Assembly: GCA_965285935.1 (NCBI GenBank) | Contig: CBDIWN010000008.1 | Span: 248,001-312,000, forward strand | Length of the DNA: 64,000 nucleotides | Direction: 5' to 3' | Source: Ophelia neglecta | Taxonomy: Eukaryota | Part shown: positions 1 to 64,000 of the stretch, in pieces | Layout of the letters: each line of letters opens with the position of its first letter | Position numbering within the stretch: position 1 is the stretch's first letter | Made by a program: the position numbers and the translations under genes | Notes under the pieces: model-generated | Told to the model about the DNA's origin: nothing | What the model saw: the letters and a program-made list of their open reading frames with translations, nothing else | The model's database searches: none

Positions 1-984
1 TTAATTTTCATATTAAATCCCTCTCTAGCGAGAAAATACATCGATCAGCTTGTTTGCGTGGAGAGAAGCAAACACATTTGAGGCTAAATACTATGATTGT
101 AACAAATACGGAACGTAACATACACCAATATTGTGGAATATATATTATTGAGAAACCAGTAAACAGTAAATATTAGATTCCAATGATCATCGATTGGTTA
201 GGCATGGGGTTTTAACAATAAACCAGAGAATAGATACGTGATAATAATTATACAAGCTTCCGAAGCCTCCTATCCCTCCTAAATTGTTTATTATATTAAT
301 AAATCTCAATTTCCCAAATAATCGGTATGCAATATGTCTTGTCTCAAAATAATTTTTCAGAAATAAACCCATCAAAATAAGTGTTTATTTCGCATTTATT
401 TGCAATTTTGCTTCCATTGCCTCCCATCCCTATCCAATTCTATATTATAATGCTTCCAAAAACAATTACTATTGGGCATTCAAAATGTATTTTGTCATTG
501 CTTATTCTCATAGAAGTTTGCGCTTTTTGTAAACCTACTCACTCACAAACATGAGGAGATAAACTTTTATATTTTCCTGACATTATATACACATCTTCAA
601 AAAAGGACCTGATTTCGGTCTTTCTAAGGCCAAAATGTCACCGCGTACAACTGTTTATATAAAATATTTGCCTGATATTTAGAAGCAATAAACCATGTAC
701 TAATATAAGCATGTATATACCTTTTTGACCGAAATAAATCAATCGCTTTGCACACAGAATTATATGTAGTACGGTATGAAATGGTTATTTTAGAGCCTTC
801 ATGATATTGGCAATGATTCACATTTACTATCAAATTATATCAATGCATATTTATAGGAATAAAAATATCTAATCAAATCACCCAGGTTAAAAGTAAAAGC
901 AAGGTAGAAAGCTATATTACAATCAATGTCTGAAAGCAGGGGCTTCATGGTTATAATCTCAAAGGAATGTAGTGCGGCAGGTAA

Positions 985-3115
985 CTACTTAAAGTTTCCA
1001 TACTGTTCGTTCCTTGTCATATATTCCATTGCAATACAATGTAAGAAACGATATTGATCCTGTTAAGAAATGGAAGCATTCACTTAAACTGTAACTGTAA
1101 TCTTTGAATGCATGCACAAGATAATTGATTAATAAATAGCCCACTATCTTTGGACATTAACATTAATGAAAATAGAACGACATTTTGATATTGTAGATTA
1201 GTGTATCAATTATAGAAAAGCAATGTTTGTCACAATTCCGAAAACTCTTACCGGCAATGCACATATTAGTTATAGTACTTACCAAAGTATTGACAAATTG
1301 TTGTCGGTGTAGGGAAACAACTCTGACAGCAAGAAAGACGTCCACCTCGCGGTCTTCTTTCATCTTCTCTAACATATAATGTGCTGCGCATATCATTCCA
1401 CTGTGGCTGGCACCGTCTCTGTAATATACAAGTTAGTAATGGCATGTTGATTAAGCCCGCGAGATGCTTTAAGGAGATTAATACTTACCTCTATCTCCTT
1501 AAGCCGTATGGAGAAACTAGGCGATGAGAGGTGAGATGAACGTTTAGAGGGACATATGAAAGCGCTAACAGCTGATTTATTAAACAGCCCCCCCCCCCCA
1601 CCAACCCCTTATTAAGCGTCAGTGTCTCACTAATAACGAACAAGAGTAGTGGTATATATGCTAAAAAGTGTGGAGCATCCTTCAATAATTCATATTTTGT
1701 ATGTCACTAAGATTTTACAAATTACAGCTGCCTATTTATAAATGGGTGTTTGGCAACAAACCCCTCATTCGCGCTTTTTTTGAATCCTAAAGAGAAGCAT
1801 TTGTCTAGAGAATAACATAAAGATGATCCTAGTTTATTCATGTGTTATTTGTGTTTTTTACGAAAAAAATTCACGTGTTTATAACTTACTTGCATTGGAT
1901 AACAATTTTTCCAGTTTCAGATTGTCGTTGCCACTTCTGTAGTCGTTCTAACAGATTTAAAGTGTCATCCATGTTTGGCAGATTCTGTTTATCTGGCCGT
2001 TGCTTGAACAAAATATGGCGGACGCTCACTGCCTTGTTCTGGAACTAAGAATTTAACCAATAATATTAAAATATCGTTGTTGTATTTGAGAATATGCTTT
2101 TCTATACATTTAATAGTTGACATATCAATATAAATAAAATAAAATCCAGAGACTAACACTTGATGAAAAAGACACGGTGAACTTTCTTTCTTCTATGGCA
2201 TCTTTTTCGTCTTCGTCTTTTGAATCGATGCGCACCTCAAGATCACCAAACTTCCTAACGTCACCTTGTTGAAATTCCCCGTAATTGGGACAACCCTGAT
2301 GATAGAAATTGATGATAAAAACAAGTTTGTATATTTTGACGGGTTTAAAATTGCCGACCTAACTTCTGGCTTTTCGTATTGCACTATTGGTTTTATTGAA
2401 ACACGGCCTCCTACCTCGGAGTTTGGGGACGTTGTGTCCACAGTTATCACAGTGTGGCAGTTTTGTTCATACACCAAACGCCAGAAGTCAACAACAGTAG
2501 CAGGGAGTGGCAGCTGTGTTGCAATGAATGTCTTCTCCGCAAGAAAACTCTAATAAATCGTGGAGTAAACGAAATGCATTCCATCAATATGTGGCTTTAA
2601 GTTCAAGAAAATTCGAAAAATACAAAAGAAAGAAAAAAATGTTATCAATTGAGCATCATCCAATAAATCACTATTAAAAGAACATGATTAACGGAAAATA
2701 TGTCTAGAAATATACCATGCGTTAATAATCATTCAGCAAAGTATAAGGGAGATTGATGATATGGTGAAAAAGCTGAATGTAAGTTGTATTCATTTAAACC
2801 AATACACACGTTGACCACAACGGCATTGATATAGTCATTGGTCCCCGGACATCTTGTAGATAGATACAACCTGTGTTTATTGTCTATTGAAGAAAACAAA
2901 AGAAAACAGTTGTTTGAGTTAACCAATCTGATTGTGCATTGGTTCCATATACAGACATATAAGATTAGTTATATTATCATAACCCATGCAGTGTCTATTA
3001 TCTTAAACTATGTACCTGGCACTATATCAGCATCTCGATTCTTCCGCCTGTTTTCCTTACTCAGAGCACTAAGTTTGTCATCTGACTCCTTGTGTTGTTT
3101 CATTTTGGAAAGAAT
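985..3115 (-). other. PTP domain D2 exons of copy 1 (degenerate pseudophosphatase)
   Basis: KNRD, DYINAV, FIATQLP and DFWRLVYE are present. WPD is replaced by RPD and the signature reads IQCKDGASHSG, lacking the essential Arg. Confidence 0.85.
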
Positions 3116-6100
3116 CTGAAATGTAAGTCATTCCATAATTATCAACGCCTCACAATGATACAAAAGGGCTACTTTTCAGATAGGCGGAGTATATGGAAGC
3201 AAAAACCAAACAAAACTGTTCACAGTGATCGAAAATGGCTAATGCCAAACTGACTTCATTATCGATTCCCTCTGTTAGCAAAGTAACGTAAATGGTGAGC
3301 ATGCCGTTTGTTGCTGTCATCATAGAAAGTGCCATATTGTTATAATTATAGTGTTTGCCATCATCTATAAACCACATGCGATTTTAACACTTTTGTTTAA
3401 CATATCACACATTATCATATTGGTTAATGAGTGTTTACATGAAAAAGATGCATGTCTTTAGATAATTAATACAAGATTACATCATTGGAATAAATAGTTT
3501 TTCACAACAAATATTAATAAACTAAAATAGTATCTATAAATTATTAATTGCTGAAATGGTGCAACAAAACCACTATGTATAAAATGCTTACTTTGAATTG
3601 TTCTTCGATGGGTATTTCGTTGGAATATTCGTTTCCGCCGACCAGTTGTGTGAACCTCTCAGGATACACGTTACATGGAATGGCCGTCTGTCCTTGCTGG
3701 TATGCATCTAACAGTGCCTCGTAGATAAATATATATTGTGGCTGAAAGCAGAAGAAATATAACTTAATATATCTATTGTGTAGGAGTCAGTAATAATTAG
3801 ATATGTAGACCAAATTGATAATTAATTATGAAAATTGAGTATCCTGATACAAGAGCCATCGTATGGAGATTTATAATATAACTATTTGCCTTTCCTCCTA
3901 AATATATATCAAAAGTAATGTTGAAATGTCACGAATGCACATAATTAATGAGGCGTTTAGGATAAGGCGTTGATAATCAAAGTTTAGTCGGCATATGGGT
4001 TTACAAACTCCACATCCGATTTTCTATAATCTTTGACCTTAGCTGAACAAGATAATCTTTTTGGTAAAAACAGAGTTCATGTAAAAGCTTAATATAGCCT
4101 TAATGGAGTATTATCTCACGAAAAATTCTTACCAATGTCTGAACCATTTCCATACGTTCATTTCTGAGCTGAGTTACCAGTTTGAAGACATCTACTTTTC
4201 CTTCTCTTTTCATTTGGTCCAGGAGATAGTCCAGCGCAATCAATGTCCCTGTGCGGCCTATTCCAGCACTGGGAGGGATAAAGGAAATATGCTCATGGTG
4301 ACATTATTGTACCTTGATAAATAAACTAGCATTATAATGCCTTAGAACATTGTAAGCTTCAAATATGTTACTTTACCTGCAATGCACAATAATTGGCCCT
4401 GTTCCCTCTCCGTCAAATGATCTCAGCTTTCGTCTGAATTGCAAAAGAGGGAATACGTGTTCTGGGGCCTCCTTGTCTGGCCAGGAGAGGAACTGCAGGT
4501 GCTTTACTGTCCTCCGTTCATTCTACAATATGCAAATCATGGATGGGTTTTCTTATTTTAATTCTAATTGTGTTGATCGACCTCAAACGCTGACATGCTC
4601 TCGTTAAGTGGCGCCACAAAACGAAACCTTGAAGGAATCGGAACATTTTAATTTTTTGTTTTAAATTTTTCAATCCAAGAAAAAATCAGACAAAAATAAT
4701 TGCACCATATCTGATTTTGCATTACTATATTACATAACTTAGCATAGACCAGGTTATATCAAGTAATTGAAGTTATTACAATTGAAAATCTGTGATCATG
4801 TTCTATAAATACAGAATTCGACCAGAAAAAAGCAGGTCATGATTTATCGATCACCTTGGTATTTAGTGTATGTGTATTGTCTTTCAACTGTCGGTCAGCT
4901 ATGAATTATATTTTACATGCCAGTTACCAGATTACATGTGTTGCACAAGCAGAAAGCAGTTATTCTCAATACAGGCATTTCGTTTCCAGATATTTAACAA
5001 AGTTAATCGAAAACGCAAACAGCTCCTCCCGCAAGAGTTGAATAGTACGTCAAATGTGTAACAAAGATTCTGCGTGTCGATGAAGTATTTGTGACACAAG
5101 CCTGCCCTAGTTATCAGGTATATTTAGTAGATAAATATCGGTTTGTTATACACTATGGTGATGAAATTTTAGATGAAGCATTTGACAGTTGCTTTACGTT
5201 GCGAAAGCTGTCATAACCAAGTGACTTAATGTGCTGCCAACCTGCTGGAATAGGCAGTTAAACAACAACAACAACAACACACAGCGTTATGGTATGAACT
5301 ATGTGACATGTGGTAATCTAGATGTATAAATGTAGAAACGAAAATAAGAAAAATGCGAGTGGAAAGCCGGCAGACAAAGCCAAGTCACTAGTTGAGAACA
5401 GTCCGTTAAATCGTTACGAAATCATCAGGCACTAGCAGCCGAGTCGAGGCAGCAACAATTAAAATTAAGAAACGCACAAACACACTTCCTGACATATTTA
5501 ATAAGCAAAATATGCTTTAAAGACCTTCACTCATTTCTGTCTTATACTGGTTAAAAGTATTATATGTACCAACATGCAGTTCACAATATGATATAACTAA
5601 GAGGAAATGTTGTTCACGTGTTTCTTAACGTGTTTCGTTACATTCTGCGATTTTTCGTAGTTATTAATCTTCTAATCAATACGGGCCATACCACAATGTA
5701 TAGAAGAATGAATAATTTCCTTTCACTTAGGGCCAAATGTATCATATGAAATTTAAGATAACTGTAAAGAAAAATCTTACCCCTTTCCGTATTGTGATGA
5801 GTGTCAGAGTGTAGTCGGCATATGAATCACAGGCCGTGGTAGTCACTGTAATATCATCATAGGTTACAACCTCACCAACTGCCTCGGGCCAATACTGGGC
5901 ACACTTTGTCTGTTTTGAATAAGACAAATGTCAATTGTCAATGCTTAAGAAGACACGCTCTAATGACACTCAATACGTCACAAAAAAACAAAAACAATAC
6001 AATTCAACAATATATTTTATTTGGTTCACACTGACAAACCTTGGTGAGTTCTTTTATTCGTGTTGCCATAACAATACGATTTGACTCTAACTGCCAGACC

Positions 6101-9100
6101 ATCGACCAGAACGCGTACACTGTGTGCGGTTTCGGTCCTGAAAAGAAACAATTAGAAAAAGTTAATAATCGTTTGCTAGATGATAGAGTTCTTTTTCTTA
6201 ATCTTACTTAGTTGCTATTTAGATTTTTAAAGACATCATTATTATAAGTACTTATAGTATTGTTTCTGTTTCAATGTTCGAATAATTTCTGATTTAATTA
6301 TAAACCGACCTATAACTTCGTGAAACCGTAATTGTTTTTGTGACATATAATCCATGTCCGAATACCTATATGCGTTTGTGCGAGTTTTGTTTACTCACCT
6401 TGTGTGGCCACGTAATGGTTTTTCTTATTAGGATAACCCTAAAAAAGATACGTCACTTCGACTGTGCTTTAGATTATAAATGACTTTACGGTTTGAGATA
6501 TATCAAAAACCGGTAACATGTGGGTATATATACCAACCTTCAGTAAAACCATTTCAATATAGTAATCATATTTACCGTTATGAAGCTGGCATTGATGTAG
6601 TCAGAGTTATCAATAGTAGTTTCCAGAACCACTCGAGAAAAGTCGTCTATAAAAATGTAACTCATCATGTAACATATGAATAAAATACTGTAAATTAATA
6701 TCTTTTAGCAAACTGCAAACTTTCGCAAATTTGTATATAAACGCGAAAATATCAACTAGCAAAAATTTCCTGTTTGCGATTCCCTTACGCAACCCTTCTT
6801 TTAAGCAGTAATCAGGCTCTATCGTCGCCCAGCCAGGTCGGTAATGCAGGGTGAAATATGACTCGGGAAATTTTCTGGTTCCCTTAGACACCTTGTTTCT
6901 TAGTATACTTTTGCTGTCATTGAGTACATTTTACCATTTTACGTTCTCAGACGTGCGTTTTTAAATATGTAGGTTATAATCAAAGAAAACATACAGGCCC
7001 TGATATTCTTGAATCGATCCCTAGCTATGTTTTGTGTCTGCTTGGCCACGTCACATGGGCTCAGTTCTCCTGTAGGCACGTCCTACAACAACAGATAAAA
7101 TTATTAATGGAAAAAAAGCATGAAAAGAAATATGAAAACAGGACAAACAACTGGGACGCGTCTGTATGATAAACGAGAGAACACAAATCATATATCATAG
7201 CAGCGATGCAAAATTAGGTAGCTGGAAAGAACCAATATGTTTTTAATTCGGACCACCCAACTTTAAGTTATCACAATCGGCGATCGTCTTAAAATGAAGG
7301 GAAAGAATATTGGTACATTATCTTATTTTAGTTTCAAATACTGCGCAGTAATTAATAAAGATCTATTTTCGTGGCTAATGTTGGTTTCTTTACAGCCGCC
7401 AACATATAAAGCATAAATGACCATTTATTGAATCCCGCAGTGTATATACAATGAACGTTTTCGGTATACCGTGTATGCATGAACCATTTTTTCTTCAATA
7501 CGCATGTGTGACCCAATTAGTCAATGCCACAACTGTGGTAGGTCTAAAAAATGCAGCGGGATAAGACACCAAGGTTGCTTACACGGTGGATCAACCGATG
7601 TCATGAACTGTTTGAAGTTTAATTACAACATAAAGAAAGTAATAGATACATCAATTCCAAAGGATAAACATAAAGGACGCCTAATTTACTCAATGTCTTA
7701 ATTGGAATTAAATGAAGCATAACTCGTAACTTATTGTACCATCATGATCAATGCGACCGGCTTTATTATAGATATTTAATGTAGTTGTTATAGAGTTTTG
7801 AAATTACGAAAATGTGACCTAATGTAGATAGCTTTGTCAGTTAAGTCATTTTATTAGAAAATCTTCATAAAACACAACTTAAATAGGCAGTACTTGTGCA
7901 TGACATAACCAAAATGACAAACATGACATTTTTAGTCGACCTACGTAAGAGCCAGATTTAGGGTGACATGCTAGGCGGGCACAATTTAACTTGAAAATGT
8001 TCTTTCGTAACGCGGTTATAAAATACCAGGTTGGCGATACGTATGTTTGACACTTCCCGGGTTTAAGCACGCATGCCCTCACAAAGTACCCCAGCATGCA
8101 GCGCGGTCTTCCGCTTCACGCCAGATGCCACAAATATCAATAATCGCTCGAGCATACGCGATAGTAATAATCATGGACATTTTGGAGAATGTATATATCT
8201 AATCTAAGGAACTAGTCCAGAAGGCTTAATTCAATACCACACACTTTACTTAAGAATGTCATCACATTATCGATACATCTTAATTATGTTTGAAAATTAG
8301 TTATGCTGCCAAAGGCCTTTTTGTATTCTAGAAATGCAGATACCTTCAATTCAAAAAAAGAAGAAAAAACTTCACTGGCTGGTTACTAACTTCAAATTCC
8401 CTTTTCAGACCATCCTTAGTGTATTTCCGTGCCCCAATATATACTTCTAGATCATCTTCTTTAACACAGGTTCCATCGTCATGATTTTTTGTAGCTGGGA
8501 AGTCATAGTATATCGTATTAGGGTTCTCATCTACGTTACCTCCAAAGCATGGATTGTCTACTTCCTGCGTTTCAGCGAGTTCATTGACAGGTCCTTTGGC
8601 ATGGTAAAAAAGAACATTAGTCGCATACTGTCCATAGCACCTGACATGCTTTCTAAAAATGACACTATACAGGGGAGCGAGTATTTGAATAGATATGATT
8701 CCATGTGGAAAAAACGGGAGAAGGTACCCGGCACACAAAACAATATCATTTATCAAGAAAAGTCCATCAATTTGGCCCGGTACAATCAGGAACCGAAAGC
8801 CATAGGCATGGAATTACTTACCGGAACGCCTTCTAAATGACGAATAGCTTCTTCCATTTGGAGGTATTTCCTCCATTTTAGCATTAGCATTATCTTTCGC
8901 TTTCGTGCGTCGTTTCCTATTATGAATTTTCAAACACATCGTTTTGATTGAGGAACGTGAGTAGCGCTCGTAAGGATTTTTATTACTCATTAATGACAAC
9001 TAAGCAGACTCAATGATAATGCTTACAAAAATCATAATGGGATATAATGCCTCTGAGAAGTTGATAATTTCTTCATTCACCAACCTAAGAAAAACGGCAA

Positions 9101-12100
9101 GAACTACCACCAGGATGGCTATAGTCAGGAACGCTGCTATTGATCCTGTAATAGGACCGATCAAGCCTAACGAGACAGAGGGACCGACGCTAGGTTCTGG
9201 AAGATTGCACAATTACGTGAAATGGTCATTGGATAAGCAGCTGTAATGGTGTTGTTTGCATCCGAAGCACAATAAATAGATAGTATAGAGCATAGGCATA
9301 TAAAGGCAATGTCACTGTTTTGCGGGCCACGAATTCCCAAGTTAAAAAAAACTGTAGCTGTTGTAGTAAATATTACTTATGGCGACAACAAATATGAAAT
9401 TATATGTGACAAGGCAATATTATCGACTTTTTTTATATTGACAGCAAAATAGTTGAGTTTGATACTGAATTTAAAGTCAAAACCTTGTTCCTGTGTACCT
9501 AATGTAGTAGCGAAGACAGTCATGTTTTTGAGACAGTCTTCTTTTATTCCGTTCAATTGTCGATAAATCTTTAATATGATCCGGTATGTAGAATTGACGG
9601 CCAGATTTGTAAATGTTTTGTCATATTTCAAGGCAATATTATCTTCTTTGATTTCTATTGTAAGCGATTCAATGTCTACCCCATTTTCCTCTGAAACGGC
9701 GATTTTGTAGCCAAATACAGCCGCCGTATTTAATGTAATGCCTTTCACATGTGTCCATTCAATGGTTATCCTGTCAGTTTGAATATTGATAATGCTGACT
9801 TTGTTTATGTCCGGATACTCAACATAGGCTGTTCATAAAAAAGCAATAAGATAATTATTTTTCATTAATACATAAACATTATTGTGATTACGTCATTAGA
9901 GAAATATTGATCAAAATTATGTCTCAGTTCCATTTTTACTGATTATACTTACCTATAGATTGGTTACAGTAATCTCCAGAGTACCATGTATCGTACGGTG
10001 GTAGCTGACAACCGTTACTACATGCTCCACTGTACTGATGACAAGTCGTTATGTTATCTACAGCCTCACAGTTACTACTACATGGATGATCGCAGGTTTT
10101 ACCATAAAAACCACCTTGACAGACGCACGCCCCGCTATACCTGTCACATCCGGGGTTACTATGCTCACTAGAACACTGATTATTACAGGTATTATTGCAG
10201 AATTCGCCATAAGAACCGTCGTTACAGCCAAAATTACAAATTCCACTCCGCTCGTTGCAAGACCCAGAGCTAGTGACTACATGACAACCAGTGCTACAGT
10301 TGTTTTGACACTGGTCTCCAAAGTAAGGGTCCTGACAGCCACTCGTGCAACGCCCATCAGTGACAGTACATGACCGATTAGACTCCTGATCAATAAGGCA
10401 ATTCGCACTACACTGGTAGTTACAGTTTATACCGAAATGGTTTTTGTCACATTCTGTAACGTAGATTATAATCATAGACTGGCGGGATTTCTGGAAAATG
10501 GCCCTGTATAAGGTTCTAGAGGCATTTTGGGGTACAAGTTGGGAACCAGACTTTTTAACATAATTTAAGCATGCTGAATCCGATAAACCCGGTTCCCAAG
10601 CGAAATTTTGAGTTTTTGACCATCTAATTTGCATAAACAAAATGGCGGTCAAATTGTCAATTTTTAACTTTTCTTGAATCGTATTATATGGTTACGCTGT
10701 AACCAGACAAGTAAAAAGGACAAACAAAGTGTCTATACTACTTTATTAAAGGTCATAACATACATTTCAGACATTTCTAAAGCAATTAGTGCTAAATAAT
10801 ATTCATAAATATGCAAATTAGTTGCCGCCATTACAGAACCATCAATTTTCTCCGATATCTGGGGGGATTGCGTAGGCCTACACCTGCGTACGTCATAACT
10901 GACGTCATTGCGTATGCAGCGCCATAGCTGTCGTCATTTCTAGTTACTCCAACTAGATAGCCGATTGATAACGGATTGTCTTAATGCTGTTTTGCTATCG
11001 CAGTTTGATTTAAGGCTGTTTAGTGTGAGTGAAACTCCATTCACTTTTATACCTATCAAACAGTTTTGTGCTTTTCTTTGCTTTCCTTGTCTTGTCTGTA
11101 ATTTTCTCTTTCTTATGTTCTCTTCATTATTTGACATTGACTCTTTAGTGTAAGTGAAACTCCATTCACTCCCTTCTTGCACAGCGGTATTGCTATCATT
11201 TCGTGGTGGGGGGATTGCGTAGGCCTACACCAGAGTTTCGTCTTCTGTGAATGATGGATCCAGTAGTTACCTTGAAGAGGTCATCACCTGTAGATTGCAG
11301 CCTGTGTATTTTCTGCCAAACTCCTTCAGTCGGTGGTATTCTGAGTAAAGCAAGTGACCATGGACTCGCAACAGCCAAGCATGCTGCCAGTATCAGAAGA
11401 AAACTCAGGGACTCTAAGAACATCGTTGTGATCGACCGTCTTGAGAATGTTTTGAATTCTGATGAAAAACAATCTATTGTTTGGCACAAAATGTGCTATG
11501 CTCATTTCACGGACAAAAGTAAAATTGAACGTTTGCAGAAGCCACAGGCAGTGGATTCTAAACAAGTAGGAGCCAGTTGCAGCAGTAGTGGGAATAGACA
11601 TTCATTGCGAAAGTGTGTGGAACCAGTAAATTGGAAGCTATGCATTTTCTGTCAAACTGTTTCGAAGGCACGATTGACATCAGTCATGACAAAACAACTG
11701 AGTGATCAGATCATTCAAGCTTCCTCTCTCGACTACAAAATTGGTCTTCGATTGGCTGGAGTGATTGACTTAATTGCGGCTGAAGCCAAATACCACTTGA
11801 CCTGTCTCCGTTTATTCACGAGATCTACCAATAAAAATAACCAGGACTCGCAAAACTACGTCAGCCCTATGTAGATGGACTCTTTCATATAATCTGAGGT
11901 CTCACATTGCAGATGAAACGTATGCCATGTACAATCACTGTCGTGGCAGTACACGTGTTCACAATGAAGCTACCAAATCACGACAAAAGCGGGACAACGA
12001 TGATGAGATGTCATTGCTCACGGCTTTTATGGGATTTGGAGTTTTTGCGTCAGTTTCGCCAGATTCCCTGCAAAATCTCGTCACAAAAGACCTAGCAACA

Positions 12101-15100
12101 GAAGAGATCCAACACTCGTTACTGTGTGCCAAGGAACTGGGACAAGAACAAGTTAACACATTCGTTGCAGACAGAATGATTGTGCCTGAAGAAGGTAACA
12201 AACCAGATGTCACAATCCATGCGTCCTTACAACGGAATAATGCAAAAACATTTGCATCTCTGTATGATGTGGTCAAAGACAGTAAAGCCAAAGAGACCAA
12301 AATCATCTTCAAGGCAGATAGAAACGTCTTACAACGCCTTGTAACCGCTTATGAAGCAGGTCGTCCTGTTGACTTGCCAGCTGTCCTAAAGCACGAGCTT
12401 CTGCCAGTTCCTATATCCATTGCCGAGATGAACGGTGCGCTCCGGACCGGAAATAAATCCGTACTGCTAGAGAAGTTGACTGAAGACATAACTTGCCCTG
12501 AAGCTATTGAACTTCACGACACGTCATCTTGCCTCATTATTGATGGACAGGCACTAGTGGTTTCTTTGGGAAGGCCTGATAATGCCGTGACCTTTGGGGA
12601 TTTGGCCGATACATACGTAAGAGCAGTATTGAGGGCAGGTTATAAGTATCAACGGATAGACATCGTATTTGACAGATACAGAAAAGAGACAATCAAGGGT
12701 GGTACCAGAACACGACGCACAAAATTAGCTCGACCAATCAGACGGCCTGTGGAAAGTCGTGATGTGCCTCTTCCAAAGAACTGGACAAACTTCCTGTCGC
12801 TTCCTGATAATAAAGCGGATCTTGCACATTTCCTGTCAGAGGAACTGTGCATTCAGGCACCTGATGATAAGGAGATTGTAGTTGCCGGGGGATTCCGAGA
12901 TGAACTCGCAGTGAGGTCGTCAAAGACATGCACCGATTTGGCTCAATTGAAAGCCACACACGAAGAAGCAGACACTAGATTGGTGTTACATGCTGTGCAC
13001 AGCCAGTTCAATACAGTTGTTGTGTCATCAAGGGACACTGATGTTCTTGTGCTTTTGGTTTCTCACTTCCCCCGTGTACAATGTGAACACCTCTGGATGT
13101 TATCCGGTACCAGCAAGAAACGGCAATATATACCCATTGATGCGGTTTTCAATAACCTACCAACAGATTCAGCACCACATCTGTTGCCATTTCATGCATT
13201 AACCGGATGCGACTCCACATCCTACTTTGCAAATCACACAAAAAGGTCCTCATGGAAAATGTTCATAGAGCACCATCATTTACTCAACAACTTGGGAATC
13301 GGTGACCTCACAGAGGAGACCATTCTATCGTCAGAAAAGTTTGTCTGCAGAATATATGGTGTGCACAAAACAGACTCGGTTGATGCAGCAAGACATGTAC
13401 TGTTCTCCAAAACTGGAAAACCAGAAGCATTGTCCCCGACGAGTGATGCTCTCCGCTTCCATTTGATGCGTGTACACTACCAAACAATGGTTTGGAGAAA
13501 TGCTCACTGTGGTGTACCTGAGCTTCCGGCGCCTGTAAATATGGGATGGAAACATGGAGATTCAGGTCTACAGCCGATACTGATGTCATTGAGCCCAATC
13601 CCCGGAAGTTGCCTGGAAATGATTTCGTGTGCATGCCAGAAGCAATGCAAGACACGTCATTGCAAATGTCGCAAGTCTGGGCTACGTTGCACAGCAATGT
13701 GTGCATGTCACCAACAGATTGATGACCAAACTCCCTATTGTATGAACACTGACTAGCAACACTTATTCAACCAGACGAAAGGATTTCGAGGATTTTAACT
13801 GAGGATATTTTGCGTGAGGATATTGTGATTTGCGACTACTAATTTGCATATTTATGAGTGTTGTGTACACCTAATTACTTTAGATCTTAATTGCTTTTAT
13901 AATTTTCTTTAACCATCAAAACATAGGTATAGACACTTCATTCGTTATGTTTGGTCGCCTATTTACACAGATATCTGAGAAACTTGTTGGTTCTGTAATG
14001 GCGGCAACTAATTTGCATATTTATGAATATTATTTAGCACTAATTGCTTTAGAAATGTCTGAAATGTATGTTATGACCTTTAATAAAGTAGTATAGACAC
14101 TTTGTTTGTCCTTTTTACTTGTCTGGTTACAGCGTAACCATATAATACGATTCAAGAAAAGTAAAAAATTGACAATTTGACCGCCATTTTGTTTATGCAA
14201 ATTAGATGGTCAAAAACTAAAAATTTCGCTTGGAAACCGGGTTTATCGGATTCAGCATTCTTAAATTATGTTAAAAAGTCTGGTTCCCAACTTGTACCCC
14301 AAAATGCCCCTAAAATGTACATTTTCCAGAAATCCCACTAGTCTATCAGTAAGTGAACATTTGTATTGGTTTACCTTGAAACTGGATGTTACTGCTAAGA
14401 CATTGTGTATTATATAATCTGCAGTGAAAAGTGAAATGATTTTTTTAAGGTTAAATCAGTAATGGGCCTACCTTGGCAGTCCGGGTACTTTGGGTAGTTC
14501 TTGTCGCATAAACCGCAGCCAATAACGGGATCGCACGACTTGCATCGGTTTATATCACACACTAGAATAGCAGGTGAATAGTTAATCAAACGGTTTGTAA
14601 TGGGGCTTATCTTTATAAACAACTTTAGTTAATCCCATTTACCCGTTTTGACACTTAATTGTCGACCATTGCCAGAATAAAACCGAAGTAGTTACATTGG
14701 GTAGAATTCATGTTCAGGTGTGCGTTTGCATTTGTTTAACATAATCTATTATCTAAATATTGATAATATGTCACGGCGTTACTCTCAGAGGTGCCAACAA
14801 GGTGTGGAAATGTATCCCGTATGCAGCCACTATCTATTCGAAATAGACATAATCTATTCCGGTTTTAACATACCAATAGGGATGTATGCGTGAACTATCA
14901 CCTCACACAGGCCAAGGTACTGGACTTCATACCCGTCTGTATTTCTGATAATGGTGACGTATCTGCCGCTGAGGGGCGAGTCACAATTTATTGTGTCGCT
15001 TTCTGCTTCGGGAACGACTCCTGTATAATTCTTACAGAGACTTGTTAAATCACCGTCTGTCTCGAAACCAACTCCAAGGCGAAAATTACCGGTACGATCT

Positions 15101-18100
15101 GTGAAATGGTATTCCTGGTTTTGTATAAGGCCAAAGTGTGCATTATCATAAGTTTATGTAGACATATATGTAAGTAGCTCATCATTGAATATCAAGCTGG
15201 TATTTCGTAAAACTAATCAGAGCTTTCGATCGAACAATTTTCTTAGCGATGTTTACACGAGTGGATGACGTTTTTATGATATTTCTAAATAGAATCAATT
15301 CCAATAAATTTAATTGAAAATTTAATTACATAAATTCCTGTTATTCCAGTTTATAAACAGGAAATATCTCTTTACCTTTCCACCACATATTCACATCGTA
15401 CGTTAAGTGCGCTTGATAAGCACCGTAGCTAGCAATTTAAGCAACAAAAGAATCGGCCACGCGATGGTTTCCCGCAACTGTTTTTATATTTAATTTGTAT
15501 CCCGTACTCAAGACAAAATTTCATAAGCCCAGATTGCATTTGCCTTCGATCTGTTTATTAAATGAGAACTAATACCCAAGTGACGTTTATTATTGTTAAA
15601 TCCTAAAATATATTAGATATTTAAGTGGCAATACTACTGTTAGTCTATTGGTCAACAGTATACACATAAAGTACAATTTGGAGTTTAATTTTTTTCCCAT
15701 GTGAACAGCGTAAGAGAGAAGAAAACAATCACGTATCAATAATGATGTGATTAATGCAACCATTATGCGTAGATGTTTCAGGCAGATGTTTCATATTTGT
15801 CTCTAGATCTACCAGTAATTTTTCATTTTCTTACTGTAAGATGGAGAATGCGCTCTGTTTAAGATGGTGACACTAACAACTGTGTAGTTATCCTCTAGAT
15901 CGACGTACCACCAGGCTCTCTTCCCAGGCCCAGCATCAGGATGTGCACATTTCGCTATCCATGTAGAATTTTTGCCATCGACGGCCAGATCCGCGGTTAA
16001 ACCATCATATGTTCCGCTTTGTTTTGCCGGCCTTCCCTTCGCTATATTACCTGTTAATACAAAATACTGATAAAACAGGCTGGTCAGGGATCCTTTAATA
16101 CTATGCTATCGTAAATCATGAAATCACGTTTTTAGTATAAACTTTATCTTTACTCTGGAACACTTATGAGAATAGTAACTACTTGATGTCTCAATGTTTC
16201 ACATAAAGACTGCAACAGTTCATTACATGAATGAGTGGACAAATATATCACTGGAATTGAGAAACACCAAAGGATTATGAAAGAACTTGACGGCTTAAAC
16301 TTAAACACTAAATAAGGATTTAATCCAAGTGAATGTTTTTTTAGATGTCGGGTATCATCATTCCGGCATTATATTAAAAGAACAACCTCAGAAGCTCTTG
16401 CAGGCTCTATGATTCCGGGACCACTAATATAAACAGACATGATCTGTCGATGCCTATTACATAAACCTTTCTATTGTAGGGCATAAATATGTATTCGCAT
16501 TTTACGCCGGTGTGACCGGGGAGGAAGTTGAGGCATTATTTGATAGGCTAGAGTTAGAAAAAGTGCAGAATGGATGCAAACATTGTTTGGGACATGTCGA
16601 TCCCCCCCCCAACCCCACCCTCATCCCTGCCCGTGCCCCACCCCAAACCCCTTCCCCCACCCCGATAATAATAATTTAACTTGTCATTAGAAATTTACTT
16701 TATATTATTAAATGAGGACTATGGAGTTTTTGTTTTGGCCTACATAAATAAAATCCTGAACCTTAGCTAGTCACAGCCATAGTGTACCTCGTTTTTTCTT
16801 TGTAAATGTTGTGCGAAATGACGTAATAGTTACATAAAATTTGATTAGTACTCAGTATAACACTTTCAAAGATACTCTATGTTGACAGTTTTAAATGCTT
16901 CCAAATGAATATTAACAGAAAGTTTTACCGAGGTTACACCCAGGCCCGTCTCTCCGTATGATGGCAGGGTCATCCCATTCACATTCACCTCCATTGATAC
17001 AATCTCCTGTCGTCTGATTACAACCATTGGTACACAGACAGGGAAATACACAGCCAGTAGTATTCCCAAACCTACACAGACCTGAGGGAAAAAGTCGAGG
17101 GCAACATTTATTTGTTGGAATATTAGACGAAATTTTCGCACTTTTTCGCGTATCCGGTAATTATTTAACTCCGATATAAACGTTATTTGAGTACCCTGAG
17201 TGGAAGGTCCGCCCGGTTTACTTAACCTATCCCAAATCTGTGTGTCCCACAATCTTGAAACACAAGGATTTTAAGTCCGGCGTTCTAGAAATTCTAGTAT
17301 GTTTGGAATCAGGTCACGAAATCCTGGTTTGTTACGTCCGGGGACACCAAGACATAAACCCTATGGTATTAAACGTGACTTATCAAATGCACTAGTATCT
17401 TGTCATTCTGACTATGCACGCATAAAAACAGAAATATACCACTGGCTCTCTGATATGTGCACGCCAGTACCACATGCAAAACAGCCACCTCCCCTTCGCT
17501 TCTTATGACTGAATGCTGTTAAAGCCTTCATCATTTCTAATAAATTAGTTAATTTAGTTATTACATTTTGTTAGCACTACTATGAAGTATGCGTTTTAGA
17601 TATGAAATAATTTGTATTCTCCGCATTGGTCAAAACATAATTCTATTTGAAATTATCAGGCGTTATCTCTCTTATACTCTTAAATCTCCTTGTTCATAGG
17701 AGTTTGTTTGCAAACACATATTATTTTGGAGATATAACCATATATCGGCTTTTACTGTCAAAAATTATGTTTCATGATGGCTAAATCGTGTTATATTTAA
17801 AGGAGTTAAAAGTTTTTATATCCATTTGCTGCTGATTTATCGATGGAAAAGAAGTTTAAACCCAATAATTAAAAGCAGCTCCTTCATATGTGCCATTTTA
17901 TCCGCAATATAATAGAATCCTCTGAGCTAAAATGTTATGAAATGCGGTACTTGCCTACTTCAAATACAAAGCGAGGTTCCTTAGCCATGCAGTTCAAACA
18001 TATAAAGCGATTTATACCAGGTGTATTCAGGCCCCATGTGTGTATAGCCTACAGACATGCAAACAATCCGGGACTAACGAATGCTCCTATGGACGCGCTT

Positions 18101-19030
18101 GGGTAAGAGTCTAGCGGGGGATCTAGAGATTACCAGGGGTCTCTGGCGGGTCTAGATGCAGTCAGACCCCTTGAGGTTTTCAGAGCCCCTTGGCGGATCT
18201 AGAGGTAGTAGGTGCCATTTGGCGGATTGATAGGTCATTGGAGTACCCCGGCGGATCTAAAGATTGTCAGAGTCACTGGCCGAAGCATGGGTCTTCCGAC
18301 ACCAAGCTGATGAAGTTCTGGCAGAGACATTTCATAGATCCCGATAGCGTTATTAGCTTTTAAATAAATACAAACGCTTCTTTTTGGGACTTGATACTAA
18401 TACAAGTCTTTCCTGAATTGTGCCCGCACCTCCCACAACCACCCCAAACCCCCGCGCCGTTTTCAACTAGTGGGAAGCATCCGGCCCTGGATTCGAATCA
18501 GGTCTACGACGCACTGGTTTACATGCAATATTAATATTAATGTATGACTTTAGATTCCAAGGGCGGTGATAGGAAAATTTAATGTGTAATTCATTGGAAC
18601 GGACACCTTAATATGTTATTAGTAGTTTGGCTAATTAATTAATGCCCTGATAATAATGTTTGACAAGCAATGTGCCGACGTGTACAGGTCGTCTTTGTCT
18701 TGTGTCACGATTTTGGTGGTAACTTGTGAACATATATAGTTGACACCACGACGGCAACTGATTTTAAAAGCATTCGTGACCAAAAAAGTCACAAGTGTGC
18801 TTCAGATGTTTTCTGACTCTATTTCCATAATAATCACATTTTAACTTTACGGGTTAACAATAAGTTAAAACAACTAGGAATACTCAATACTGCCGCGGCC
18901 AACACTCCGGCGATCGAGTAATACCAATAAGTTCATAAAAAGAACGTGTCTACTAACCTGTCTGAGCAGTAATTCTTGTAAGAAAAACACTGGAACTGAC
19001 CAGCAAACAAATGTAAATGGTAGAAGACAT
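985..19030 (-). CDS. Receptor-type protein tyrosine phosphatase with F-type lectin, EGF-like and FN3 ectodomain (copy 1; 25 exons, ~1227 aa)
   Basis: Manually spliced GT-AG exons with consistent phases. Ectodomain: 19030-18958 (signal peptide [24 protein letters not shown]), 17081-16929 (EGF-like), 16050-15835 and 15098-14874 (F-type lectin: LAVDG..CAHP..WWYVDL..ILNR..GRYVTI..LCEV), 14561-14472 (Cys-rich), 10453-9953 (EGF repeats), 9828-9484 (FN3). TM and juxtamembrane: 9196-9085 (TM), 8916-8822, 8593-8391 (acceptor least certain). PTP D1: 7082-6995, 6646-6576 (DYINAS), 6438-6399 (YVATQG), 6137-6040 (FWSMVWQ), 5909-5781 (KCAQYWP), 4522-4377 (WPD..VHCS), 4268-4133 (AGIGRTG..MVQT), 3741-3592 (QYIFIY). 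PTP D2: 3115-3016, 2883-2810 (DYINAV), 2549-2415 (DFWRLVYE), 2295-2158, 2044-1890, 1418-1283, 1059-985 (stop). Total 3684 nt, open frame. Confidence 0.9.
3592..7082 (-). other. PTP domain D1 exons of copy 1 (predicted catalytically competent)
   Basis: WPD loop (LSWPDK), signature [11 protein letters not shown] split across exons 4377/4268, and Q-loop MVQTLPQYIF. The KNRY motif reads RDRF. Confidence 0.88.
10475..10861 (+). repeat. Left terminal inverted repeat of the Academ element
   Basis: Reverse complement of ~13968-14345, with a few substitutions and one short indel near the tip. Confidence 0.92.
11251..11874 (+). CDS. N-terminal fragment of Academ protein (CxxC/His zinc-binding motifs), truncated by internal deletion
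   Basis: 207-aa ORF with LCIFCQ twice, WHKMCY and [13 protein letters not shown]. It runs out of frame at about 11850. Confidence 0.7.
   Translation: MMDPVVTLKRSSPVDCSLCIFCQTPSVGGILSKASDHGLATAKHAASIRRKLRDSKNIVVIDRLENVLNSDEKQSIVWHKMCYAHFTDKSKIERLQKPQAVDSKQVGASCSSSGNRHSLRKCVEPVNWKLCIFCQTVSKARLTSVMTKQLSDQIIQASSLDYKIGLRLAGVIDLIAAEAKYHLTCLRLFTRSTNKNNQDSQNYVSPM
11927..13756 (+). CDS. Academ XPG/FEN1-like nuclease plus CXC Cys-cluster region (609-aa open frame)
   Basis: Acidic motifs [26 protein letters not shown] and LTGCDSTS (H3TH), with C-terminal [27 protein letters not shown]. The frame stays open upstream to ~11852 ([20 protein letters not shown]). Confidence 0.82.
   Translation: MYNHCRGSTRVHNEATKSRQKRDNDDEMSLLTAFMGFGVFASVSPDSLQNLVTKDLATEEIQHSLLCAKELGQEQVNTFVADRMIVPEEGNKPDVTIHASLQRNNAKTFASLYDVVKDSKAKETKIIFKADRNVLQRLVTAYEAGRPVDLPAVLKHELLPVPISIAEMNGALRTGNKSVLLEKLTEDITCPEAIELHDTSSCLIIDGQALVVSLGRPDNAVTFGDLADTYVRAVLRAGYKYQRIDIVFDRYRKETIKGGTRTRRTKLARPIRRPVESRDVPLPKNWTNFLSLPDNKADLAHFLSEELCIQAPDDKEIVVAGGFRDELAVRSSKTCTDLAQLKATHEEADTRLVLHAVHSQFNTVVVSSRDTDVLVLLVSHFPRVQCEHLWMLSGTSKKRQYIPIDAVFNNLPTDSAPHLLPFHALTGCDSTSYFANHTKRSSWKMFIEHHHLLNNLGIGDLTEETILSSEKFVCRIYGVHKTDSVDAARHVLFSKTGKPEALSPTSDALRFHLMRVHYQTMVWRNAHCGVPELPAPVNMGWKHGDSGLQPILMSLSPIPGSCLEMISCACQKQCKTRHCKCRKSGLRCTAMCACHQQIDDQTPYCMNTD
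13968..14345 (-). repeat. Right terminal inverted repeat of the Academ element
   Basis: Reverse complement of ~10475-10861. An additional degenerate copy of the internal TIR motif (actaatttgcatatttatga) lies at ~13835-13960. Confidence 0.92.
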
Positions 19031-19764
19031 TATCGAATTGCACGTACACACACCTCCGTAAGTATGTTTATTGTGAACACTATGCCAGATAGAAGTGACT
19101 TACAGGTATGCCTACATTAAATACGAATATTATTAATGATATTTACTTCCTGCTTTCCGAGCGATCGCCTGAAAGTAAATACACCAGTCTACACCCCGTT
19201 AAACAAACATACTCAATGGCCGAAGGATTACGTGTGTTTAATACATAATTGATAATGTTGTATGATCGTAAAAATATAATATATTGAAATGGAAGTCCCG
19301 TGGGTTGTATTTCGAACGCTTTATTACAATATTAATGCAATCGGATAGTATTTACCGATGGCAGTGACGATACTCATATTCATTAGATGAATATAATGAG
19401 ATAATTTGTAAGCAATGAAAATAAACTTCATGTACAATACAAATAAGGGGACTCAAAGTCGTTCTCCATGGGGCGAACTTTAAGCAAATCAAATCAAAGA
19501 TATACACTGGGACATGAACTGGATTATAGCTTCTTGCCCAGGGAGGGACGAGGTTATAACGATGATTAAGTCTACAGACATATATAAAACCATGAACCGC
19601 CGGAGCAGGGACACGCACTGCTAGGCGAAGTAAATACACAGACAAATAAAGCTACTCTAGTGTGTGTGTGGTTAAATTATATCATAAATGTAAATTATAA
19701 CATGAATGGAGATGGTGGTCGATAAAGTCTATAGGCCAATAGAGTCATAGGCGGTCTATACATA

Positions 19765-19967
19765 CAGTGGCGGATCCAGGATTTCAGGAAAGGGGGGGGG
19801 CAACATTTTCCAAGGCTGATAAGGCAAATGTCTGGATTGTCCCCGTTACCAGCCCTCTGAAAGCACCTTGCGTGGATCCATATATAGGCTCTGATCCAGG
19901 CCCACTTTTTGCCAAAAAGGGGGCCCGGGCCCCCTGCACCGCCCCCCACCCCCACCCCCCGCCACTG
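19765..19967. mobile_element. Short non-autonomous TIR element (CAGTGGCGG...CCGCCACTG)
   Basis: 9-bp terminal inverted repeat with a G/C-run interior. ACATA flanks both sides. Paralogous copies are at ~34937-35118 and ~62951-63125. Confidence 0.55.
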
Positions 19968-20127
19968 ACATACTTGTTGGTGGAAAAACAGTGTTTTGGG
20001 CGTTATGACAGGTGTGCATATATATATATATATCTACCATGTCGTCGTTCAACCAGGTGCGATTTATAGACAAGCTACGTTGGTTACTTTGCACCTAAAA
20101 GTGTTTTGCACACCTGTCATAACGCCA

Positions 20128-22430
20128 TATCTTTATTTCCTCCGTGTTCGAAGAGTACAATTACTTGAAATTATTCTAACATATATACAGAGATGAATAT
20201 ACTAACAAATGGCGCCTTAACTGGGCTTATATACACATTATAACAGACAACGAAAAAATTGTTACAATTTATGTGTCAATAATGCTAACTTAGCATTTGA
20301 CACTGCTGAGCCTGGAGTTCTCCAGAAACCCATTAAGGTCTTGTCTACATATTACATGTTTGTATTTACAGGTACATGTACTTTGAGCAGCTGTCACACC
20401 TGCAGATGTGCTGCTCAATTCCAGAATAGCATTTCGCTGAAAACAAAATTAACTTACTGCGTATTGCCTCATCAGCTTGGAACGGTCTCAACCCAGTTAC
20501 ATATTGAACAAAAAAATTCTCTGAACAAGACATTAGTTCCAGTTCTATCTCGTTGGAACACTGACCAATCCCTTCCCAGAAGAGTTCCCTGCGTGTAGAG
20601 GACATGGGTATAACCGGTGAATTGCTACATGATTGCTAGTTTCATACTGACAAAAATGGCATGTTCCAGACACATTACTGGGCAAACTTATAAGTTGGGC
20701 TAAGTTCATTATGATCCGTCCATGTTCAGGGTGGACCATGTGGACTCGCCATAGCTAGATGGGCTGCAGCTCACTGTCCACGATTTCACCTGTATCATTA
20801 ACGTCACTAATGAGGCTTAATTGTTCATCTTTACAAACACGATCACCTAGAGTCTGTTGGTGAATTTTGGCAACAATACTTTTAACAATACTTTTCCAGG
20901 CTTTTTTTGCTGGAAAAGTGCCCAGTTACGTGTAAGTATCTACATATTCACCAAGTTTGTACTTATCTACTATATACAACATGTCGTTTACAAAACCAAT
21001 TGATTTATGGAAGTTTTGACCGTCTCTACCAGAACAAAGACGATTGACAAACAACACCTTGGCACCAAATTTACCACTCTGCTCATACTTCCAAAAAATA
21101 AGAGTTTTCTGTCCTCAATTTCTGAGACTGCAGACTTCATACCTAGGCAAAAGAGCGCTACGTCAGTCCTAATGCGAAAATGGAAAATTGGCATTTTCTT
21201 TATACCATACCGCCATGCTCGTTCAGTCATATCTTTGTCCTCACTAGTCATAAAGTTCCACAATTCACACCCATCCCTTGAGCTGCTTACTACCACTGAC
21301 TTAAATAATGCTACATTTCTATTTGGCCCCGCGCCAAGCCGAGCAATGCTAAGAAATTCCCCTTCAGGTTGGTACAAGCCTGTCTTGTTCGGGAGAAAGA
21401 AGAAACGGAGCCATTCGCGTGAACTCCTAAATGAGTAATATCCTCCACTATAGGGATCTTAGTCCCTACAATAGTCCAGACAAATTTACACCTGTTCCTC
21501 AGACGTTCGGGGCCAAAAATAACAATATTGGACTTGGATGGGTTGTGATAAAACCTCCACATACGAGGGAACTTTTCGCAGACATTGATAAGTTTCTGTA
21601 GTCCGTCTGGTGACGCGGATAACAATACAATATCATCTGCCTGTGTAGGACAGCCGACAAAGTTTCCATTCATTGTCAGTCCAGCTCCTGATTCTTGTAG
21701 TGTCCAGAGTAGGCCGTCGTAATACACCTTGAATTTCTGCGGGCCCCAGACAGACCCTTTTCGGACAGACTGATTCACCGCGATGACTGCAGATGACTCC
21801 CCGTTCGGGATAAAATGATTCCGCATCCCTCTGTATGATTCAATTAACATGGCCAGAAACTTTCCTCTGACTCCTAAACGAAAAAGCTTGACGAAGAGCC
21901 CCTCGTGCCATATAGAATCAAATGCGGCTGTCGACTCTAGATAACAAGCATATACAGCTGAGTCCCTTTCTACAAATTGACGGACACTTTCTTGTACCGT
22001 AAAGGCTGTCATCAGACTTGAGATACCCTCGCAGTAGCCAGCTTGTAATGGATGAGGGAACACGATGTTAATTCTAGATGTCCAGGCCTGGAAACGTCTC
22101 AGGGTGACCCTCTCAAAACCTTTGTACACGGATGACAATAGGATGATTCCTCTGTGGTTTTTGTGGTCATCTGATTGTTTCCTGGTTCCTTTTAATATCG
22201 TCACAATCTGTCCATGCTTAAGTTGGTCGGGTATGTAAGTGGTTTCATACATCAAGTTATAAAACCTAGACAGCCACTCTGAGATGGATCCGCCGCCACA
22301 TTTCAAGTGTTCATTGGTTATACCATCTGACCCAGCTGCTATACGAAGTTTTATGGATCTGAGCACTTGCCACACTTCATCTTTTGTAATTGGGTGATGC
22401 ATGATCTCGTCGGCTTCGTCTTTTCAGGAC
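20128..22430 (-). mobile_element. Degenerate non-LTR retrotransposon (RTE-X-like), RT and C-terminal region
   Basis: ORF 21311-22402 has AAGSDGITNEHLK, HRGIILLSS, AFDSIWH, VRKGSVWGP and QADDIVLL. It continues by frameshift into 20988-21377 (GCELW, RKLLFFG) and a CxxC at ~20650. A 3' GGAGGAAATAAAG lies at ~20131-20143. Clade assignment is from motif recall. Confidence 0.8.
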
Positions 22431-22469
22431 AGAACGATCCTTGAATATTAATCCTCGACTAGCAGTTTG

Positions 22470-22715
22470 TGCCGTTCACCAAACTTCACATCTTATGTAT
22501 GTAAGCTGGGGATTGTATGATAAAGATTTGAACTGTCTAGATCCGTATAGACGTGGTAAGGGAGGAATTGCCTTCTTGCGGCGCAGAAGTCTGGATTGTA
22601 ATATTAAAACAGTTGACTTAGGTTCCGATAGAGTAGCACCCCTACAGGTATCCTACTCGTCGGGACAATATTTGACCCTTATCGGTGCTTACTTATCATC
22701 ATCCAATACAACCAT
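22470..22715 (+). mobile_element. APE-type endonuclease fragment of a LINE, inverted relative to the adjacent RT
   Basis: RGKGGIAFL...SDRVAPLQV...LTLIGAYLSSSN matches LINE APE endonuclease motifs (GG[VI]A[IF]L; [IV]G[AV]Y[LM]P). Confidence 0.65.
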
Positions 22716-24854
22716 GCTGACATGCTTATTATATAATGGGCTCTGATGGATATCATTTTATCACCATCCATAGCCCCTGACGGATATTTAGGTCTAGTGT
22801 AGGCCCAATAAATAATGCAACTGATTCGATAAAAACATTTACACTGCGAAAAAAACTTCTTGCTTACTCAATTGTCCTTTTAATACGCACACCCTGTATC
22901 AAACGTATGTTTAGACACGAGGGCAGTATGTTTTATGTACAAAACCGTTAGCGTCAGGCAGGCCATTTTGCTACTTACGGTCAGAAAAAGTCAGGATGGT
23001 AGATTTTGCATTTTGCATCCGTTGTAGGTCAGTGGTTTTTGTAATGTCTTAACTTCGTAGGCTTAGGGATCGTTGACGTTCTTGCGTTGTTTTTGGGATG
23101 AGGGCTGAACCCCCCCCCCCAACCTTTCCCATGATCTGTTTAACATCCAGATGATAAATACCCAAAATATGTATGTCCACAAACTTTTAAAAAATCCTGA
23201 TTAATGTTTTTTTACTTTTATGTACATGGTTTTCGATGGCTTAACCCTATTCTCTCCAGATCCCTTGAAGTAAACAAGAATATGAAAGCGGCACTCGGGG
23301 TATCTTGACAGTGACTTTGAAAACCACAATACAATTCTGTGATAATAAGGTCTAGCTGCACCCATTAGAACTGTCCATCTGATTTTCTGATGTATTGTAC
23401 TCTTAATTTCAGGTGATTATGTTTAAGCTTGATCAAAAGCAACATCCATTGATGTGGTACACAATAAAAATCACGAATTCTGAAGTTTGTTGAATTTGGT
23501 TTTAAAGTCAACATGGTGTATAATACATTATAACACAATATAGGCAGTGAGGCAGAATGTCGTTCCGTTGCAGGCTATGATCATTTGCGGCTATGTAGAG
23601 ACTGCTAACAGTATTTTCAGACGCAATCTATGCATACAGTAAATGTGTTTATTATGCAAACAATCAGGGACGCACTCGACTGATTCCAGTGGCGGATTTA
23701 GAAGTTGTGGGAGTCCCTTCTTTACTTTCCCTCCAATATGTACCAAATAACTAGTAAATGGTATTAAATATCGTCAATAACTTATCTGGTGGAGGTCCGG
23801 CAATGTTCCCCACGGCATTTTACATTTTTAATACAAACGTTTCGAATACACCTCCCATGTGAGAGATGACACGCAGTCCATGCCTTTAAATGTATAGCAC
23901 TCTCCGGCCCTTAGCAGTTTTCTAGCAGTTGTAGCTACAGGCCCGAGATACCACCGAGGTTCCTAACGTACATAACTTCAGCTATGTGTTCAAGTTTAAT
24001 GGTTGTCTTTAGACTGGGCTTGTGGTGAACACTGGCAGAGGTAGTGTAGGTTGTGGCTAAGGATTAAACCCGGATAATTGTGAAGGGCAAGCAACGTTTT
24101 AAGGCATGCTTGAGTTCACGATTTTGGTTAATCTTTCAAGTTACAGCTTTAACACGATCGCCGATTTCTGTTACCAATTTTGTAGCATGCAATACAAATA
24201 ATTCAAACTGCTCCTGAAATATTGTAGGACTCTATTCAGATTGTTTATTACCGTTTCAGCAGGTTGAAACTAAATAATTTTGTCTGTATTCTGCTATAGA
24301 ATTACTCATTTGCACTTTTTGCATACCCAAGAACATATTAATGAACATTTATCTAAAGCTTTTTGGTGCATTTATTGAATGGAGCTCTATATACATGTTA
24401 TTTATAGAATATATCCAATAGCACATTTGCATAATTATAGTATATAAGAACATATGCCGAATTTCATGTCCAAGGTTAACTCAGTTAACTTTATAAATGT
24501 CCTATTTAGAATGCACATGTGGTGTCCAACGAAAATACTGATTAATGAAATAATTATTTCCCACAATTATGTCAGCCTAAACCACAATACAACATATGGA
24601 AAGTACATTCAGGCTGGAATATCAATCTTGCAGTCTGGATCGAGTATATATCATTGGATGAGACTAATATATGATTTCATGATATAGATGTTATATGCTA
24701 GTCCTGTTAGTTCAAGCAGACACCTTGTACGCAATGCAATAAAGGTAGCACTATATTGAGCATAACATACTACTAAGGGTTGAATTGACTGCTCAAACGT
24801 AGATAACATTATCGGGTTACAATCAAAATAATATCACATGTGTAAGTCGTTTGT

Positions 24855-27800
24855 TTATCTCTTGGCGCCCTCTTGCTGGTCTATTTCCTCATAATCATTA
24901 TTTGTATTTAGTTGTTCGTACATTGGATTTCCCTCCTCAGTCAGATTAGCTGTAAAACATAATAAAACATTCCTAAATCCACACTTCACACTTTCATAAA
25001 TCATGGACATGTACACGGAACAAATTTCCAAATGAAAAATTAATGACAATGCCCATATTGCAATATGAAGAACCGCCAGAATATATTTGTACTTTAGGGA
25101 TAACCAAGACACACGCTCAGCCCATATTTCAAATCGCCTATATGACGATACGAAAGAGTTGTTTAATGTGATAACAGGACATTTCTCGTCCACATGTAAT
25201 TCACAGGTTGTCAACACCATTATATTAAGGTATAAGGGTATTAACTAAGTCTTGTATTTCCTCAATATGTCACATGATAAGGACACCATGTGTGTTAAAT
25301 ATGTGCTTATTTGGTCTAACAACGATTAGCCGTAGATCGAAGAGGCAGAAAAACCAGATTATTAAACCAAAGCTAATATGTTTTTTTAGCTCTCACCATA
25401 GCCGGCATGTTCCGGGGACGGTTTCTCATATACGTTGTATTCGGATAATTCAACTTCCTGTGTGGCAGGAACCTGGTCTGGATTTTGTTGCGATAATTCG
25501 TTCGTAAAAAGTTTCACCTGTCGTACCCTGTATACAAGAAAACACATGATCTGAGAATGCATAAAGAGTATTAGAGCAAATATTTGCACCCAACACTACA
25601 GTCAGTCACTACATAGCTATCTATCATATCTAATATATCTACTAGACTGGACGTAGAGACATTTGGACTAATGTACACAAACGTTTCAAATATTGTTTTA
25701 AATAAAAAAAGGAATTTGCCAAATTGCCTTAAGGAAAATAACAAGAAACCTTCCATTTTAGACGTCACTTACTTGACTATAAGACAACCAATGACGGTGG
25801 CAACAGTGGCAACTATTGCAACAATTCCTATGACGATTCCTGTCAATGCGCCCGGTGACAGAGACATAGTTTGCCTTGGTTTAAGGAGATTAGCTACATT
25901 TGAAATTATATCACGTCAAATAATGATACATTTACATGGCTTCAAATCTCCCCGGACATGTATTGACACATATATCCCTGCTTATAATGTAATTTTCCTA
26001 TTGACCAAATACTAGCATACTGTATACATACTAGCGGCAAATGTGAATGCCCCTTAATATACCTACTGGTAAGCTGATATCAAATAGAAGCGCGGGGCTA
26101 GCCTGCTATAATATACCCTACATTGTACTCTACAAAGGGATTTGTGCACCATTAAAGATATTTTACTGTATGCCAATTATTGTCCGATGACATATTTTCA
26201 AAGCATTGATTTAACTATATTCAAGATCAAAAGAAATAATTTGATTCACATTAATGTCATAACTCTGTAGCTATATTTAAAGGAAAGAGAGTCGATTAAG
26301 TATCTAAAATTCAGACACCACTTATTATGATATCATTATCTAAAGACAATGTAACGTATAGTCTACATTGGCAATAAGAGTATCATGACGTTTCGGCGAC
26401 ATTGCTAGCAAAGATAGTTTAATTAGTTTAACAATGCAATTAAATTCAATAACCTTGATTTTGTGCAGCCAAAGTAGTAGCGAACTCAGTCGTGTTTTTG
26501 AGACAGTCTTCTTTTATTCCGTTCAATTGTCGATAAATCTTTAATATGATCCGGTATGTAGAATTGACGGCCAGATTTGTCAATGTTTTGTCATACTTCA
26601 TAGCAATATTATCTTCTTTGATTTCTATTGTAAGCGATTCAATTTCTGCCCCATTTGCCTCTGAAACGGTGATTTTGTAGCCAAATACAGCCGCTGTATT
26701 TAATGGAATAGCTTTCACGTGTGTCCATTCTATGGTTATCCTGTCAGCTTGAACATCGGTAATGCTGACCTTGTTTATGTCCGGATACTCAACATAGGCT
26801 GTTCAAATAAAAAAGCAAAAAGTAATATTTTTCATTAATACATAAACATTATTGTGATTACTTTTATTAGATAATATTGATCATAAGCAATAAAACTGAT
26901 TTTACATACCTATAGACTGATTACAATGATCTCCAGCGTACCATGTTTTGTACGGAGGCAGATGACAACCGTTACTACATGCTCCACTGTCTTGATGACA
27001 AGTCGTTATGTTATCAACAGCCTTACAGTTACTACTACATAGTTGGTCGCAGGTTTTACCGTAATAACCACTGTGACAGACGCACGCCCCGCTATACCTG
27101 TCACATCCGGGGTTACTATGCTCACCAGAACACTGATTATTACAGGTATTATTGCAGAATTCGCCATAAGAACCATCGTTACAGCCAAAATTACAAATTC
27201 CACTCCGCTGGCTGCAAGAACCAGAGCTAGTGACTACATGACAACCAGTGCTACAGTTTTTCTGACACTGGTCTCCAAAGTAAGGGTCCTGACAGCCACT
27301 CGTGCAACGCCCATCAGTGACAGAACATGACCGAGCATTAGACCCCTGACCAATAAGGCAATTCATACTACATTGGTAGTTACAGTTTATACCGAAATGG
27401 TTTTTGTCACATTCTGTAACGTAGATTATAATCAGTAAGTGAACATTTGTATTGGTTTACCTTGAAACTGGATGTTACTGCTAAGGCATTGTGTATTATA
27501 TAATCTGCAGTGAAAAGTGAAATGATTTGTTAAATGTTAAAACAGTAATGAGCTTACCTTGGCAGTCCGGGTACTTTGGGTAGTTCTCGGGGCATGTACT
27601 GCAGCCAATCATGGGATCGCATGACTGGCATCGGTTTCTATCACAAACTAGAATAACAGGTGAATAGTTAACAAAAATAATGGGCCTTATCTTTTAACAG
27701 AACTAAATCTCAATTAATCGCTTTCACTCTTAATTTTCTTCCCGTGCAAGCCTAAGATCCAAGTAATTACAGTGGGTTGACGTCAAGTTCAGGAGTGAGT

Positions 27801-30800
27801 CTGTATTTGTGAATCACCATCTATAATCTGACTATTGATTTATTAATTTAGAACATTACTTTCAATAGTGCCAACAAGGAGTGGGTGCGTTGGTAAATGT
27901 ATCTCTTATGCAGCAACTATCTATTCAAAATGGCCACAGTCCAATTCAGAAACATACATTCAAAGATGAAAATGCGTTCGGGTTTTAACATACCAACAGG
28001 TTTGTATCCGTGAACTATCACCTCACACAGGTTAAGGTACTGCACTTCATCCCCGCCTGCATTTCTGATAATGGTGACGTATCTGCCGATGACGGGCGAG
28101 TAACAATATATTGTGTCGCTTTCTGCTTCGGGAATAACTCCTGTATAATTCTTACAGAGACTTGTTAAATCACCGTCTGTCACGGAACCAACTCCAAGGC
28201 GAAAATAACCGGTACGTTCTGTGAAAAGGTATTCCTGGTATTGTATAAGGCCAAAGTGTGCATTATCACAAGTTTGTGTAGACATATATGTAAATAGCTC
28301 ATCATTGAATATTAAGCTGGAATTTCGTAAAACTAATTAGAGCTTCCGATCGAACAATTTTCTTAGCGATGTTTACACGAGTGGATGACGTTTTAATTAA
28401 TGATATTTCTAAATAGAATCAATTCCAATAAAATTAATTGAAAATTTAATTACATAAATTCCTGTTATTCCTGTTTATAAACAGGAAATACCTCTTTACC
28501 TTTCCACCACATATTCACAACGTATGTTAAGTGCGTTAAGCACCGTAGCAAACAATTTGAAAAAACAAAAGAATCGGCCTCGCGATGGTTTCCCCGCAAC
28601 TGTTTTTGTATTTTATTTGTATACCGTACTCAAGGCAAACTTTCATATGACTAGTTTGCACTTGCCTTCAATCTGTTCATTAAATGAAAGCTCGAACCCA
28701 AGTTACGTATATTATGTTATAATCCGAAAATATATTAGATATTTAAGTAACAATACTAGCACTGGTAGCCTATTGGTGAACAGCATACACATGAAGTACA
28801 ATTTGGAGTTTATTTTTTGTCCCATGTGAACAGCGTGGGATAAAAGAAAACAATCGCGCATTAGTAATGATGTGATTAATGCTATCATCATGCGTAGATG
28901 TTTCGGTAGATGTTTCATATTTGTCTCTAGATCTACCAGTAATTTTTCATTTTCTTACTGTAAGATGGAGAATGGTCTCTGTTTAAGATGGTGACACTAA
29001 CAACTGTGTAGATATCCTTTAGATCGACGTACCACCAGGCTCTCTTCCCATCTCCAGCATCGGGATGTGCACAATTCGCTATCCATGTAGAATTTTTGCC
29101 ATCGACAGCCAGATCCGCGGTTAAATCACCATATTTTCCGCTTTGATTTGCCGGTCTTCCCTTCGCTATATTACCTGTTAATACAAAATACTGATAAAAC
29201 AGGCTGGTCAGGGATCCTTTAATACTATGCTATCGTAAATGATGAAATCACGTTTTTAGTATAAACTTTATCTTTACTCTGGAACACTTATGAGAATAGT
29301 AACTACTTGATGTCTCAATGTTTCACATAAAGACTGCAACAGTTCATTACATGAATGAGTGGACAAATATATCACTGGAATTGAGAAACACCAAAGGATT
29401 ATGAAAGAACTTGACGGCTTAAACTTAAACACTAAATAAGGATTTAATCCAAGTGAATGTTTTTTAGATGTCGGGTATCATCATTCCGGCATTATATTAA
29501 AAGAACAACCTCAGAGGCTCTTGCAGCCTCTATGATTCCGGGCCCACTAATATAAACAGACATGATCTGTCGATGCTTATTACACAAACCTTTCTATTGT
29601 AGGGCATAAATATGTATTCGCATTTTACGCCGGTGTGACCGGGGAGGAAGTTGAGGCATTATTTGATAGGCTAGAGTTAGGAATAGTGCAGGATGTATGC
29701 AAACATTGTTTCGGACATGTCGATCCCCCCCCCCCCCCAGCCCCACCCCCATCCCTGCCCGTGCCCCACCCCAAACCCCTTTCCCCACGCCCATAATAAT
29801 AATTTAACTTGTCATTAGAAATTTACTTTATATTATTAAAATGAGGACTATGGAGTTTTTGTTTTGGCCCACATAAATAAAATCCTGAACCTTAGCTTGT
29901 CACAGCGATAGTATACCTCAGGGGATTGTTTCTTTGTAAATGTTGTGCGAAATGACGTAATAGTTACAAAAAAATTGATTAGTACTCAGTATAACACTTT
30001 TAAAGATACTCTATGTTGACAGTTTTAAATGCTTCCAAATGAATATTAACAGAAAGTTTTACCGAGGTTACACCCAGGCCCGTCTCTCCGTATGATGGAA
30101 GGGTCATCCCATTCACATTCACCTCCATCGATACAATCTCCTGTCATCTGATCACAACCCTTGGTACAGTGACAGGGAAATACACAGCCAGTAGTATTCC
30201 CAAACCTACACAGACCTGAGGGAAAAAGTCGAGGGCAACATTTATTTGTTGGAATATTAGACGAAACTTTCGCACTTTTTCGCGTATCCGGTAATTATTT
30301 AACACCGATATAAACGTTATTTGATTACCCTGAGTGGAAGGTCCGCCCGGTTTACTTAACCTATCCGAAATCTGTGAGTCCCACAATCTTGAAACACAAG
30401 GATTTTAAGTCCAGCGTTCTAAAAATTCTAGTATGTTTGGAATCAGTTCACGAAATCCTGGTTTATTACGTCCGGGGACACCAAGACATAAAACCCTATG
30501 GTATTAAACGTGACTGATTAAATACACCAGTATCTCGTCATTCTGACTATGCACGCATGCTCAAGATAATTACAGAGGCTTTTAATGAATTTTATATAAA
30601 TGTAGGGCCCTCCTTGGCAAGCAAGATTCCCAGAAATGATAGGAACCCTCTTTCCTATATCAACTCTTCCATAACTGAATCCATTTGTTTAGAAAAGGTT
30701 ACCCCTGAAGAAATTACTAAAATTAGTATGTCTTTCAAACATAAAAGTCCTGGTTGGGATAATATACATGCTAAGGTAGTAAAGAATTCGTATTTGCATT

Positions 30801-33800
30801 TTCTCCCTGTGCTTACTCACATTTGCAATTTATCTCTATCTAAGGGCAATTTCCCTGATGAAATGAAAAAAGCCAAAGTTATACCACTATACAAAGGTGA
30901 TAGTTCAACAAAAATTTCCAATTATAGACCTGTATCTGTACTGCCTCTGTTTTCAAAAATTCTTGAACGTTTAATGTATAATAGAATCATATCCTTTATA
31001 AACAAACATGATATCTTGTATAAATATCAGTTTGGGTTTAGGGAAAAGCATGGCACAAATCTTTCTCTTATGTTGCTTGTAGATAAATTAATTAATGCTT
31101 TGGATAATGGGGACAAAGCAATTGGAGTTTCTTGGATTTTTCGTAGGCATTCGATACAGTGAATCATGCAATACTATTGAGCAAATTATTTAAATATGGA
31201 ATACGTGGTATATCCTATGAATGGATTCAAAGTTATTTGTCCAAACGTACCCAGTTTCTATCATATGATAATGAGAATTCTAGGGTCCAATTTATTACTT
31301 GTGGTATCCCTCAGGGGTCAATTCTAGGATCACTTTTATTTATATTATATGTAAACGACATCTCAAGTGTATCAGAAATTATATTTCCTGTGTTATTCGC
31401 AGATGAAACAAATGTCTTTATTACTGGCAAGAGTATCAACAAAATGGTTGAGAGTATGAACACTGAATTGAAGAAAATTGTAATTTGGTTAGAAGTTAAT
31501 AAGCTATCCCTCAATATTAAAAAAACTCATTAGATGGTGTTCAGTTATAAACGGTTGAGTATGCCAGACAATTGTAATTAATTTATAGGTGGTGAAACTG
31601 TTCAAAAAGTGAATTCGACAAAGTTCCTGTTTTTTTTTATAGATTCGACCTTGTCTTGGTCTGACCATGTTAATATGATCAAAAAGAAAATAAGTAAAGG
31701 CCTAGGGATAATTTGTAGGGCAAAGAAATTGCTTCACAAATCAACTCTTAAAACTTTGTATAATACATTTATACTTCCATATTTTATGTATTGTATTGAG
31801 GTGTGGGAGGGAGCTACTCAGGAAATCTTGAATCCTCTTGTCAAGCTGCAAAAGAAAATCTTAAGAGTGGTATCTTACTCATCATACAGGGCAAGTACTG
31901 GCCCTATATTCCAGGAATTAAAACTTTTGAACTTGTTCAGTATATACAAGTACAAAATATTATTGTTCATGTATAAAGTTCACAATAATCTATTGCCAGT
32001 GATCTTTAAGGATCTATTCTGTAAAAATAGTGACTTTCATGCATATGAGACCCGTCGTTCTAACCTGTTGCGTGTGCCTAAATATAATTTAGCAGCTTCC
32101 CAGAAGGGTGTATGCTATCAGGGTGTTGTTATCTGGAACATAATATCAGCCTCTTTAGTGCCTGACATAAAAATTTCATCATTTAAACAGAATGTAAAGG
32201 CCTTTCTTCTTGTACATGGTGATTTGTGACATAATACTACTTTTTTACTGTCCTTACTTTGTCATACCAGTTCTTTGGTGTATGCATAAGATATTACATA
32301 TAGTGTTTTTTTTTCTTTTTTTTGGGGGGGGGGGGTGGAGGGATATTTCCTTTATTATGTTATATTAATGTTGTTGTTTATTCCTAGTTAAATTTCGTCT
32401 TTTTTTTCTCTGCACATTGTATGGTGAAACATTAATAATTTAGTAGTTATATCTGATGTGGGGGTACATACACCAGTGTGGTGTCCTTCTCCCTTTGTCA
32501 TGAAATGTCATTAGGCTACTGGTATATGATTGTATATCATTTGTACATGTCATAGTTGTTTCTTTTCATAGCAATAAATTCAATTCAATTGAAAAACAGA
32601 AATATACCACTGGCTCTCTGATATGTGCACGCCAGACATGCAAAACAGCTACCTCGCCTTCGCTTCTTATGACTGAAGGCTGTTAAAGCCTTCATCATTA
32701 CTAATAAATTAGTTAATTTAGTTATTACATTTTGTTAGCACTACTATGACGTATGCGTTTTAGATATGAAATAATTTGTATTTCTCCGCATTGGTCAAAA
32801 CATAATTCTATTTGGAATTATCAGGCGTTATCTCTCTTATACTCTTAAATCTCCTTGTTCATAGAAGTTTGTTTACAAACACATATTATTCTGGAGATAT
32901 AACCATATATCGGCTTTTACTGTCAAAAATTCTGTTTCAAGATGGCTAAATCGTGTTATATTTAAAGGAGTTAAAAGTTTTTATATCCATTTGCTGCTGA
33001 TTTATCAATGGAAAAGAAGTTAAAACCCAATAATTAAAAGCAGTTCCTTCATATGTGCCATTTTATCCGCAATATAATAGAATCCTCTGAGCTAAAATGT
33101 TATGAAATGCGGTACTTGCCTACTTCAAATACAAAGCGAGGTTCCTTAGCCATGCAGTTCAAACATATAAAGCGATTTATACCAGGTGTATTCAGGCCCC
33201 GTGTGTGTATAGCCTACAGACATGCAAACAATCCGGGACTAACGAATGCTCCTATGGACGCGCTTGGGTAAGTGCGGGATCTAGAGATTACCAGGGGTCT
33301 CTGGCGGGTCTAGATGCAGTCAGACCCCTTGAGGTTTTCAGAGCCCCTTGGCGGATCTAGAGGTAGTAGGTGCCATTTGGCGGATTGATAGGTCATTGGA
33401 GTTCCCCGGCGGATCTAGAGACTGTCAGAGTCACTGGCGGAAGCATGGGTCTTCCGACACCAAGATGATGAAGTTCTGACAGAGACATTTCATAGATCCC
33501 GATAGCGTTATTAGCTTTTAAATAAATACAAACGCTTCTTTTTGGGACTTGATACTAATACAAGTCTTTCCTGAATTGTGCCCGCACCTCCCACAACCAC
33601 TCCAAACCCCCGCGCCGTTTTCAACTAGTGGGAAGCATCCGGCCCTGGATTCGAATCAGGTCTACGACGCACTGGTTTACATGCAATATTAATATTAATG
33701 TATGACTTTAGATTCCAAGGGCGGTGATAGGAAAATTTAATGTGTAATTCATTGGAACGGACACCTTAATATGTTATTAGTGGTGTTGCTAATTCATTAA

Positions 33801-34179
33801 TGCCCTGATAATAATGTTTGACAAGCAATGTGCCGACGTGTACAGGTCGTCTTTGTCTTGTGTCACGATTTTGGTGGTAACTTGTGAACATATAAAGTTG
33901 ACACCACGACGGCAACTGATTTTAAAAGCATTCGTGACCAAAAAAGTCACAAGTGTGCTTCAGATGTTTTCTTTCCATAATAATCACTTTTTAACTTTAC
34001 GGGTTAACAATAAGTTAAACAACTAGGAATACTCAATACTGCCGCGGCCAACAATCCGGCGATCGAGTAATACCAATAAGTTCATAAAAAGAACATATCT
34101 ACTAACCTGTCTGAGCAGTAACTCTTGTAAGGAAAACACTTGAACTGACCAGCAAACAAATGTAAATGTTAGGAGACAT
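24855..34179 (-). CDS. F-type lectin/EGF/FN3 single-pass receptor with short tyrosine-motif (ITAM/NPxY) tail (copy 2; 10 exons, ~650 aa, intact)
   Basis: Exons: 34179-34107 (signal peptide), 30215-30063, 29174-28959, 28218-27994, 27647-27558, 27413-26910, 26798-26454, 25893-25773 (TM GALTGIVIGIVAIVATVATVIGCLIV), 25527-25397, 24949-24855 (stop). All GT-AG with consistent phases, 1953 nt open. Tail: ...EYNVYEKPSPEHAGYANLTEEGNPMYEQLNTNNDYEEIDQQEGAKR. Confidence 0.88.
30559..32591 (+). mobile_element. 5'-truncated CR1/L2-group LINE in intron 1 of copy 2
   Basis: RT motifs YRPVSVLPLFSKILE, QFGFR, AFD, GIPQGSILG, LFADET and WLEVNKLSLN, spread over three broken ORFs (30557-32229). 3' end is AATAAA followed by TTCAA repeats. 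The empty site in copy 1 (~17417-17435, gcacgcat|aaaaacagaaat) shows no TSD. Confidence 0.88.
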
Positions 34180-37100
34180 TATCAAAGTGCACGTACACAC
34201 ACCTCCGTAAGTGTGTTTATTGTAAACACTATGCCAGATAGAAGTGACTTACAGGTATGCCTACATTAAATACGAATATTAATAATGATATTTACTTCCT
34301 GCTTTCCGAGCGATCGCCTGAAAGTAAATACACCAGTCTACACCCCGTTAAACAAACATACTCAATGGCCGAAGGATTACGTGTTTTTAATACATAATTG
34401 ATAATGTTGTATGATCGTAAAAATATTATATATTGAAATGGAAGTCCCGTGGGTTGTATTTCGAACGCTTTATTACAATATTAATTCAATCGGATGATAT
34501 TTACCGATGGCAGTGACGATTCCATATTCATTAGTTGAATATAAGGATATAATCTGTAAGCAATGAAAATACACATCATGTAAAATACAAATAAGGGGAC
34601 TCAAAGTCGGGGCGAACTTTAAGCAAATCAAATCAAAGATATACGACGGGAATATAACGATGATTAAGTCTACAGACATATATAAAACCATGAACCGCCG
34701 GAGCAGGGACACGCACTGCTAGCCGAAGTTAGCAACATTACTACCCCATTTTTATAAGTACTGGTATTTTAATACGGCCGTTACCTACATTTATGTCGAC
34801 TATAAATACACAGACAAACAAATAGAGCAAGTGTGTGTGTCGATAAATCATAACATAAATGCAAATTATAATATGAATGGAGATGGCGGTCGATAAAGTC
34901 TATAGGCACATAGAGTCATAGGCGGTCTATACATACAGTGACGGATCGAGGATTTCAGGAAGGCGGGGGGGGGGGGGGGATGCTGACAAGGCAAATGTCT
35001 GGATTGTCCCCGTTACCAACCCTCTGAAAGCACCTTGCGTGGGTCCAGAAATAAGCCCTGGTAAAGGCCCACTTTTTGGCCCCCTGGTTGGGCCCCCTGC
35101 CCCCCCTTAATCCGCGACTTTTGCTACTGTGCAAAAATGTATTTCCCGGGGCGGCCTTCTCCCCCCGTCTTAGCTGATCCGGCTTCACCAGCGGGTTTTT
35201 TCCGATAGTCCAATGTTACTTTTTGAGAACAACTAAATCGGATATATAGCCATGAAGTTTCTAAATCCCAATTCTAGATTAAAGGGCTATTATTCATTTA
35301 GTATTGATGAATGCGTAAGACATAGCCAAATGAGGCAAAGTCAATGATTGTAAACACTTAAATAATGTCTTCATTGTTATATGAATAAACGCACCCCAAT
35401 GTTTCATTTTACCATCACGGCAAAGTTTTGGTATTATTCTCTTGGATTTGAACCATTTCTCAAGAGTGTGCCCGTTTAAAGCGTTTAAAGCATTCCTATC
35501 AGCTAAATATCTAGAGCGAGGCCTGTGATTTCTCAATAAGTTTGTCATAATAATTAATGCTATTCAATATATAATATCGCAAAAGTGCAGTGTTACAAAA
35601 ATAATCCAAAGGAGCATTTATAATTCGTGCCAGGGGTAGCGGCAATTCGAGTAGGGGGGGGGGGGGAGGGGCTCTATTTCTATCTATATAGTTGGGGAAA
35701 CCTTATTTTTCGTGTAAACCCAGTTAGAATCAGATGGGGGTGGGGCCTTATGCTAATTGGATGGGGGGTGGGGCCTTATCCTGATTACGCATCGACATTC
35801 CGATGCTCTACGCCAATATAATATTAACTCAAAATGAACCGAATATTTCCTAAAATTCTAAATAGGGTGCTGCTATTACATGCGGGGCGGACTACTTGTA
35901 CTCCAAACTCTCGGAATCACCCTTTTTAATTGACCGTGGTTCGTAGATTCTGGAACAACGATGGTGCCAGGGGAATTCAAGCTTTTATTTTTCGTGAATC
36001 GGCTTTTGACATTTTCCCATTATTCAAGATGGAGGGATTTCGTTTACTGTGACTTGGGAATGTGCCGTTTAATTTGCCGGGAATATAAAATCCCTATTTC
36101 CATATATATATTTCGGGATTCGGGAAATACTTATTTTTCAAACCGGGAACAGGGAACGGGGATCTCATAGCTTCCCCTCTTGCACCAATAAATGGTGATA
36201 TTGATGGTAATAGCAATATTTCATTGAGATTTTCTTGCATATAGAACAATTTAACATTGTATTTAGGCCTACAATTAAATCATTCAAATTTAAAAGCGTG
36301 GGGGGGGGTAGTTGTGTCTTTATGTTTATTCGGGGGGGGGGGGGGGGGCGGTGAACTTTGTTCTTTGTTCCATTGGAAGTTATAAAACGACGCTAGCATG
36401 AGAGCCACGCTATAGATATATAGATAATGAACACTTTACATGTTTACAAATTAAAAGTAAAGGTCATGAGGTCAGAAATTTAATAGATGCTAGAATTGAA
36501 CATTGATGGAAACCGTTGTAAAATGAGGCATTGTGTATACAATATAATTAAATATTTATCTTAATCACTCAACAAAATAGTAGAGCTTATATAATGTGTG
36601 TGCTACCATAGCTAATATATATATATTGCTGGTTTCATCTTATAATGGTTGGAACAGATGTACAAGATTAACTTTATTTCATACACATGTATAATAGACT
36701 AAACTGGGACCAAACCATTTTGGCACTGTATATTATGTATATAAGTGACCATTTGGACATGCCCATTCATAGCCTTTATATACAAATTTTGTAAACTTTA
36801 CAGGCAGCCGGGCATTGGATATTTTAAGTTAAACTAGGTGAAACAGATGCACGACAAGAAGAATTAATAGACATTGAACTCATTCCAACCAAATAGGCAC
36901 CATCTTGTTGTTTTGCATCGGCTAAAACATCAATTATAATGGTTGTAGTATTTTAAATCTTATAGTTTTCTGCATGGAAGATATACATTATGCGAGGAAG
37001 GCATCACATTAGTGCCACTCAGGGATTTTCCATTAAAAATCTGGGGTAGAGGGTGGTATGGAAATATTCAGAATTCAGGGATAAGGGGGTTAATATTTTA

Positions 37101-37599
37101 CATTGGTAATATTGGTATAATCAACCTCTTATTGTATATTACATGTAGAGACTATTCTCCATGCTGTTCTACTCTGCCTTATTACCTGCTTCTTTGTGGT
37201 GGCACTTCTATATATAATCGTACTGAAAGTGATGCTCTAAATGATCTTTTACAGTGACAGTGAAAAAAAGGACCCTTTGGTAGGGAAACTGATTAAATTA
37301 GAGCAACATGACGAATACTAAGCTACAGAAATCATTTATTTATTCTGGCATATTAATAATTTGGGTGAAATTTTCCAAAATATCTCGACGTTGGTGTTTT
37401 TCAAGCTAACTTTGGAGTAGGAAATTAGAATATCTTATGTATAGTTGCGTTCTAACGGTTCGCCCTGGCTCTTTAAGCAATTGGGTAAATACTTGGTGGT
37501 TTGGCCAGTTATTTACCCGAAACCCACAATTTGACTGGTAACGTGATGTCTCATCCTATAATTTTGAATTTTTTTACTACGAATTTGTTTGAAGGTCGG

Positions 37600-38600
37600 C
37601 TTCTATGGCCGATTTGTTTCATAGCCTCTTTTATAGCGTAATACTATTCGATTTCACACAGCCAAGTTGGTTTGATACAAGGTTGATATTCCAGTGAGAT
37701 TATAAGGGCATTGGATGATATTTTAGAATACTTGAACGCCAACCAATTACTCGGCTTCCTAGCCATTGATTAGAAAAAAGCCTTTGACAGTATCTGTCGA
37801 AAATTTATGGTTAAGTGTCTCGAACTTTCCAAATTTGGTCCCATATTTATAACATGAGTTAAGACCTTCCTTAGTGGTTATAACGTCACAATTATTAATA
37901 ATGGGTATATGACAAAACGCTAAATTTAGAAAGAGATATTAGACAAGGGTACCCCTTTTTACCCCTTTTATGTGCACTCGCTCTTGGCATATTCTCCTTG
38001 AAAATTAAGCAAACCCCTGGTATTCACGGAATTGAATTGACATATATTGATGGTGGAAATTAAAATATTACAATATACTGATGACGGCGGCTGGATGATC
38101 TCGGATGAAGAAGCCTTATGGCGCTTCCTAAGATTGATTAATTCATTTGAAGTAATATCTGGGCTAAAACCGAAGCAATGAGGCTCCATGACGCTGGAAA
38201 TACAGACGCGAAAAGATATGTAAATGAAATGGAAACTGTATCCGTCTAATTATGTACGGACTCTGGGTATTACATTTAACAGTAACAAGGGTGCCAATAC
38301 AGTTACGTTTAACTAAGAGGGAAAAACAGCACACTGCGAAAATATGATGAAATAGTGGTTGAAGAGAAAACTTACTTTAGCTGGAAAAATCATTCTTGTT
38401 AACTTCTTATCTTCACAATTTATTCGTATAATGCACAGTATATATTTATCGGAGGATGTATTAAAAATAGTTAACCGTATATCTTTTAAAGTTATTTGGT
38501 GTAAGAGTCCTAGTAATTTAAACTCTAGAACCGAACTTGTTAAATATTAATGATACAAGGTTTCCCAGACTGGGACCTTGGTATGTGTCTTTCATATTAT
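37600..38600 (+). mobile_element. Highly degenerate L1/Tx1-type RT relic
   Basis: Interrupted translation gives QVGLIQG, ID*KKAFDSI, KFGPIFI, IINNGY, IRQGYP, ILQYTDD, SGLK, LGITF and RKLTLAGKIILVN. Confidence 0.65.
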
Positions 38601-38753
38601 AGTTCCATCTAAGGACTTTAGATAATAAACCCATATTTTTTTGGAAAAATATCTTTGGCCCAAGTATGATATCCTACGAATATTTTCATCACGCCCCATT
38701 TAGGTGGCACGGGCGTATTTTACATTTAAGAACAAATACTAGACACAGTAGAA

Positions 38754-39172
38754 CCATACCATAGGCCTAGACCGGCTGTAGACTAGGTAGTCGCAGTCGG
38801 CTGTAGGCAAGGGGGCACTCACCCACCACCGACGCTAGGCAGACTAGGTAGTCTACGTCGGCGGTGGGCAAGGGCCATACCATACCCCTGGACCGGCTGT
38901 AGACTAGGTAGTCGCTGTCGGCTGTAGGCAAGGGGGCACTTACCCACCACCGACGAGAGGCAGACTAGGTAGTCTACGTCGGCGGTGGGCAAGGGCCATA
39001 CCATACCCCTGGACCGGCTGTAGACTAGGTAGTCGCTGTCGGCTGTAGGCAAAGGGGCACTCACACACCACCGACGCTAGGCAGACTAGGTGGTCTACGT
39101 CGGCGGTGGGCAAGGGCCATACCATACCCCTGGACCGGCTGTTGACTAGGTAGTCTCTGTCGGCTGTCGGCT
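38754..39172. repeat. 121-bp tandem repeat (~3.5 units) with internal hairpins
   Basis: Units start at 38754, 38875, 38996 and 39117. Each unit has two related ~60-bp halves centred on the palindrome GACTA-GG-TAGTC. Confidence 0.92.
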
Positions 39173-39174
39173 AT

Positions 39175-40560
39175 GGGTCAGGAACATAAGTCTCTAATAA
39201 AGGGTAAGGTCAGGAACATAATCTCTTATAAAGGGTAAGGTCAGGAACATAAGTCTCTTGTAAAGGGTAAGGTCAGGAACATAAGTCTCTTATAATGGGG
39301 AAAGGGTAAGGTCAGGAACACAGGTCTGTTATAAACGGTAAGGTCAGGAACTTAAGTCTCTTATAAAGGTAAAGGTCAGGAACTTAAGTCTCTTATAAAA
39401 GGTAAAGTCAGCAACATAAGTCTCTTATAAAGGGTAAGGTCAGGAACATAAGTCTCTTATAAAGGGTAAGGAAAGGAACCTAAGTCTCTTATAAGGGTAA
39501 GGTCAGGAACATAAGTCTCTTATAAAGGGTAAGGTCAGGAACATAAGTCTCTTGTAAAGGGTAAGGTCAGGAACATAAGTCTCTTATAATGGGGAAAGGG
39601 TAAGGTCAGGAACATAAGTCTCTTATAATGGGGAATGGGTAAGGTCAGGAACCTAAGTCTCTTATAAAGGGTAAGGTGAGGAACATAAGTCTCTTATAAA
39701 GGGTAAGGTGAGGAACATAAGTCTGTTATAAAGGGTAATGTCAGGAACATATGTCTCTTATAAAGGGTAAGGTCAGGAACATAAGTCTCTTATAAATGGT
39801 AAGATCAGGAACACAAGTCTCTTATAAAGGGTAAGGTCAGGAACATAAGTCTCTTGTAAAGGGTTAGGTCAGGAACATAAGTCTCGTATAAAGGGTAAGG
39901 TCAGGAACATAAGTCTCTTATAAAGGGTAAGGTCAGGAACATAAGTCTCTTATAAATGGTAAGTTCAGGAACATAAGTCTCTTATAAATGGTAAGGTCAG
40001 GAACATAAGTCTCTTATAATGGGTAAGGTCAGGATCCTAAGTCTATTATAAATGGTAAGGTCAGGAACATAAGTCTCGTATAATGGGGAAAGGGTAAGGT
40101 CAGGAACATAAGTCTCTTATAAAAGGTTAGGTCGGGAAAATAAGTCTCTTATAAAGGGTAAGGTCAGGAACATAAGTCTCTTATAAAGGGTTAGGTCAGG
40201 AACATAAGTCTCTTATAATGGGGAAAGGGTAAGGTCAGGAACATAAGTCTATTATAAAGGGTAAGGTCAGGAACTTAAGTCTCTGATAAAGGGTAAGGTC
40301 GGGAACATAAGTCTCTTATAATGGGGAAAGGGTAAGGTCAGGAACATAAGTCTGTTATAAAGGGTAAGGTAAGGAACATAAATCTCTTATAAAGGGTAAG
40401 GTCAGGAACCTAAGTCTCTTATAATGGGGAAAGGGTAAGGTCAGGAACATAAGTCTGTTATAAACGGTAAGGTCAGGAACTTAAGTCTTTTATAAGGGTA
40501 AGGTCGGGAACATAAGTCTCTTATAAAGGGTAAGGTCAGGAACATAAGTCTCTTATAAAT
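39175..40560. repeat. 32-bp minisatellite (GGTCAGGAACATAAGTCTCTTATAAAGGGTAA)n, roughly 42 units
   Basis: Head-to-tail units with no spacers. A recurrent 39-bp variant carries a 7-bp insert (ATGGGGA). Confidence 0.95.
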
Positions 40561-40584
40561 GCAGTCAAGCCTCCAATAACCAGA

Positions 40585-41860
40585 GTGGTGGAACAGTTGT
40601 TGGACTTTTCCATTATCTCAAGGTATTTAGATTTGTAGATGATGTTTGGGGTTTGTGGATTCATTCAGAGGAAGAGCTACTTGAATTTTATGAAAGGGCA
40701 AACAATATTCATCCAAACATTAAGGTAGAATTGAGGTATGGAAAAAGTGTAGAATTTTTGGATACCCTGACGTCTATAGAAAACGGGAGTATTGAAACTA
40801 AAGTATATTCTAAACCTACGGACAGACACATGTATATTGGGTATGATTCTGATCACCCCAAACACACAAAGAAAGGCATCGCAAAAGGACAAGCCATAAG
40901 GGCAAAGCGCATATGCAGTGACAAAACGGGTTATGAAGGTGAAAAGGTTAAGATAGCAGATTATCTAGAGAAGAGGGGTTATGATAGGAAAAATATTGAG
41001 TTGTCTATGAATCCGGTTGATAAAATGTCAAGGGAAGACTTACTCGTGTATAATGGTAAGAAGAATCAGAGTAGCGGCAGGGTGCCCATGGTTTTAACCT
41101 ACTCATCATGGTTACCAAACATACACGGAATTTTGCATAACAGGCACAACCTTCTTGAAAATTCTGAGAAATGTAGGACTGTTTTTCCCAAAAAACCGGT
41201 CGTAGCTTACAAGCGTGCGAGTAATGTGGGTGACGTTATAATACACAAGAAATATAAAAAAATGTTTTATGAAAAGTCGAGTGGCTCGTATGAGTGTAAC
41301 AACAAGCGCTGTTGTATATGTAAAAGAATGATGAATTGTAAGATATTTAATCAATGCGGTAAAGAGTTTTATGTCAAAGGCGTAGTAAATTGTAAAACTG
41401 TAAATTGTATATATGGCATAAGGTGTAATCGGTGTGATAAGGTTGTCTATGTTGGAGAATCGGGGACTTCATTATATACCCGTATGCAGAATCACATTAG
41501 TCAAATTAAACATGGTCGGGAATTTACTTATGTACCGACACATTTTAATGGCCCTGGTCATAATATAGAAGATTTGAAAATTATAGGGCTAGAGGAACTT
41601 GTTAATAAAATGAGCGGGAAAGAAAGATGATTGAGGAGAGATGGATAAACAGGTTGAAGACAAATAAAGCGGGAGGGCTCAACAGGTAGGGGATATGACG
41701 TAATATGTGTGTGACGTAATGTTTATCCACCAAGACGATGTGTATTTTCGGTTCACTTTGTAATTTGTACTCATTCACTGAGGAAGGGCTGTATAGCGGC
41801 TCGAAATATATGAATGCTAAGATCTTCAAGTACATTTTGTTGAGTCCTTTTGTTATTGTT
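40585..41860 (+). mobile_element. 5'-truncated Penelope-like retroelement (probably Neptune-type): RT C-terminus plus GIY-YIG endonuclease
   Basis: RT motifs FRFVDDVWGLW, VEFLD, VYSKPTD..Y...SDHP and GQAIR; Cys linker CNNKRCCIC; GIY-YIG motifs CIYGIRC..VYVGESG..TRMQNH..HF. After a 1-bp frameshift at ~41610 it reads EERWINRLKT..GGLN (stop at 41689). Confidence 0.9.
41772..41816 (+). ncRNA. Minimal type I hammerhead ribozyme in the Penelope 3' region
   Basis: CATTCA-CTGAGGA-A-GGGCTG(TATAG)CGGCTC-GAAA-TATA-TGAATG. It contains core CUGANGA and GAAA, 6-bp stem I, stem II with G-U pairs, and a palindromic AUAU in place of stem III. Predicted cleavage is after 41810. Confidence 0.75.
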
Positions 41861-41862
41861 TA

Positions 41863-41950
41863 GTATATATATATATATATATTTTTTTTTTATTATACAC
41901 AATATATATATTTTTATACACAATATATATACACAATATATATACTATAG
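41863..41950. repeat. TA-rich microsatellite / low-complexity tract
   Basis: (TA)n with tatacacaatata repeats. Confidence 0.8.
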
Positions 41951-44900
41951 ACTATAGTGGGTTTTTTTGCCAACAGCCGACCGTGACTGCTGGCACTGCT
42001 CCTCCCGCTCTACGCCATCTTCCTACCTAATTCTACTGTTTTCAAGAATTAATTGCTGACAGCCGACAATGTCTGCTGAGAAGGTCCCTTCCACCTGGTA
42101 TAAGGCGTCTGCAATATTACACCAGAACCCTCAAATACCAGATGGTATCTCGGTGATGCTGACAGCCGACTACGTCTGCCTGGCCTTTTCCATCCCTTTG
42201 TCTGCCTCTATCGCCAATTGCCGACATTGGTTTATACCATCTGTTAACAGCAAGACTTTAGTAGACATGCCGACTTTAAGCGGTCGCCAAAATATTCGTA
42301 GGATATCATATTTGGGCCAAATCTTTTACATTGGCTCCACGTTAGAGGCGGACATGGCCAATGCCAAGTTTTTGATCTGCTTTTTAACAACAACCATCTA
42401 AAATACCTACAAAATGTAGTAGATCTTAAACGTGGAAACCAATTTTAATGTGCGACAGTTTATGGAACTTTCTTTTATCTATTTATTGAACAACTAACCT
42501 TTTACCTTCCTTTACTAACACATTTTAGTCAGAAAAACATCTGACCCATCCACCTAGAAGATTTTTTTTTACAAAATAGAGCTCAATAACCGCTTACTTC
42601 TTACTATTATTCCCATGTAACTAAAAATAGACAGTACAATAAATGATAAACTATACCCAACTTAAGACACTAAATGACCCACATGGTATCTATGTGTCGT
42701 TAAGCCCCAAAAATCCAAATCCAAATCTAAAATACCTACAAATATATACATACACAGAGCATCGTCAATATCGACCAACCTCACTCCCTACCCTGTCCCG
42801 ATGAAATGACTTCAGATTAATTTAATTGTTATTCTTAGATGTGAGTGGATACCTGTCGGAACTCACAAAAAACTGAATTAAGAAAGTGCGACTACATTGG
42901 TACAAATTGGTCAGAAATAATCCACTGCAGGATATAAGCATCTATATCTAGTTATATAACTGTAAGAATTAATAATACGAAAACTTGTTGCTTTACTCTG
43001 TTTAAACATACATCTATTAAGAGACATAAGTCAAGCAAACCATTGTTACACGTTATTATATACAATGCAATGTGTCTCACACTTTGGCCTTGACGTTGTA
43101 GGGGGACGTAGAATGAAGAAAGAAAATTGTGATGTTTTTGTGATAGAAAACTGAAAGGAAGACAATGTGAGTTTTATAGTGGCAGGGATGCTTATGGCAA
43201 GGAGAGATGGAGTGTGTCCATGTTGTGGTTTGGGGGGATACGGCGACTGTGGCGGCCAGACAGGATGAAGGGGACAGGAAGGGAAGGGAAGGAAAAACAT
43301 TTGAGGCTAGAATGACGGCCTTTTCTTTCAAAGGGACATCATAGCTATAACACAAAGAAATAAAGACTGACCAAATATTAGGAAAAACCAGGAGAATTAG
43401 GAGCACATTGTGCATATACTCCAACTGCTATAATCTCTCGACTTGCGTCACGGATGATAGCAGTTGGTATATACACCCTAGGATTTCATAATTCCCGCTG
43501 GTTCCCTCATTAAAGGACACACTTGGGTTCCTTTTAGCAATGTACAATATACTATATGGTCTGACATAAACACCACATAAAACCCAATTTAGTGGAGTGA
43601 TTCACGCTCTACTTGGATTTCCTTAAAATATTTCTCATGTACCTCATACAGGCATCTAGATACCTATCCCATTGGAAGCCATTTTGACCGCTAAACGAGT
43701 CGTGGGATTTTCAGTGTATTCTATTAAATATTCAAGGTAGGTAATTGTACCAACTTGTTCTGTTGATGAACTATCTTCCATAGTTCGTGGTTTACCAACG
43801 TGCGTAGGCTACAATGTTCATTAATTTTATATGCGTTTGGAAACTTGGAGACACCCTATATATACCAGACGGGTAAAACACAGCCACTGCCATATCATCG
43901 GCTGGCGACTGGGGGAGAGTAGACATGGGACCGGAGCTTTCTGATTGTTGCTGGGGTGTGATGTGTTGCTTTTTCATCGATGCGTATAGTACCTTTACCT
44001 CCAGGTCAAATGATGAATCTATAGAATTTATTTTTATTTTTATATAAAATGATGCAGATTGCAAACTCCAAATAATAGCCCGCGGAAAGTGACGGACAAC
44101 GCCAAACAAAACGAGACATGAACATGCCTCCTTCTTAACACGATATATTAATCAACACTTTTTCCCGCTTTAGCTTTGGTAGGGAGTTTACATGGGATAT
44201 GGACACCTATTACTATTCTATTCTTCTTTCAAAGAAAATCCCGAGGCCGTCGGGAGGTTGACCTCTTTCAGTATAATTGGGCTTCCCCCCCCCCCCCCCC
44301 GGCAACATCCATATTTTCTAGAAGGGCTACTTATTCCACAAGCATCACATTTTTCCGACCCAGCACACGTTCGAAAATCCCTATTCCCTCAGTAAATGTT
44401 TGCTTGTATAATTTACTGGATTGTAAACCGTTCCCTGGAGCCGACCTTTGGGAAAGACCTGTGTGATCCTTAAATCATTTACCAAAAGCCGAAGTTTTGT
44501 TCTCAATACGGGCCTGATATTTTATTGGGCAATGCGATTTAAATCTGGGCTCATATACAGTGTATACCCGGACTCTGATATGATATACTTATATTTGAAT
44601 TTGTGGCTATGGTTTAAATATAAATTTTGCAGTTCGTTATTCAGGTTTTGTCCTGACATACCAGCAGCGCGATGTCTTCTAAACGCTGGGACTGCTGGGA
44701 CTACTGGTACTACTGGTACTGCTGGTATAACTGACAGAAATTCGCGTTTCCTTATTTTACACCAATTTATATAATATTAAAAGTGATTGTTTAATCTTTA
44801 CCTATATAGACTGTTATCAACCCAATTAATTACCCCCCTCCCCAACCCAACACATGCCACAGGCTATGATAGTATGCAATAGAACCTATGGCAATGCTCC

Positions 44901-45071
44901 CCTCTAATGCAAAAGTGCAAACTATTCCAAAAAATCTTCAATTCAATACAAACAGCTATAACCATGCTAACCATTTAAATGATATCGTTTTATTGTTGAT
45001 TCTCCAATGTCTGATTTCGGATGTTGGTCCACGTATCAAAAAAAAGCATTTATTTTCAGTTTCTTTCAGAA

Positions 45072-46423
45072 ATGGATGGCAAAACGTCTCATGGTCTGCA
45101 AACAGCCGGTGGAAATAAGGAGTCCCCTATTCATTTAGACGAAGATAAGCCACTGCACGTTGCTTGTCATTGGAAAAGTGATGACGTAGTTAGGCACCTT
45201 CTACACAAAAGGGAAGATATAAACAAAAAGGATGCGGAAGGCAACAGGCCGCTTCATACTGCTTTAGACACAGACTACTGTTCCAATTATAGGGATGTTG
45301 TGGAAGTTTGTTGGAAGCCGGGGCCGATTTTCACGCCGCTGGTAAGCAAGGACTTACACCACTACATCTCGCATGCTATCATGGAGACGAGGACGTGGTA
45401 AGGTTACTTTTGGATAGAGGCGCTGGTGTCAACGTCCTTGCTAAGTGTAACTATAGCCCATTGGTTTGTCTATTGAATAACAATTGTTACAGGCCCATAT
45501 TTCCCTGTAGAAACAGTACAAATTTTAGGGAACAGCTTTGTAGCGTCCTTTTAGTTTTACTGGATTCTGGAGCTAATGTAAGAGCGGTGTATGATAAAGA
45601 CAACACTCCGCTACACTTTGCCTGCCAATGGGCAGATGGGGATGTTGTTAAGATACTGATATCACACGGGGCGGATGTGAATGCTAAGAACACCAAAGGG
45701 AACACGCCCCTGCATTCCCTTGTATTAGTGGATCACAGTAATCACAGCGATATGGCTGATACAGCAAATCAATTAATAACAGCTGGCGCGGATATTAATG
45801 CGAAAAATATTGAATGTAGAACTCCTTTAGAGGAAATGTGTGGCGAAAAAGGTTATTATTACATCGATTTGGTGGAGTTATTTGTAGCAAACGGAGCTAA
45901 CGATACCATGTTACTTGCTGCATTTTTCAAGGTACGTTATATGGGAGGAGCGGAGCATGTTGATCGTCTGTGTGAACACGGAATTCAGTTTCATACAGAC
46001 AAAATACAAATTTGTCCAAATACTTTGAGATCTATACCTATCTCAACTGTACTGTGCCGGGCCGGTATGGACAGTACTGACATGTTATATAGGAGTGTTT
46101 TTTGTGTCCTTTTAGAGGGGAGATCAGCTAACCGCAGTGTGGTTGTCCAACTGCTGTCCTGCTACTTCAGATTTGCAAATGCTTTACAGCCATACCAAAC
46201 TACGCTGTTTACTGACATGATAACTGCAGTAAGACAATTTGTCCACGCTGATCATGTGAACAATTTGATTACGGAAGATTTGTCTATTGGCCATGTATGG
46301 ACCTTTTCCTTGAAGATACTCACTGTACGCGCCATCAGAAGGAGGCTCTATGAGGTCGGTGGCCCAGTGTCTATTCTGCCCAGAATTAAGGCACTCCAAG
46401 AGGCGCTGCCACCTGCTCTATAG
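45072..46423 (+). pseudogene. Single-coding-exon ankyrin-repeat + SOCS-box (ASB-like) gene, frameshifted
   Basis: Ankyrin repeats KPLHVAC, RPLHTAL, TPLHLAC, TPLHFAC, TPLHSLV with GADVN/GADIN, and a C-terminal SLKILTVRAIRRRL...IKAL..LPPAL. One T is missing at ~45306-45309 (GTT TG TTG), joining ORFs 45021 and 45308. A TAG follows LPPAL directly. The ATG at 45072 lies just after a pyrimidine-rich AG acceptor. Confidence 0.75.
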
Positions 46424-47789
46424 GCTGATTTAAGACTGACAGCAGAAACTGAAGCCCTGTTAGCAATCAGCAAGCGGCTACTAGCTCCACGTGGGTATTA
46501 TCCTGTATGTAACTTGAGATGTTTAGTATATAAGTGGCTGAATGGCTTTGTATAAAATGTTTATAATCCACGCCATTAATATCTAAAGGTAAAGTGACAA
46601 TATTCAAGCAAAGCAAATATGACCTTAAGCTGCTTATTTTCCTGTAGTGTTCAAAGTATAAAATGTGTACAGACTTCAATTATTATGTTTTGGCCAATAA
46701 AATGAATTTATATATAATTCGCGTAAGCATTAAAAAAATCTTTTTGTACAACTATGGTGGTCAGTATGAATTCAGCATATCATAAGCATGCAATGTTATC
46801 AGAGATATTGGCAATGGCAAATATTGTGTGCTATAACCGCGCCTTAAACAACATCACATCGTGCTATATACCTTCTAGTTCCTGTTTGAACCAGCTTCAA
46901 AGAGATAACCTTTAAATTATGAGCAGCGCTATTTTTGTACACAAAGTTAGTTCATGAGCCTGCTCCCCAAATTATGCCCCCGGTACCATCTCAGAGCAAT
47001 AATGATTATGTTGATTTTCCGGAAGCTATACCCCCTTGAGTTGGAAGGTATGTGATAGCATTCCATCGGTGGTAGCTAATTGTGTATATCACCATTTTAA
47101 TGACAGTACTTTATAAGTCAGAGGTAGAATTGGCATTTCGACATTTTTGTCGTTAAATTTAAATGTTCTTTGGAAGGTATATTTTGTGGCTGTAATTAGT
47201 TAAAATGTTTATCTTATATGAGCCATAAGACAACAATTCCAAACCAATGCCACCTGTTATTATTCTTAATGCAATATGTGTTTTTCGTTTTGAACATATT
47301 ATATCCAAGTCTGGTTAAATGCGAGAAATATGAGAAATACCTATGTTGCTCCTGCATGTTTTGATGTTGAGTTTTCTTTCTTCTCATTATGAAAAGATTG
47401 AAATATCTCTTTGCTTCGTGTTGTGACAGAATTTGATGGCACTAAGTATTACACCTGATGTAACATGAACCATTTGGTTTACATGACAGCTGTATTTTGT
47501 GGCGACAATCATGCACGACTGATTTCACCTTTAAAAAGTTCCCATCAACTATGTCACTGCGCACAGGAATGTTCAAGCTCGGTATATATGGTAGTTAAAC
47601 ACATTACTAATATCTAACCATAAAAACGCCATTGCCTTAATAGTGGCACATATATATTGTGCCAACTTTGTGGAAATTATAGGAAGAATATATCTGTTCA
47701 GCAAATGAGAAACTATCTTCTGTTTTTGGAAGGACTCTGGATATAGGGACGGTTAAATACAATACTAATAATGAAACATTAGGCATATT

Positions 47790-47908
47790 CAACACACACA
47801 CACCACACTCACACACACCGGACACACAAACAACACACACACAGACACATATACCCACACACACCCACACTCACCCTCACACACACACCCTCACACACCC
47901 ACACACAA
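47790..47908. repeat. Imperfect (CA)n microsatellite
   Basis: CA/CAC-rich tract. Confidence 0.9.
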
Positions 47909-48242
47909 ATATGTGTACCACTGAGCCAGCATTGAACTGAAGTGGCATGGCCTTGTTAGTGCCACATAAACTCATCTGTGCCACATTTGGGGTAAAATCT
48001 GCCCCAATATAGGTACCTATATATTGGGCCAACTTTTCCAAAAATTCTAGTAAAATTTATTTGTGGCACCCAAAATATCGTATATTCTTTTTTTTTCCAC
48101 ATTTTCTTACTGGCACTCTGAGATTAAGTGTCATGGTAATAACATTTATTTGTAATATGATTTTAAAATCATTTTGAATTCAGTTTAGGAAGCTCTGGGA
48201 ATTAAATGCCACTATTGAGGTTTTTTCGGCCATTGTGCCACT

Positions 48243-48396
48243 NNNNNNNNNNNNNNNNNNNNNNNNNNNNNNNNNNNNNNNNNNNNNNNNNNNNNNNNNN
48301 NNNNNNNNNNNNNNNNNNNNNNNNNNNNNNNNNNNNNNNNNNNNNNNNNNNNNNNNNNNNNNNNNNNNNNNNNNNNNNNNNNNNNNNNNNNNNNNN
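48243..48396. other. Assembly gap (154 N)
   Basis: Run of N. Confidence 1.
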
Positions 48397-49814
48397 GAAG
48401 ATAGCACACCCAGTGCAAATTTCCTGACAATAAGCGACCATATTTAAACTTGGTTTTGATCGGTTTCTTGGCCAAATGTATTCAAAATCGCTTATTTGGA
48501 TTTTTGTATAAGCAAAAAGTACATGAATACTGCCCATATACTGTTATGTGAATGACTTATTGTCTGGATGTTATGTTTGTATTTTTCACCGCCGATAAAG
48601 TATAATTAATTATCACCAATAATTGGGCCAATCTAAGTTTTAAAGTCGAAAAAGCGTACACGACGTCCGGTTCTGTCTAAACCAATAGGAACAAAACTAA
48701 TTGAGAATTAATCCTTATACACGATAATACCCTAAATCGGGGTGATCCCCTCCTCGCAGAGCTGACCCCCGAAGTCTGTAAAATGTTTAGTATAAAGAAA
48801 ACGATGTTTTGGGACTGCATACATGCACATGAGTAACATTACTGGCAATATATATATATATATATATTAACATTCGAACATCTACCCCTGCTTTTAGACT
48901 TCAGTATGTAGTCGTGCAAGAAAATTGTTCTTCTGGAGGAAGTAAGTGGCTAAATTGAACTGGCGAGTGCCCAGACAAATATATCACCCGAACGTACACA
49001 ACCATGGTGACAGTTGCAATAGAATCTCGTTTTGATACACCTTTAGTGTGTAGTCTACCCAGGATACAAACCAGGCAGGAAGTTTAAGGTGGTGTTGACA
49101 AAATAACCAATATATTAAAACTCGAGGCCGGAAAATCGATCCCGAAAGTGGAATACAGAAAGTGGATATATCCCAGGGGCTTTTAAGAAGGCCATTGAAG
49201 TATCTGTATGGAAGGACCTTCAGCAGCCTTCTCTTGTCTTTATCGGAGTCCAGTTATCTGGAGCCACGCTGTATGCGATAGAATGAATAGCCAAACACGT
49301 TTGCAAGTCGTTTTTACTTAACGACAGGTCCAGACATACAGTGTGGGTAGCGCCGGGAGCAGGGACCGATTTTTGGCGATATCAGTTTTAATATTTTAGG
49401 AGAGCGTAGACCATCATAAATTCAGTAATTTTAAATAGTCACCAATGTTTAGATTTTCTATTTGTACTCAATACAGATTTGTTATTATAGAACATATAAC
49501 ACAACCTAATTGCAACCTGCATTCCCGATTTCTCAAATAATTATTCACAAGGTAAACTAATTAAATGGATGCAATGTTATGGTCCATGACAGTTTTCTGT
49601 TGAAATTGCTATGAGCAGTTGCCTGTTTCATGCTTAATTTATTGTTTTCCCCAATTGTGCTAGACCATTTTAGGGATGCCAAAATACTATATGTTCACAT
49701 CAAGATTAAGTCCAGGGGGTGAGAGGTGAGGGTGGGGTGCAGGTCATATTTGCTTATGATGGTCCTCAATGTTGTAGAACAGAGACCAACAGGGTTTCTG
49801 GTCGGTTGAAACGG

Positions 49815-52160
49815 TGGAATGAGGGCAAAAAGCCACCCCCCCACCCCACCCCACCCCCCACCCCACCCTCAAACTTGTTCTGTTTAACATCCAGATGACA
49901 AACACCCAGTCCCTTAATGTATGTATGTCCGCAAACTTTAAAAAATCCTTAATTATGTTTTTTACTTAATTGTACATGGTCTTCGAGGGCTTAACTATAT
50001 TTTCTCCTGATCCCTTAAAATAAACAAACCAATATAAGCAGCACTCGATGTATCTGGACAGTGACTTTGAAATCACAATACAATTATGTGGTATTAAGAT
50101 CTAGCTGCACCCATTAGAACTGGCCATCTGATTAACTGGTGTATTGTACTATTAAATTCAGTGATTATGTTTAAGCTAGATCAAAAGCAACATCCATTGA
50201 TGTTGTACAAAATAATAATCACGAATTATGAAATTTGTTAAATTTGGTTTTAAAGTCTACATGGTGTATAATACATTATAACAGAATATAGGCATTGAGG
50301 CAGTATGTCGTTCCGCTGCAGGCTATGATCATTTGCGGCTATGTAGAGACTGCTACCAGTATTTTCAGACGCAATGTATGCATTCAGTAAATGTGTATAT
50401 TATGCAAACAATCAGGGACACACTCGGCTGATTCCAGTGCCGGATTTAGAAGTTGTGGGAGTCCCTTCTTTACTTTCCCTCCAATATGTACGAAATAACT
50501 AGTAAATGGTATTGAATATCGTCAATAACCGATCTGGTGTAGGTCCGGCAATGTTCCCCACGGCATTTTACATTTTCAATACAAACGTTTCGAAGACACC
50601 TCCCTTGTGAGAGATGACACGCAGGCCACGCCTTTAAATGTATAGCTCTCTCCGACCCTTAGCAGTTTTCTAGCAGTTGTAGCTATGGGCCCGAGATACC
50701 ACTGAGGTTCCTAACGTATATAACTTCAGCTATGTGTTCAAGTTTAATGGTTGTCTTTAAACTGGGCTTGTGGTGAACACTGGCAGAGGTAGTGTAGGTT
50801 GTGGCTAAGGATTAAACCCGGATAATTGTGAAGGGCAAGCAACGTTTAAAGGCATGCTGGAGTCAATGGTATTATCTTAGATTAGCTTCACGATTTTGAT
50901 TAATCTTTCAAGTTACAGCTCTGACTCGACCGCAGATTTCTGGTACCAATTTGGGAGCATGCAATACAAACAAATCAAACTGCTCCTGAAATATTGTAGG
51001 ACTCTATTCGGATTATTTATTACCGTTTCAGCCGCTTGGAACTAAATACTTTCGTCTGTATTCTGCTATAGAATTACTCATTTGCTGCGATGCAATACTT
51101 TATGCATACTCAAGAACATTTTAATGAACATTTATCTAAAGCTTTTTGGTACATTTATTGAATGGAACTCTATATACATGTTATATATAAAATATATCCA
51201 ATAACACATTTGCATAATTATATTACATGTATATAAGATCATATGCCCAATTTCATGTCCAAGGTTAACTCAGTTAACACCTTGTACGCAATGCAAAAAA
51301 GGTAGCACTATAATGAGCATAACATACTACTAAGGGGGAAATTGGCTGCTCAAACGTAGATAACATTATCGGGTTGCAATCAAATTAATATCACATGTGT
51401 AAGCGGAGTAGTTGTTTATTTCCTGTCGCACTCTTTCATGTCTATATCCTCATACCTTTATTTGTATTTAGTTGTTCGTACATTGGATTTCCCTCCTCAG
51501 TCAGATTAGCTGTAAAAAGTAAGAAAAAAAATCCTTAATCAACACTTCATACTTACATAAACAAGGACAATAACAAGGAACAAATCTCCAATTGAAAATC
51601 TAATGACAATGCCCACATGGCAATATTAAGGACCGCTTAAACATGTTCAGCCCACACAAATATACAAATCACGTATAAACCGTATAAAAAGTAGTTATAA
51701 AAAAACTTGTTTGCCGCTATAATGATGAATTACTTCTAAAGTGGTAACAGGCATTTCTCATACACATGTAATTCTCATGTTGTAGACACTCCTATATTAG
51801 GATATGGTATTTACGAAGTGCTTTATTGTCCCAATGTCACTTTCATTATGTGTTCACAGTGCGTCTAGAATATGTGCTTATTGGTCAAGCAACGATGCGC
51901 AGTAAAAGGAAAAAGATAAAAGACTATTATAAAATCAAAGTTTTTTTTCTCTCACCATAGAGGGAAGTTTCCGGGGATGGTTTCTCATATACGTTACAGA
52001 CGGATAATTCAACTTCCTGTGTGCTGTGAACCTGGTTGTCATTTTGTTGTGAAAATTCGTTTTTTAATTGGTTCACCTGTCGTACCCTGCATAAATGAAA
52101 ACAACATACTCCGATAATCATTAACATGTAATTGCAACCAACACTTCATTCAATACTACA
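49815..52160. repeat. Tandem duplicate of the 3' flank plus tail exons of the copy-2/3-type gene
   Basis: Colinear with ~52280-54780 and ~23095-25615. Confidence 0.85.
51416..52086 (-). pseudogene. Orphan duplicate of the two cytoplasmic-tail exons (9' and 10') downstream of copy 3
   Basis: Exon 52086-51956 (VRQVNQLKNEFSQQ...VYEKPSPETSLY) and exon 51509-51416 (ANLTEEGNPMYEQLNTNK, then a 1-bp deletion). Splice sites are intact. It is part of tandem unit ~49815-52160, which duplicates ~52280-54780. Confidence 0.78.
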
Positions 52161-54021
52161 TGCTTATGTCAGAAATAGGCAGGATGGTATATCTTGCATT
52201 TTGCATTCGTTGCAGGACAGTGGTTTTTGAAATGTCTTAACTTCGTAGGCTTAGGGATCGGTGACGTTCTTGTTGTTTGGAATGAGGGCTGAAAGCCACC
52301 CCCCCCCCACCCCCACCCCACCTTCAAACTTGTTCTGTTTAACATCCAAATGACAAACACCCAGTCCCTTAATGTATGTATGTCCGCAAACTTTAAAAAA
52401 TCCTGAATAATGTTTTTTACTTAATTGTACATGGTCTTCGAGGGCTTAACTATATTTTCTCCTGATCCCTTAAAATAAACAAAACAATATAAGCGGCACT
52501 CGATGTATCTGGACAGTGACTTTGAAATCACAATACAATTCTGTGGTATTAAGATCTAGCTGCACCCATTAGAACTGGCCATCTGATTAACTGGTGTATT
52601 GTACTATTAAATTCAGGTGATTATGTTTAAGCTAGATCTAAAGCAACATCCATTGATGTGGTACAAAATAATAATCACGAATTATGAACTTTGTTAAATT
52701 TGGTTTTAAAGTCAACATGGTGCATAATACATTATAACAGAATATAGGCATTGAGGCAGTATGTCGTTCCGTTGCAGGCTATGATCATTTGCGGCTATGT
52801 AGAGACTGCTAACAGTACTTTCAGACGCAATGTATGCATCCAGTAAATGTGTATTTTATGCAAACAATCAGGGACGCACTCGGCTGATTCCAGTGGCGGA
52901 TTTAGAAGTTGTAGGAGTCCCTTCTTTACTTTTCCTCCAATATGTGCCAAATAACTAGTAAAAGGTATTGAATATCGTCAATAACTTATCTGGTGGAAGT
53001 CCGGCAATGTTCCCCACGGCATTTTACATTTTCAATACAAACTTTTCGAAGACACCTCCCTTGTGAGAGATGACACGCAGGCCACGCCTTTAAATGTAGA
53101 GCTCTCTCCGGCCCTTAGCAGTTTTCTAGCAGTTGTAGCTACAGGCCCGAGATACCACTGAGGTTCCTAACGTATATAACTTCAGCTATGTGTTCAAGTT
53201 TAATGGTTGTCTTTAGGCTGGGCTTGTTGTGAACACTGGCAGAGGTAGTGTAGGTTGTGGCTAAGGATTAAACCCGGATAATTCAAGTTACAGCTTTGAC
53301 ACGATCGCCGATTTCTGGTACCAATTTTGGAGCATGCAATACAAACAATTCAAACTGCTCCTTGAATATTGTAAGACTCTATTCAGATTGTTTATTACCG
53401 TTTCAGCCGCTTGGAACTAAATAATTTCGTCTGTATTCTGCTTTAAAATTACTCATTTGCTGCGATGTAATACTTTATGCATACTCAAGAACATATTAAT
53501 GAACATTTATCTAAAGCTTTTTGGTACATTTATTGAATGGAGCTCTATATACATGTTATATATAAAATATATCCAATAACACATTTGCATAATTATAGGA
53601 TAAAAGATTATATCCCGTTTTTCGTGTCCAAGGTTAACTCACTTAACTTTATAAATGTACTATTTAGAATGCACATGTGGTATCCAACGAAAATAGTGAT
53701 TAATGAAATAATAATTTCCCACAATTATGTCAGCCCAATCCCCAATACAACATATATGGAAAGTACATTCAGCCTGGAATATGAAATTTGCAGTCTGGAT
53801 GGAGTTTATATCATTGGATTGAACTAATAAGTATATGATTACATGAGATATACTGTTATGCTAGTTCTGTTAGTTCAAGCTCACAACTTGTACATAATAC
53901 TATTAATGGTAGCATAAATAATTAGCAGTACATTGGTAAGGGTGAAATTGACTGCTCAAACTTAGATGACATTATCGGGTTACAATCAAAATAATATCAC
54001 ATGTGTAAGCGGAGTCGTTGT

Positions 54022-57000
54022 TTATCTCTTGGCGCTCTCTTGCTGATCTATATCCTCATAATCATTATTTGTATTTAGTTGTTCGTACATTGGATTTCCC
54101 TCCTCAGTCAGATTAGCTGTAAAACATAATAAAACATTACTAAATCCACACTTCATACTTACATAAACAAGGACAGTTAAAGGGAACAAATTTTCAACTG
54201 AATATCTAATAATAACGCCCATATTGCAATTTTAAGAACCGCCAAGGATATTTATACTTTTGGGAGAAGAAAGACACACGTTTAGCCCATATTTCAAATC
54301 ACCTATAAGACGATACGAAAGTGTTGTTTAATGTGATAACAGGACATTTGTCGTACACATGCAATTCACAGGTTGTCAACACAATTATATTATGGTATAA
54401 GGGTATTAACTAAGTCTTGTATTTCCTCAATATTTCACATGATAAGAACATCATGTGTGTTAAATATGTGCTTATTTGATTTAACAACGATTAGCAGTAG
54501 ATCGAAGGAGAAAACCAGATTATTAAACCAAAGCTAATATGTGTTTTTAGCTCTCACCATAGCCGACAGGTTCCGGGGACGGTTTCTCATATACGTTGCA
54601 GTCAGACAATTCAACTTCCGGTGTGGCAGGAACCTGGTTTGCATTTTGTTGCGATAATTCGTTCGTTAAAAGTTTCACCTGTCGTACCCTGTATATAAGA
54701 AAACACAAGATCTGAGAATGCATAAGGAGTATTAGAGCAAATATTTGCACCCAACACTACAGCCAATCACTACATACCTATCTATCATATCTAATATATC
54801 TACTAGTCTGGACGTAGAGACATTAGGACAAAGGTAAACAAATGTTCGAATATTGTTTTAAATAAGAAAGGAATTAGCCAAATTGCCTTAAGGAAAGTAA
54901 CAAGAAATCTTCCATTTTAGACGTCACTTACTTGACTATGAGACAACCAATGACGCTGGCTACAGTGACAATTATTGCAACAATTGCTAGAACGATTCCT
55001 GCCATGCGCCCGGTGACAGAGACGTAGTTTGCCTTGGTTTATGGAGATTAGCTATATTTGAAATTATATCACGTCAAATAATTATCCATTTACATTTCTT
55101 CAAATCTCCCCGGACATGTATTGACACATATATTCCTGCTTGTAATGTAATTTTCCTACCAAATACTTGCATACTGTATAAATACTAGCGTCAAATATGA
55201 ATGCCCTTAATATACCTGCTGGTAAGCTGATATCAAATACAAGCGCGGGGCTACTCTGCTCCAATATACCCTACATTGTAGGCTACAAAGGGACTTTTAC
55301 ATCATCAAAGATATTCTACTGTAGGCCCATTATTGCCCGATGACATATTTTCAAAGCATTGATTGAACTATATTCAAGATCAAAAGAAATAATTTGATTC
55401 ACATTAATGTCATAAATCAATACCTATATTTATAGGAAAGACAGTTGATTAAGTAACTATACTTCAGACACCCCTTCTTATAAAATCATTATCCAGAGAC
55501 AATGCAACGTATAGTATAGATTGGCAATAAGGGAAATGCTGTGCTTTTTTCGAGACTAGCAGCCAAGATAATTAGTTTAATAATTCCACCAAATTCTAAC
55601 CTTGATTTTGTTCAGCCAAAGTAGTGGCAAAGACTGTCGAGGATTTGCGGGAGTCTTCCCTTATTCCATTCAATTGTCGATAAATTTTTAATACAATCCG
55701 ATATGTGCAATTGGCGGATAGACCTGTTGAAGTTTGACTATATTTCATGGAAGTATTATCTTCTCTGATTGCCATTGTAAACGATTTATTATTTTTCCCA
55801 TTTCCGCCCGAAGTAGTGATTTTGTAGCCAAATACAGCTGCTGTATTTATTGGAATAGCCTTCACGTGTGGCCATTCAATGGTTATCCTGTCAGTTTGAA
55901 CATTGGTAATGCTGACGTTGTTTATGCTCGGATACTCAACATAGGCTGTCCAAAAAAATGCAATCAGATAATATATTTTTCATTTATATTTAAGCATTAT
56001 TGTGATTACTTTTATATGAAATGAAATATTGATCAAAATTATGTCTCAGTGCAATAAAACTGATTTGACTTACCTATAGAATGGTTACAATGGTCTCCAG
56101 CGTACCATGTATCGTACGGTGGTAATTGACAACCGTTACTACATGCTCCACTGTACTGATGACAAGTCGTTATGTTATCTACAACCTCACAGTTACTACT
56201 ACATGGTTGGTCACAGGTTTTGCCATAATAACCACTGTGACAGACGCACGCCCCGCTATATCTGTCACACCCGGGGTTACCTTGCTCACCAAGACACTGA
56301 TTATTACAGGTTTTATTGCAGTATTCGCCATAAGAACCGTCGTAACACCCATAATTACAAATTCCACTCCACTGGTTGCAAGATCCAGAGATTAATTGGT
56401 TGAGCGGCTTACAGCCCGAGCTGCACTCTGTTTCACAAAATGCTCCCCACCTGGCCCCCAGGAGCCCTTAGAGCATGTTCCGTTGTTCCTCGCACAAACC
56501 GATGTCCCATTAACACCATTACAGTGTGTACTGCAGGTTTTATCACATGTCTTTGAGTAGAAACCGTTACGACAACCATTATTACAATCTCCTGTTTCTC
56601 TGTGGCAAACGTTGGAACCAGTGACTACATGACAACCATTGCTACATGTGTTCTGACACTGGTCTCCAATGTAAGGGTCCTGACAGCCACTCGTGCAACG
56701 CCCATCATTGACAGAACATGACCGAGCATTAGACTCCTGATCAATAAGGCAATTCGCGCTACATCGCTCGTTACAATTGATACCGAAATGGTCTATATCA
56801 CATTCTGTAACGTAGATTATAGTCAGTAAGTGAAGGTTTGTTACGGCTTACCTTGAAACTGGATGTTACTGCTCAGACATTGTGTATCATGTTATCTTCG
56901 GTGAATAGTGGCATGATTTGTTAAAGGTTAAAACAGTAATGAGCCTACCTTGGCAGTCCGGGTACTTTGGGTAGTTCCAGGGGCATAAACCACAGCCAAT

Positions 57001-60000
57001 AATGGGATCGCATGACTGGCATCGAATTCTATCACACACTAGAATAACATGTGAATAGTTAACACAAATAAATAGTGATCTTTTGGGCCTTTTCTTTTAA
57101 CACAACTTTCCTAAATCCCGATTAATCGCTTGCACTCTTAATTGTGTTCCTGGGCAAGCCTTAGATCGAAGTAACTATAGTGGGTTGACGTCAAGTTCAG
57201 GAGTGATTTTGCATTTGTTTAGCACCATCTATTATCTGACTATTGATATATTAAGTTAGGGCATAACTTTCAATAGTGCCAACAAGGTGTGGATGCGTTT
57301 GTAAAAGTATGCTTTATGAAGCCACTATCTTTTTAAAATGGCCACAGTCCAATTCCGGGGTATGCGTTCAAAGATGGAAATGAGTGCGGGTTTTAACATA
57401 CCGATAGGTTTGTATCCGTGAACTATCACCTGACACAGAGCAAGGTACTGGACTTGATACCCGCCTGCATTTCTGATAATGGTGACGTATCTGCCACTGA
57501 GGGGTGAGTCACAATATATTATGTCGCTTCCTGCTTTAGGAACGGCATCTGTATAATTCTTACAGAGATTTGTTGAATCACCGTCTGTCCCGATACCAAC
57601 TCCAAGGCGAAAATTACCGGTACGCTCTGTAAAAAGGTATTCCTGAATACAAATACATTGTCTCCAATGACACATTGTCCTCAGAGCGACTTAGTTACGT
57701 CTATTATGTTTTGATCCTAAAATATATTAGATATCTAAGTAGCACTACTAGCACTGGAAGTCTATTGGTCAATAGTATACACATAAAATACAATCTGGAG
57801 TTTAATTTTTTCCCAAGTGAACAGCTGGCGAGAGAAGAAAACAATCGCGTATTAGTAATGATGTGATTAATGCTACCATCATGCGTAGATGTTTCAGGTA
57901 GATGTTTCATATTTGTCTCTAGATCTACCAGTAATTTTTCATTTTCTTACTGTAAGATGGATAATGCTGTCTGTTTAAGATGGTGACACTAACAACTGTG
58001 TAGATATCATCTAGATCGACGTACCACCAGGCTCTCTCCCCAGATCCAGCAGCAGGATGTGCACAATAAGCTATCCATGTAGACTTGTTACCATCGACGG
58101 CCAGGTCAGCGGCTTTCCTTTCGCTATATTACCTGTTTATACAAAATACTGATAAAACAGTCTGGTCTACTATGCTGTATTTAATCATAGAATGACCTAT
58201 TTAGTAAACCACAAGGGCGAACAGAAAATTTACGGGTAAATAAAAATACTTTACCGGCAAATGGATAAAACGATCCTCGTAATCATATGATAATGCAAAA
58301 CAAGAAGTTCGAAAGCATCATATTGAACCCGATGCATATTATACAAGCATTTCTCTGGTAGGGCATAAATATTTATTTACATTTCACGTCGCGTCTGACT
58401 CTTGATGAGAAGGGAAGAGGTTGAGGCGTTATTGGTTCGGCTAGGGATCGGAAAAAAGTGCACGATGCATGCAAACATTGTTTTACACATGTAGACCTGC
58501 CCCCTTCCTGCATTATAGATTTTTACAACTCTATATAACATACTATAGTAATATCACAGTCCTAGTCATAACAATCCTATTTCTCACGTAAACAGAGCCC
58601 TACACGGCCCGCTAAATTATAAGGCCAGCGCCATGATATATTATATCATGGCACCAACCCTACAATCCACGAGCCATGCATAAAACTTACTGACACATAA
58701 AACTAATGAAATACGACATTCTTTATTTTATAAGAACTTTCCACCGCGTAAATAGCTATCTTGTTTTAGGACTTTCCATGACCCGGTTATGATAATGTTT
58801 TACTTTTGCGTCATCTATCATGGATTGATTCTGATTTCTAGTCATAGCAAGATATACGGTAAGTTCCGAGTCAGGTCATAGACGTTCACACGTCCTATGG
58901 ACTCGTTTGGCAACACGTATACCCTCATGATACCAGCGGTTATAAGGACTCTCCTTTACATGTATGTGTAATGTTTTAAGTGGAGCATGGTGATCAAGTG
59001 TCGTTTCTAAAGTAATATCATAAGCCTTTCTTTATAATTTGCTTTCGGTTTTTCCATATCTATATTCATGTGCACAGAAAAGTGAGCAGACATTGGGCAA
59101 TACACCATTTAGTCCTGGACAAAGTCACCATTCGTTCTTGTTATGTATATCAGAATTGACGAGGAGCGGTAGATTCGTTAAGTCGAATCACCGGGGCGCG
59201 ACAGGTTATTCGATCTGCAAGAATCTATCGCTCCGAATCAATTGTCCGACTTAAAATATTGCATACCATGTCAAGGGTGACGGCCACGAATCCACATTGT
59301 GACCTGTATTTCCGAAAGGCAGCAAAACGGAAATCATCATGTAGTAGATTCGTGCATTGCAGTATGCACGAATCTACTGGTGATAGTGTACTGTGGATAG
59401 TAGAATCTTGCTTCCGAATCTACTGCATGAACAATGGTGTAACGTCACAACAACATTTTAATATAAGGTCTAATATCTGGAATTTGTCATGTTTTGGACT
59501 TGTAAGGGGTCGTTTACGGTCAAGTGTATTGAGCAAATGCGAGAACCTTGTAACATTGCTATTATCTAAGCTATTAAGGTGAATATTAATAGCTCCCATG
59601 AGCAGAGTATTTCATTTCCATAGGACCAAGATATCTATAAATGTTTTAAACTCGTCTAAAACAAGTGGAAAACTTGATACATTCTTTTCGGATGGAGGTG
59701 GTCAATAGACTATAATGATTCTAATCCTATATGAAATGTGCTTGATACTAAAATAAAGACATTCAAATGATACAAAAATAATGCTTCAACTTCTGAATAT
59801 AAAACTATGAATAACGTGAAAAAAAATTTCACAAACTGTAAACAACTCAAACATAAAAGATTATCATAATTAAAACATATTAAAAGGGAAATGTGATAAA
59901 TTATGCAATACAAGTTTGCCAGGCTTAGATTCAATAACCAAATAAATTTTATTTCACTCTTGATGTTATATGCCATACTGAAGGAAACAATCAAAGACAT

Positions 60001-62305
60001 GACTACCGAAGCCTACCGTCGATGATGCTAAATTATTCGGAGAATGGTTCCATACTTTGAGTAGTTGTAAGACAGGGAACAGTTCTGATATATTACTCTC
60101 AAATTATTTTGTGTGCTTAGAGTTAGACTCGCTTAGGTTATGATTGAATAAATAGGAGCCGTAATTGTATTCATAAATTCGCATATGCAATGGCAATATT
60201 ATTTATTCTTTTCAACATTGTCATAGGCGTTCTGATATTTCATACTATATTAATTAAATATTGCACAAAGAAATTGATTATATTTTGACTATTCATGATA
60301 AATGTACGTCATATTTTTCAAATGAGAATTATGGAGTGTTCATGCCTACACAAATAAGAACCTGAGAGGTTTGCTTGATCTAGCGATAGTGTGCCTCAGG
60401 TGTCTGTTTGTTAAAAGAATGCGGGAAATGACATGATGGTTAAATGAAAATTGTTAAGTACACAGTATAACATTTTTAAAGAAACTCTATGGTTGATATT
60501 TTTTAATGCTTCCAAATAAATACAAACAGAAAGTTTTACCGAGTTTACACCCAGGCCCTTCTCTCCGTATGATAGCAGGGTCATCCCATTTACATTCACC
60601 TCCATTGATACAATCTCCTGTCGTCTGATCACAGCCATTGGTACAGTGACAGGGAAATACACAGCCAGCAGCATTCCCAAACCTACACAGACCTGAGGGA
60701 AAAAATTCAAGGGGAACATTTGAATGTAGGACATGGTGTTAGACAAAACTATGAAGCAAATTGGTATCCCTGAACATTTTATTTGGGCAACACGGGTTTC
60801 TCTGACCAGCAAAAGTTTGCTCCCAAAAGTCGGGCCGAAAAAGCAAAACTTACATAAAACGAGGAGTGTGTGGGACAAAACACATTAAACGTAATCTGCG
60901 AAACATAAACCTTCTTGTGTAGAAGAATACATCGAATATTTATAATCATTCATATCGGTAATATATTTTGACGCGACAGCGTTGAAGTGCTACTAACGTT
61001 GTGTGCGTGTGACGAGCGTCCTTTTGTTAGCTGAAATATCCGAGAGCACCAACTTTCTTGTAATTCCGTGGAAAGTCAGGTATTTCAATTTTTATCGAAT
61101 AATTTTACCCTGAAACACGCTGTCAGCGAGATTTTCTTCGAAGGGCAACACAGAGCTATTTCCCCGCCCCAGGAATATTGTCCTTCCTCAGGCCTCCAAA
61201 CCTCATATCGGTGAATTTGATAATAGCGTTTAATCAGTAAAAACTATTTATCTTGTCTTATTTCATTTCCAAGCGTCACAAGCACCATACTAGCTTTAGT
61301 ACTTGTAACAGTATTTGTATTTTTATCCCTTTTGTGCCTCGGTCAATGCGGCAAACGCTATTATTTTGCGGCAAAAGCAATGTCAGTGATGCATTTGGTA
61401 CTATGGTGTAGTAAAATATACTACACCTGGCAAATATAAAGGTTGTGCGAGCCCCCTGGCGGGAGCCTAGGTCTTCCGACCCCCCCTTGTGGATCTAGAG
61501 GTTGTCAGAGCCACCACGACACATTTTGCACCAAAGTGGTCATACAACATGATGAATATCAAAAATTCTAACGGAGACATTCCATAGATCCCGATAGCGT
61601 TATCAGCTTTTGAAATACAAACGCTCCTTTTTAGGGCGTGACACTTATACCAGTCTTTCATGAGTTCTGGCCCCATCCCCCACAACCACCCCAAACCGCC
61701 GCGCCGTTTTCAATTAGTGGGAAGCATCCGCCCCTGGTTACGAATCAGTTCTACAACACACTGGTGTACATACGATATTAATATTAATGTATGACTTTAT
61801 GTTCCAAGGGTGGTGATAGGAAAATTGAATGTGTAATTCATTGAACGGGCACCTCAATATGTTATTAGTGGCATTGGCGGTGTTGCAAATTAATTAATGC
61901 CCTGATAATAATGTTTGGCTAGCAATATGTCAAGGTTTGTAAGTCTTTTTAGACGTGAACAGATAGTCCTTGTCTAGGGTCACGATTTTGGTTGTGACCT
62001 GTGGAAATGAAAAGTTGACACCACGTCCACGACTGATTTTAAAAGCATTCGTGATCAAAAAAGTCATAAGTGTGCTTCAGATGTTTTCTGACTCTATTTT
62101 CATAATAATCACTGTTTAACTTTACGGGTTAACAATAAGTAAAAACAACTATGAATACTTAATACTGCCGCGGCCAACAACCCGGCGATCGAGTCATACT
62201 AATAAGTTCATATAAAGAATATATCTACTAACCTGTCTGAGCGGTAACTCTTGTAAGAAAAACACTTGAACTGACCAGCAAACAAATGTAAATGGTAGAA
62301 GACAT
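54022..62305 (-). pseudogene. Copy 3 of the lectin/EGF/FN3 receptor with ITAM-type tail, disabled by three frameshifts
   Basis: Exons: 62305-62233, 60692-60540, 58132-57951 (182 nt vs 216, a 34-bp deletion, stop at 58071-58073), 57626-57402, 57038-56949, 56804-56074 (731 nt, 1-bp deletion at ~56462, two extra EGF repeats), 55945-55601, 55051-54932 (120 nt vs 121, 1-bp deletion in TM exon), 54688-54558, 54116-54022. Confidence 0.85.
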
Positions 62306-64000
62306 TATCTAATTGCACGTTCACACACCTCCGTAAGTGTGTTTATTGTGAACACTATACTGGGCAGAAGTGAGGTTCAGGTATGCCTACATTCAATACT
62401 GACAATTATAAAGATATTTACTTCCTGGTGTCCGAGCGGTCGCCTGAAAGTAAATACACCAGTCCACATCCCGTTGAACAAACATAAAGAACACGAAGAA
62501 AGCGTGTTTGCAGTCATGTTAAATATTTTTAGAAGTTCAAGTTCTGCTGAATAATTCTTCGTCAATTGGTACTAAGCGCCCTAGAACATGAATTTGCAAG
62601 TAACGCTTTACATATATTGCGTCTAATAGATAATGTTGTATAGTTGTAAAAATATAATATATTGAAGTGGAAATCCCGTGGGTTGAATTTCGATATACAC
62701 TGGGATATGAATTGGGTTATAACTTCTTACCCAGTGAGGGACGGGGTTATAACGATGATTAAGTCTACAGACATATATGAAACAATGAACCGCCGGAGCA
62801 GGGACACACACTGCTCGGCGAAGTAAATACACAGACAAACAAATAAAGCTACCCTAGTGTGTGTCTGGATAAATTATAGCATAAATGTAAATTATAACAT
62901 GAATGAAGATAGGATGGTGGTCGATAAAGTCTATAGGTGGTCTGTACATACGGTGGCGGATCCAGGAGTTCAGGAAGGGGTGGGGGGGGGGGGAATTTTT
63001 CCAAGGCTGACAAGACAAATGTCTGGATTGTCCCTGTTACCAACCTCAAGTGGGTCCAGAAATAGGCCCTAGTCCGGGCCCACTTTTCGTAAAATGGGGG
63101 GGGGGGGGGGAGGCGGGCCCCCTGCCGAGAGGAGAAATCTTCGATGTACTTTCCACCCAGTTCTGCCCATGCGCAGACTCAGTTTTGTCAAGCGTCCCCC
63201 GAAACCGCATGCCTGGGCTTTGACTCCGCGCTAAGCTGGCGTTTGACAGTAGCTCCCTTGACTTAATATTCCCATTAGATTGAGAAACATCACTACTAAC
63301 AGTGTTAATTATTTCACATTCCTTTCGCCAGCTGGCGCTGCATGTTGCATATCGCGCTTAGCATTTATGGCTTCTGTGAACAAATATATTCCCGTGGGCC
63401 GAATTGCCTGCTGGTCCGGCTTCACAAGCGTGTTTTTCCTTCAGTCCAATTTTAATTTTTAGAACGACTTAATCGGATCAATGGCCGTGAAGTTTCTAAA
63501 TCCCTATTCTATATTAAAGGGCTATTTTTCATCAACTATTGATGAATGCGTAAGACATAGCCAAATGAGGCAATGATTGTAAATACTTAAATTAATATCT
63601 TCTCTGTTATATGAATAAACGGCCAGGAGAAGTATTGGCACAATTGGGGATCCCCTAGCTTCCCCTCTTGCATCGATAAATTATGAGATTGATGGTAATA
63701 GCCATTTTTAATTGAGATTTTCTTGCATCTCGAACAATTTAACATCGTAGTTCGGCCTTCAATTAAATCTTTTAAATTATATTTATATATATCCAGGGTG
63801 GAACCATGTTTATTTATCTGGATTGAATCATATTAATTTATTTAGGATAACCTTAATGTACATGTAGCCGGTATTAAGGACCAGGCCAGGCCGGCGGTGT
63901 TTTGGCTATATAAGGGAGTGGCACTATGTGGTAATACATTGTTTAAGCAAAGTACATTAGGTATTTGCCTCATGAGACATAGACATCACATGGGTAGAAT

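Follow-up and report, generated by a model that had tools for sequence, protein, structure and literature searches.

Adjacent genes in Ophelia neglecta join one type of F-type lectin ectodomain to a receptor tyrosine phosphatase or to a predicted ITAM-bearing tail

Introduction

The paired receptors of vertebrates (KIR, Ly49, Siglec-5/14, PIR/LILR and CEACAM) are encoded by adjacent, clustered genes in which related ectodomains are coupled to differing tyrosine-phosphorylation outputs, an arrangement that the genes described here resemble. Outside vertebrates, the Hydractinia Alr and Botryllus fester families likewise form large clustered sets of type I receptor genes with pseudogenes among them. 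Alr and fester tails carry an ITAM or an ITIM, and a balance between activation and inhibition has been proposed for them (PMC9546547; PMC12582321). Tails of the Draper class are read by a PTB adaptor together with a Syk/Shark kinase and are gated by receptor phosphatases, as set out in two further papers (PMC6219719; PMC8092387), and Draper-type ITAM signalling is triggered by exclusion of a bulky receptor phosphatase (PMC6219719).

Here we analyze a window of 64,000 nucleotides of the Ophelia neglecta genome for which an earlier note, written from the sequence alone, had proposed an activating/inhibitory receptor pair. One ectodomain type is indeed found on two different cytoplasmic modules in adjacent genes, but the “inhibitory” character of the phosphatase arm is an assumption.

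Organization of the locus

The trio consists of genes A (copy 1), B (copy 2) and C (copy 3), every one on the minus strand, and is delimited by position 985, the final base of the copy 1 stop codon, and position 62305, the A of the copy 3 ATG. Of the three genes in the window, A (phosphatase type) and B (tail type) are intact and C, also of the tail type, is broken; a tail relic lies beside them. The seven-exon ectodomain that had been described as repeated three times is present in all copies, with GT-AG borders that are all in phase 1. Genes A and B lie about 5.8 kb apart on one uninterrupted stretch; over the seven ectodomain exons they share 84-85% amino acid identity, and their DNA, introns included, is 89-94% identical. 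Two intergenic features were located:

20369..22423, minus strand: LINE-type reverse-transcriptase fragment between A and B (Pfam RVT_1, E 6.6e-15)
48243..48396, no strand: assembly gap between the 5' end of copy 2 (34179) and the tail relic

The gap touches no exon or intron of any copy and its flanking sequence is unique, and continuity across it matters solely for how copy 3 is linked to, and spaced from, copies 1 and 2.

The phosphatase-type gene

Gene A (19030..985) is an intact predicted model of 25 exons with canonical splice sites throughout. It encodes a signal peptide, an EGF module, an F-type lectin domain, a Cys-rich module, an EGF array, an FN3 domain, a transmembrane (TM) segment, a PTP domain D1 and a degenerate D2. 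The route proposed for copy 1, from FN3 into a TM segment and D1/D2, was seen, its joined translation being open over 1227 amino acids; one exon encodes the TM segment, two the juxtamembrane region, 8 encode D1 and 7 encode D2.

18958..19030, minus strand: exon 1, start codon and signal peptide (ATG at 19030, hydrophobic leader, phase-1 GT donor)
16929..17081, minus strand: exon 2, Cys-rich EGF-like module (AG/GT, phase 1-1, conserved in B and C)
15835..16050, minus strand: exon 3, first half of the F-type lectin domain (Pfam F5_F8_type_C / F5_F8_type_C_2)
14874..15098, minus strand: exon 4, second half of the F-type lectin domain (splice sites; the copy-B equivalent matches 3cqo and 1k12)
14472..14561, minus strand: exon 5, short Cys-rich module
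10474..14346, no strand: DNA transposon in intron 5, ending 20 nt upstream of the exon-6 acceptor
9953..10453, minus strand: exon 6, MEGF/laminin-type EGF repeat array, assigned by Cys pattern
9484..9828, minus strand: exon 7, FN3 domain (Pfam fn3, E 2.9e-4, below the curated cut-off)
9085..9196, minus strand: exon 8, transmembrane segment followed by basic residues (RKRR)
8391..8916, minus strand: exons 9-10 (8916-8822, 8593-8391), juxtamembrane region specific to phosphatase-type genes, with 64 paralogous copies in the genome
3592..7082, minus strand: exons 11-18, PTP domain D1 (Pfam Y_phosphatase pieces, motifs and PDB matches)
985..3115, minus strand: exons 19-25, PTP domain D2, with the stop codon ending at 985

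Exon 7 has a second in-phase donor at 9499. The intron-5 transposon, which is absent from B, has 388-bp inverted ends of 94.6% identity and an ORF of 609 aa at 11927-13756 on the plus strand; a Pfam search with this ORF gave no match.

With a leader, one TM span and cytoplasmic PTP domains, gene A has the layout of a receptor-type PTP. Pfam Y_phosphatase matches run collinear with the profile, spanning its positions 10-222 for D1 and 41-222 for D2. D1 carries the signature VHC/SAGIGRTG across the exon 16/17 junction, SWPDK at the WPD loop and QTL/PQYIF, and the catalytic motifs recur in each of the five phosphatase-type genes compared (A, g3, g4, g8 and g12). The phosphotyrosine loop KNRY is not kept, reading RDRF in A and g8 and RNRF in g3 and g4, with Tyr replaced by Phe. 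D1 is predicted from its motifs to be catalytically equipped. D2 is degenerate: the Cys is retained, the signature Arg is replaced by His, and WPD reads RPD. Among solved structures, the D1 catalytic exon is best matched by PTPRE (PTP-epsilon) and PTPRA (PTP-alpha), and also matches LAR, in a comparison based on one exon of 45 residues, which is too short to assign a subfamily.

The tail-type genes and their tyrosine motifs

For copies 2 and 3, a different TM exon and a motif-bearing tail of about 75 residues had been proposed after FN3. This holds for copy 2, where gene B (34179..24855) is an intact predicted model of 10 exons with all splice sites canonical and an open 650-aa translation; in copy 3 the model is broken.

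34107..34179, minus strand: gene B exon 1, signal peptide
26454..30215, minus strand: gene B exons 2-7, boundaries mapped from A, all AG/GT
30215-30063, 29174-28959 and 28218-27994, minus strand: gene B exons 2-4, EGF and the two lectin exons
27647-27558, 27413-26910 and 26798-26454, minus strand: gene B exons 5-7, Cys-rich module, EGF array and FN3
25773..25893, minus strand: gene B exon 8, transmembrane segment unlike that of A, its membrane span without a charged residue
25397..25527, minus strand: gene B exon 9, first part of the tail, with YEKP, ending in the first ITAM tyrosine
24855..24949, minus strand: gene B exon 10, second part of the tail, (A)NLTEEGNPMYEQLNTNNDYEEI... and stop, with about 96 matches in the genome
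54022..62305, minus strand: copy C, tail-type pseudogene
62305-62233, 60692-60540, 58132-57951 and 57626-57402, 57038-56949, minus strand: copy C signal peptide, EGF, two lectin exons and Cys-rich module
56804-56074, 55945-55601, 55051-54932, 54688-54558 and 54116-54022, minus strand: copy C EGF array, FN3, TM and two tail exons
51416..52086, minus strand: relic of two tail exons alone (52086-51956, 51509-51416), with 1 nt lost in the second

Copy C is most likely a pseudogene because three of its exons are broken: 34 nt are missing from the first lectin exon, 1 nt is missing from the TM exon, and the EGF-array exon, a long-form array, has lost its frame (1 nt is missing at a stretch of five Gs) and shows a Cys-to-Ser change. 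The tail relic sits in a 2.3-kb internal duplication (49815-52103 resembling 52278-54705).

The 75-aa tail of B contains YEKP, YANL-x7-YEQL with NPMY inside, and YEEI. Downstream of the TM segment in the B model, YANL-TEEGNPM-YEQL fits the consensus Yxx(L/I)-x6-8(12)-Yxx(L/I). The last complete codon in exon 9 encodes the Tyr of YANL, and the Ala codon after it is split, so the predicted ITAM exists only with the exon 9-10 intron spliced as modelled. We compared the tails of 27 paralogues, with identities as low as about 60%, and the ITAM claimed for copy 2 held up both in its consensus fit and in its conservation. The tyrosines, and the splice on which the ITAM depends, are conserved in 26-27 of the 27, and GT/AG borders and phase in all 27. 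ITAM spacing is invariant; the first Tyr and its Leu are present in 27/27 and the second Tyr in 26/27 (one paralogue is without it), followed by Leu in 23/27 or by Phe in the four that read YEQF. Motif residues are kept, and the last eight residues of the tail are variable.

In total, four tyrosine motifs are conserved: YE(K/E)P, the two of YANL-x7-YEQL (with YxN and NPxY), and YE(E/D)I. The NPxY overlaps the second ITAM tyrosine, with its Asn kept in 21/27 tails (replaced in 6/27) and its Pro in 26/27. The Asn at +2 of the first ITAM tyrosine is invariant, and a Grb2-type YxN fits equally with an ITAM. YEEI/YEDI at the tail end is conserved in 26/27, and among the C-terminal motifs some have the form of an ITIM/ITSM (S/TxYxxI). 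From its motifs the tail can also be read as a set of putative Grb2-type YxN, NPxY and YEEI sites, like the tails of Draper/MEGF10. Genome scans for SH2 and Tyr-kinase domains found SH2-kinase genes and clustered genes with tandem SH2 domains, with none singled out as Syk/Shark.

YEEI is the classical optimal Src-SH2 motif, and PTP-epsilon and PTP-alpha activate Src-family kinases. Since these two are the closest solved phosphatases to D1, the phosphatase arm may help rather than oppose the tail. Under such a cooperating arrangement, the phosphatase version would act as CD45 or PTP-alpha does, removing the inhibitory C-terminal phosphate of Src-family kinases and priming phosphorylation of the tail, so that the two versions would form a joint positive unit. 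The structural match of D1 and the conserved YEEI/YEDI are consistent with this, but the 45-residue exon cannot assign a PTP subfamily, and a membrane phosphatase beside an ITAM should be expected to remove its phosphates, the principle on which kinetic segregation rests (PMC6219719). We regard cooperation as decidedly unlikely.

The lectin domain

The identity of the ectodomain head as an F-type lectin is borne out, since both lectin exons match F-type lectins best. The first lectin exon of copy B matches striped bass FBP32 (3cqo, E 3.7e-10) and the eel agglutinin AAA (1k12, E 1.4e-5), and the second matches 3cqo residues 105-147 (E 9.3e-7) and 1k12 residues 110-155; the two exons are collinear with F-type lectin folds over the whole domain. 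The fucose-binding motif of F-type lectins is H-x26-R-x-D-x4-(R/K). Aligned with AAA, the His and first Arg correspond at a spacing of 28, i.e. two residues longer. At the x-D position B has DH and A has AH; the third basic residue, encoded by a split codon, is K in B and N in A, where R follows. The fucose-binding triad therefore appears only partly kept in this putative glycan-binding domain. A Pfam search of the N-terminal EGF-like and EGF-array exons gave no EGF match and no EMI domain.

A large receptor family

By sequence comparison, A, B and C belong to a large, lineage-specific type I receptor family whose ectodomain consists of an F-type lectin domain flanked by EGF-like modules, together with one FN3 domain. 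Genome-wide, lectin exons number at least 150 (313 candidates), juxtamembrane exons of the phosphatase type 64 and tail-exon matches about 96, corresponding to 64 phosphatase-type and about 90 tail-type genes, counts that may be inflated if C7 is partly duplicated by C16 (matches of equal score). The two types are interleaved on C16 and C7. A reading of the locus as a simple pair was rejected, as the trio is a slice of a family with at least 150 genes. Family size, clustering and the fast-evolving lectin part suggest recognition of non-self or cell-surface glycans.

Exchange of ectodomains and selection

A separate comparison of ectodomain and intracellular parts, proposed in the earlier note, was run on the paralogues of this genome, and the ectodomain trees mix both types. 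Monophyly of the phosphatase type was rejected for the ectodomain in an AU test (delta lnL 229.8, p 2.4e-30). Gene A is sister to B in the FN3 tree (89/87) and in the tree of EGF array plus FN3 (SH-aLRT 96); the two are not mutual closest relatives in every exon, the second lectin exon of B being closer to other genes. Synonymous divergence (dS) is 0.093 for the A-B ectodomain, 0.146 for the A-g8 phosphatase and 0.319 for the A-g8 ectodomain. The order recurs in a second lineage, where dS rises from 0.219 for the ectodomains of g4 (phosphatase) and g6 (tail) to 0.46 for the A-g4 phosphatase and 0.84 for the A-g4 ectodomain. The A-B ectodomain is thus younger than the split between the A phosphatase and those of its sister genes, which shows that ectodomain sequence is exchanged between types. 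The A-B similarity runs through the introns (89-94%) and stops about 47 nt past the FN3 exon, which places the exchange boundary in the intron after that exon. Exchange therefore keeps the ligand-binding parts similar, with the signalling modules evolving apart under purifying selection.

Omega is 0.22-0.25 for the phosphatase, 0.3-0.9 for ectodomains and 1.16 for the A-B lectin domain, with the A-B ectodomains almost neutral overall (0.64-0.88); tails show 0.3-0.5 at deeper divergence (dS 0.4-0.8). The array might also be largely non-functional, with A and B unexpressed or decaying members of a birth-and-death family whose open frames reflect recent origin. Decay is visible in copy C, the tail relic and a 5' fragment gene, the lectin-domain omega is near 1, the transposon in A lies 20 nt from an acceptor, and the index of sequencing runs yielded no RNA for the organism, the three runs found being DNA with reads that cover introns. 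We hold this to be highly improbable, given the intact frames and splice sites of A (25 exons) and B (10 exons), the low omega of phosphatase and tails, motif residues that persist amid variable neighbours, and catalytic motifs retained in 5/5 phosphatase-type genes examined.

Shared parts could also have arisen without any functional coupling, by tandem duplication and shuffling of a phase-1 cassette, the mixing of ectodomains being an unselected by-product of unequal crossing-over. The tail type would then comprise Draper/MEGF10-like engulfment or adhesion receptors and the phosphatase type ordinary receptor phosphatases. Ectodomain exons that are all in phase 1-1 favour shuffling, and the dense interleaved array, with its recent segmental duplications, fragment gene, pseudogene and tail relic, fits this account, as do the almost neutral A-B ectodomains. 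So does an NPxY that overlaps YxxL beside an EGF array, as in Draper, whose tail has both an ITAM and NPxY (PMC6219719). However, ectodomains shared between a phosphatase and a tail gene are younger than those shared between phosphatase genes in two separate lineages, the conversion tract ends just ahead of the output-defining exons, the Asn of NPxY is replaced in 6/27 tails where the YxxL residues are nearly invariant, and Pfam found neither an EMI domain nor an EGF match. On balance, an origin without coupling seems somewhat unlikely.

Proposed mechanism

The explanation we favour, tentatively and at rather less than even confidence, is a glycan-receptor family in two versions with exchanged ectodomains, in which the phosphatase version sets a threshold for the ITAM-tail version. 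Both versions would bind the same or similar glycan ligands. Clustering by ligand would lead a Src-type kinase to phosphorylate the tail, which could then recruit SH2 or PTB proteins such as a Syk/Shark-type kinase, Grb2/Drk or a CED-6-type adaptor. The shared ligand would draw the phosphatase version into the same contact instead of excluding it, and there it may dephosphorylate the tail or its kinases and so set the threshold. A bolder form, which we consider unlikely, holds that every local ectodomain type is kept through ongoing exchange both as an own-ITAM form and as an own-phosphatase form, so that one ligand gathers the two. If true, this would be a self-contained system of activating and inhibitory recognition with an origin separate from that of the vertebrate paired receptors, and it would invert the kinetic-segregation rule by which phosphatases are excluded from engaged receptors.

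Comparison with known systems

The known F-type lectins, among them AAA and FBP32, are alike in their collinear fold and in the His and first Arg; they are secreted, whereas the present family is membrane-anchored and predicted to signal. Classical RPTPs (PTPRA/E, LAR and CD45) share the signal peptide, the single TM segment, an active-type D1 (CX5R, WPD and Q loop) and a degenerate D2. They differ in KNRY, which here reads RDRF or RNRF, and in number, with at least 64 paralogues in this one genome. Our literature search found no description of an RPTP with an ectodomain of F-type lectin and EGF array.

CED-1, Draper, MEGF10 and Jedi-1 resemble the tail type in type I layout, atypical EGF arrays and a tail with NPxY and ITAM/YxxL. 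Here, unlike in those receptors, no EMI domain was found, the head is an F-type lectin and an FN3 domain is present; at 75 aa the tail is far shorter, with an NPxY that overlaps the second ITAM tyrosine (21/27), and the family numbers tens of genes, with a twin form that bears a phosphatase. In the Alr and fester families the ectodomains are Ig-type or of other kinds and the inhibitory role falls to ITIMs; a covalently attached phosphatase twin is not reported in the papers cited on them (PMC9546547; PMC12582321).

Vertebrate paired receptors likewise renew their ectodomains by gene conversion or recombination as the signalling parts stay apart, and pseudogenes and rapid turnover are common in both. 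The likeness to near-identical vertebrate pairs drawn in the earlier note stands in so far as trees and dS indicate ectodomains kept alike by exchange, but at about 84-85% identity near-identity does not apply. The vertebrate ectodomains are of Ig or C-type lectin type, as against F-type lectin, EGF and FN3 here. Compared with vertebrate activating receptors, B carries its own predicted ITAM and its TM segment has no charged residue for borrowing an adaptor; compared with the inhibitory receptors, A has no ITIM and is itself a predicted tandem tyrosine phosphatase.

Architecture of the two receptor types

To define the genes in the window, conserved open segments were read together with their flanks and AG/GT sites were sorted by phase, and each exon was searched separately against Pfam, PDB and the genome. 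Motif scans indicate that the genes are encoded on the minus strand. Self-comparison of the window, which covers 248001-312000 of contig C16 and is 62% A+T, uncovered long direct repeats at three places (9437-19923, 26401-35391 and 55598-63621), with a second repeated block 3' of the last two (22980-27226 resembling 52168-56390, and part again at 49815-52161). The resulting models are as follows:

19030-985, minus strand: gene A, phosphatase type, 25 exons from the ATG at 19030 to a stop ending at 985
34179-26454, minus strand: gene B, tail type, seven ectodomain exons
25893-25773, minus strand: gene B, transmembrane (TM) exon
25527-25397, minus strand: gene B, exon 9
24949-24855, minus strand: gene B, exon 10
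62305-54022, minus strand: copy C, a broken tail-type gene
52086-51416: tail relic, exons 9 and 10 alone, with 1 nt lost in exon 10

The introns of gene A are all GT-AG and its 1227 codons are open. All seven ectodomain exons are of phase 1-1 and encode, in order, a signal peptide, an EGF-like segment, two lectin halves, a short Cys-rich segment, an EGF array (MEGF/laminin-type) and one FN3 domain; these are followed by one exon for the TM segment, two for the juxtamembrane region, eight for PTP D1 and seven for D2. The EGF-like exons went unrecognised by Pfam. Pfam Y_phosphatase matches D1 in collinear pieces at profile positions 10-37, 48-81, 80-124, 130-176 and 177-222, and D2 at 41-75, 131-177 and 177-222. 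D1 contains the VHC signature and QTL/PQYIF, with RDRF in place of the classical KNRY, while D2 retains its Cys, with the signature Arg changed to His and WPD to RPD. These features are common to four other phosphatase-type paralogues (g3, g4, g8 and g12, all on the same contig at C16:1-200000), but g3 and g4 have RNRF and a D2 signature Arg. This Arg lies within CKDGASR/CKDGAIR in g4 (C16:55000-57000) and g3 (C16:42800-44800), where A, g8 and g12 have His, and in one subfamily D2 may have kept its activity. The nearest solved structures to the catalytic exon of gene A are PTPRE, PTPRA and LAR.

The ectodomain exons of gene B correspond one-to-one with those of gene A with intact borders, and the model is open over 650 codons. 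Its cytoplasmic part of 75 residues, KVRQVKLFTNELSQQNPDQVPATQEVELSEYNVYEKPSPEHAGY followed by ANLTEEGNPMYEQLNTNNDYEEIDQQEGAKR, contains all of the motifs that an earlier note had read in the tail of copy 2. The first ITAM Tyr is encoded by the last codon that lies wholly within exon 9, and the following Ala by the split codon, so that the ITAM hinges on the splice between exons 9 and 10. The TM exons of A and B agree in phase (1 to 2) and are of similar length, yet their sequence likeness is too weak to support a claim of homology. Lectin exon 1 of gene B matches the solved structures of FBP32 (3cqo, E 3.7e-10) and eel agglutinin (1k12, E 1.4e-5) as well as bacterial F-type lectin modules, and exon 2 matches 3cqo (E 9.3e-7); F-type lectins are the best matches for both exons, in order, which makes the predicted F-type fold a sound assignment. 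Fucose binding is putative: alignment recovers the His and the first Arg of the fucose triad in the gene B lectin exon, and the last basic position, on the exon-exon codon, is occupied by K in B and by N in A.

Copy C, the tail relic and assembly quality

The earlier note described three tandem genes sharing the same seven ectodomain exons, which holds for genes A and B and for the exon content of copy C. All ten exons of copy C were found, and three of them are broken. Its lectin exon 1 has lost 34 nt and then meets a stop; its EGF-array exon, of the long form seen in g4 and the tail-type paralogue g6, has lost 1 nt at a five-G run and one Cys; and its TM exon is short by 1 nt. Errors of assembly could account for the single-base losses but are unlikely to account for the 34-nt deletion. 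The only run of N in the window (48243-48396) lies in intergenic DNA between the gene B 5' end and the tail relic and is flanked by unique sequence; it interrupts no exon or intron and bears only on where copy C lies with respect to A and B. The possibility that the copies are misassembled haplotypes, which the earlier note had raised against its own reading, was rejected: they differ by 6-25% at the DNA level, and the 3' halves of A and B are unlike. The second lectin exon of gene B matches no other site in the genome above 85%.

The DNA of the window was found in three sequencing runs, all of one sample, which were compared over 24700-30300. These were rejected as RNA evidence, being DNA: exons and introns are both covered by their contigs, and none of the modelled splice sites in this interval is bridged by an intron-sized joint. 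Summed contig depth is several-fold greater over exons than introns, and the contigs are short (100-300 nt). The excess over exons fits a multicopy family, and deep exons in short contigs would be expected if short-read assembly merges the many near-identical exons of paralogues.

Mobile elements and other repeats were located within and between the genes:

10474-14346: DNA transposon, 3.9 kb, with 388-bp inverted ends (94.6% identical) and a target duplication of roughly 5 bp (CTGAT/ATGAT)
20369-22423, minus strand: reverse-transcriptase fragment (Pfam RVT_1), between genes A and B
30557-31159, plus strand: reverse-transcriptase fragment (Pfam RVT_1), within a 2-kb insertion in gene B intron 1 that is absent from A
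38754-39171: satellite between B and C, 3.5 copies of a 121-bp unit
39176-40559: adjacent satellite, about 42 copies of a 32-bp unit
45021-46420, plus strand: adjoining ORFs of 126 and 371 aa rich in ankyrin repeats, between copies B and C

The transposon ORF (609 aa, 11927-13756, plus strand) had no match in a Pfam search. The element lies 20 nt 5' of the gene A exon-6 acceptor, within an intron that it lengthens to 4018 nt, against 144 nt in B, and a possible branch site beside this acceptor is retained through the duplicated transposon target. The ankyrin-rich ORFs may be an unrelated gene or gene fragment.

The family in this genome and beyond

Matches in the genome number about 96 for the last tail exon, 64 for the phosphatase-type juxtamembrane exon and at least 150, from 313 candidates, for the second lectin exon; these counts may be inflated by a partly duplicated assembly, since some matches on contigs C16 and C7 score identically. 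Matches are located on C16, C7 (87-93.6 Mb), C5 (16.5-19 Mb) and C2 (112.4 Mb). Twelve further genes, all on the minus strand and with the two types interleaved, were annotated on C16:1-200000, which also holds a 5' fragment gene. At C16:135300-188000, a tandem segmental duplication of 24.5 kb comprises a whole tail-type gene, the copy of which is near-identical to the original, and a phosphatase-type gene of which only the 5' half was copied, so that the fragment lacks the FN3, TM and phosphatase exons.

A HMMER full-library search with the gene B FN3 exon returned nine matches, of which a single one (P0001, 203 aa, 42% identity) is a true relative. Its only contig, a 1340-nt Logan contig of run ERR14113986, is genomic DNA of another organism, so the family is not limited to this species. 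This contig has the same EGF-array/FN3/TM exon order, stops before the tail, and has amino-acid identities of 56% and 42% to A and B.

Ectodomain exchange between the two types

Family trees of 13-15 genes from C16:1-200000 and the window do not separate the ectodomains by type. Each of the lectin, FN3 and EGF-array exon trees contains two separate clades that both mix phosphatase-type and tail-type genes. Separate trees for ectodomain and intracellular exons, as proposed in the earlier note, were run within this genome and place the ectodomain of A with B and its phosphatase with g8 and g12 (support 100). FN3 unites A and B as sisters (support 89/87), as do the EGF array and FN3 together (SH-aLRT 96), and the EGF array of A groups with those of B and g2, both tail type, apart from g8 (support 100). 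Forcing the four phosphatase-type genes to be monophyletic, a group named after earlier trees had been seen, costs 229.8 log-likelihood units (AU p 2.4e-30), and the ten-gene tree calls for at least three changes of type.

dS within and between types in two lineages
First lineage: ectodomain between types 0.093 (A-B); phosphatase within type 0.146 (A-g8); ectodomain within type 0.319 (A-g8)
Second lineage: ectodomain between types 0.219 (g4-g6); phosphatase within type 0.46 (A-g4); ectodomain within type 0.84 (A-g4)

The likeness between A and B extends through introns (89-94%) and fades about 47 nt past the FN3 exon. This ending, together with the order of dS values, indicates that ectodomain sequence moved between the types after the phosphatase genes had diverged, with an exchange boundary just 5' of the output-defining exons. 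Constraint is stronger on the phosphatase (omega 0.22-0.25) than on the ectodomain (0.3-0.9); for the A-B lectin domain omega is 1.16, from small counts.

Constraint on the tail

Both tail exons were found for 27 paralogous tails, which evolve at omega 0.3-0.5 at dS 0.4-0.8. The last intron has its GT and AG in all 27, and the split codon encodes A in 24 and V in three. The first Tyr and the Leu at +3 are invariant, as is the Asn at +2, by which the first site doubles as a Grb2-type YxN. The second Tyr is found in 26/27 tails, followed at +3 by L (23) or F (4), and YExI retains its Tyr in 26/27 and its Ile in 27/27. ITAM spacing is constant, and the last eight residues are free to vary. Given the YxN at the first site, last motifs that in some paralogues are S/TxYxxI and thus ITIM/ITSM-like, and an NPxY Asn kept in only 21/27 tails, the label "ITAM" is a consensus fit.

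Candidate partners and a proposed model of signaling

Scans of the genome for SH2 and Tyr-kinase families gave candidates, but no clear tandem-SH2 kinase (Syk/Shark). At C2:96400000-96664000, about ten genes are clustered in tandem, every one carrying a pair of SH2 matches separated by 2-2.5 kb; a tandem-SH2 family expanded in this way would be an obvious counterpart to read the tails of an expanded ITAM family. An intronless 695-aa ORF at C8:29348807-29350027 (minus strand), with an SH2 and then a tyrosine-kinase domain, is a candidate cytoplasmic tyrosine kinase.

The two forms would recognize similar glycan ligands; the tail would be phosphorylated and then bound by SH2 or PTB proteins, and the phosphatase form, pulled to the same ligand, would set the threshold. 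The solved enzymes nearest the gene A catalytic exon, PTPRE and PTPRA, are known as Src activators, and the sign of the phosphatase arm is therefore uncertain.

Comparison with known receptor systems

A full-text literature search found no description of an F-type-lectin receptor phosphatase or of a phosphatase/ITAM twin family. Inhibitory-side logic here would be a built-in enzyme on a lectin ectodomain shared with an ITAM-bearing twin, in a family of more than 100 genes whose two forms exchange sequence. Lophotrochozoan immune receptors are poorly known, and if functional, this family would be a candidate glycan-based system of non-self or surface recognition in these animals. It would also show that receptor pairs with opposing outputs arise by convergence from very dissimilar components, and may offer a natural blueprint for self-thresholding synthetic receptors.

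The pairing of activating with inhibitory receptors is characteristic of innate immunity in vertebrates. To our knowledge, non-vertebrate parallels are few, with Hydractinia Alr and Botryllus fester using ITAM and ITIM tails. Alr has been described as such a family (PMC9546547), and fester is reported to be one (PMC12582321). Draper and the T-cell receptor are triggered by exclusion of bulky phosphatases (PMC6219719), whereas in the proposed model the phosphatase is brought in by ligand; a functional family would thus be a natural test of kinetic-segregation models, with a phosphatase that is ligand-recruited and not excluded. The tail is similar to that of Draper/MEGF10, but the EMI domain is absent here. 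Vertebrate paired receptors differ in their defining ITIM and charged-TM features, which are missing from this family, but are alike in their clustering, ectodomain homogenisation and divergent outputs.

Follow-up and report, generated by a model that had tools for sequence, protein, structure and literature searches.

Do receptor genes that signal through different tails exchange their outer parts? The question is raised by a stretch of 64,000 nucleotides from Ophelia neglecta (the window; contig C16, 248001-312000), which holds three copies of a receptor gene, all on the minus strand. Their exon order is the same: Cys-rich, two lectin exons (F5/8 type C), Cys-rich, EGF-like, FN3 and transmembrane (TM). 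Behind this common ectodomain, copy 1 has a phosphatase tail, while copies 2 and 3 have short ones (Table 1). A reading of the letters alone had proposed that the ectodomains are exchanged among genes with different tails, as known for Siglec-5/14 and Siglec-11/16. When the whole gene family is considered, differentiation, recombination tests, linkage decay, conversion tracts and tree topology all support the proposal: the ectodomains very probably are exchanged between phosphatase-tailed (P) and short-tailed (S) genes.

Table 1. Features of the window (window positions; P, phosphatase tail; S, short tail)
Feature	Position	Strand	Remarks
Copy 1, phosphatase tail	1890..17081	-	22 predicted exons, first Cys-rich exon to phosphatase domain 2 (D2)
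Copy 1, one further D2 exon	near 1290-1420	-	
Copy 1, phosphatase D1 WPD loop and catalytic motif	4133..4522	-	over two exons
Copy 1, TM exon	9085..9196	-	phase 1 to phase 2
Copy 1, FN3 exon	9484..9828	-	PF00041, E 2.9e-4, under the curated cut-off
Switch point (copy 1 coordinates)	9500..9509	-	nine S genes: P-type FN3 to 9509, short-tail type from 9500
Copy 1, EGF-like exon, short form	9953..10453	-	228 nt shorter than the common form
DNA transposon, 3.9 kb, in copy 1 intron	10475..14345	.	inverted ends ~388 bp, 3-bp target duplication
Copy 1, lectin domain, two exons	15835-16050 + 14874-15098	-	span 14874..16050
Copy 2, short tail	24855..30215	-	six ectodomain exons intact
Copy 2, ITAM-like YxxL-x7-YxxL, then YEEI	24880..25400	-	intron splits motif; predicted splice
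Copy 2, tail exons	25397-25527, and 24949 to stop	-	
Copy 2, TM exon	25773-25893	-	
Copy 2, FN3 exon	26454..26798	-	P-type up to 26479, short-tail type from 26470 to donor
Copy 2, tract of EGF end and intron 6	26810..26970	-	limits approximate; matches the fusion gene at C16:235 kb
Copy 2, 5' part	28100..34600	-	copy 1 mostly the nearest family member, 91-98%
Orphan duplicate, short-tail exons and 3' flank	49815..52163	-	
Copy 3, short tail	54020..60730	-	long EGF exon, FN3 of the older short-tail type

Chaining the predicted exons of copy 1 yields 1132 codons free of stops, in which Pfam recognizes F5/8C, fn3 and Y_phosphatase. The first lectin exon matches PF00754 with an E value of 6.6e-7, the Atlas matches of the FN3 exon are fn3 clusters, and the EGF_laminin call in the family's ectodomain is weak and below cut-off. 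On reading of the predicted exons the Q loop is present; in place of the usual KNRY, copy 1 has RDRF. Three probes upstream of the receptor gene did not find a signal peptide or first coding exon. The DNA transposon sits 21 nt from the EGF acceptor, where it may disturb splicing; its junction is also present in a contig of short-read run X3. It has a long open frame without Pfam match and is, to judge from its features, presumably Academ-like. Copy 3 is broken in a lectin exon, in the EGF exon and probably in the TM exon. The TM acceptor normally used is lost in a subgroup of short-tail genes that includes copy 2, and an acceptor 21 nt upstream preserves the frame.

The exon ends confirm the FN3 donors that had been placed at 9484 in copy 1 and 26454 in copy 2, and a three-way alignment confirms that copy 2 tracks copy 3 beyond them. 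The patchwork of the three copies is visible in the same alignment, with the trio sites clustered (61 runs versus 90 expected over 156 sites, p = 0.0002). The high identity of copies 1 and 2 does not, however, end at the donor, as had been thought; the switch lies within the exon, at 9509-9500 (26479-26470 in copy 2). The weak similarity that had been seen for some 80 bp past the donor, when judged against shuffles, holds for intron nucleotides 1-40 (p = 0.001 versus copy 2) but not for nucleotides 41-80 (p = 0.11).

With only three sequences, the agreement of two reveals no more than that the third is odd, and therefore the remainder of the family had to be brought in. Copy 2 had been said to resemble copy 1 rather than copy 3 in FN3 and in EGF-repeat number. 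The EGF part of this claim stands: a 228-nt deletion, present in 4 of 34 genes of the subfamily concerned (alpha, see below), is common to copies 1 and 2 and not found in copy 3. The FN3 part, though, merely reflects the majority state, since the sites at which copies 1 and 2 agree carry the family majority at 48 of 50 and a rare state at none, which leaves copy 3 as the odd one. Similarly, copy 1 does match copy 3 at a 13-mer in intron 6 and in the segment PPYDTWY, but this does not amount to an exchange between them: of the 14 sites in question at the EGF end and in intron 6, the shared state is that of the family majority in 12 and rare in none. Being mostly majority states, neither set of sites proves exchange between the copies that share them. 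Direct conversion between copies 1 and 3 is rejected, as they have no rare allele in common in EGF or intron 6. The pairwise donors implied earlier were in part mistaken, as some 30 further close paralogues are located beyond the window.

Direct sharing across the two tail classes is real for copies 1 and 2, from the 5' region to mid-EGF. Rare alleles common to the two number 10 over the first four exons and 11 in EGF; for copies 1 and 3 the corresponding counts are 3 and 0. Between 34.6 and 28.1 kb, a part interrupted by a LINE-like insert at ~30560-32590, most 250-bp windows of copy 2 also have copy 1 as their nearest relative; non-coding stretches of the two are 97.1%, 97.6% and, in a third case, 91.5% identical. 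The end of the EGF exon and intron 6 of copy 2 equal the neighbouring fusion gene at C16:235 kb over 95 variable sites (global p = 0.013). The pair of copies 1 and 2 is absent from the globally significant tracts of a GENECONV-like script run over 561 pairs.

By tblastn, the family comprises 67 FN3 exons, 42 in C16:1-960 kb and 25 in C7:90.40-91.10 Mb, C7 being a second contig of the assembly. The number is a floor, since slightly more lectin than FN3 exons were found and a weak match at C7:91.82 Mb was left out. The tails are tandem phosphatases in 22 cases and short and ITAM-like in 41; two genes are fusions (X) and two are unclear. P and S genes are interleaved as tandem arrays on both contigs. 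Three subfamilies can be distinguished: alpha with 36 genes, including the three copies of the window, beta with 20 and gamma with 11, none of which has a phosphatase. The statistics cover 34 of the 36 alpha genes (12 P, 20 S and 2 X, the latter counted with P), two duplicates more than 99.9% identical being left out. Lectin exons with no FN3 or tail match nearby occur at C16:464-505 kb and C7:90.93-90.94 Mb; they possibly belong to secreted or differently built members. No homologue of the FN3 exon or of lectin exon B was retrieved at E 0.001, which is weak evidence; a representative search with lectin exon A yielded mostly multi-domain proteins of 29-52% identity. None of these searches revealed a close relative.

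The ectodomains of P and S genes are practically undifferentiated. From the first Cys exon to nucleotide 120 of FN3, Fst between the classes ranges from -0.047 to 0.032 in 10 of 10 segments (all p > 0.09), and identity between tail classes equals that within a class. Fst then rises to 0.035 and 0.137 in the remaining FN3 and reaches 0.657 across the donor. Taken by themselves, C16 and C7 give values of 0.001 and -0.009. Trees agree with this picture. A single topology for the whole ectodomain would have spoken against exchange, and the AU test rejects one common clade of P genes for all 4 ectodomain segments (p from 1e-7 to 0.002); beyond the switch, the P genes form one clade with a support of 100. 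Neighbouring genes do not resemble each other more closely than other pairs do (p = 0.29 and 0.15). Exchange also extends to introns and 5' flanks.

Recombination can also be seen within exons. PHI is significant for EGF (p = 0.0005), FN3 (0.0005), lectin exon A (0.002) and intron 6 (0.028), and not significant in three of the seven segments (first Cys exon, 0.13; lectin exon B, 0.13; second Cys exon, 0.67). Within the EGF exon, r2 declines from 0.26 at 1-5 bp to 0.06 at 31-250 bp and 0.033 beyond 500 bp, the floor being 0.03; between exons it is 0.036-0.053. The decay is present in each contig by itself (p = 0.0005), so that allelic crossover does not suffice as an explanation. Globally significant tracts were detected in 10 of 561 pairs with all sites and in 7 of 561 with silent sites, four of them between tail classes in each case. 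One such P-S tract links genes of the same contig (C7:90.586/90.643 Mb); half of the tracts connect genes on different contigs, which may be alleles. The PHI and tract tests were run with our own scripts, not with the published programs.

Could the same picture arise without recombination? In a fast, star-like expansion, parallel mutation and selection might imitate it, and the alpha ectodomains are indeed all about equally divergent (85-90%). Incompatibility, however, increases with distance, and the genes hold indels and silent tracts in common; we thus consider such an expansion very improbable.

The assembly deserves equal suspicion, since haplotype switches or collapsed repeats could produce a mosaic. 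C16 is probably the second haplotype of the C7 locus, although it is possibly a separate locus. Three central genes are 99.5-99.9% identical between the contigs, which gives 3 of the 25 C7 genes a near-identical partner, and C16 contains duplicates of 24.5 kb and 9.6 kb at more than 99.9%. A haplotype switch, however, would give long near-identical blocks, and the tracts are instead short, mostly 91-98% identical and derived from many donors; blocks of 99-100% were not seen in the mosaic. Blocks of at least 98% make up 27-66% of three central 50-kb bins and less than 3% of the alpha array, where 13 of 14 C7 genes have no C16 partner above 95.5%. Moreover, the signal is kept in each contig by itself, and contigs from short reads (runs X1-X3 of one sample, too short for a whole gene) contain exact pieces of copy 2 of 115-300 bp. 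An artefact is, accordingly, hardly credible as the source of the mosaic. A few structural details may be added. The alpha arrays of the two contigs show no one-to-one alleles. C16 carries an extra inverted block (~680-940 kb) compared with C7:90.40-91.10 Mb. The segments C16:144691-193736 and 191726-221627 are tandem duplicates of 24.5 kb and ~15 kb, more than 99.9% identical, and reflect either very recent duplication or an assembly error.

Where does the exchange stop? Nine S genes, including copy 2, match the P consensus at all 10 diagnostic sites between -50 and -25 relative to the donor, and that of S at all 6 between -19 and -4. As the site at -19 is split within P, the switch falls 16-25 nt inside the FN3 exon. 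When the tree is built on the 3' part of FN3, P and S genes of beta separate into clades of their own, six alpha S genes including copy 3 group with beta S (99/92), and the nine switch-point genes fall among the P genes (99/98). We infer that FN3 originally moved with its tail and that P-type FN3 later entered S genes; the nodes that set this direction are weak (85/69, 82/10). The distal ectodomain tree looks different: P and S genes of alpha group together (100), as do 16 P and S genes of beta (99), with two beta S genes outside the beta clade. Tails of alpha and beta are 84% identical in the phosphatase exons and 71% in the short form, and within beta the FN3 of P and S genes are only 74% alike. 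Both tail classes are therefore likely to be older than the alpha/beta split. Since each subfamily's classes nevertheless share their own ectodomains, exchange would have taken place separately within alpha and within beta.

In the two fusion genes (C16:235 kb and C7:90.658 Mb), a TM exon of P type and the greater part of the exon that follows it are joined to the end of an S intron, at an identical junction. As both TM exons end in phase 2, the splice from the P-type TM exon to the S tail is predicted to be in frame. The ectodomain exons are intact in the C7 fusion; the C16 fusion has stops.

Such junctions recall a simpler history, in which unequal crossover swapped tails just a few times and birth-and-death duplication did the rest, with no continuing conversion. 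The single switch point common to nine short-tail genes, the single junction of the two fusions and ~4 kb of 5' sequence, introns included, that copies 1 and 2 share at 97% would be as expected. Single events, however, leave unexplained why trees of 34 genes for three distal segments require 10-11 changes of tail label, why linkage decays within tens of bases in a single exon and why nearest neighbours alternate every few hundred bases. We regard one-off swaps as improbable. Instead, the outer lectin-EGF-FN3 parts appear to be mosaics common to P- and S-tailed tandem genes, which repeated gene conversion and unequal crossover would keep producing, halting where homology ends near the 3' end of the FN3 exon.

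What the two tails do can so far be predicted from their motifs. The WPD loop and the catalytic motif (HCxxxxxR) are found in 22 of 22 P genes, whose phosphatase activity is thus predicted; dN/dS of the D1 exons is 0.17-0.25. Of the 43 S and X genes, 36 had tails that the script could splice, and 28 of these contain YxxL/I-x6-8-YxxL/I, one of them via a different tyrosine pair. The spacing occurs in all three subfamilies and the motif rests on a predicted splice. The ITAM consensus has an acidic residue at -3 (PMC2832619, in the part covered); here it is at -4, and for this reason we call the motif ITAM-like. Downstream of it, a YEEI-type motif is found. YEEI is a ligand of the Src SH2 domain. 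No charged TM residue was seen in the family, and inspection by eye revealed no ITIM in the juxtamembrane exons of P genes.

Such tails suggest a division of labour, in which the short tail would activate via its ITAM-like motif and the phosphatase tail would damp. Exchange would keep the ligand range of both classes matched while reshuffling the variable lectin loops. A paired on/off function of S and P receptors is slightly favoured; the short-tail genes may instead have an endocytic or decoy role. Probably, the whole is best explained as a mosaic family generated by conversion and crossover that provides matched paired immune receptors. A more far-reaching version remains doubtful: the family would be an invertebrate counterpart of the KIR/Siglec complex, wired in its own way. 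One pool of sensors would recombine freely among dozens of lectin receptors, with a built-in ITAM for "on", a built-in phosphatase for "off" and a moving boundary in FN3 by which sensors change from one to the other, and the two haplotypes of a single animal, with 25 versus 42 or more genes and three shared framework genes, would differ enough to endow individuals with repertoires of their own.

Of course, the exchange might be neutral and occur wherever homology permits, the short-tail genes being decoys or endocytic receptors and not activating partners. That introns and 5' flanks take part, that the boundary is located where homology ends and that an ectodomain exon is broken in 9 of the 34 alpha genes fits with this possibility; ITAM-like motifs, too, may be internalisation signals (PMC2832619, in the part covered). 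Yet the ITAM spacing is kept across subfamilies whose tails are just 69-71% identical, alpha and beta each retain both tail classes, and variation is focused in few segments of the lectin domain. The highest dN/dS is that of lectin exon A (0.84, CI 0.51-1.34), and in no exon does the value exceed 1; exon-wide positive selection was not detected, which counts against the reading preferred here. Neutral exchange with decoys nevertheless appears less likely to us, and matched paired receptors are the reading retained in the following.

The comparison with known systems refers to those parts of the cited papers that were covered. The Siglec analogy turned out to be apt for the evolutionary pattern and inapt for the signalling parts. 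In Siglec-5/14 and Siglec-11/16, as here, conversion homogenises the ectodomain across different tails and fusion alleles occur (PMC4042635, PMC5701461). Siglecs, however, are two-gene pairs of the Ig type, in which the first two domains are converted, inhibition is due to an ITIM and activation to DAP12 (PMC4042635, PMC5701461). The present family has dozens of genes, exchange of nearly the whole ectodomain, a phosphatase within the receptor and no charged TM residue. Membership in the Siglecs is rejected, as Pfam reports no Ig-type sialic-acid-binding domain; its output contains no Ig family at all, but F5/8C, laminin EGF (weak) and fn3. CEACAM1/CEACAM3 are closer in that the receptor itself carries the ITAM-like motif in its tail, with an intron inside the motif and the acidic residue missing, and in that conversion and recombination maintain similarity; they differ by an Ig-type ectodomain and an inhibitory partner with ITIM/ITSM and no phosphatase domain (PMC2832619). 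Of the traits of paired receptors, the family thus displays similar ectodomains across tails, recombination and clustering, but not the inhibitory ITIM. By analogy, it would resemble the vertebrate paired receptors in its working, but with a built-in phosphatase.

Among invertebrates, the fester family and FcoR of Botryllus likewise mix ectodomains and intracellular parts in clusters by intergenic recombination; their domains are different, the signalling motifs reside on a partner gene family and phosphatase tails are not described in the part covered (PMC12582321). SpTransformer of the sea urchin is a clustered immune family of ~50 mosaic genes, for which the part covered describes no two tail classes. 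The closest architecture is found in snails. In Biomphalaria, subgroups 1B and 1C of the "scavenger class F-like" genes of LG5R have this architecture with and without phosphatases (PMC13712769), and SudRes1 of B. sudanica contains MEGF/GBD RPTPs (PMC12297450). As in Ophelia neglecta, these are clustered single-pass receptors with galactose-binding/fucolectin and EGF domains, a tail that is either small or made of two phosphatase domains, loss of EGF and differences in copy number and haplotype (PMC13712769, PMC12297450). The likeness is one of architecture by description, and an FN3 domain sets the Ophelia neglecta family apart from these. In two snails, receptors of this build are located within peaks of schistosome resistance (PMC13712769, PMC12297450). 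In the main texts, as far as covered and supplements aside, exchange between tail classes is not analysed: "ITAM" has no hits and "conversion" one general mention in PMC13712769, and "conversion" has no hits in PMC12297450. Nor did a literature search, which comprised few subscription journals and no supplements, retrieve any account of ectodomain exchange between phosphatase and ITAM-like tails. For the snail receptors our findings offer a testable model: the two forms would be a matched on/off pair, with sensors kept in step by recombination, and the snail clusters should show an equal discordance of ectodomain and tail. In practice, neither orthology nor allele calls can be relied upon in clusters of this kind.

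Some neighbours of the receptor genes remain to be mentioned. Two inserts with reverse transcriptase (LINE-like) are located at 21314-22423 and 30518-32226, the latter confined to copy 2, in its 5' intron. A tandem repeat array at 38754-40561, with a unit of ~32 bp and a strong strand skew, adjoins an open frame of 360 aa without Pfam match. An intronless ankyrin-repeat gene is spread over two frames at 45015-46420 on the plus strand; by eye its C-terminus resembles a SOCS box, without a Pfam call. Five relatives of this gene lie between the receptor genes of C7, three of them with open stretches of 518-524 aa.

Follow-up and report, generated by a model that had tools for sequence, protein, structure and literature searches.

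Background

Vertebrate immune receptors, and Draper in the fly, rely on ITAM signalling as a central switch, the ITAM spacing in Draper being longer than the canonical x7. To our knowledge, few invertebrate ITAM receptors have been described, and for hardly any of them is the ligand-binding head defined. The motif occurs in membrane proteins, on the cytoplasmic side, with the consensus Yxx[LI]-x(6-8/9)-Yxx[LI] as quoted in PMC9546547. Draper and MEGF10 use an NPxY motif and an ITAM together with Src and Shark/Syk (PMC8092387), an SH2-ankyrin-SH2-kinase arrangement being the Shark architecture (PMC9546547), and ITAM-Syk signalling operates in an oyster (PMC6994640). For Draper, engulfment has been reconstituted in S2 cells (PMC6219719).

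The gene considered here lies on the minus strand of a window of 64,000 nucleotides from Ophelia neglecta (contig CBDIWN010000008.1, positions 248,001 to 312,000), in which its coordinates are given. In common with Draper, CED-1, MEGF10 and Jedi-1, its predicted product is single-pass, with EGF repeats putatively of MEGF/SCARF type and, past the membrane, a short tail bearing NPxY plus an ITAM or YxxL, and the same writer (a Src-family kinase) and readers (Shark/Syk, CED-6/GULP) would be expected (PMC8092387). It differs from them in lacking an EMI domain, in having an F-type lectin as its head and a single Fn3 domain, in the overlap of NPxY with the second half of the ITAM, and in being one of about 100 tandem copies, where the others are single-copy. 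A previous sequence-only reading of the locus had invoked the Draper/CED-1/MEGF10 logic. A similar tail on putatively MEGF/SCARF-like EGF repeats is present, whereas membership of that family does not hold because the EMI domain is absent from Pfam scans of all exon pieces, exon 2 included, the exons being scanned singly.

The vertebrate ITAM chains (FcR gamma, DAP12, CD3 zeta, Ig alpha/beta) share with the tail the form Yxx[LI]-x7-Yxx[LI], a Tyr-Tyr distance of 11 and a short acidic tail. In those systems, however, the ITAM usually resides on a separate adaptor, while here it is on the ligand-binding chain and overlaps NPxY; the likeness is one of motif, and sequence homology is not claimed. 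Among invertebrates, oyster CgIgR and Hydractinia Alr are also transmembrane receptors whose tails bear ITAMs, predicted or tested, and whose genomes contain Syk/Shark kinases (PMC6994640, PMC9546547); Alr too forms a large tandem gene family. The ectodomains of both are Ig-like, in contrast to the F-type lectin, EGF and Fn3 domains found here, and Alr tails are highly diverse, whereas among the roughly 100 tandem copies of the present family no part is better conserved than the tail. The hemITAM lectin receptors Dectin-1 and CLEC-2 likewise have a glycan-binding head wired directly to Syk-type tyrosine signalling, an arrangement which is predicted here, and paired receptors (KIR, Siglec-5/14, CEACAM) likewise place near-identical ectodomains on opposite signalling ends in adjoining genes. 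Unlike the present receptor, these are of C-type lectin (type II) or Ig type, with an ITIM as the inhibitory arm.

Gene model and domain architecture

The gene is predicted from its open frames and splice sites to be an intact 10-exon gene for a type I receptor of 630 amino acids, arranged as signal peptide, EGF, F-type lectin, Cys module, EGF repeats, Fn3, transmembrane helix and tail. The coding length is 1893 nt, with GT-AG at every junction, agreeing phases and no internal stops.

Exon 1 (34107-34179) holds the start codon and a signal peptide of 24 residues, and its phase-1 donor suits the model. It was set at 34179 because the signal peptide there is shared with both paralogues in the window, at 19030 and 62305. 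The alternative ATG at 34851 was ruled out, since at that place the paralogues carry a stop codon and indels that break the frame. Intron 1 of this gene copy contains a 2-kb retroelement (transposon). Exon 2 (30123-30215, phase 1/1) encodes a single small six-Cys EGF-like unit with no Pfam match.

The F-type lectin (F5/8 type C) domain is split between exon 3 (28959-29174) and exon 4 (27994-28218). The first half matches Pfam F5_F8_type_C (E 4e-7, 30.6 bits against a cut-off of 28.2) and, in the PDB, FBP32 (E 3.7e-10) and eel agglutinin (E 1.4e-5); the second half matches FBP32 (E 9.3e-7). In exon 3 the CAH, WWxVDL and NR elements line up, the CAH and NR positions matching CTH and NR. The sugar-site His and first Arg are thus retained, and the second Arg falls at the exon 3/4 junction, outside the alignment. 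These matches identify the head as a lectin domain of the F-type (fucose-binding type) with predicted sugar binding, which gives substance to the lectin tip proposed earlier.

Exon 5 (27558-27647) is a short Cys-rich linker module kept in paralogues. Exon 6 (26910-27413) contains about four putative MEGF/SCARF-type EGF repeats, recognisable as C-x-x-G-[YF]-x-G-x-x-C units, with weak, sub-threshold matches to EGF_laminin (Pfam, E 0.043) and SCARF1 (E 0.0097), and exon 7 (26454-26798) encodes a fibronectin type III domain (Pfam fn3, E 1.5e-5, above cut-off). The juxtamembrane stretch and the transmembrane helix (GALTGIVIGIVAIVATVATVIGCLIV) are in exon 8 (25773-25893), whose donor AA/gtaagt is in phase 2. 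The gene ends 75 residues past the helix, giving a cytoplasmic tail of about 75 amino acids. The window also includes a run of N at 48243-48396.

An ITAM-type motif assembled by predicted splicing

Exon 9 (25397-25527) encodes the membrane-proximal tail, including the first tyrosine, Y1, in YEKP (25430-25419) and the second, Y2 (TAT, 25400-25398), followed by the split-codon G at 25397. Its minus-strand end reads GAA CAT GCC GGC TAT G and then gtgagagctaa, which opens intron 9 (24950-25396, 447 nt, gtgaga...ttttacag). Exon 10 (24855-24949) begins at 24949, after ttattatgttttacag, with CT AAT CTG ACT GAG GAG GGA AAT CCA ATG TAC GAA CAA CTA, continues further on with GAT TAT GAG GAA ATA and closes with AGA TAA (stop 24857-24855). 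It thereby supplies the CT of the split codon, NL, TEEGNPM, YEQL, NTNND, YEEI and an acidic end. The split codon G/CT encodes Ala, and the spliced tail reads SEYNVYEKPSPEHAGY-A-NLTEEGNPMYEQLNTNNDYEEIDQQEGAKR, followed by the stop.

Across this junction (24909-25400) an ITAM is formed from YANL (25400-25397 joined to 24949-24942), a seven-residue spacer and YEQL (24920-24909), in which the third tyrosine, Y3, comes 11 positions after Y2, as in a canonical ITAM. NPMY (24929-24918) overlaps YEQL, and YEEI (24882-24893), with the fourth tyrosine, Y4, follows five residues past the ITAM. The first YxxL is invisible in either exon alone and arises only by splicing; signalling motifs split by introns in this way escape ORF-level annotation. 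YANL-x7-YEQL lies C-terminal of the transmembrane helix and belongs to the ITAM class. Read directly from the exons, this arrangement matches what the sequence-only reading had described, including the stop after GYGES that results when intron 9 is read through.

When the composition of the 75-residue tail was shuffled 200,000 times, an ITAM (x6-8) occurred in 0.36% of cases and an ITAM with NPxY in 0.0085%, which are single-tail figures superseded by the conservation across the family. The only three public runs, all from one sample, cover introns and exons alike over 24400-29300, without the 25397/24949 joint. These runs are genomic DNA, since introns are covered and exon-exon joints are absent.

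Conservation across the paralogues

The tail exon (exon 10) occurs at least 96 times in the genome. Among the 66 fetched cassettes having both exons, exon 9 ends in a Tyr codon plus G/gt with the same donor and phase in all 66, and an AG acceptor in the same phase is found in 64, with intron lengths of 96-777 nt and a split codon for Ala or Val. The recurrence of donor, phase and acceptor in paralogue cassettes, despite the varying intron length, supports the 25397/24949 junction. At two loci with exon 10 and no exon 9 in the fetched stretch (L002 and L006), exon 10 was considered as the last exon of a phosphatase gene, by which the tail would be an old RPTP C-terminus; this idea was rejected because a retroelement ORF (open frames of 427 and 365 aa) in intron 9 displaces exon 9 beyond the stretch fetched.

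The motif Yxx[LI]-x7-Yxx[LI] is found in 53/66 cassettes and in 44/56 unique tails. Y1 and Y2 are invariant among the unique tails (56/56 each), and Y3 and Y4 are kept in 49/54 and 52/54. Other columns of the 56 unique tails are held nearly as firmly: Asn at Y2+2 and Leu at Y2+3 in 52/54 each, the Gly in 54/54 and the Pro in 51/54. After Y3, Glu, Gln and Leu occur in 52, 51 and 47 unique tails, and Ile or Val stands three residues after Y4 in 54/54. The conserved four-tyrosine tail thus has YExP at Y1, Y-[AV]-N-L at Y2, G-N-P-x-Y-E-Q-L at Y3 and Y-E-E-I at Y4.

Several motifs named in the earlier reading can be refined on this basis. For the upstream YNVYEKP, the second Tyr is conserved throughout (56/56), while the first is replaced by C, F or L in paralogues. 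The ITAM geometry, the NPxY overlap and the acidic YxxI are family-wide; however, of all motif positions the Asn of NPxY is kept least often (40/54), and full NPxY is present in 34/56 unique tails. The site described as Src-optimal YEEI is conserved as an acidic YxxI, with Y-[ED]-[EDN]-[IV] as the family consensus in place of strict YEEI.

Pooled pairwise dN/dS is 0.29 at a dS of about 0.95, being 0.086 in motif codons and 0.52 elsewhere, with the motif columns for this split picked after the alignment had been seen. Moreover, the kept residues are drawn from several synonymous codons (Y1 from 22 TAT and 31 TAC, L13 from five Leu codons), and the C7:89 Mb subfamily retains the motifs though its Fn3 exon is only 28-30% identical. 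Judged by codon comparison, the motif residues are under purifying selection. All these data are drawn from a single genome, and certain of the paralogues compared may represent alleles duplicated between C16 and C7. Because dozens of sister genes keep it, we infer that the ITAM-type motif is almost certainly functional.

A search for the Fn3 exon in other species among 1.84 billion representatives gave nine matches, the best of which, a 203-aa fragment on a 1.3-kb Logan DNA contig, ends at the transmembrane exon and has no tail. A word-based search with the ORF containing exon 10 returned no candidate from another species.

Proposed mechanism and alternative readings

The sequence-only reading named tandem-SH2 kinases (Syk/Shark) as ITAM partners. 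An intronless 685-aa ORF at G000:C8:29.35 Mb (29348739-29350796) has the order SH2-Ank-SH2-PK_Tyr. By its domain order, the genome encodes a Shark-type tandem-SH2 kinase, the putative reader of the ITAM. Two other tandem SH2 pairs examined as Syk were discarded, that at C5:62.67 Mb being PI3K p85 and that at C8:14.98 Mb being set aside since its downstream kinase exons, by our own reading, are presumably Csk-like.

That the four-tyrosine tail built by splicing works as the ITAM-type signalling tail of a lectin receptor is a proposal to which an even chance is given. The receptor would cluster when its lectin head binds a glycan ligand, and a Src-family kinase, docking at the acidic pYxxI site, would phosphorylate the tail. 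Doubly phosphorylated Y2/Y3 could then recruit a Syk/Shark-type tandem-SH2 kinase, the NPxY core also being able to dock PTB adaptors of the CED-6/GULP type, and the cell would thereby receive an activating or engulfment signal, which a phosphatase-bearing twin may oppose on the same ligand. Expression, phosphorylation, partners and cellular outcome of the receptor are all predictions.

The tail might instead carry endocytic and sorting signals and no ITAM, with NPxY bound by PTB proteins of the Dab2/ARH/GULP type and YxxPhi by AP-2, giving a scavenger-type lectin receptor with constitutive clathrin uptake and without Syk/Shark signalling. NPxYxxL and YxxPhi are classic endocytic sorting signals, and Y-x-N fits Grb2; therefore, conservation of the tyrosines alone is no proof of the tandem-SH2 (ITAM) reading. 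NPMYEQL has the NPxYxxL form of the distal LRP1 motif, a hydrophobic residue or Pro stands at +3 of all four tyrosines, and the EGF repeats weakly resemble the scavenger receptor SCARF1. The NPxY tails of LRP1 and the LDL receptor similarly combine NPxYxxL, a PTB-docking motif, with YxxPhi on one shared tyrosine; the present receptor, however, is without LDL-A and YWTD, and the additional conserved Y-x-N-L that it has exactly 11 residues upstream is not known from LDLR. Against sorting as the sole role, the Asn of NPxY is the residue most readily lost, whereas the family keeps the Y2-Y3 distance exactly, together with an Asn two residues after Y2 and the acidic residues at +1/+2 that are typical of SH2 ligands. 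Furthermore, paralogues exchange the tail for a tyrosine phosphatase, pointing to phosphotyrosine logic. Sorting in place of an ITAM is considered unlikely, the two roles being in themselves mutually compatible.

A further reading, also regarded as improbable, is that the tail is a multi-adaptor platform in which the tyrosines are read singly (YxxP by Crk/Abl-type proteins, YxN by Grb2, NPxY by PTB proteins or Shc, YEEI by Src-family SH2 domains), the ITAM-like spacing being a by-product of packing. Each tyrosine does stand in its own conserved single-SH2-type context (YExP at Y1 in 44/56, YxN at Y2 in 54/56, Y[ED][EDN][IV] at Y4 in 54/56), and several natural variants that have lost Y3 (to N or I) or changed L to F keep the remaining sites. 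On the other hand, the Y2-Y3 distance is fixed at 11 in 54/54 unique tails scored though the spacer residues vary, and a Shark-type reader is encoded in the genome.

It is very unlikely that this copy is silent or decaying, a young pseudogene of a large tandem array whose motif is inherited and unused: the retroelement in its intron 1 and the frame changes in the lectin and transmembrane exons of the neighbouring copy 3, which establish that decay occurs in the array, are set against 10/10 open exons, splice sites that are all canonical and fitting phases. A chance match in a Tyr-rich stretch from an imagined splice, which motif hunting over many possible junctions can yield and for which the single-tail shuffle rate is 0.36%, is practically dismissed, since dozens of diverged paralogues share both junction and motif and their conserved codons have changed synonymously.

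Phosphatase-tailed twins and possible receptor pairing

Possible, although on balance doubtful, is an invertebrate paired-receptor system of about 100 tandem genes, in which near-identical, fast-diversifying F-type lectin heads are placed either on the ITAM/NPxY/YEEI tail, for activation or engulfment via Src and Shark, or on a tyrosine phosphatase, for inhibition. If so, the response to a given ligand would depend on how far kinase recruitment outweighs phosphatase activity or is outweighed by it, and the system would be an independently evolved analogue of vertebrate activating/inhibitory pairs, with the eraser built into the receptor. The case is distinct in three ways: a canonical x7 ITAM is the most conserved element of a large, rapidly duplicating lectin family, the genome also contains a gene for a Shark-type kinase, and phosphatase-tailed twins exist. 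Should the tail work as read, the family would offer a tractable system for the origins of activating and inhibitory receptor pairing and of glycan-based non-self sensing outside vertebrates.

No PTP exon was found in the receptor gene by exon reading and Pfam scan of its exons. Homology of exon 9 to the juxtamembrane exon of the twin was considered and is unsupported, BLASTP giving no alignment between the two. In the neighbouring twin paralogue, whose lectin-to-PTP exons lie between 16105 and 5745, a Y_phosphatase domain takes the place of the tail on an ectodomain 85-90% identical to that of the receptor; in contrast to ITIM-type inhibitory receptors, this twin carries a whole tyrosine phosphatase domain.

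Gene model and ectodomain

The window is animal DNA, with a GC content of about 0.37, introns and retroelements, and lies at C16:248001-312000 in a 762 Mb assembly. The lectin receptor gene on its minus strand was assembled one exon at a time in the upstream direction, which yielded a complete ten-exon model with a coding sequence of 1893 nt (630 aa), GT-AG junctions throughout and intron phases 1-1-1-1-1-1-1-2-1, phases and frames being checked arithmetically for each exon separately. A signal peptide (exon 1, 34179-34107), conserved in two other window copies, and a small EGF-like unit (exon 2, 30215-30123) are followed by a lectin domain spread over exons 3 and 4 (29174-28959 and 28218-27994), a Cys module (exon 5, 27647-27558), EGF repeats (exon 6, 27413-26910), Fn3 (exon 7, 26798-26454) and a TM helix (exon 8, 25893-25773). 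The tail is encoded by exon 9 (25527-25397, preceded by ...ttgtatacag) and exon 10 (24949-24855, with the stop TAA at 24857-24855).

Pfam searches by exon assigned exon 3 to F5/8 type C and exon 7 to fn3, both above cut-off, while an EMI domain was not found among the exon pieces of the gene. Against the PDB, the lectin exons matched two F-type lectins, FBP32 (E 3.7e-10 for exon 3, 9.3e-7 for exon 4) and, at 1.4e-5, eel agglutinin, with the CxH, WWxVDL and NR elements aligned; the EGF exon is weakly similar to the scavenger receptor SCARF1 (E 0.0097).

Intron 1 harbours a 2 kb non-LTR retroelement (30558-32592; plus-strand, reverse-transcriptase-like ORFs at 30557-32229), an insertion lacking in the paralogue. 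Other non-LTR insertions occupy intron 9 at two further family loci, L002 and L006, where an open frame of 427 or 365 aa lies between exons 9 and 10. AATAAA signals at 24371-24376 and 24244-24249 (minus), about 480 and 610 nt 3' of the stop codon, are plausible polyadenylation sites, at a motif frequency in the window not above chance expectation; the third receptor copy has AATAAA at matching distances (53529-53534 and 53391-53396).

Predicted splicing of the tail

On the minus strand, the last base of exon 9 (...CCG GAA CAT GCC GGC TAT G) is 25397, and the intron opens with gtgagagctaa; exon 10, preceded by ttattatgttttacag, begins at 24949 with CT AAT CTG ACT GAG GAG GGA AAT CCA ATG TAC GAA CAA CTA AAT ACA AAT AAT GAT TAT GAG GAA ATA and continues to the stop. 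The split codon G|CT encodes Ala and the spliced tail reads ...EYNVYEKPSPEHAGY-A-NLTEEGNPMYEQLNTNNDYEEIDQQEGAKR, stop, whereas reading through intron 9 stops the frame after GYGES. The sequence-only reading had proposed an ITAM formed only by splicing, overlapped by NPxY and followed by YEEI, and all three are read directly in the spliced product: YANL-x7-YEQL spans the junction, NPMY overlaps its second half and YEEI lies five residues further on.

The only public runs containing the stretch, three from one sample, are genomic DNA, since their contigs (one of 300 nt inside intron 9, for example) cover introns as well as exons and include no exon-exon joint. Within the genome, 96 sites match the 30-aa peptide of exon 10, on C16, C7 (87-91.7 and 104 Mb), C2 (112.4 Mb) and C5 (52.8 Mb); 70 of these were fetched and 66 contained both exons. 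Exon 9 ends in Y plus G|gt(g/a)ag in 66/66 of these cassettes, and an acceptor AG precedes NN AAY CTN in the same phase in 64, with intron 9 varying from 96 to 777 nt. Among unique tails the split codon gives Ala in 27, Val in 26, Glu in two and Gly in one, the last in a copy without the acceptor. Since the junction is fixed despite intron turnover, it appears to be a used one, at least in the family, and on this comparison we hold its use there to be highly probable.

Conservation of the tail motifs

Column conservation was scored over 56 unique tails, for some columns over 54. The first tyrosine, Y1 (YEKP in the window tail), is present in 56/56 in the context N-x-Y-E-x-P, and Y2 (YANL) likewise in 56/56, followed after the junction by N and L (52/54 each), G (54/54) and P (51/54). 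Y3 (YEQL) is kept in 49/54, then E in 52, Q in 51 and L in 47; Y4 (YEEI) in 52/54, then [ED], [EDN] and I/V in all 54. The spacers of three and five residues and the C-terminal end vary freely. The ITAM pattern occurs in 53/66 cassettes (44/56 unique). Natural variants replace Y3 by N or I or turn YEQL into YEQF; others have V or S at Y2-2, which is an ITIM-like context, or T at Y4-2. Three details noted earlier hold in part: in the upstream YNVYEKP the second Tyr is conserved and the first is not, NPxY is present in the window tail but its Asn is the softest motif position in the family (40/54), and YEEI, true of the window tail, is Y-[ED]-[EDN]-[IV] in the family.

By pooled Nei-Gojobori estimates (1872 pairs), dS is about 0.95 and dN/dS 0.29; the split into 0.086 at motif codons and 0.52 at the remainder is descriptive, as motif columns were picked after inspection of the alignment and pairs are non-independent. 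Independent of that choice are the synonymous codons at retained residues, with Y1 written TAT 22 times and TAC 31 times, G6 by four codons, L13 by five Leu codons and I22 by three. A subfamily at C7:89 Mb, with EGF, Fn3, TM, exon 9 and exon 10 in the same order, keeps the tail motifs while its Fn3 exon is 28-30% identical to that of the window gene, so that the tail motifs are more conserved than the ectodomain. Judged by this conservation, the tail tyrosines are very likely functional in some way.

Paralogues in the window and beyond

On the same strand, 13 kb downstream, lies a paralogue (16105-5745) whose ectodomain is 82-91% identical exon by exon. It shares the lectin (16105-14857), EGF (10475-9951) and Fn3 (9832-9479) exons; its TM exon (about 9212-9003) is a different one, and Pfam Y_phosphatase exons follow at 6704-6543, 6207-6007 and 5930-5745. 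The same head is therefore wired to either a tyrosine tail or a tyrosine phosphatase, and by its predicted domains the paralogue pairs with the ITAM-tailed gene as its receptor phosphatase twin.

A third copy (58166-54025, minus) has the same tail (exon 9 54687-54559, exon 10 54114-54025), reading ...EPVGY|A|NL... with an ITIM-like V at Y2-2. According to tblastn, its frame changes inside the lectin exon (58166/58110) and the TM exon (55073/55011), and it may be a pseudogene or contain assembly errors at these points. About 2 kb downstream of its tail, an additional exon 9 and exon 10 cassette (52085-51431, minus; ..ETSLY, then NLTEEGNPMYEQLNTN..YEDIDMKE) stands without ectodomain exons of its own, and could be the remnant of a gene lost by deletion or, instead, an alternative 3' end. 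Long ankyrin-repeat-like open frames at 45021-46423 (plus), in the interval separating receptor copies two and three, are unrelated to the ITAM tail.

Several cassettes of C16, a 963-kb contig, are identical or nearly so to those at 90.5-91.1 Mb of the chromosome-sized C7 (loci L003/L008/L010 and L028/L029). C16 may represent either an alternative haplotype or a segmental duplicate of very recent origin, and the 96 copies are thus an upper bound for distinct loci.

Proposed signalling model and alternatives

We give an even chance to a receptor with a lectin head and a tail that serves as a phosphotyrosine platform around a true ITAM core. The tyrosines would be written by a Src-family kinase and the core read by a kinase of Shark/Syk type, PTB adaptors would dock at NPxY and the phosphatase twin would oppose the signal. 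Tandem-SH2 reading as the mode of the tail is held slightly more tentatively, and phagocytosis as the output is somewhat doubtful. For the NPxY-plus-ITAM tails of Draper and MEGF10, the logic of Src writer, Shark/Syk reader and GULP is established (PMC8092387), and ITAM-Syk signalling has been shown by experiment in oyster (PMC6994640). By analogy, the window tail would act in the manner of the Draper, MEGF10 and Jedi-1 tails, as the proposed engulfment logic had it; the gene does not belong to that family, because it has no EMI domain and a lectin-plus-Fn3 architecture. Its x7 spacing is closer to vertebrate ITAM chains than to Draper. The behaviour of the F-type lectin family recalls paired activating/inhibitory receptors and the Hydractinia Alr cluster, although in this case a whole phosphatase domain sits on the opposing arm. 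In a literature search, no F-type-lectin/EGF/Fn3 receptor family bearing ITAM tails was found to have been described.

The same residues could serve as purely endocytic signals, NPxYxxL plus YxxPhi, which we consider unlikely. Equally unlikely is a platform docking Crk, Grb2, PTB and Src proteins one tyrosine at a time; the Y2-Y3 distance is 11 residues in all 54 unique tails scored. That the window copy is silent or decaying is very improbable; its exons hold no internal stops. Chance can practically be dismissed, an ITAM arising in 0.36% of shuffles of the 75-residue window tail alone and ITAM plus NPxY in 0.0085%, and the family evidence, as aligned, being far stronger than this single-tail figure.

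For tandem-SH2 reading of the ITAM core, a genome SH2 scan yielded a candidate kinase, an intronless 685-aa ORF at C8:29348739-29350796 (L072:742-2796, minus) with SH2, ankyrin repeats, SH2 and tyrosine kinase. This order sets Shark apart from Syk (PMC9546547), and the predicted protein is of the Shark type in architecture. Elsewhere, expanded clusters of ORFs with SH2 domains lie at C2:96.4-96.7 Mb, C12:55.5 Mb and C5:3.3-3.6 Mb.
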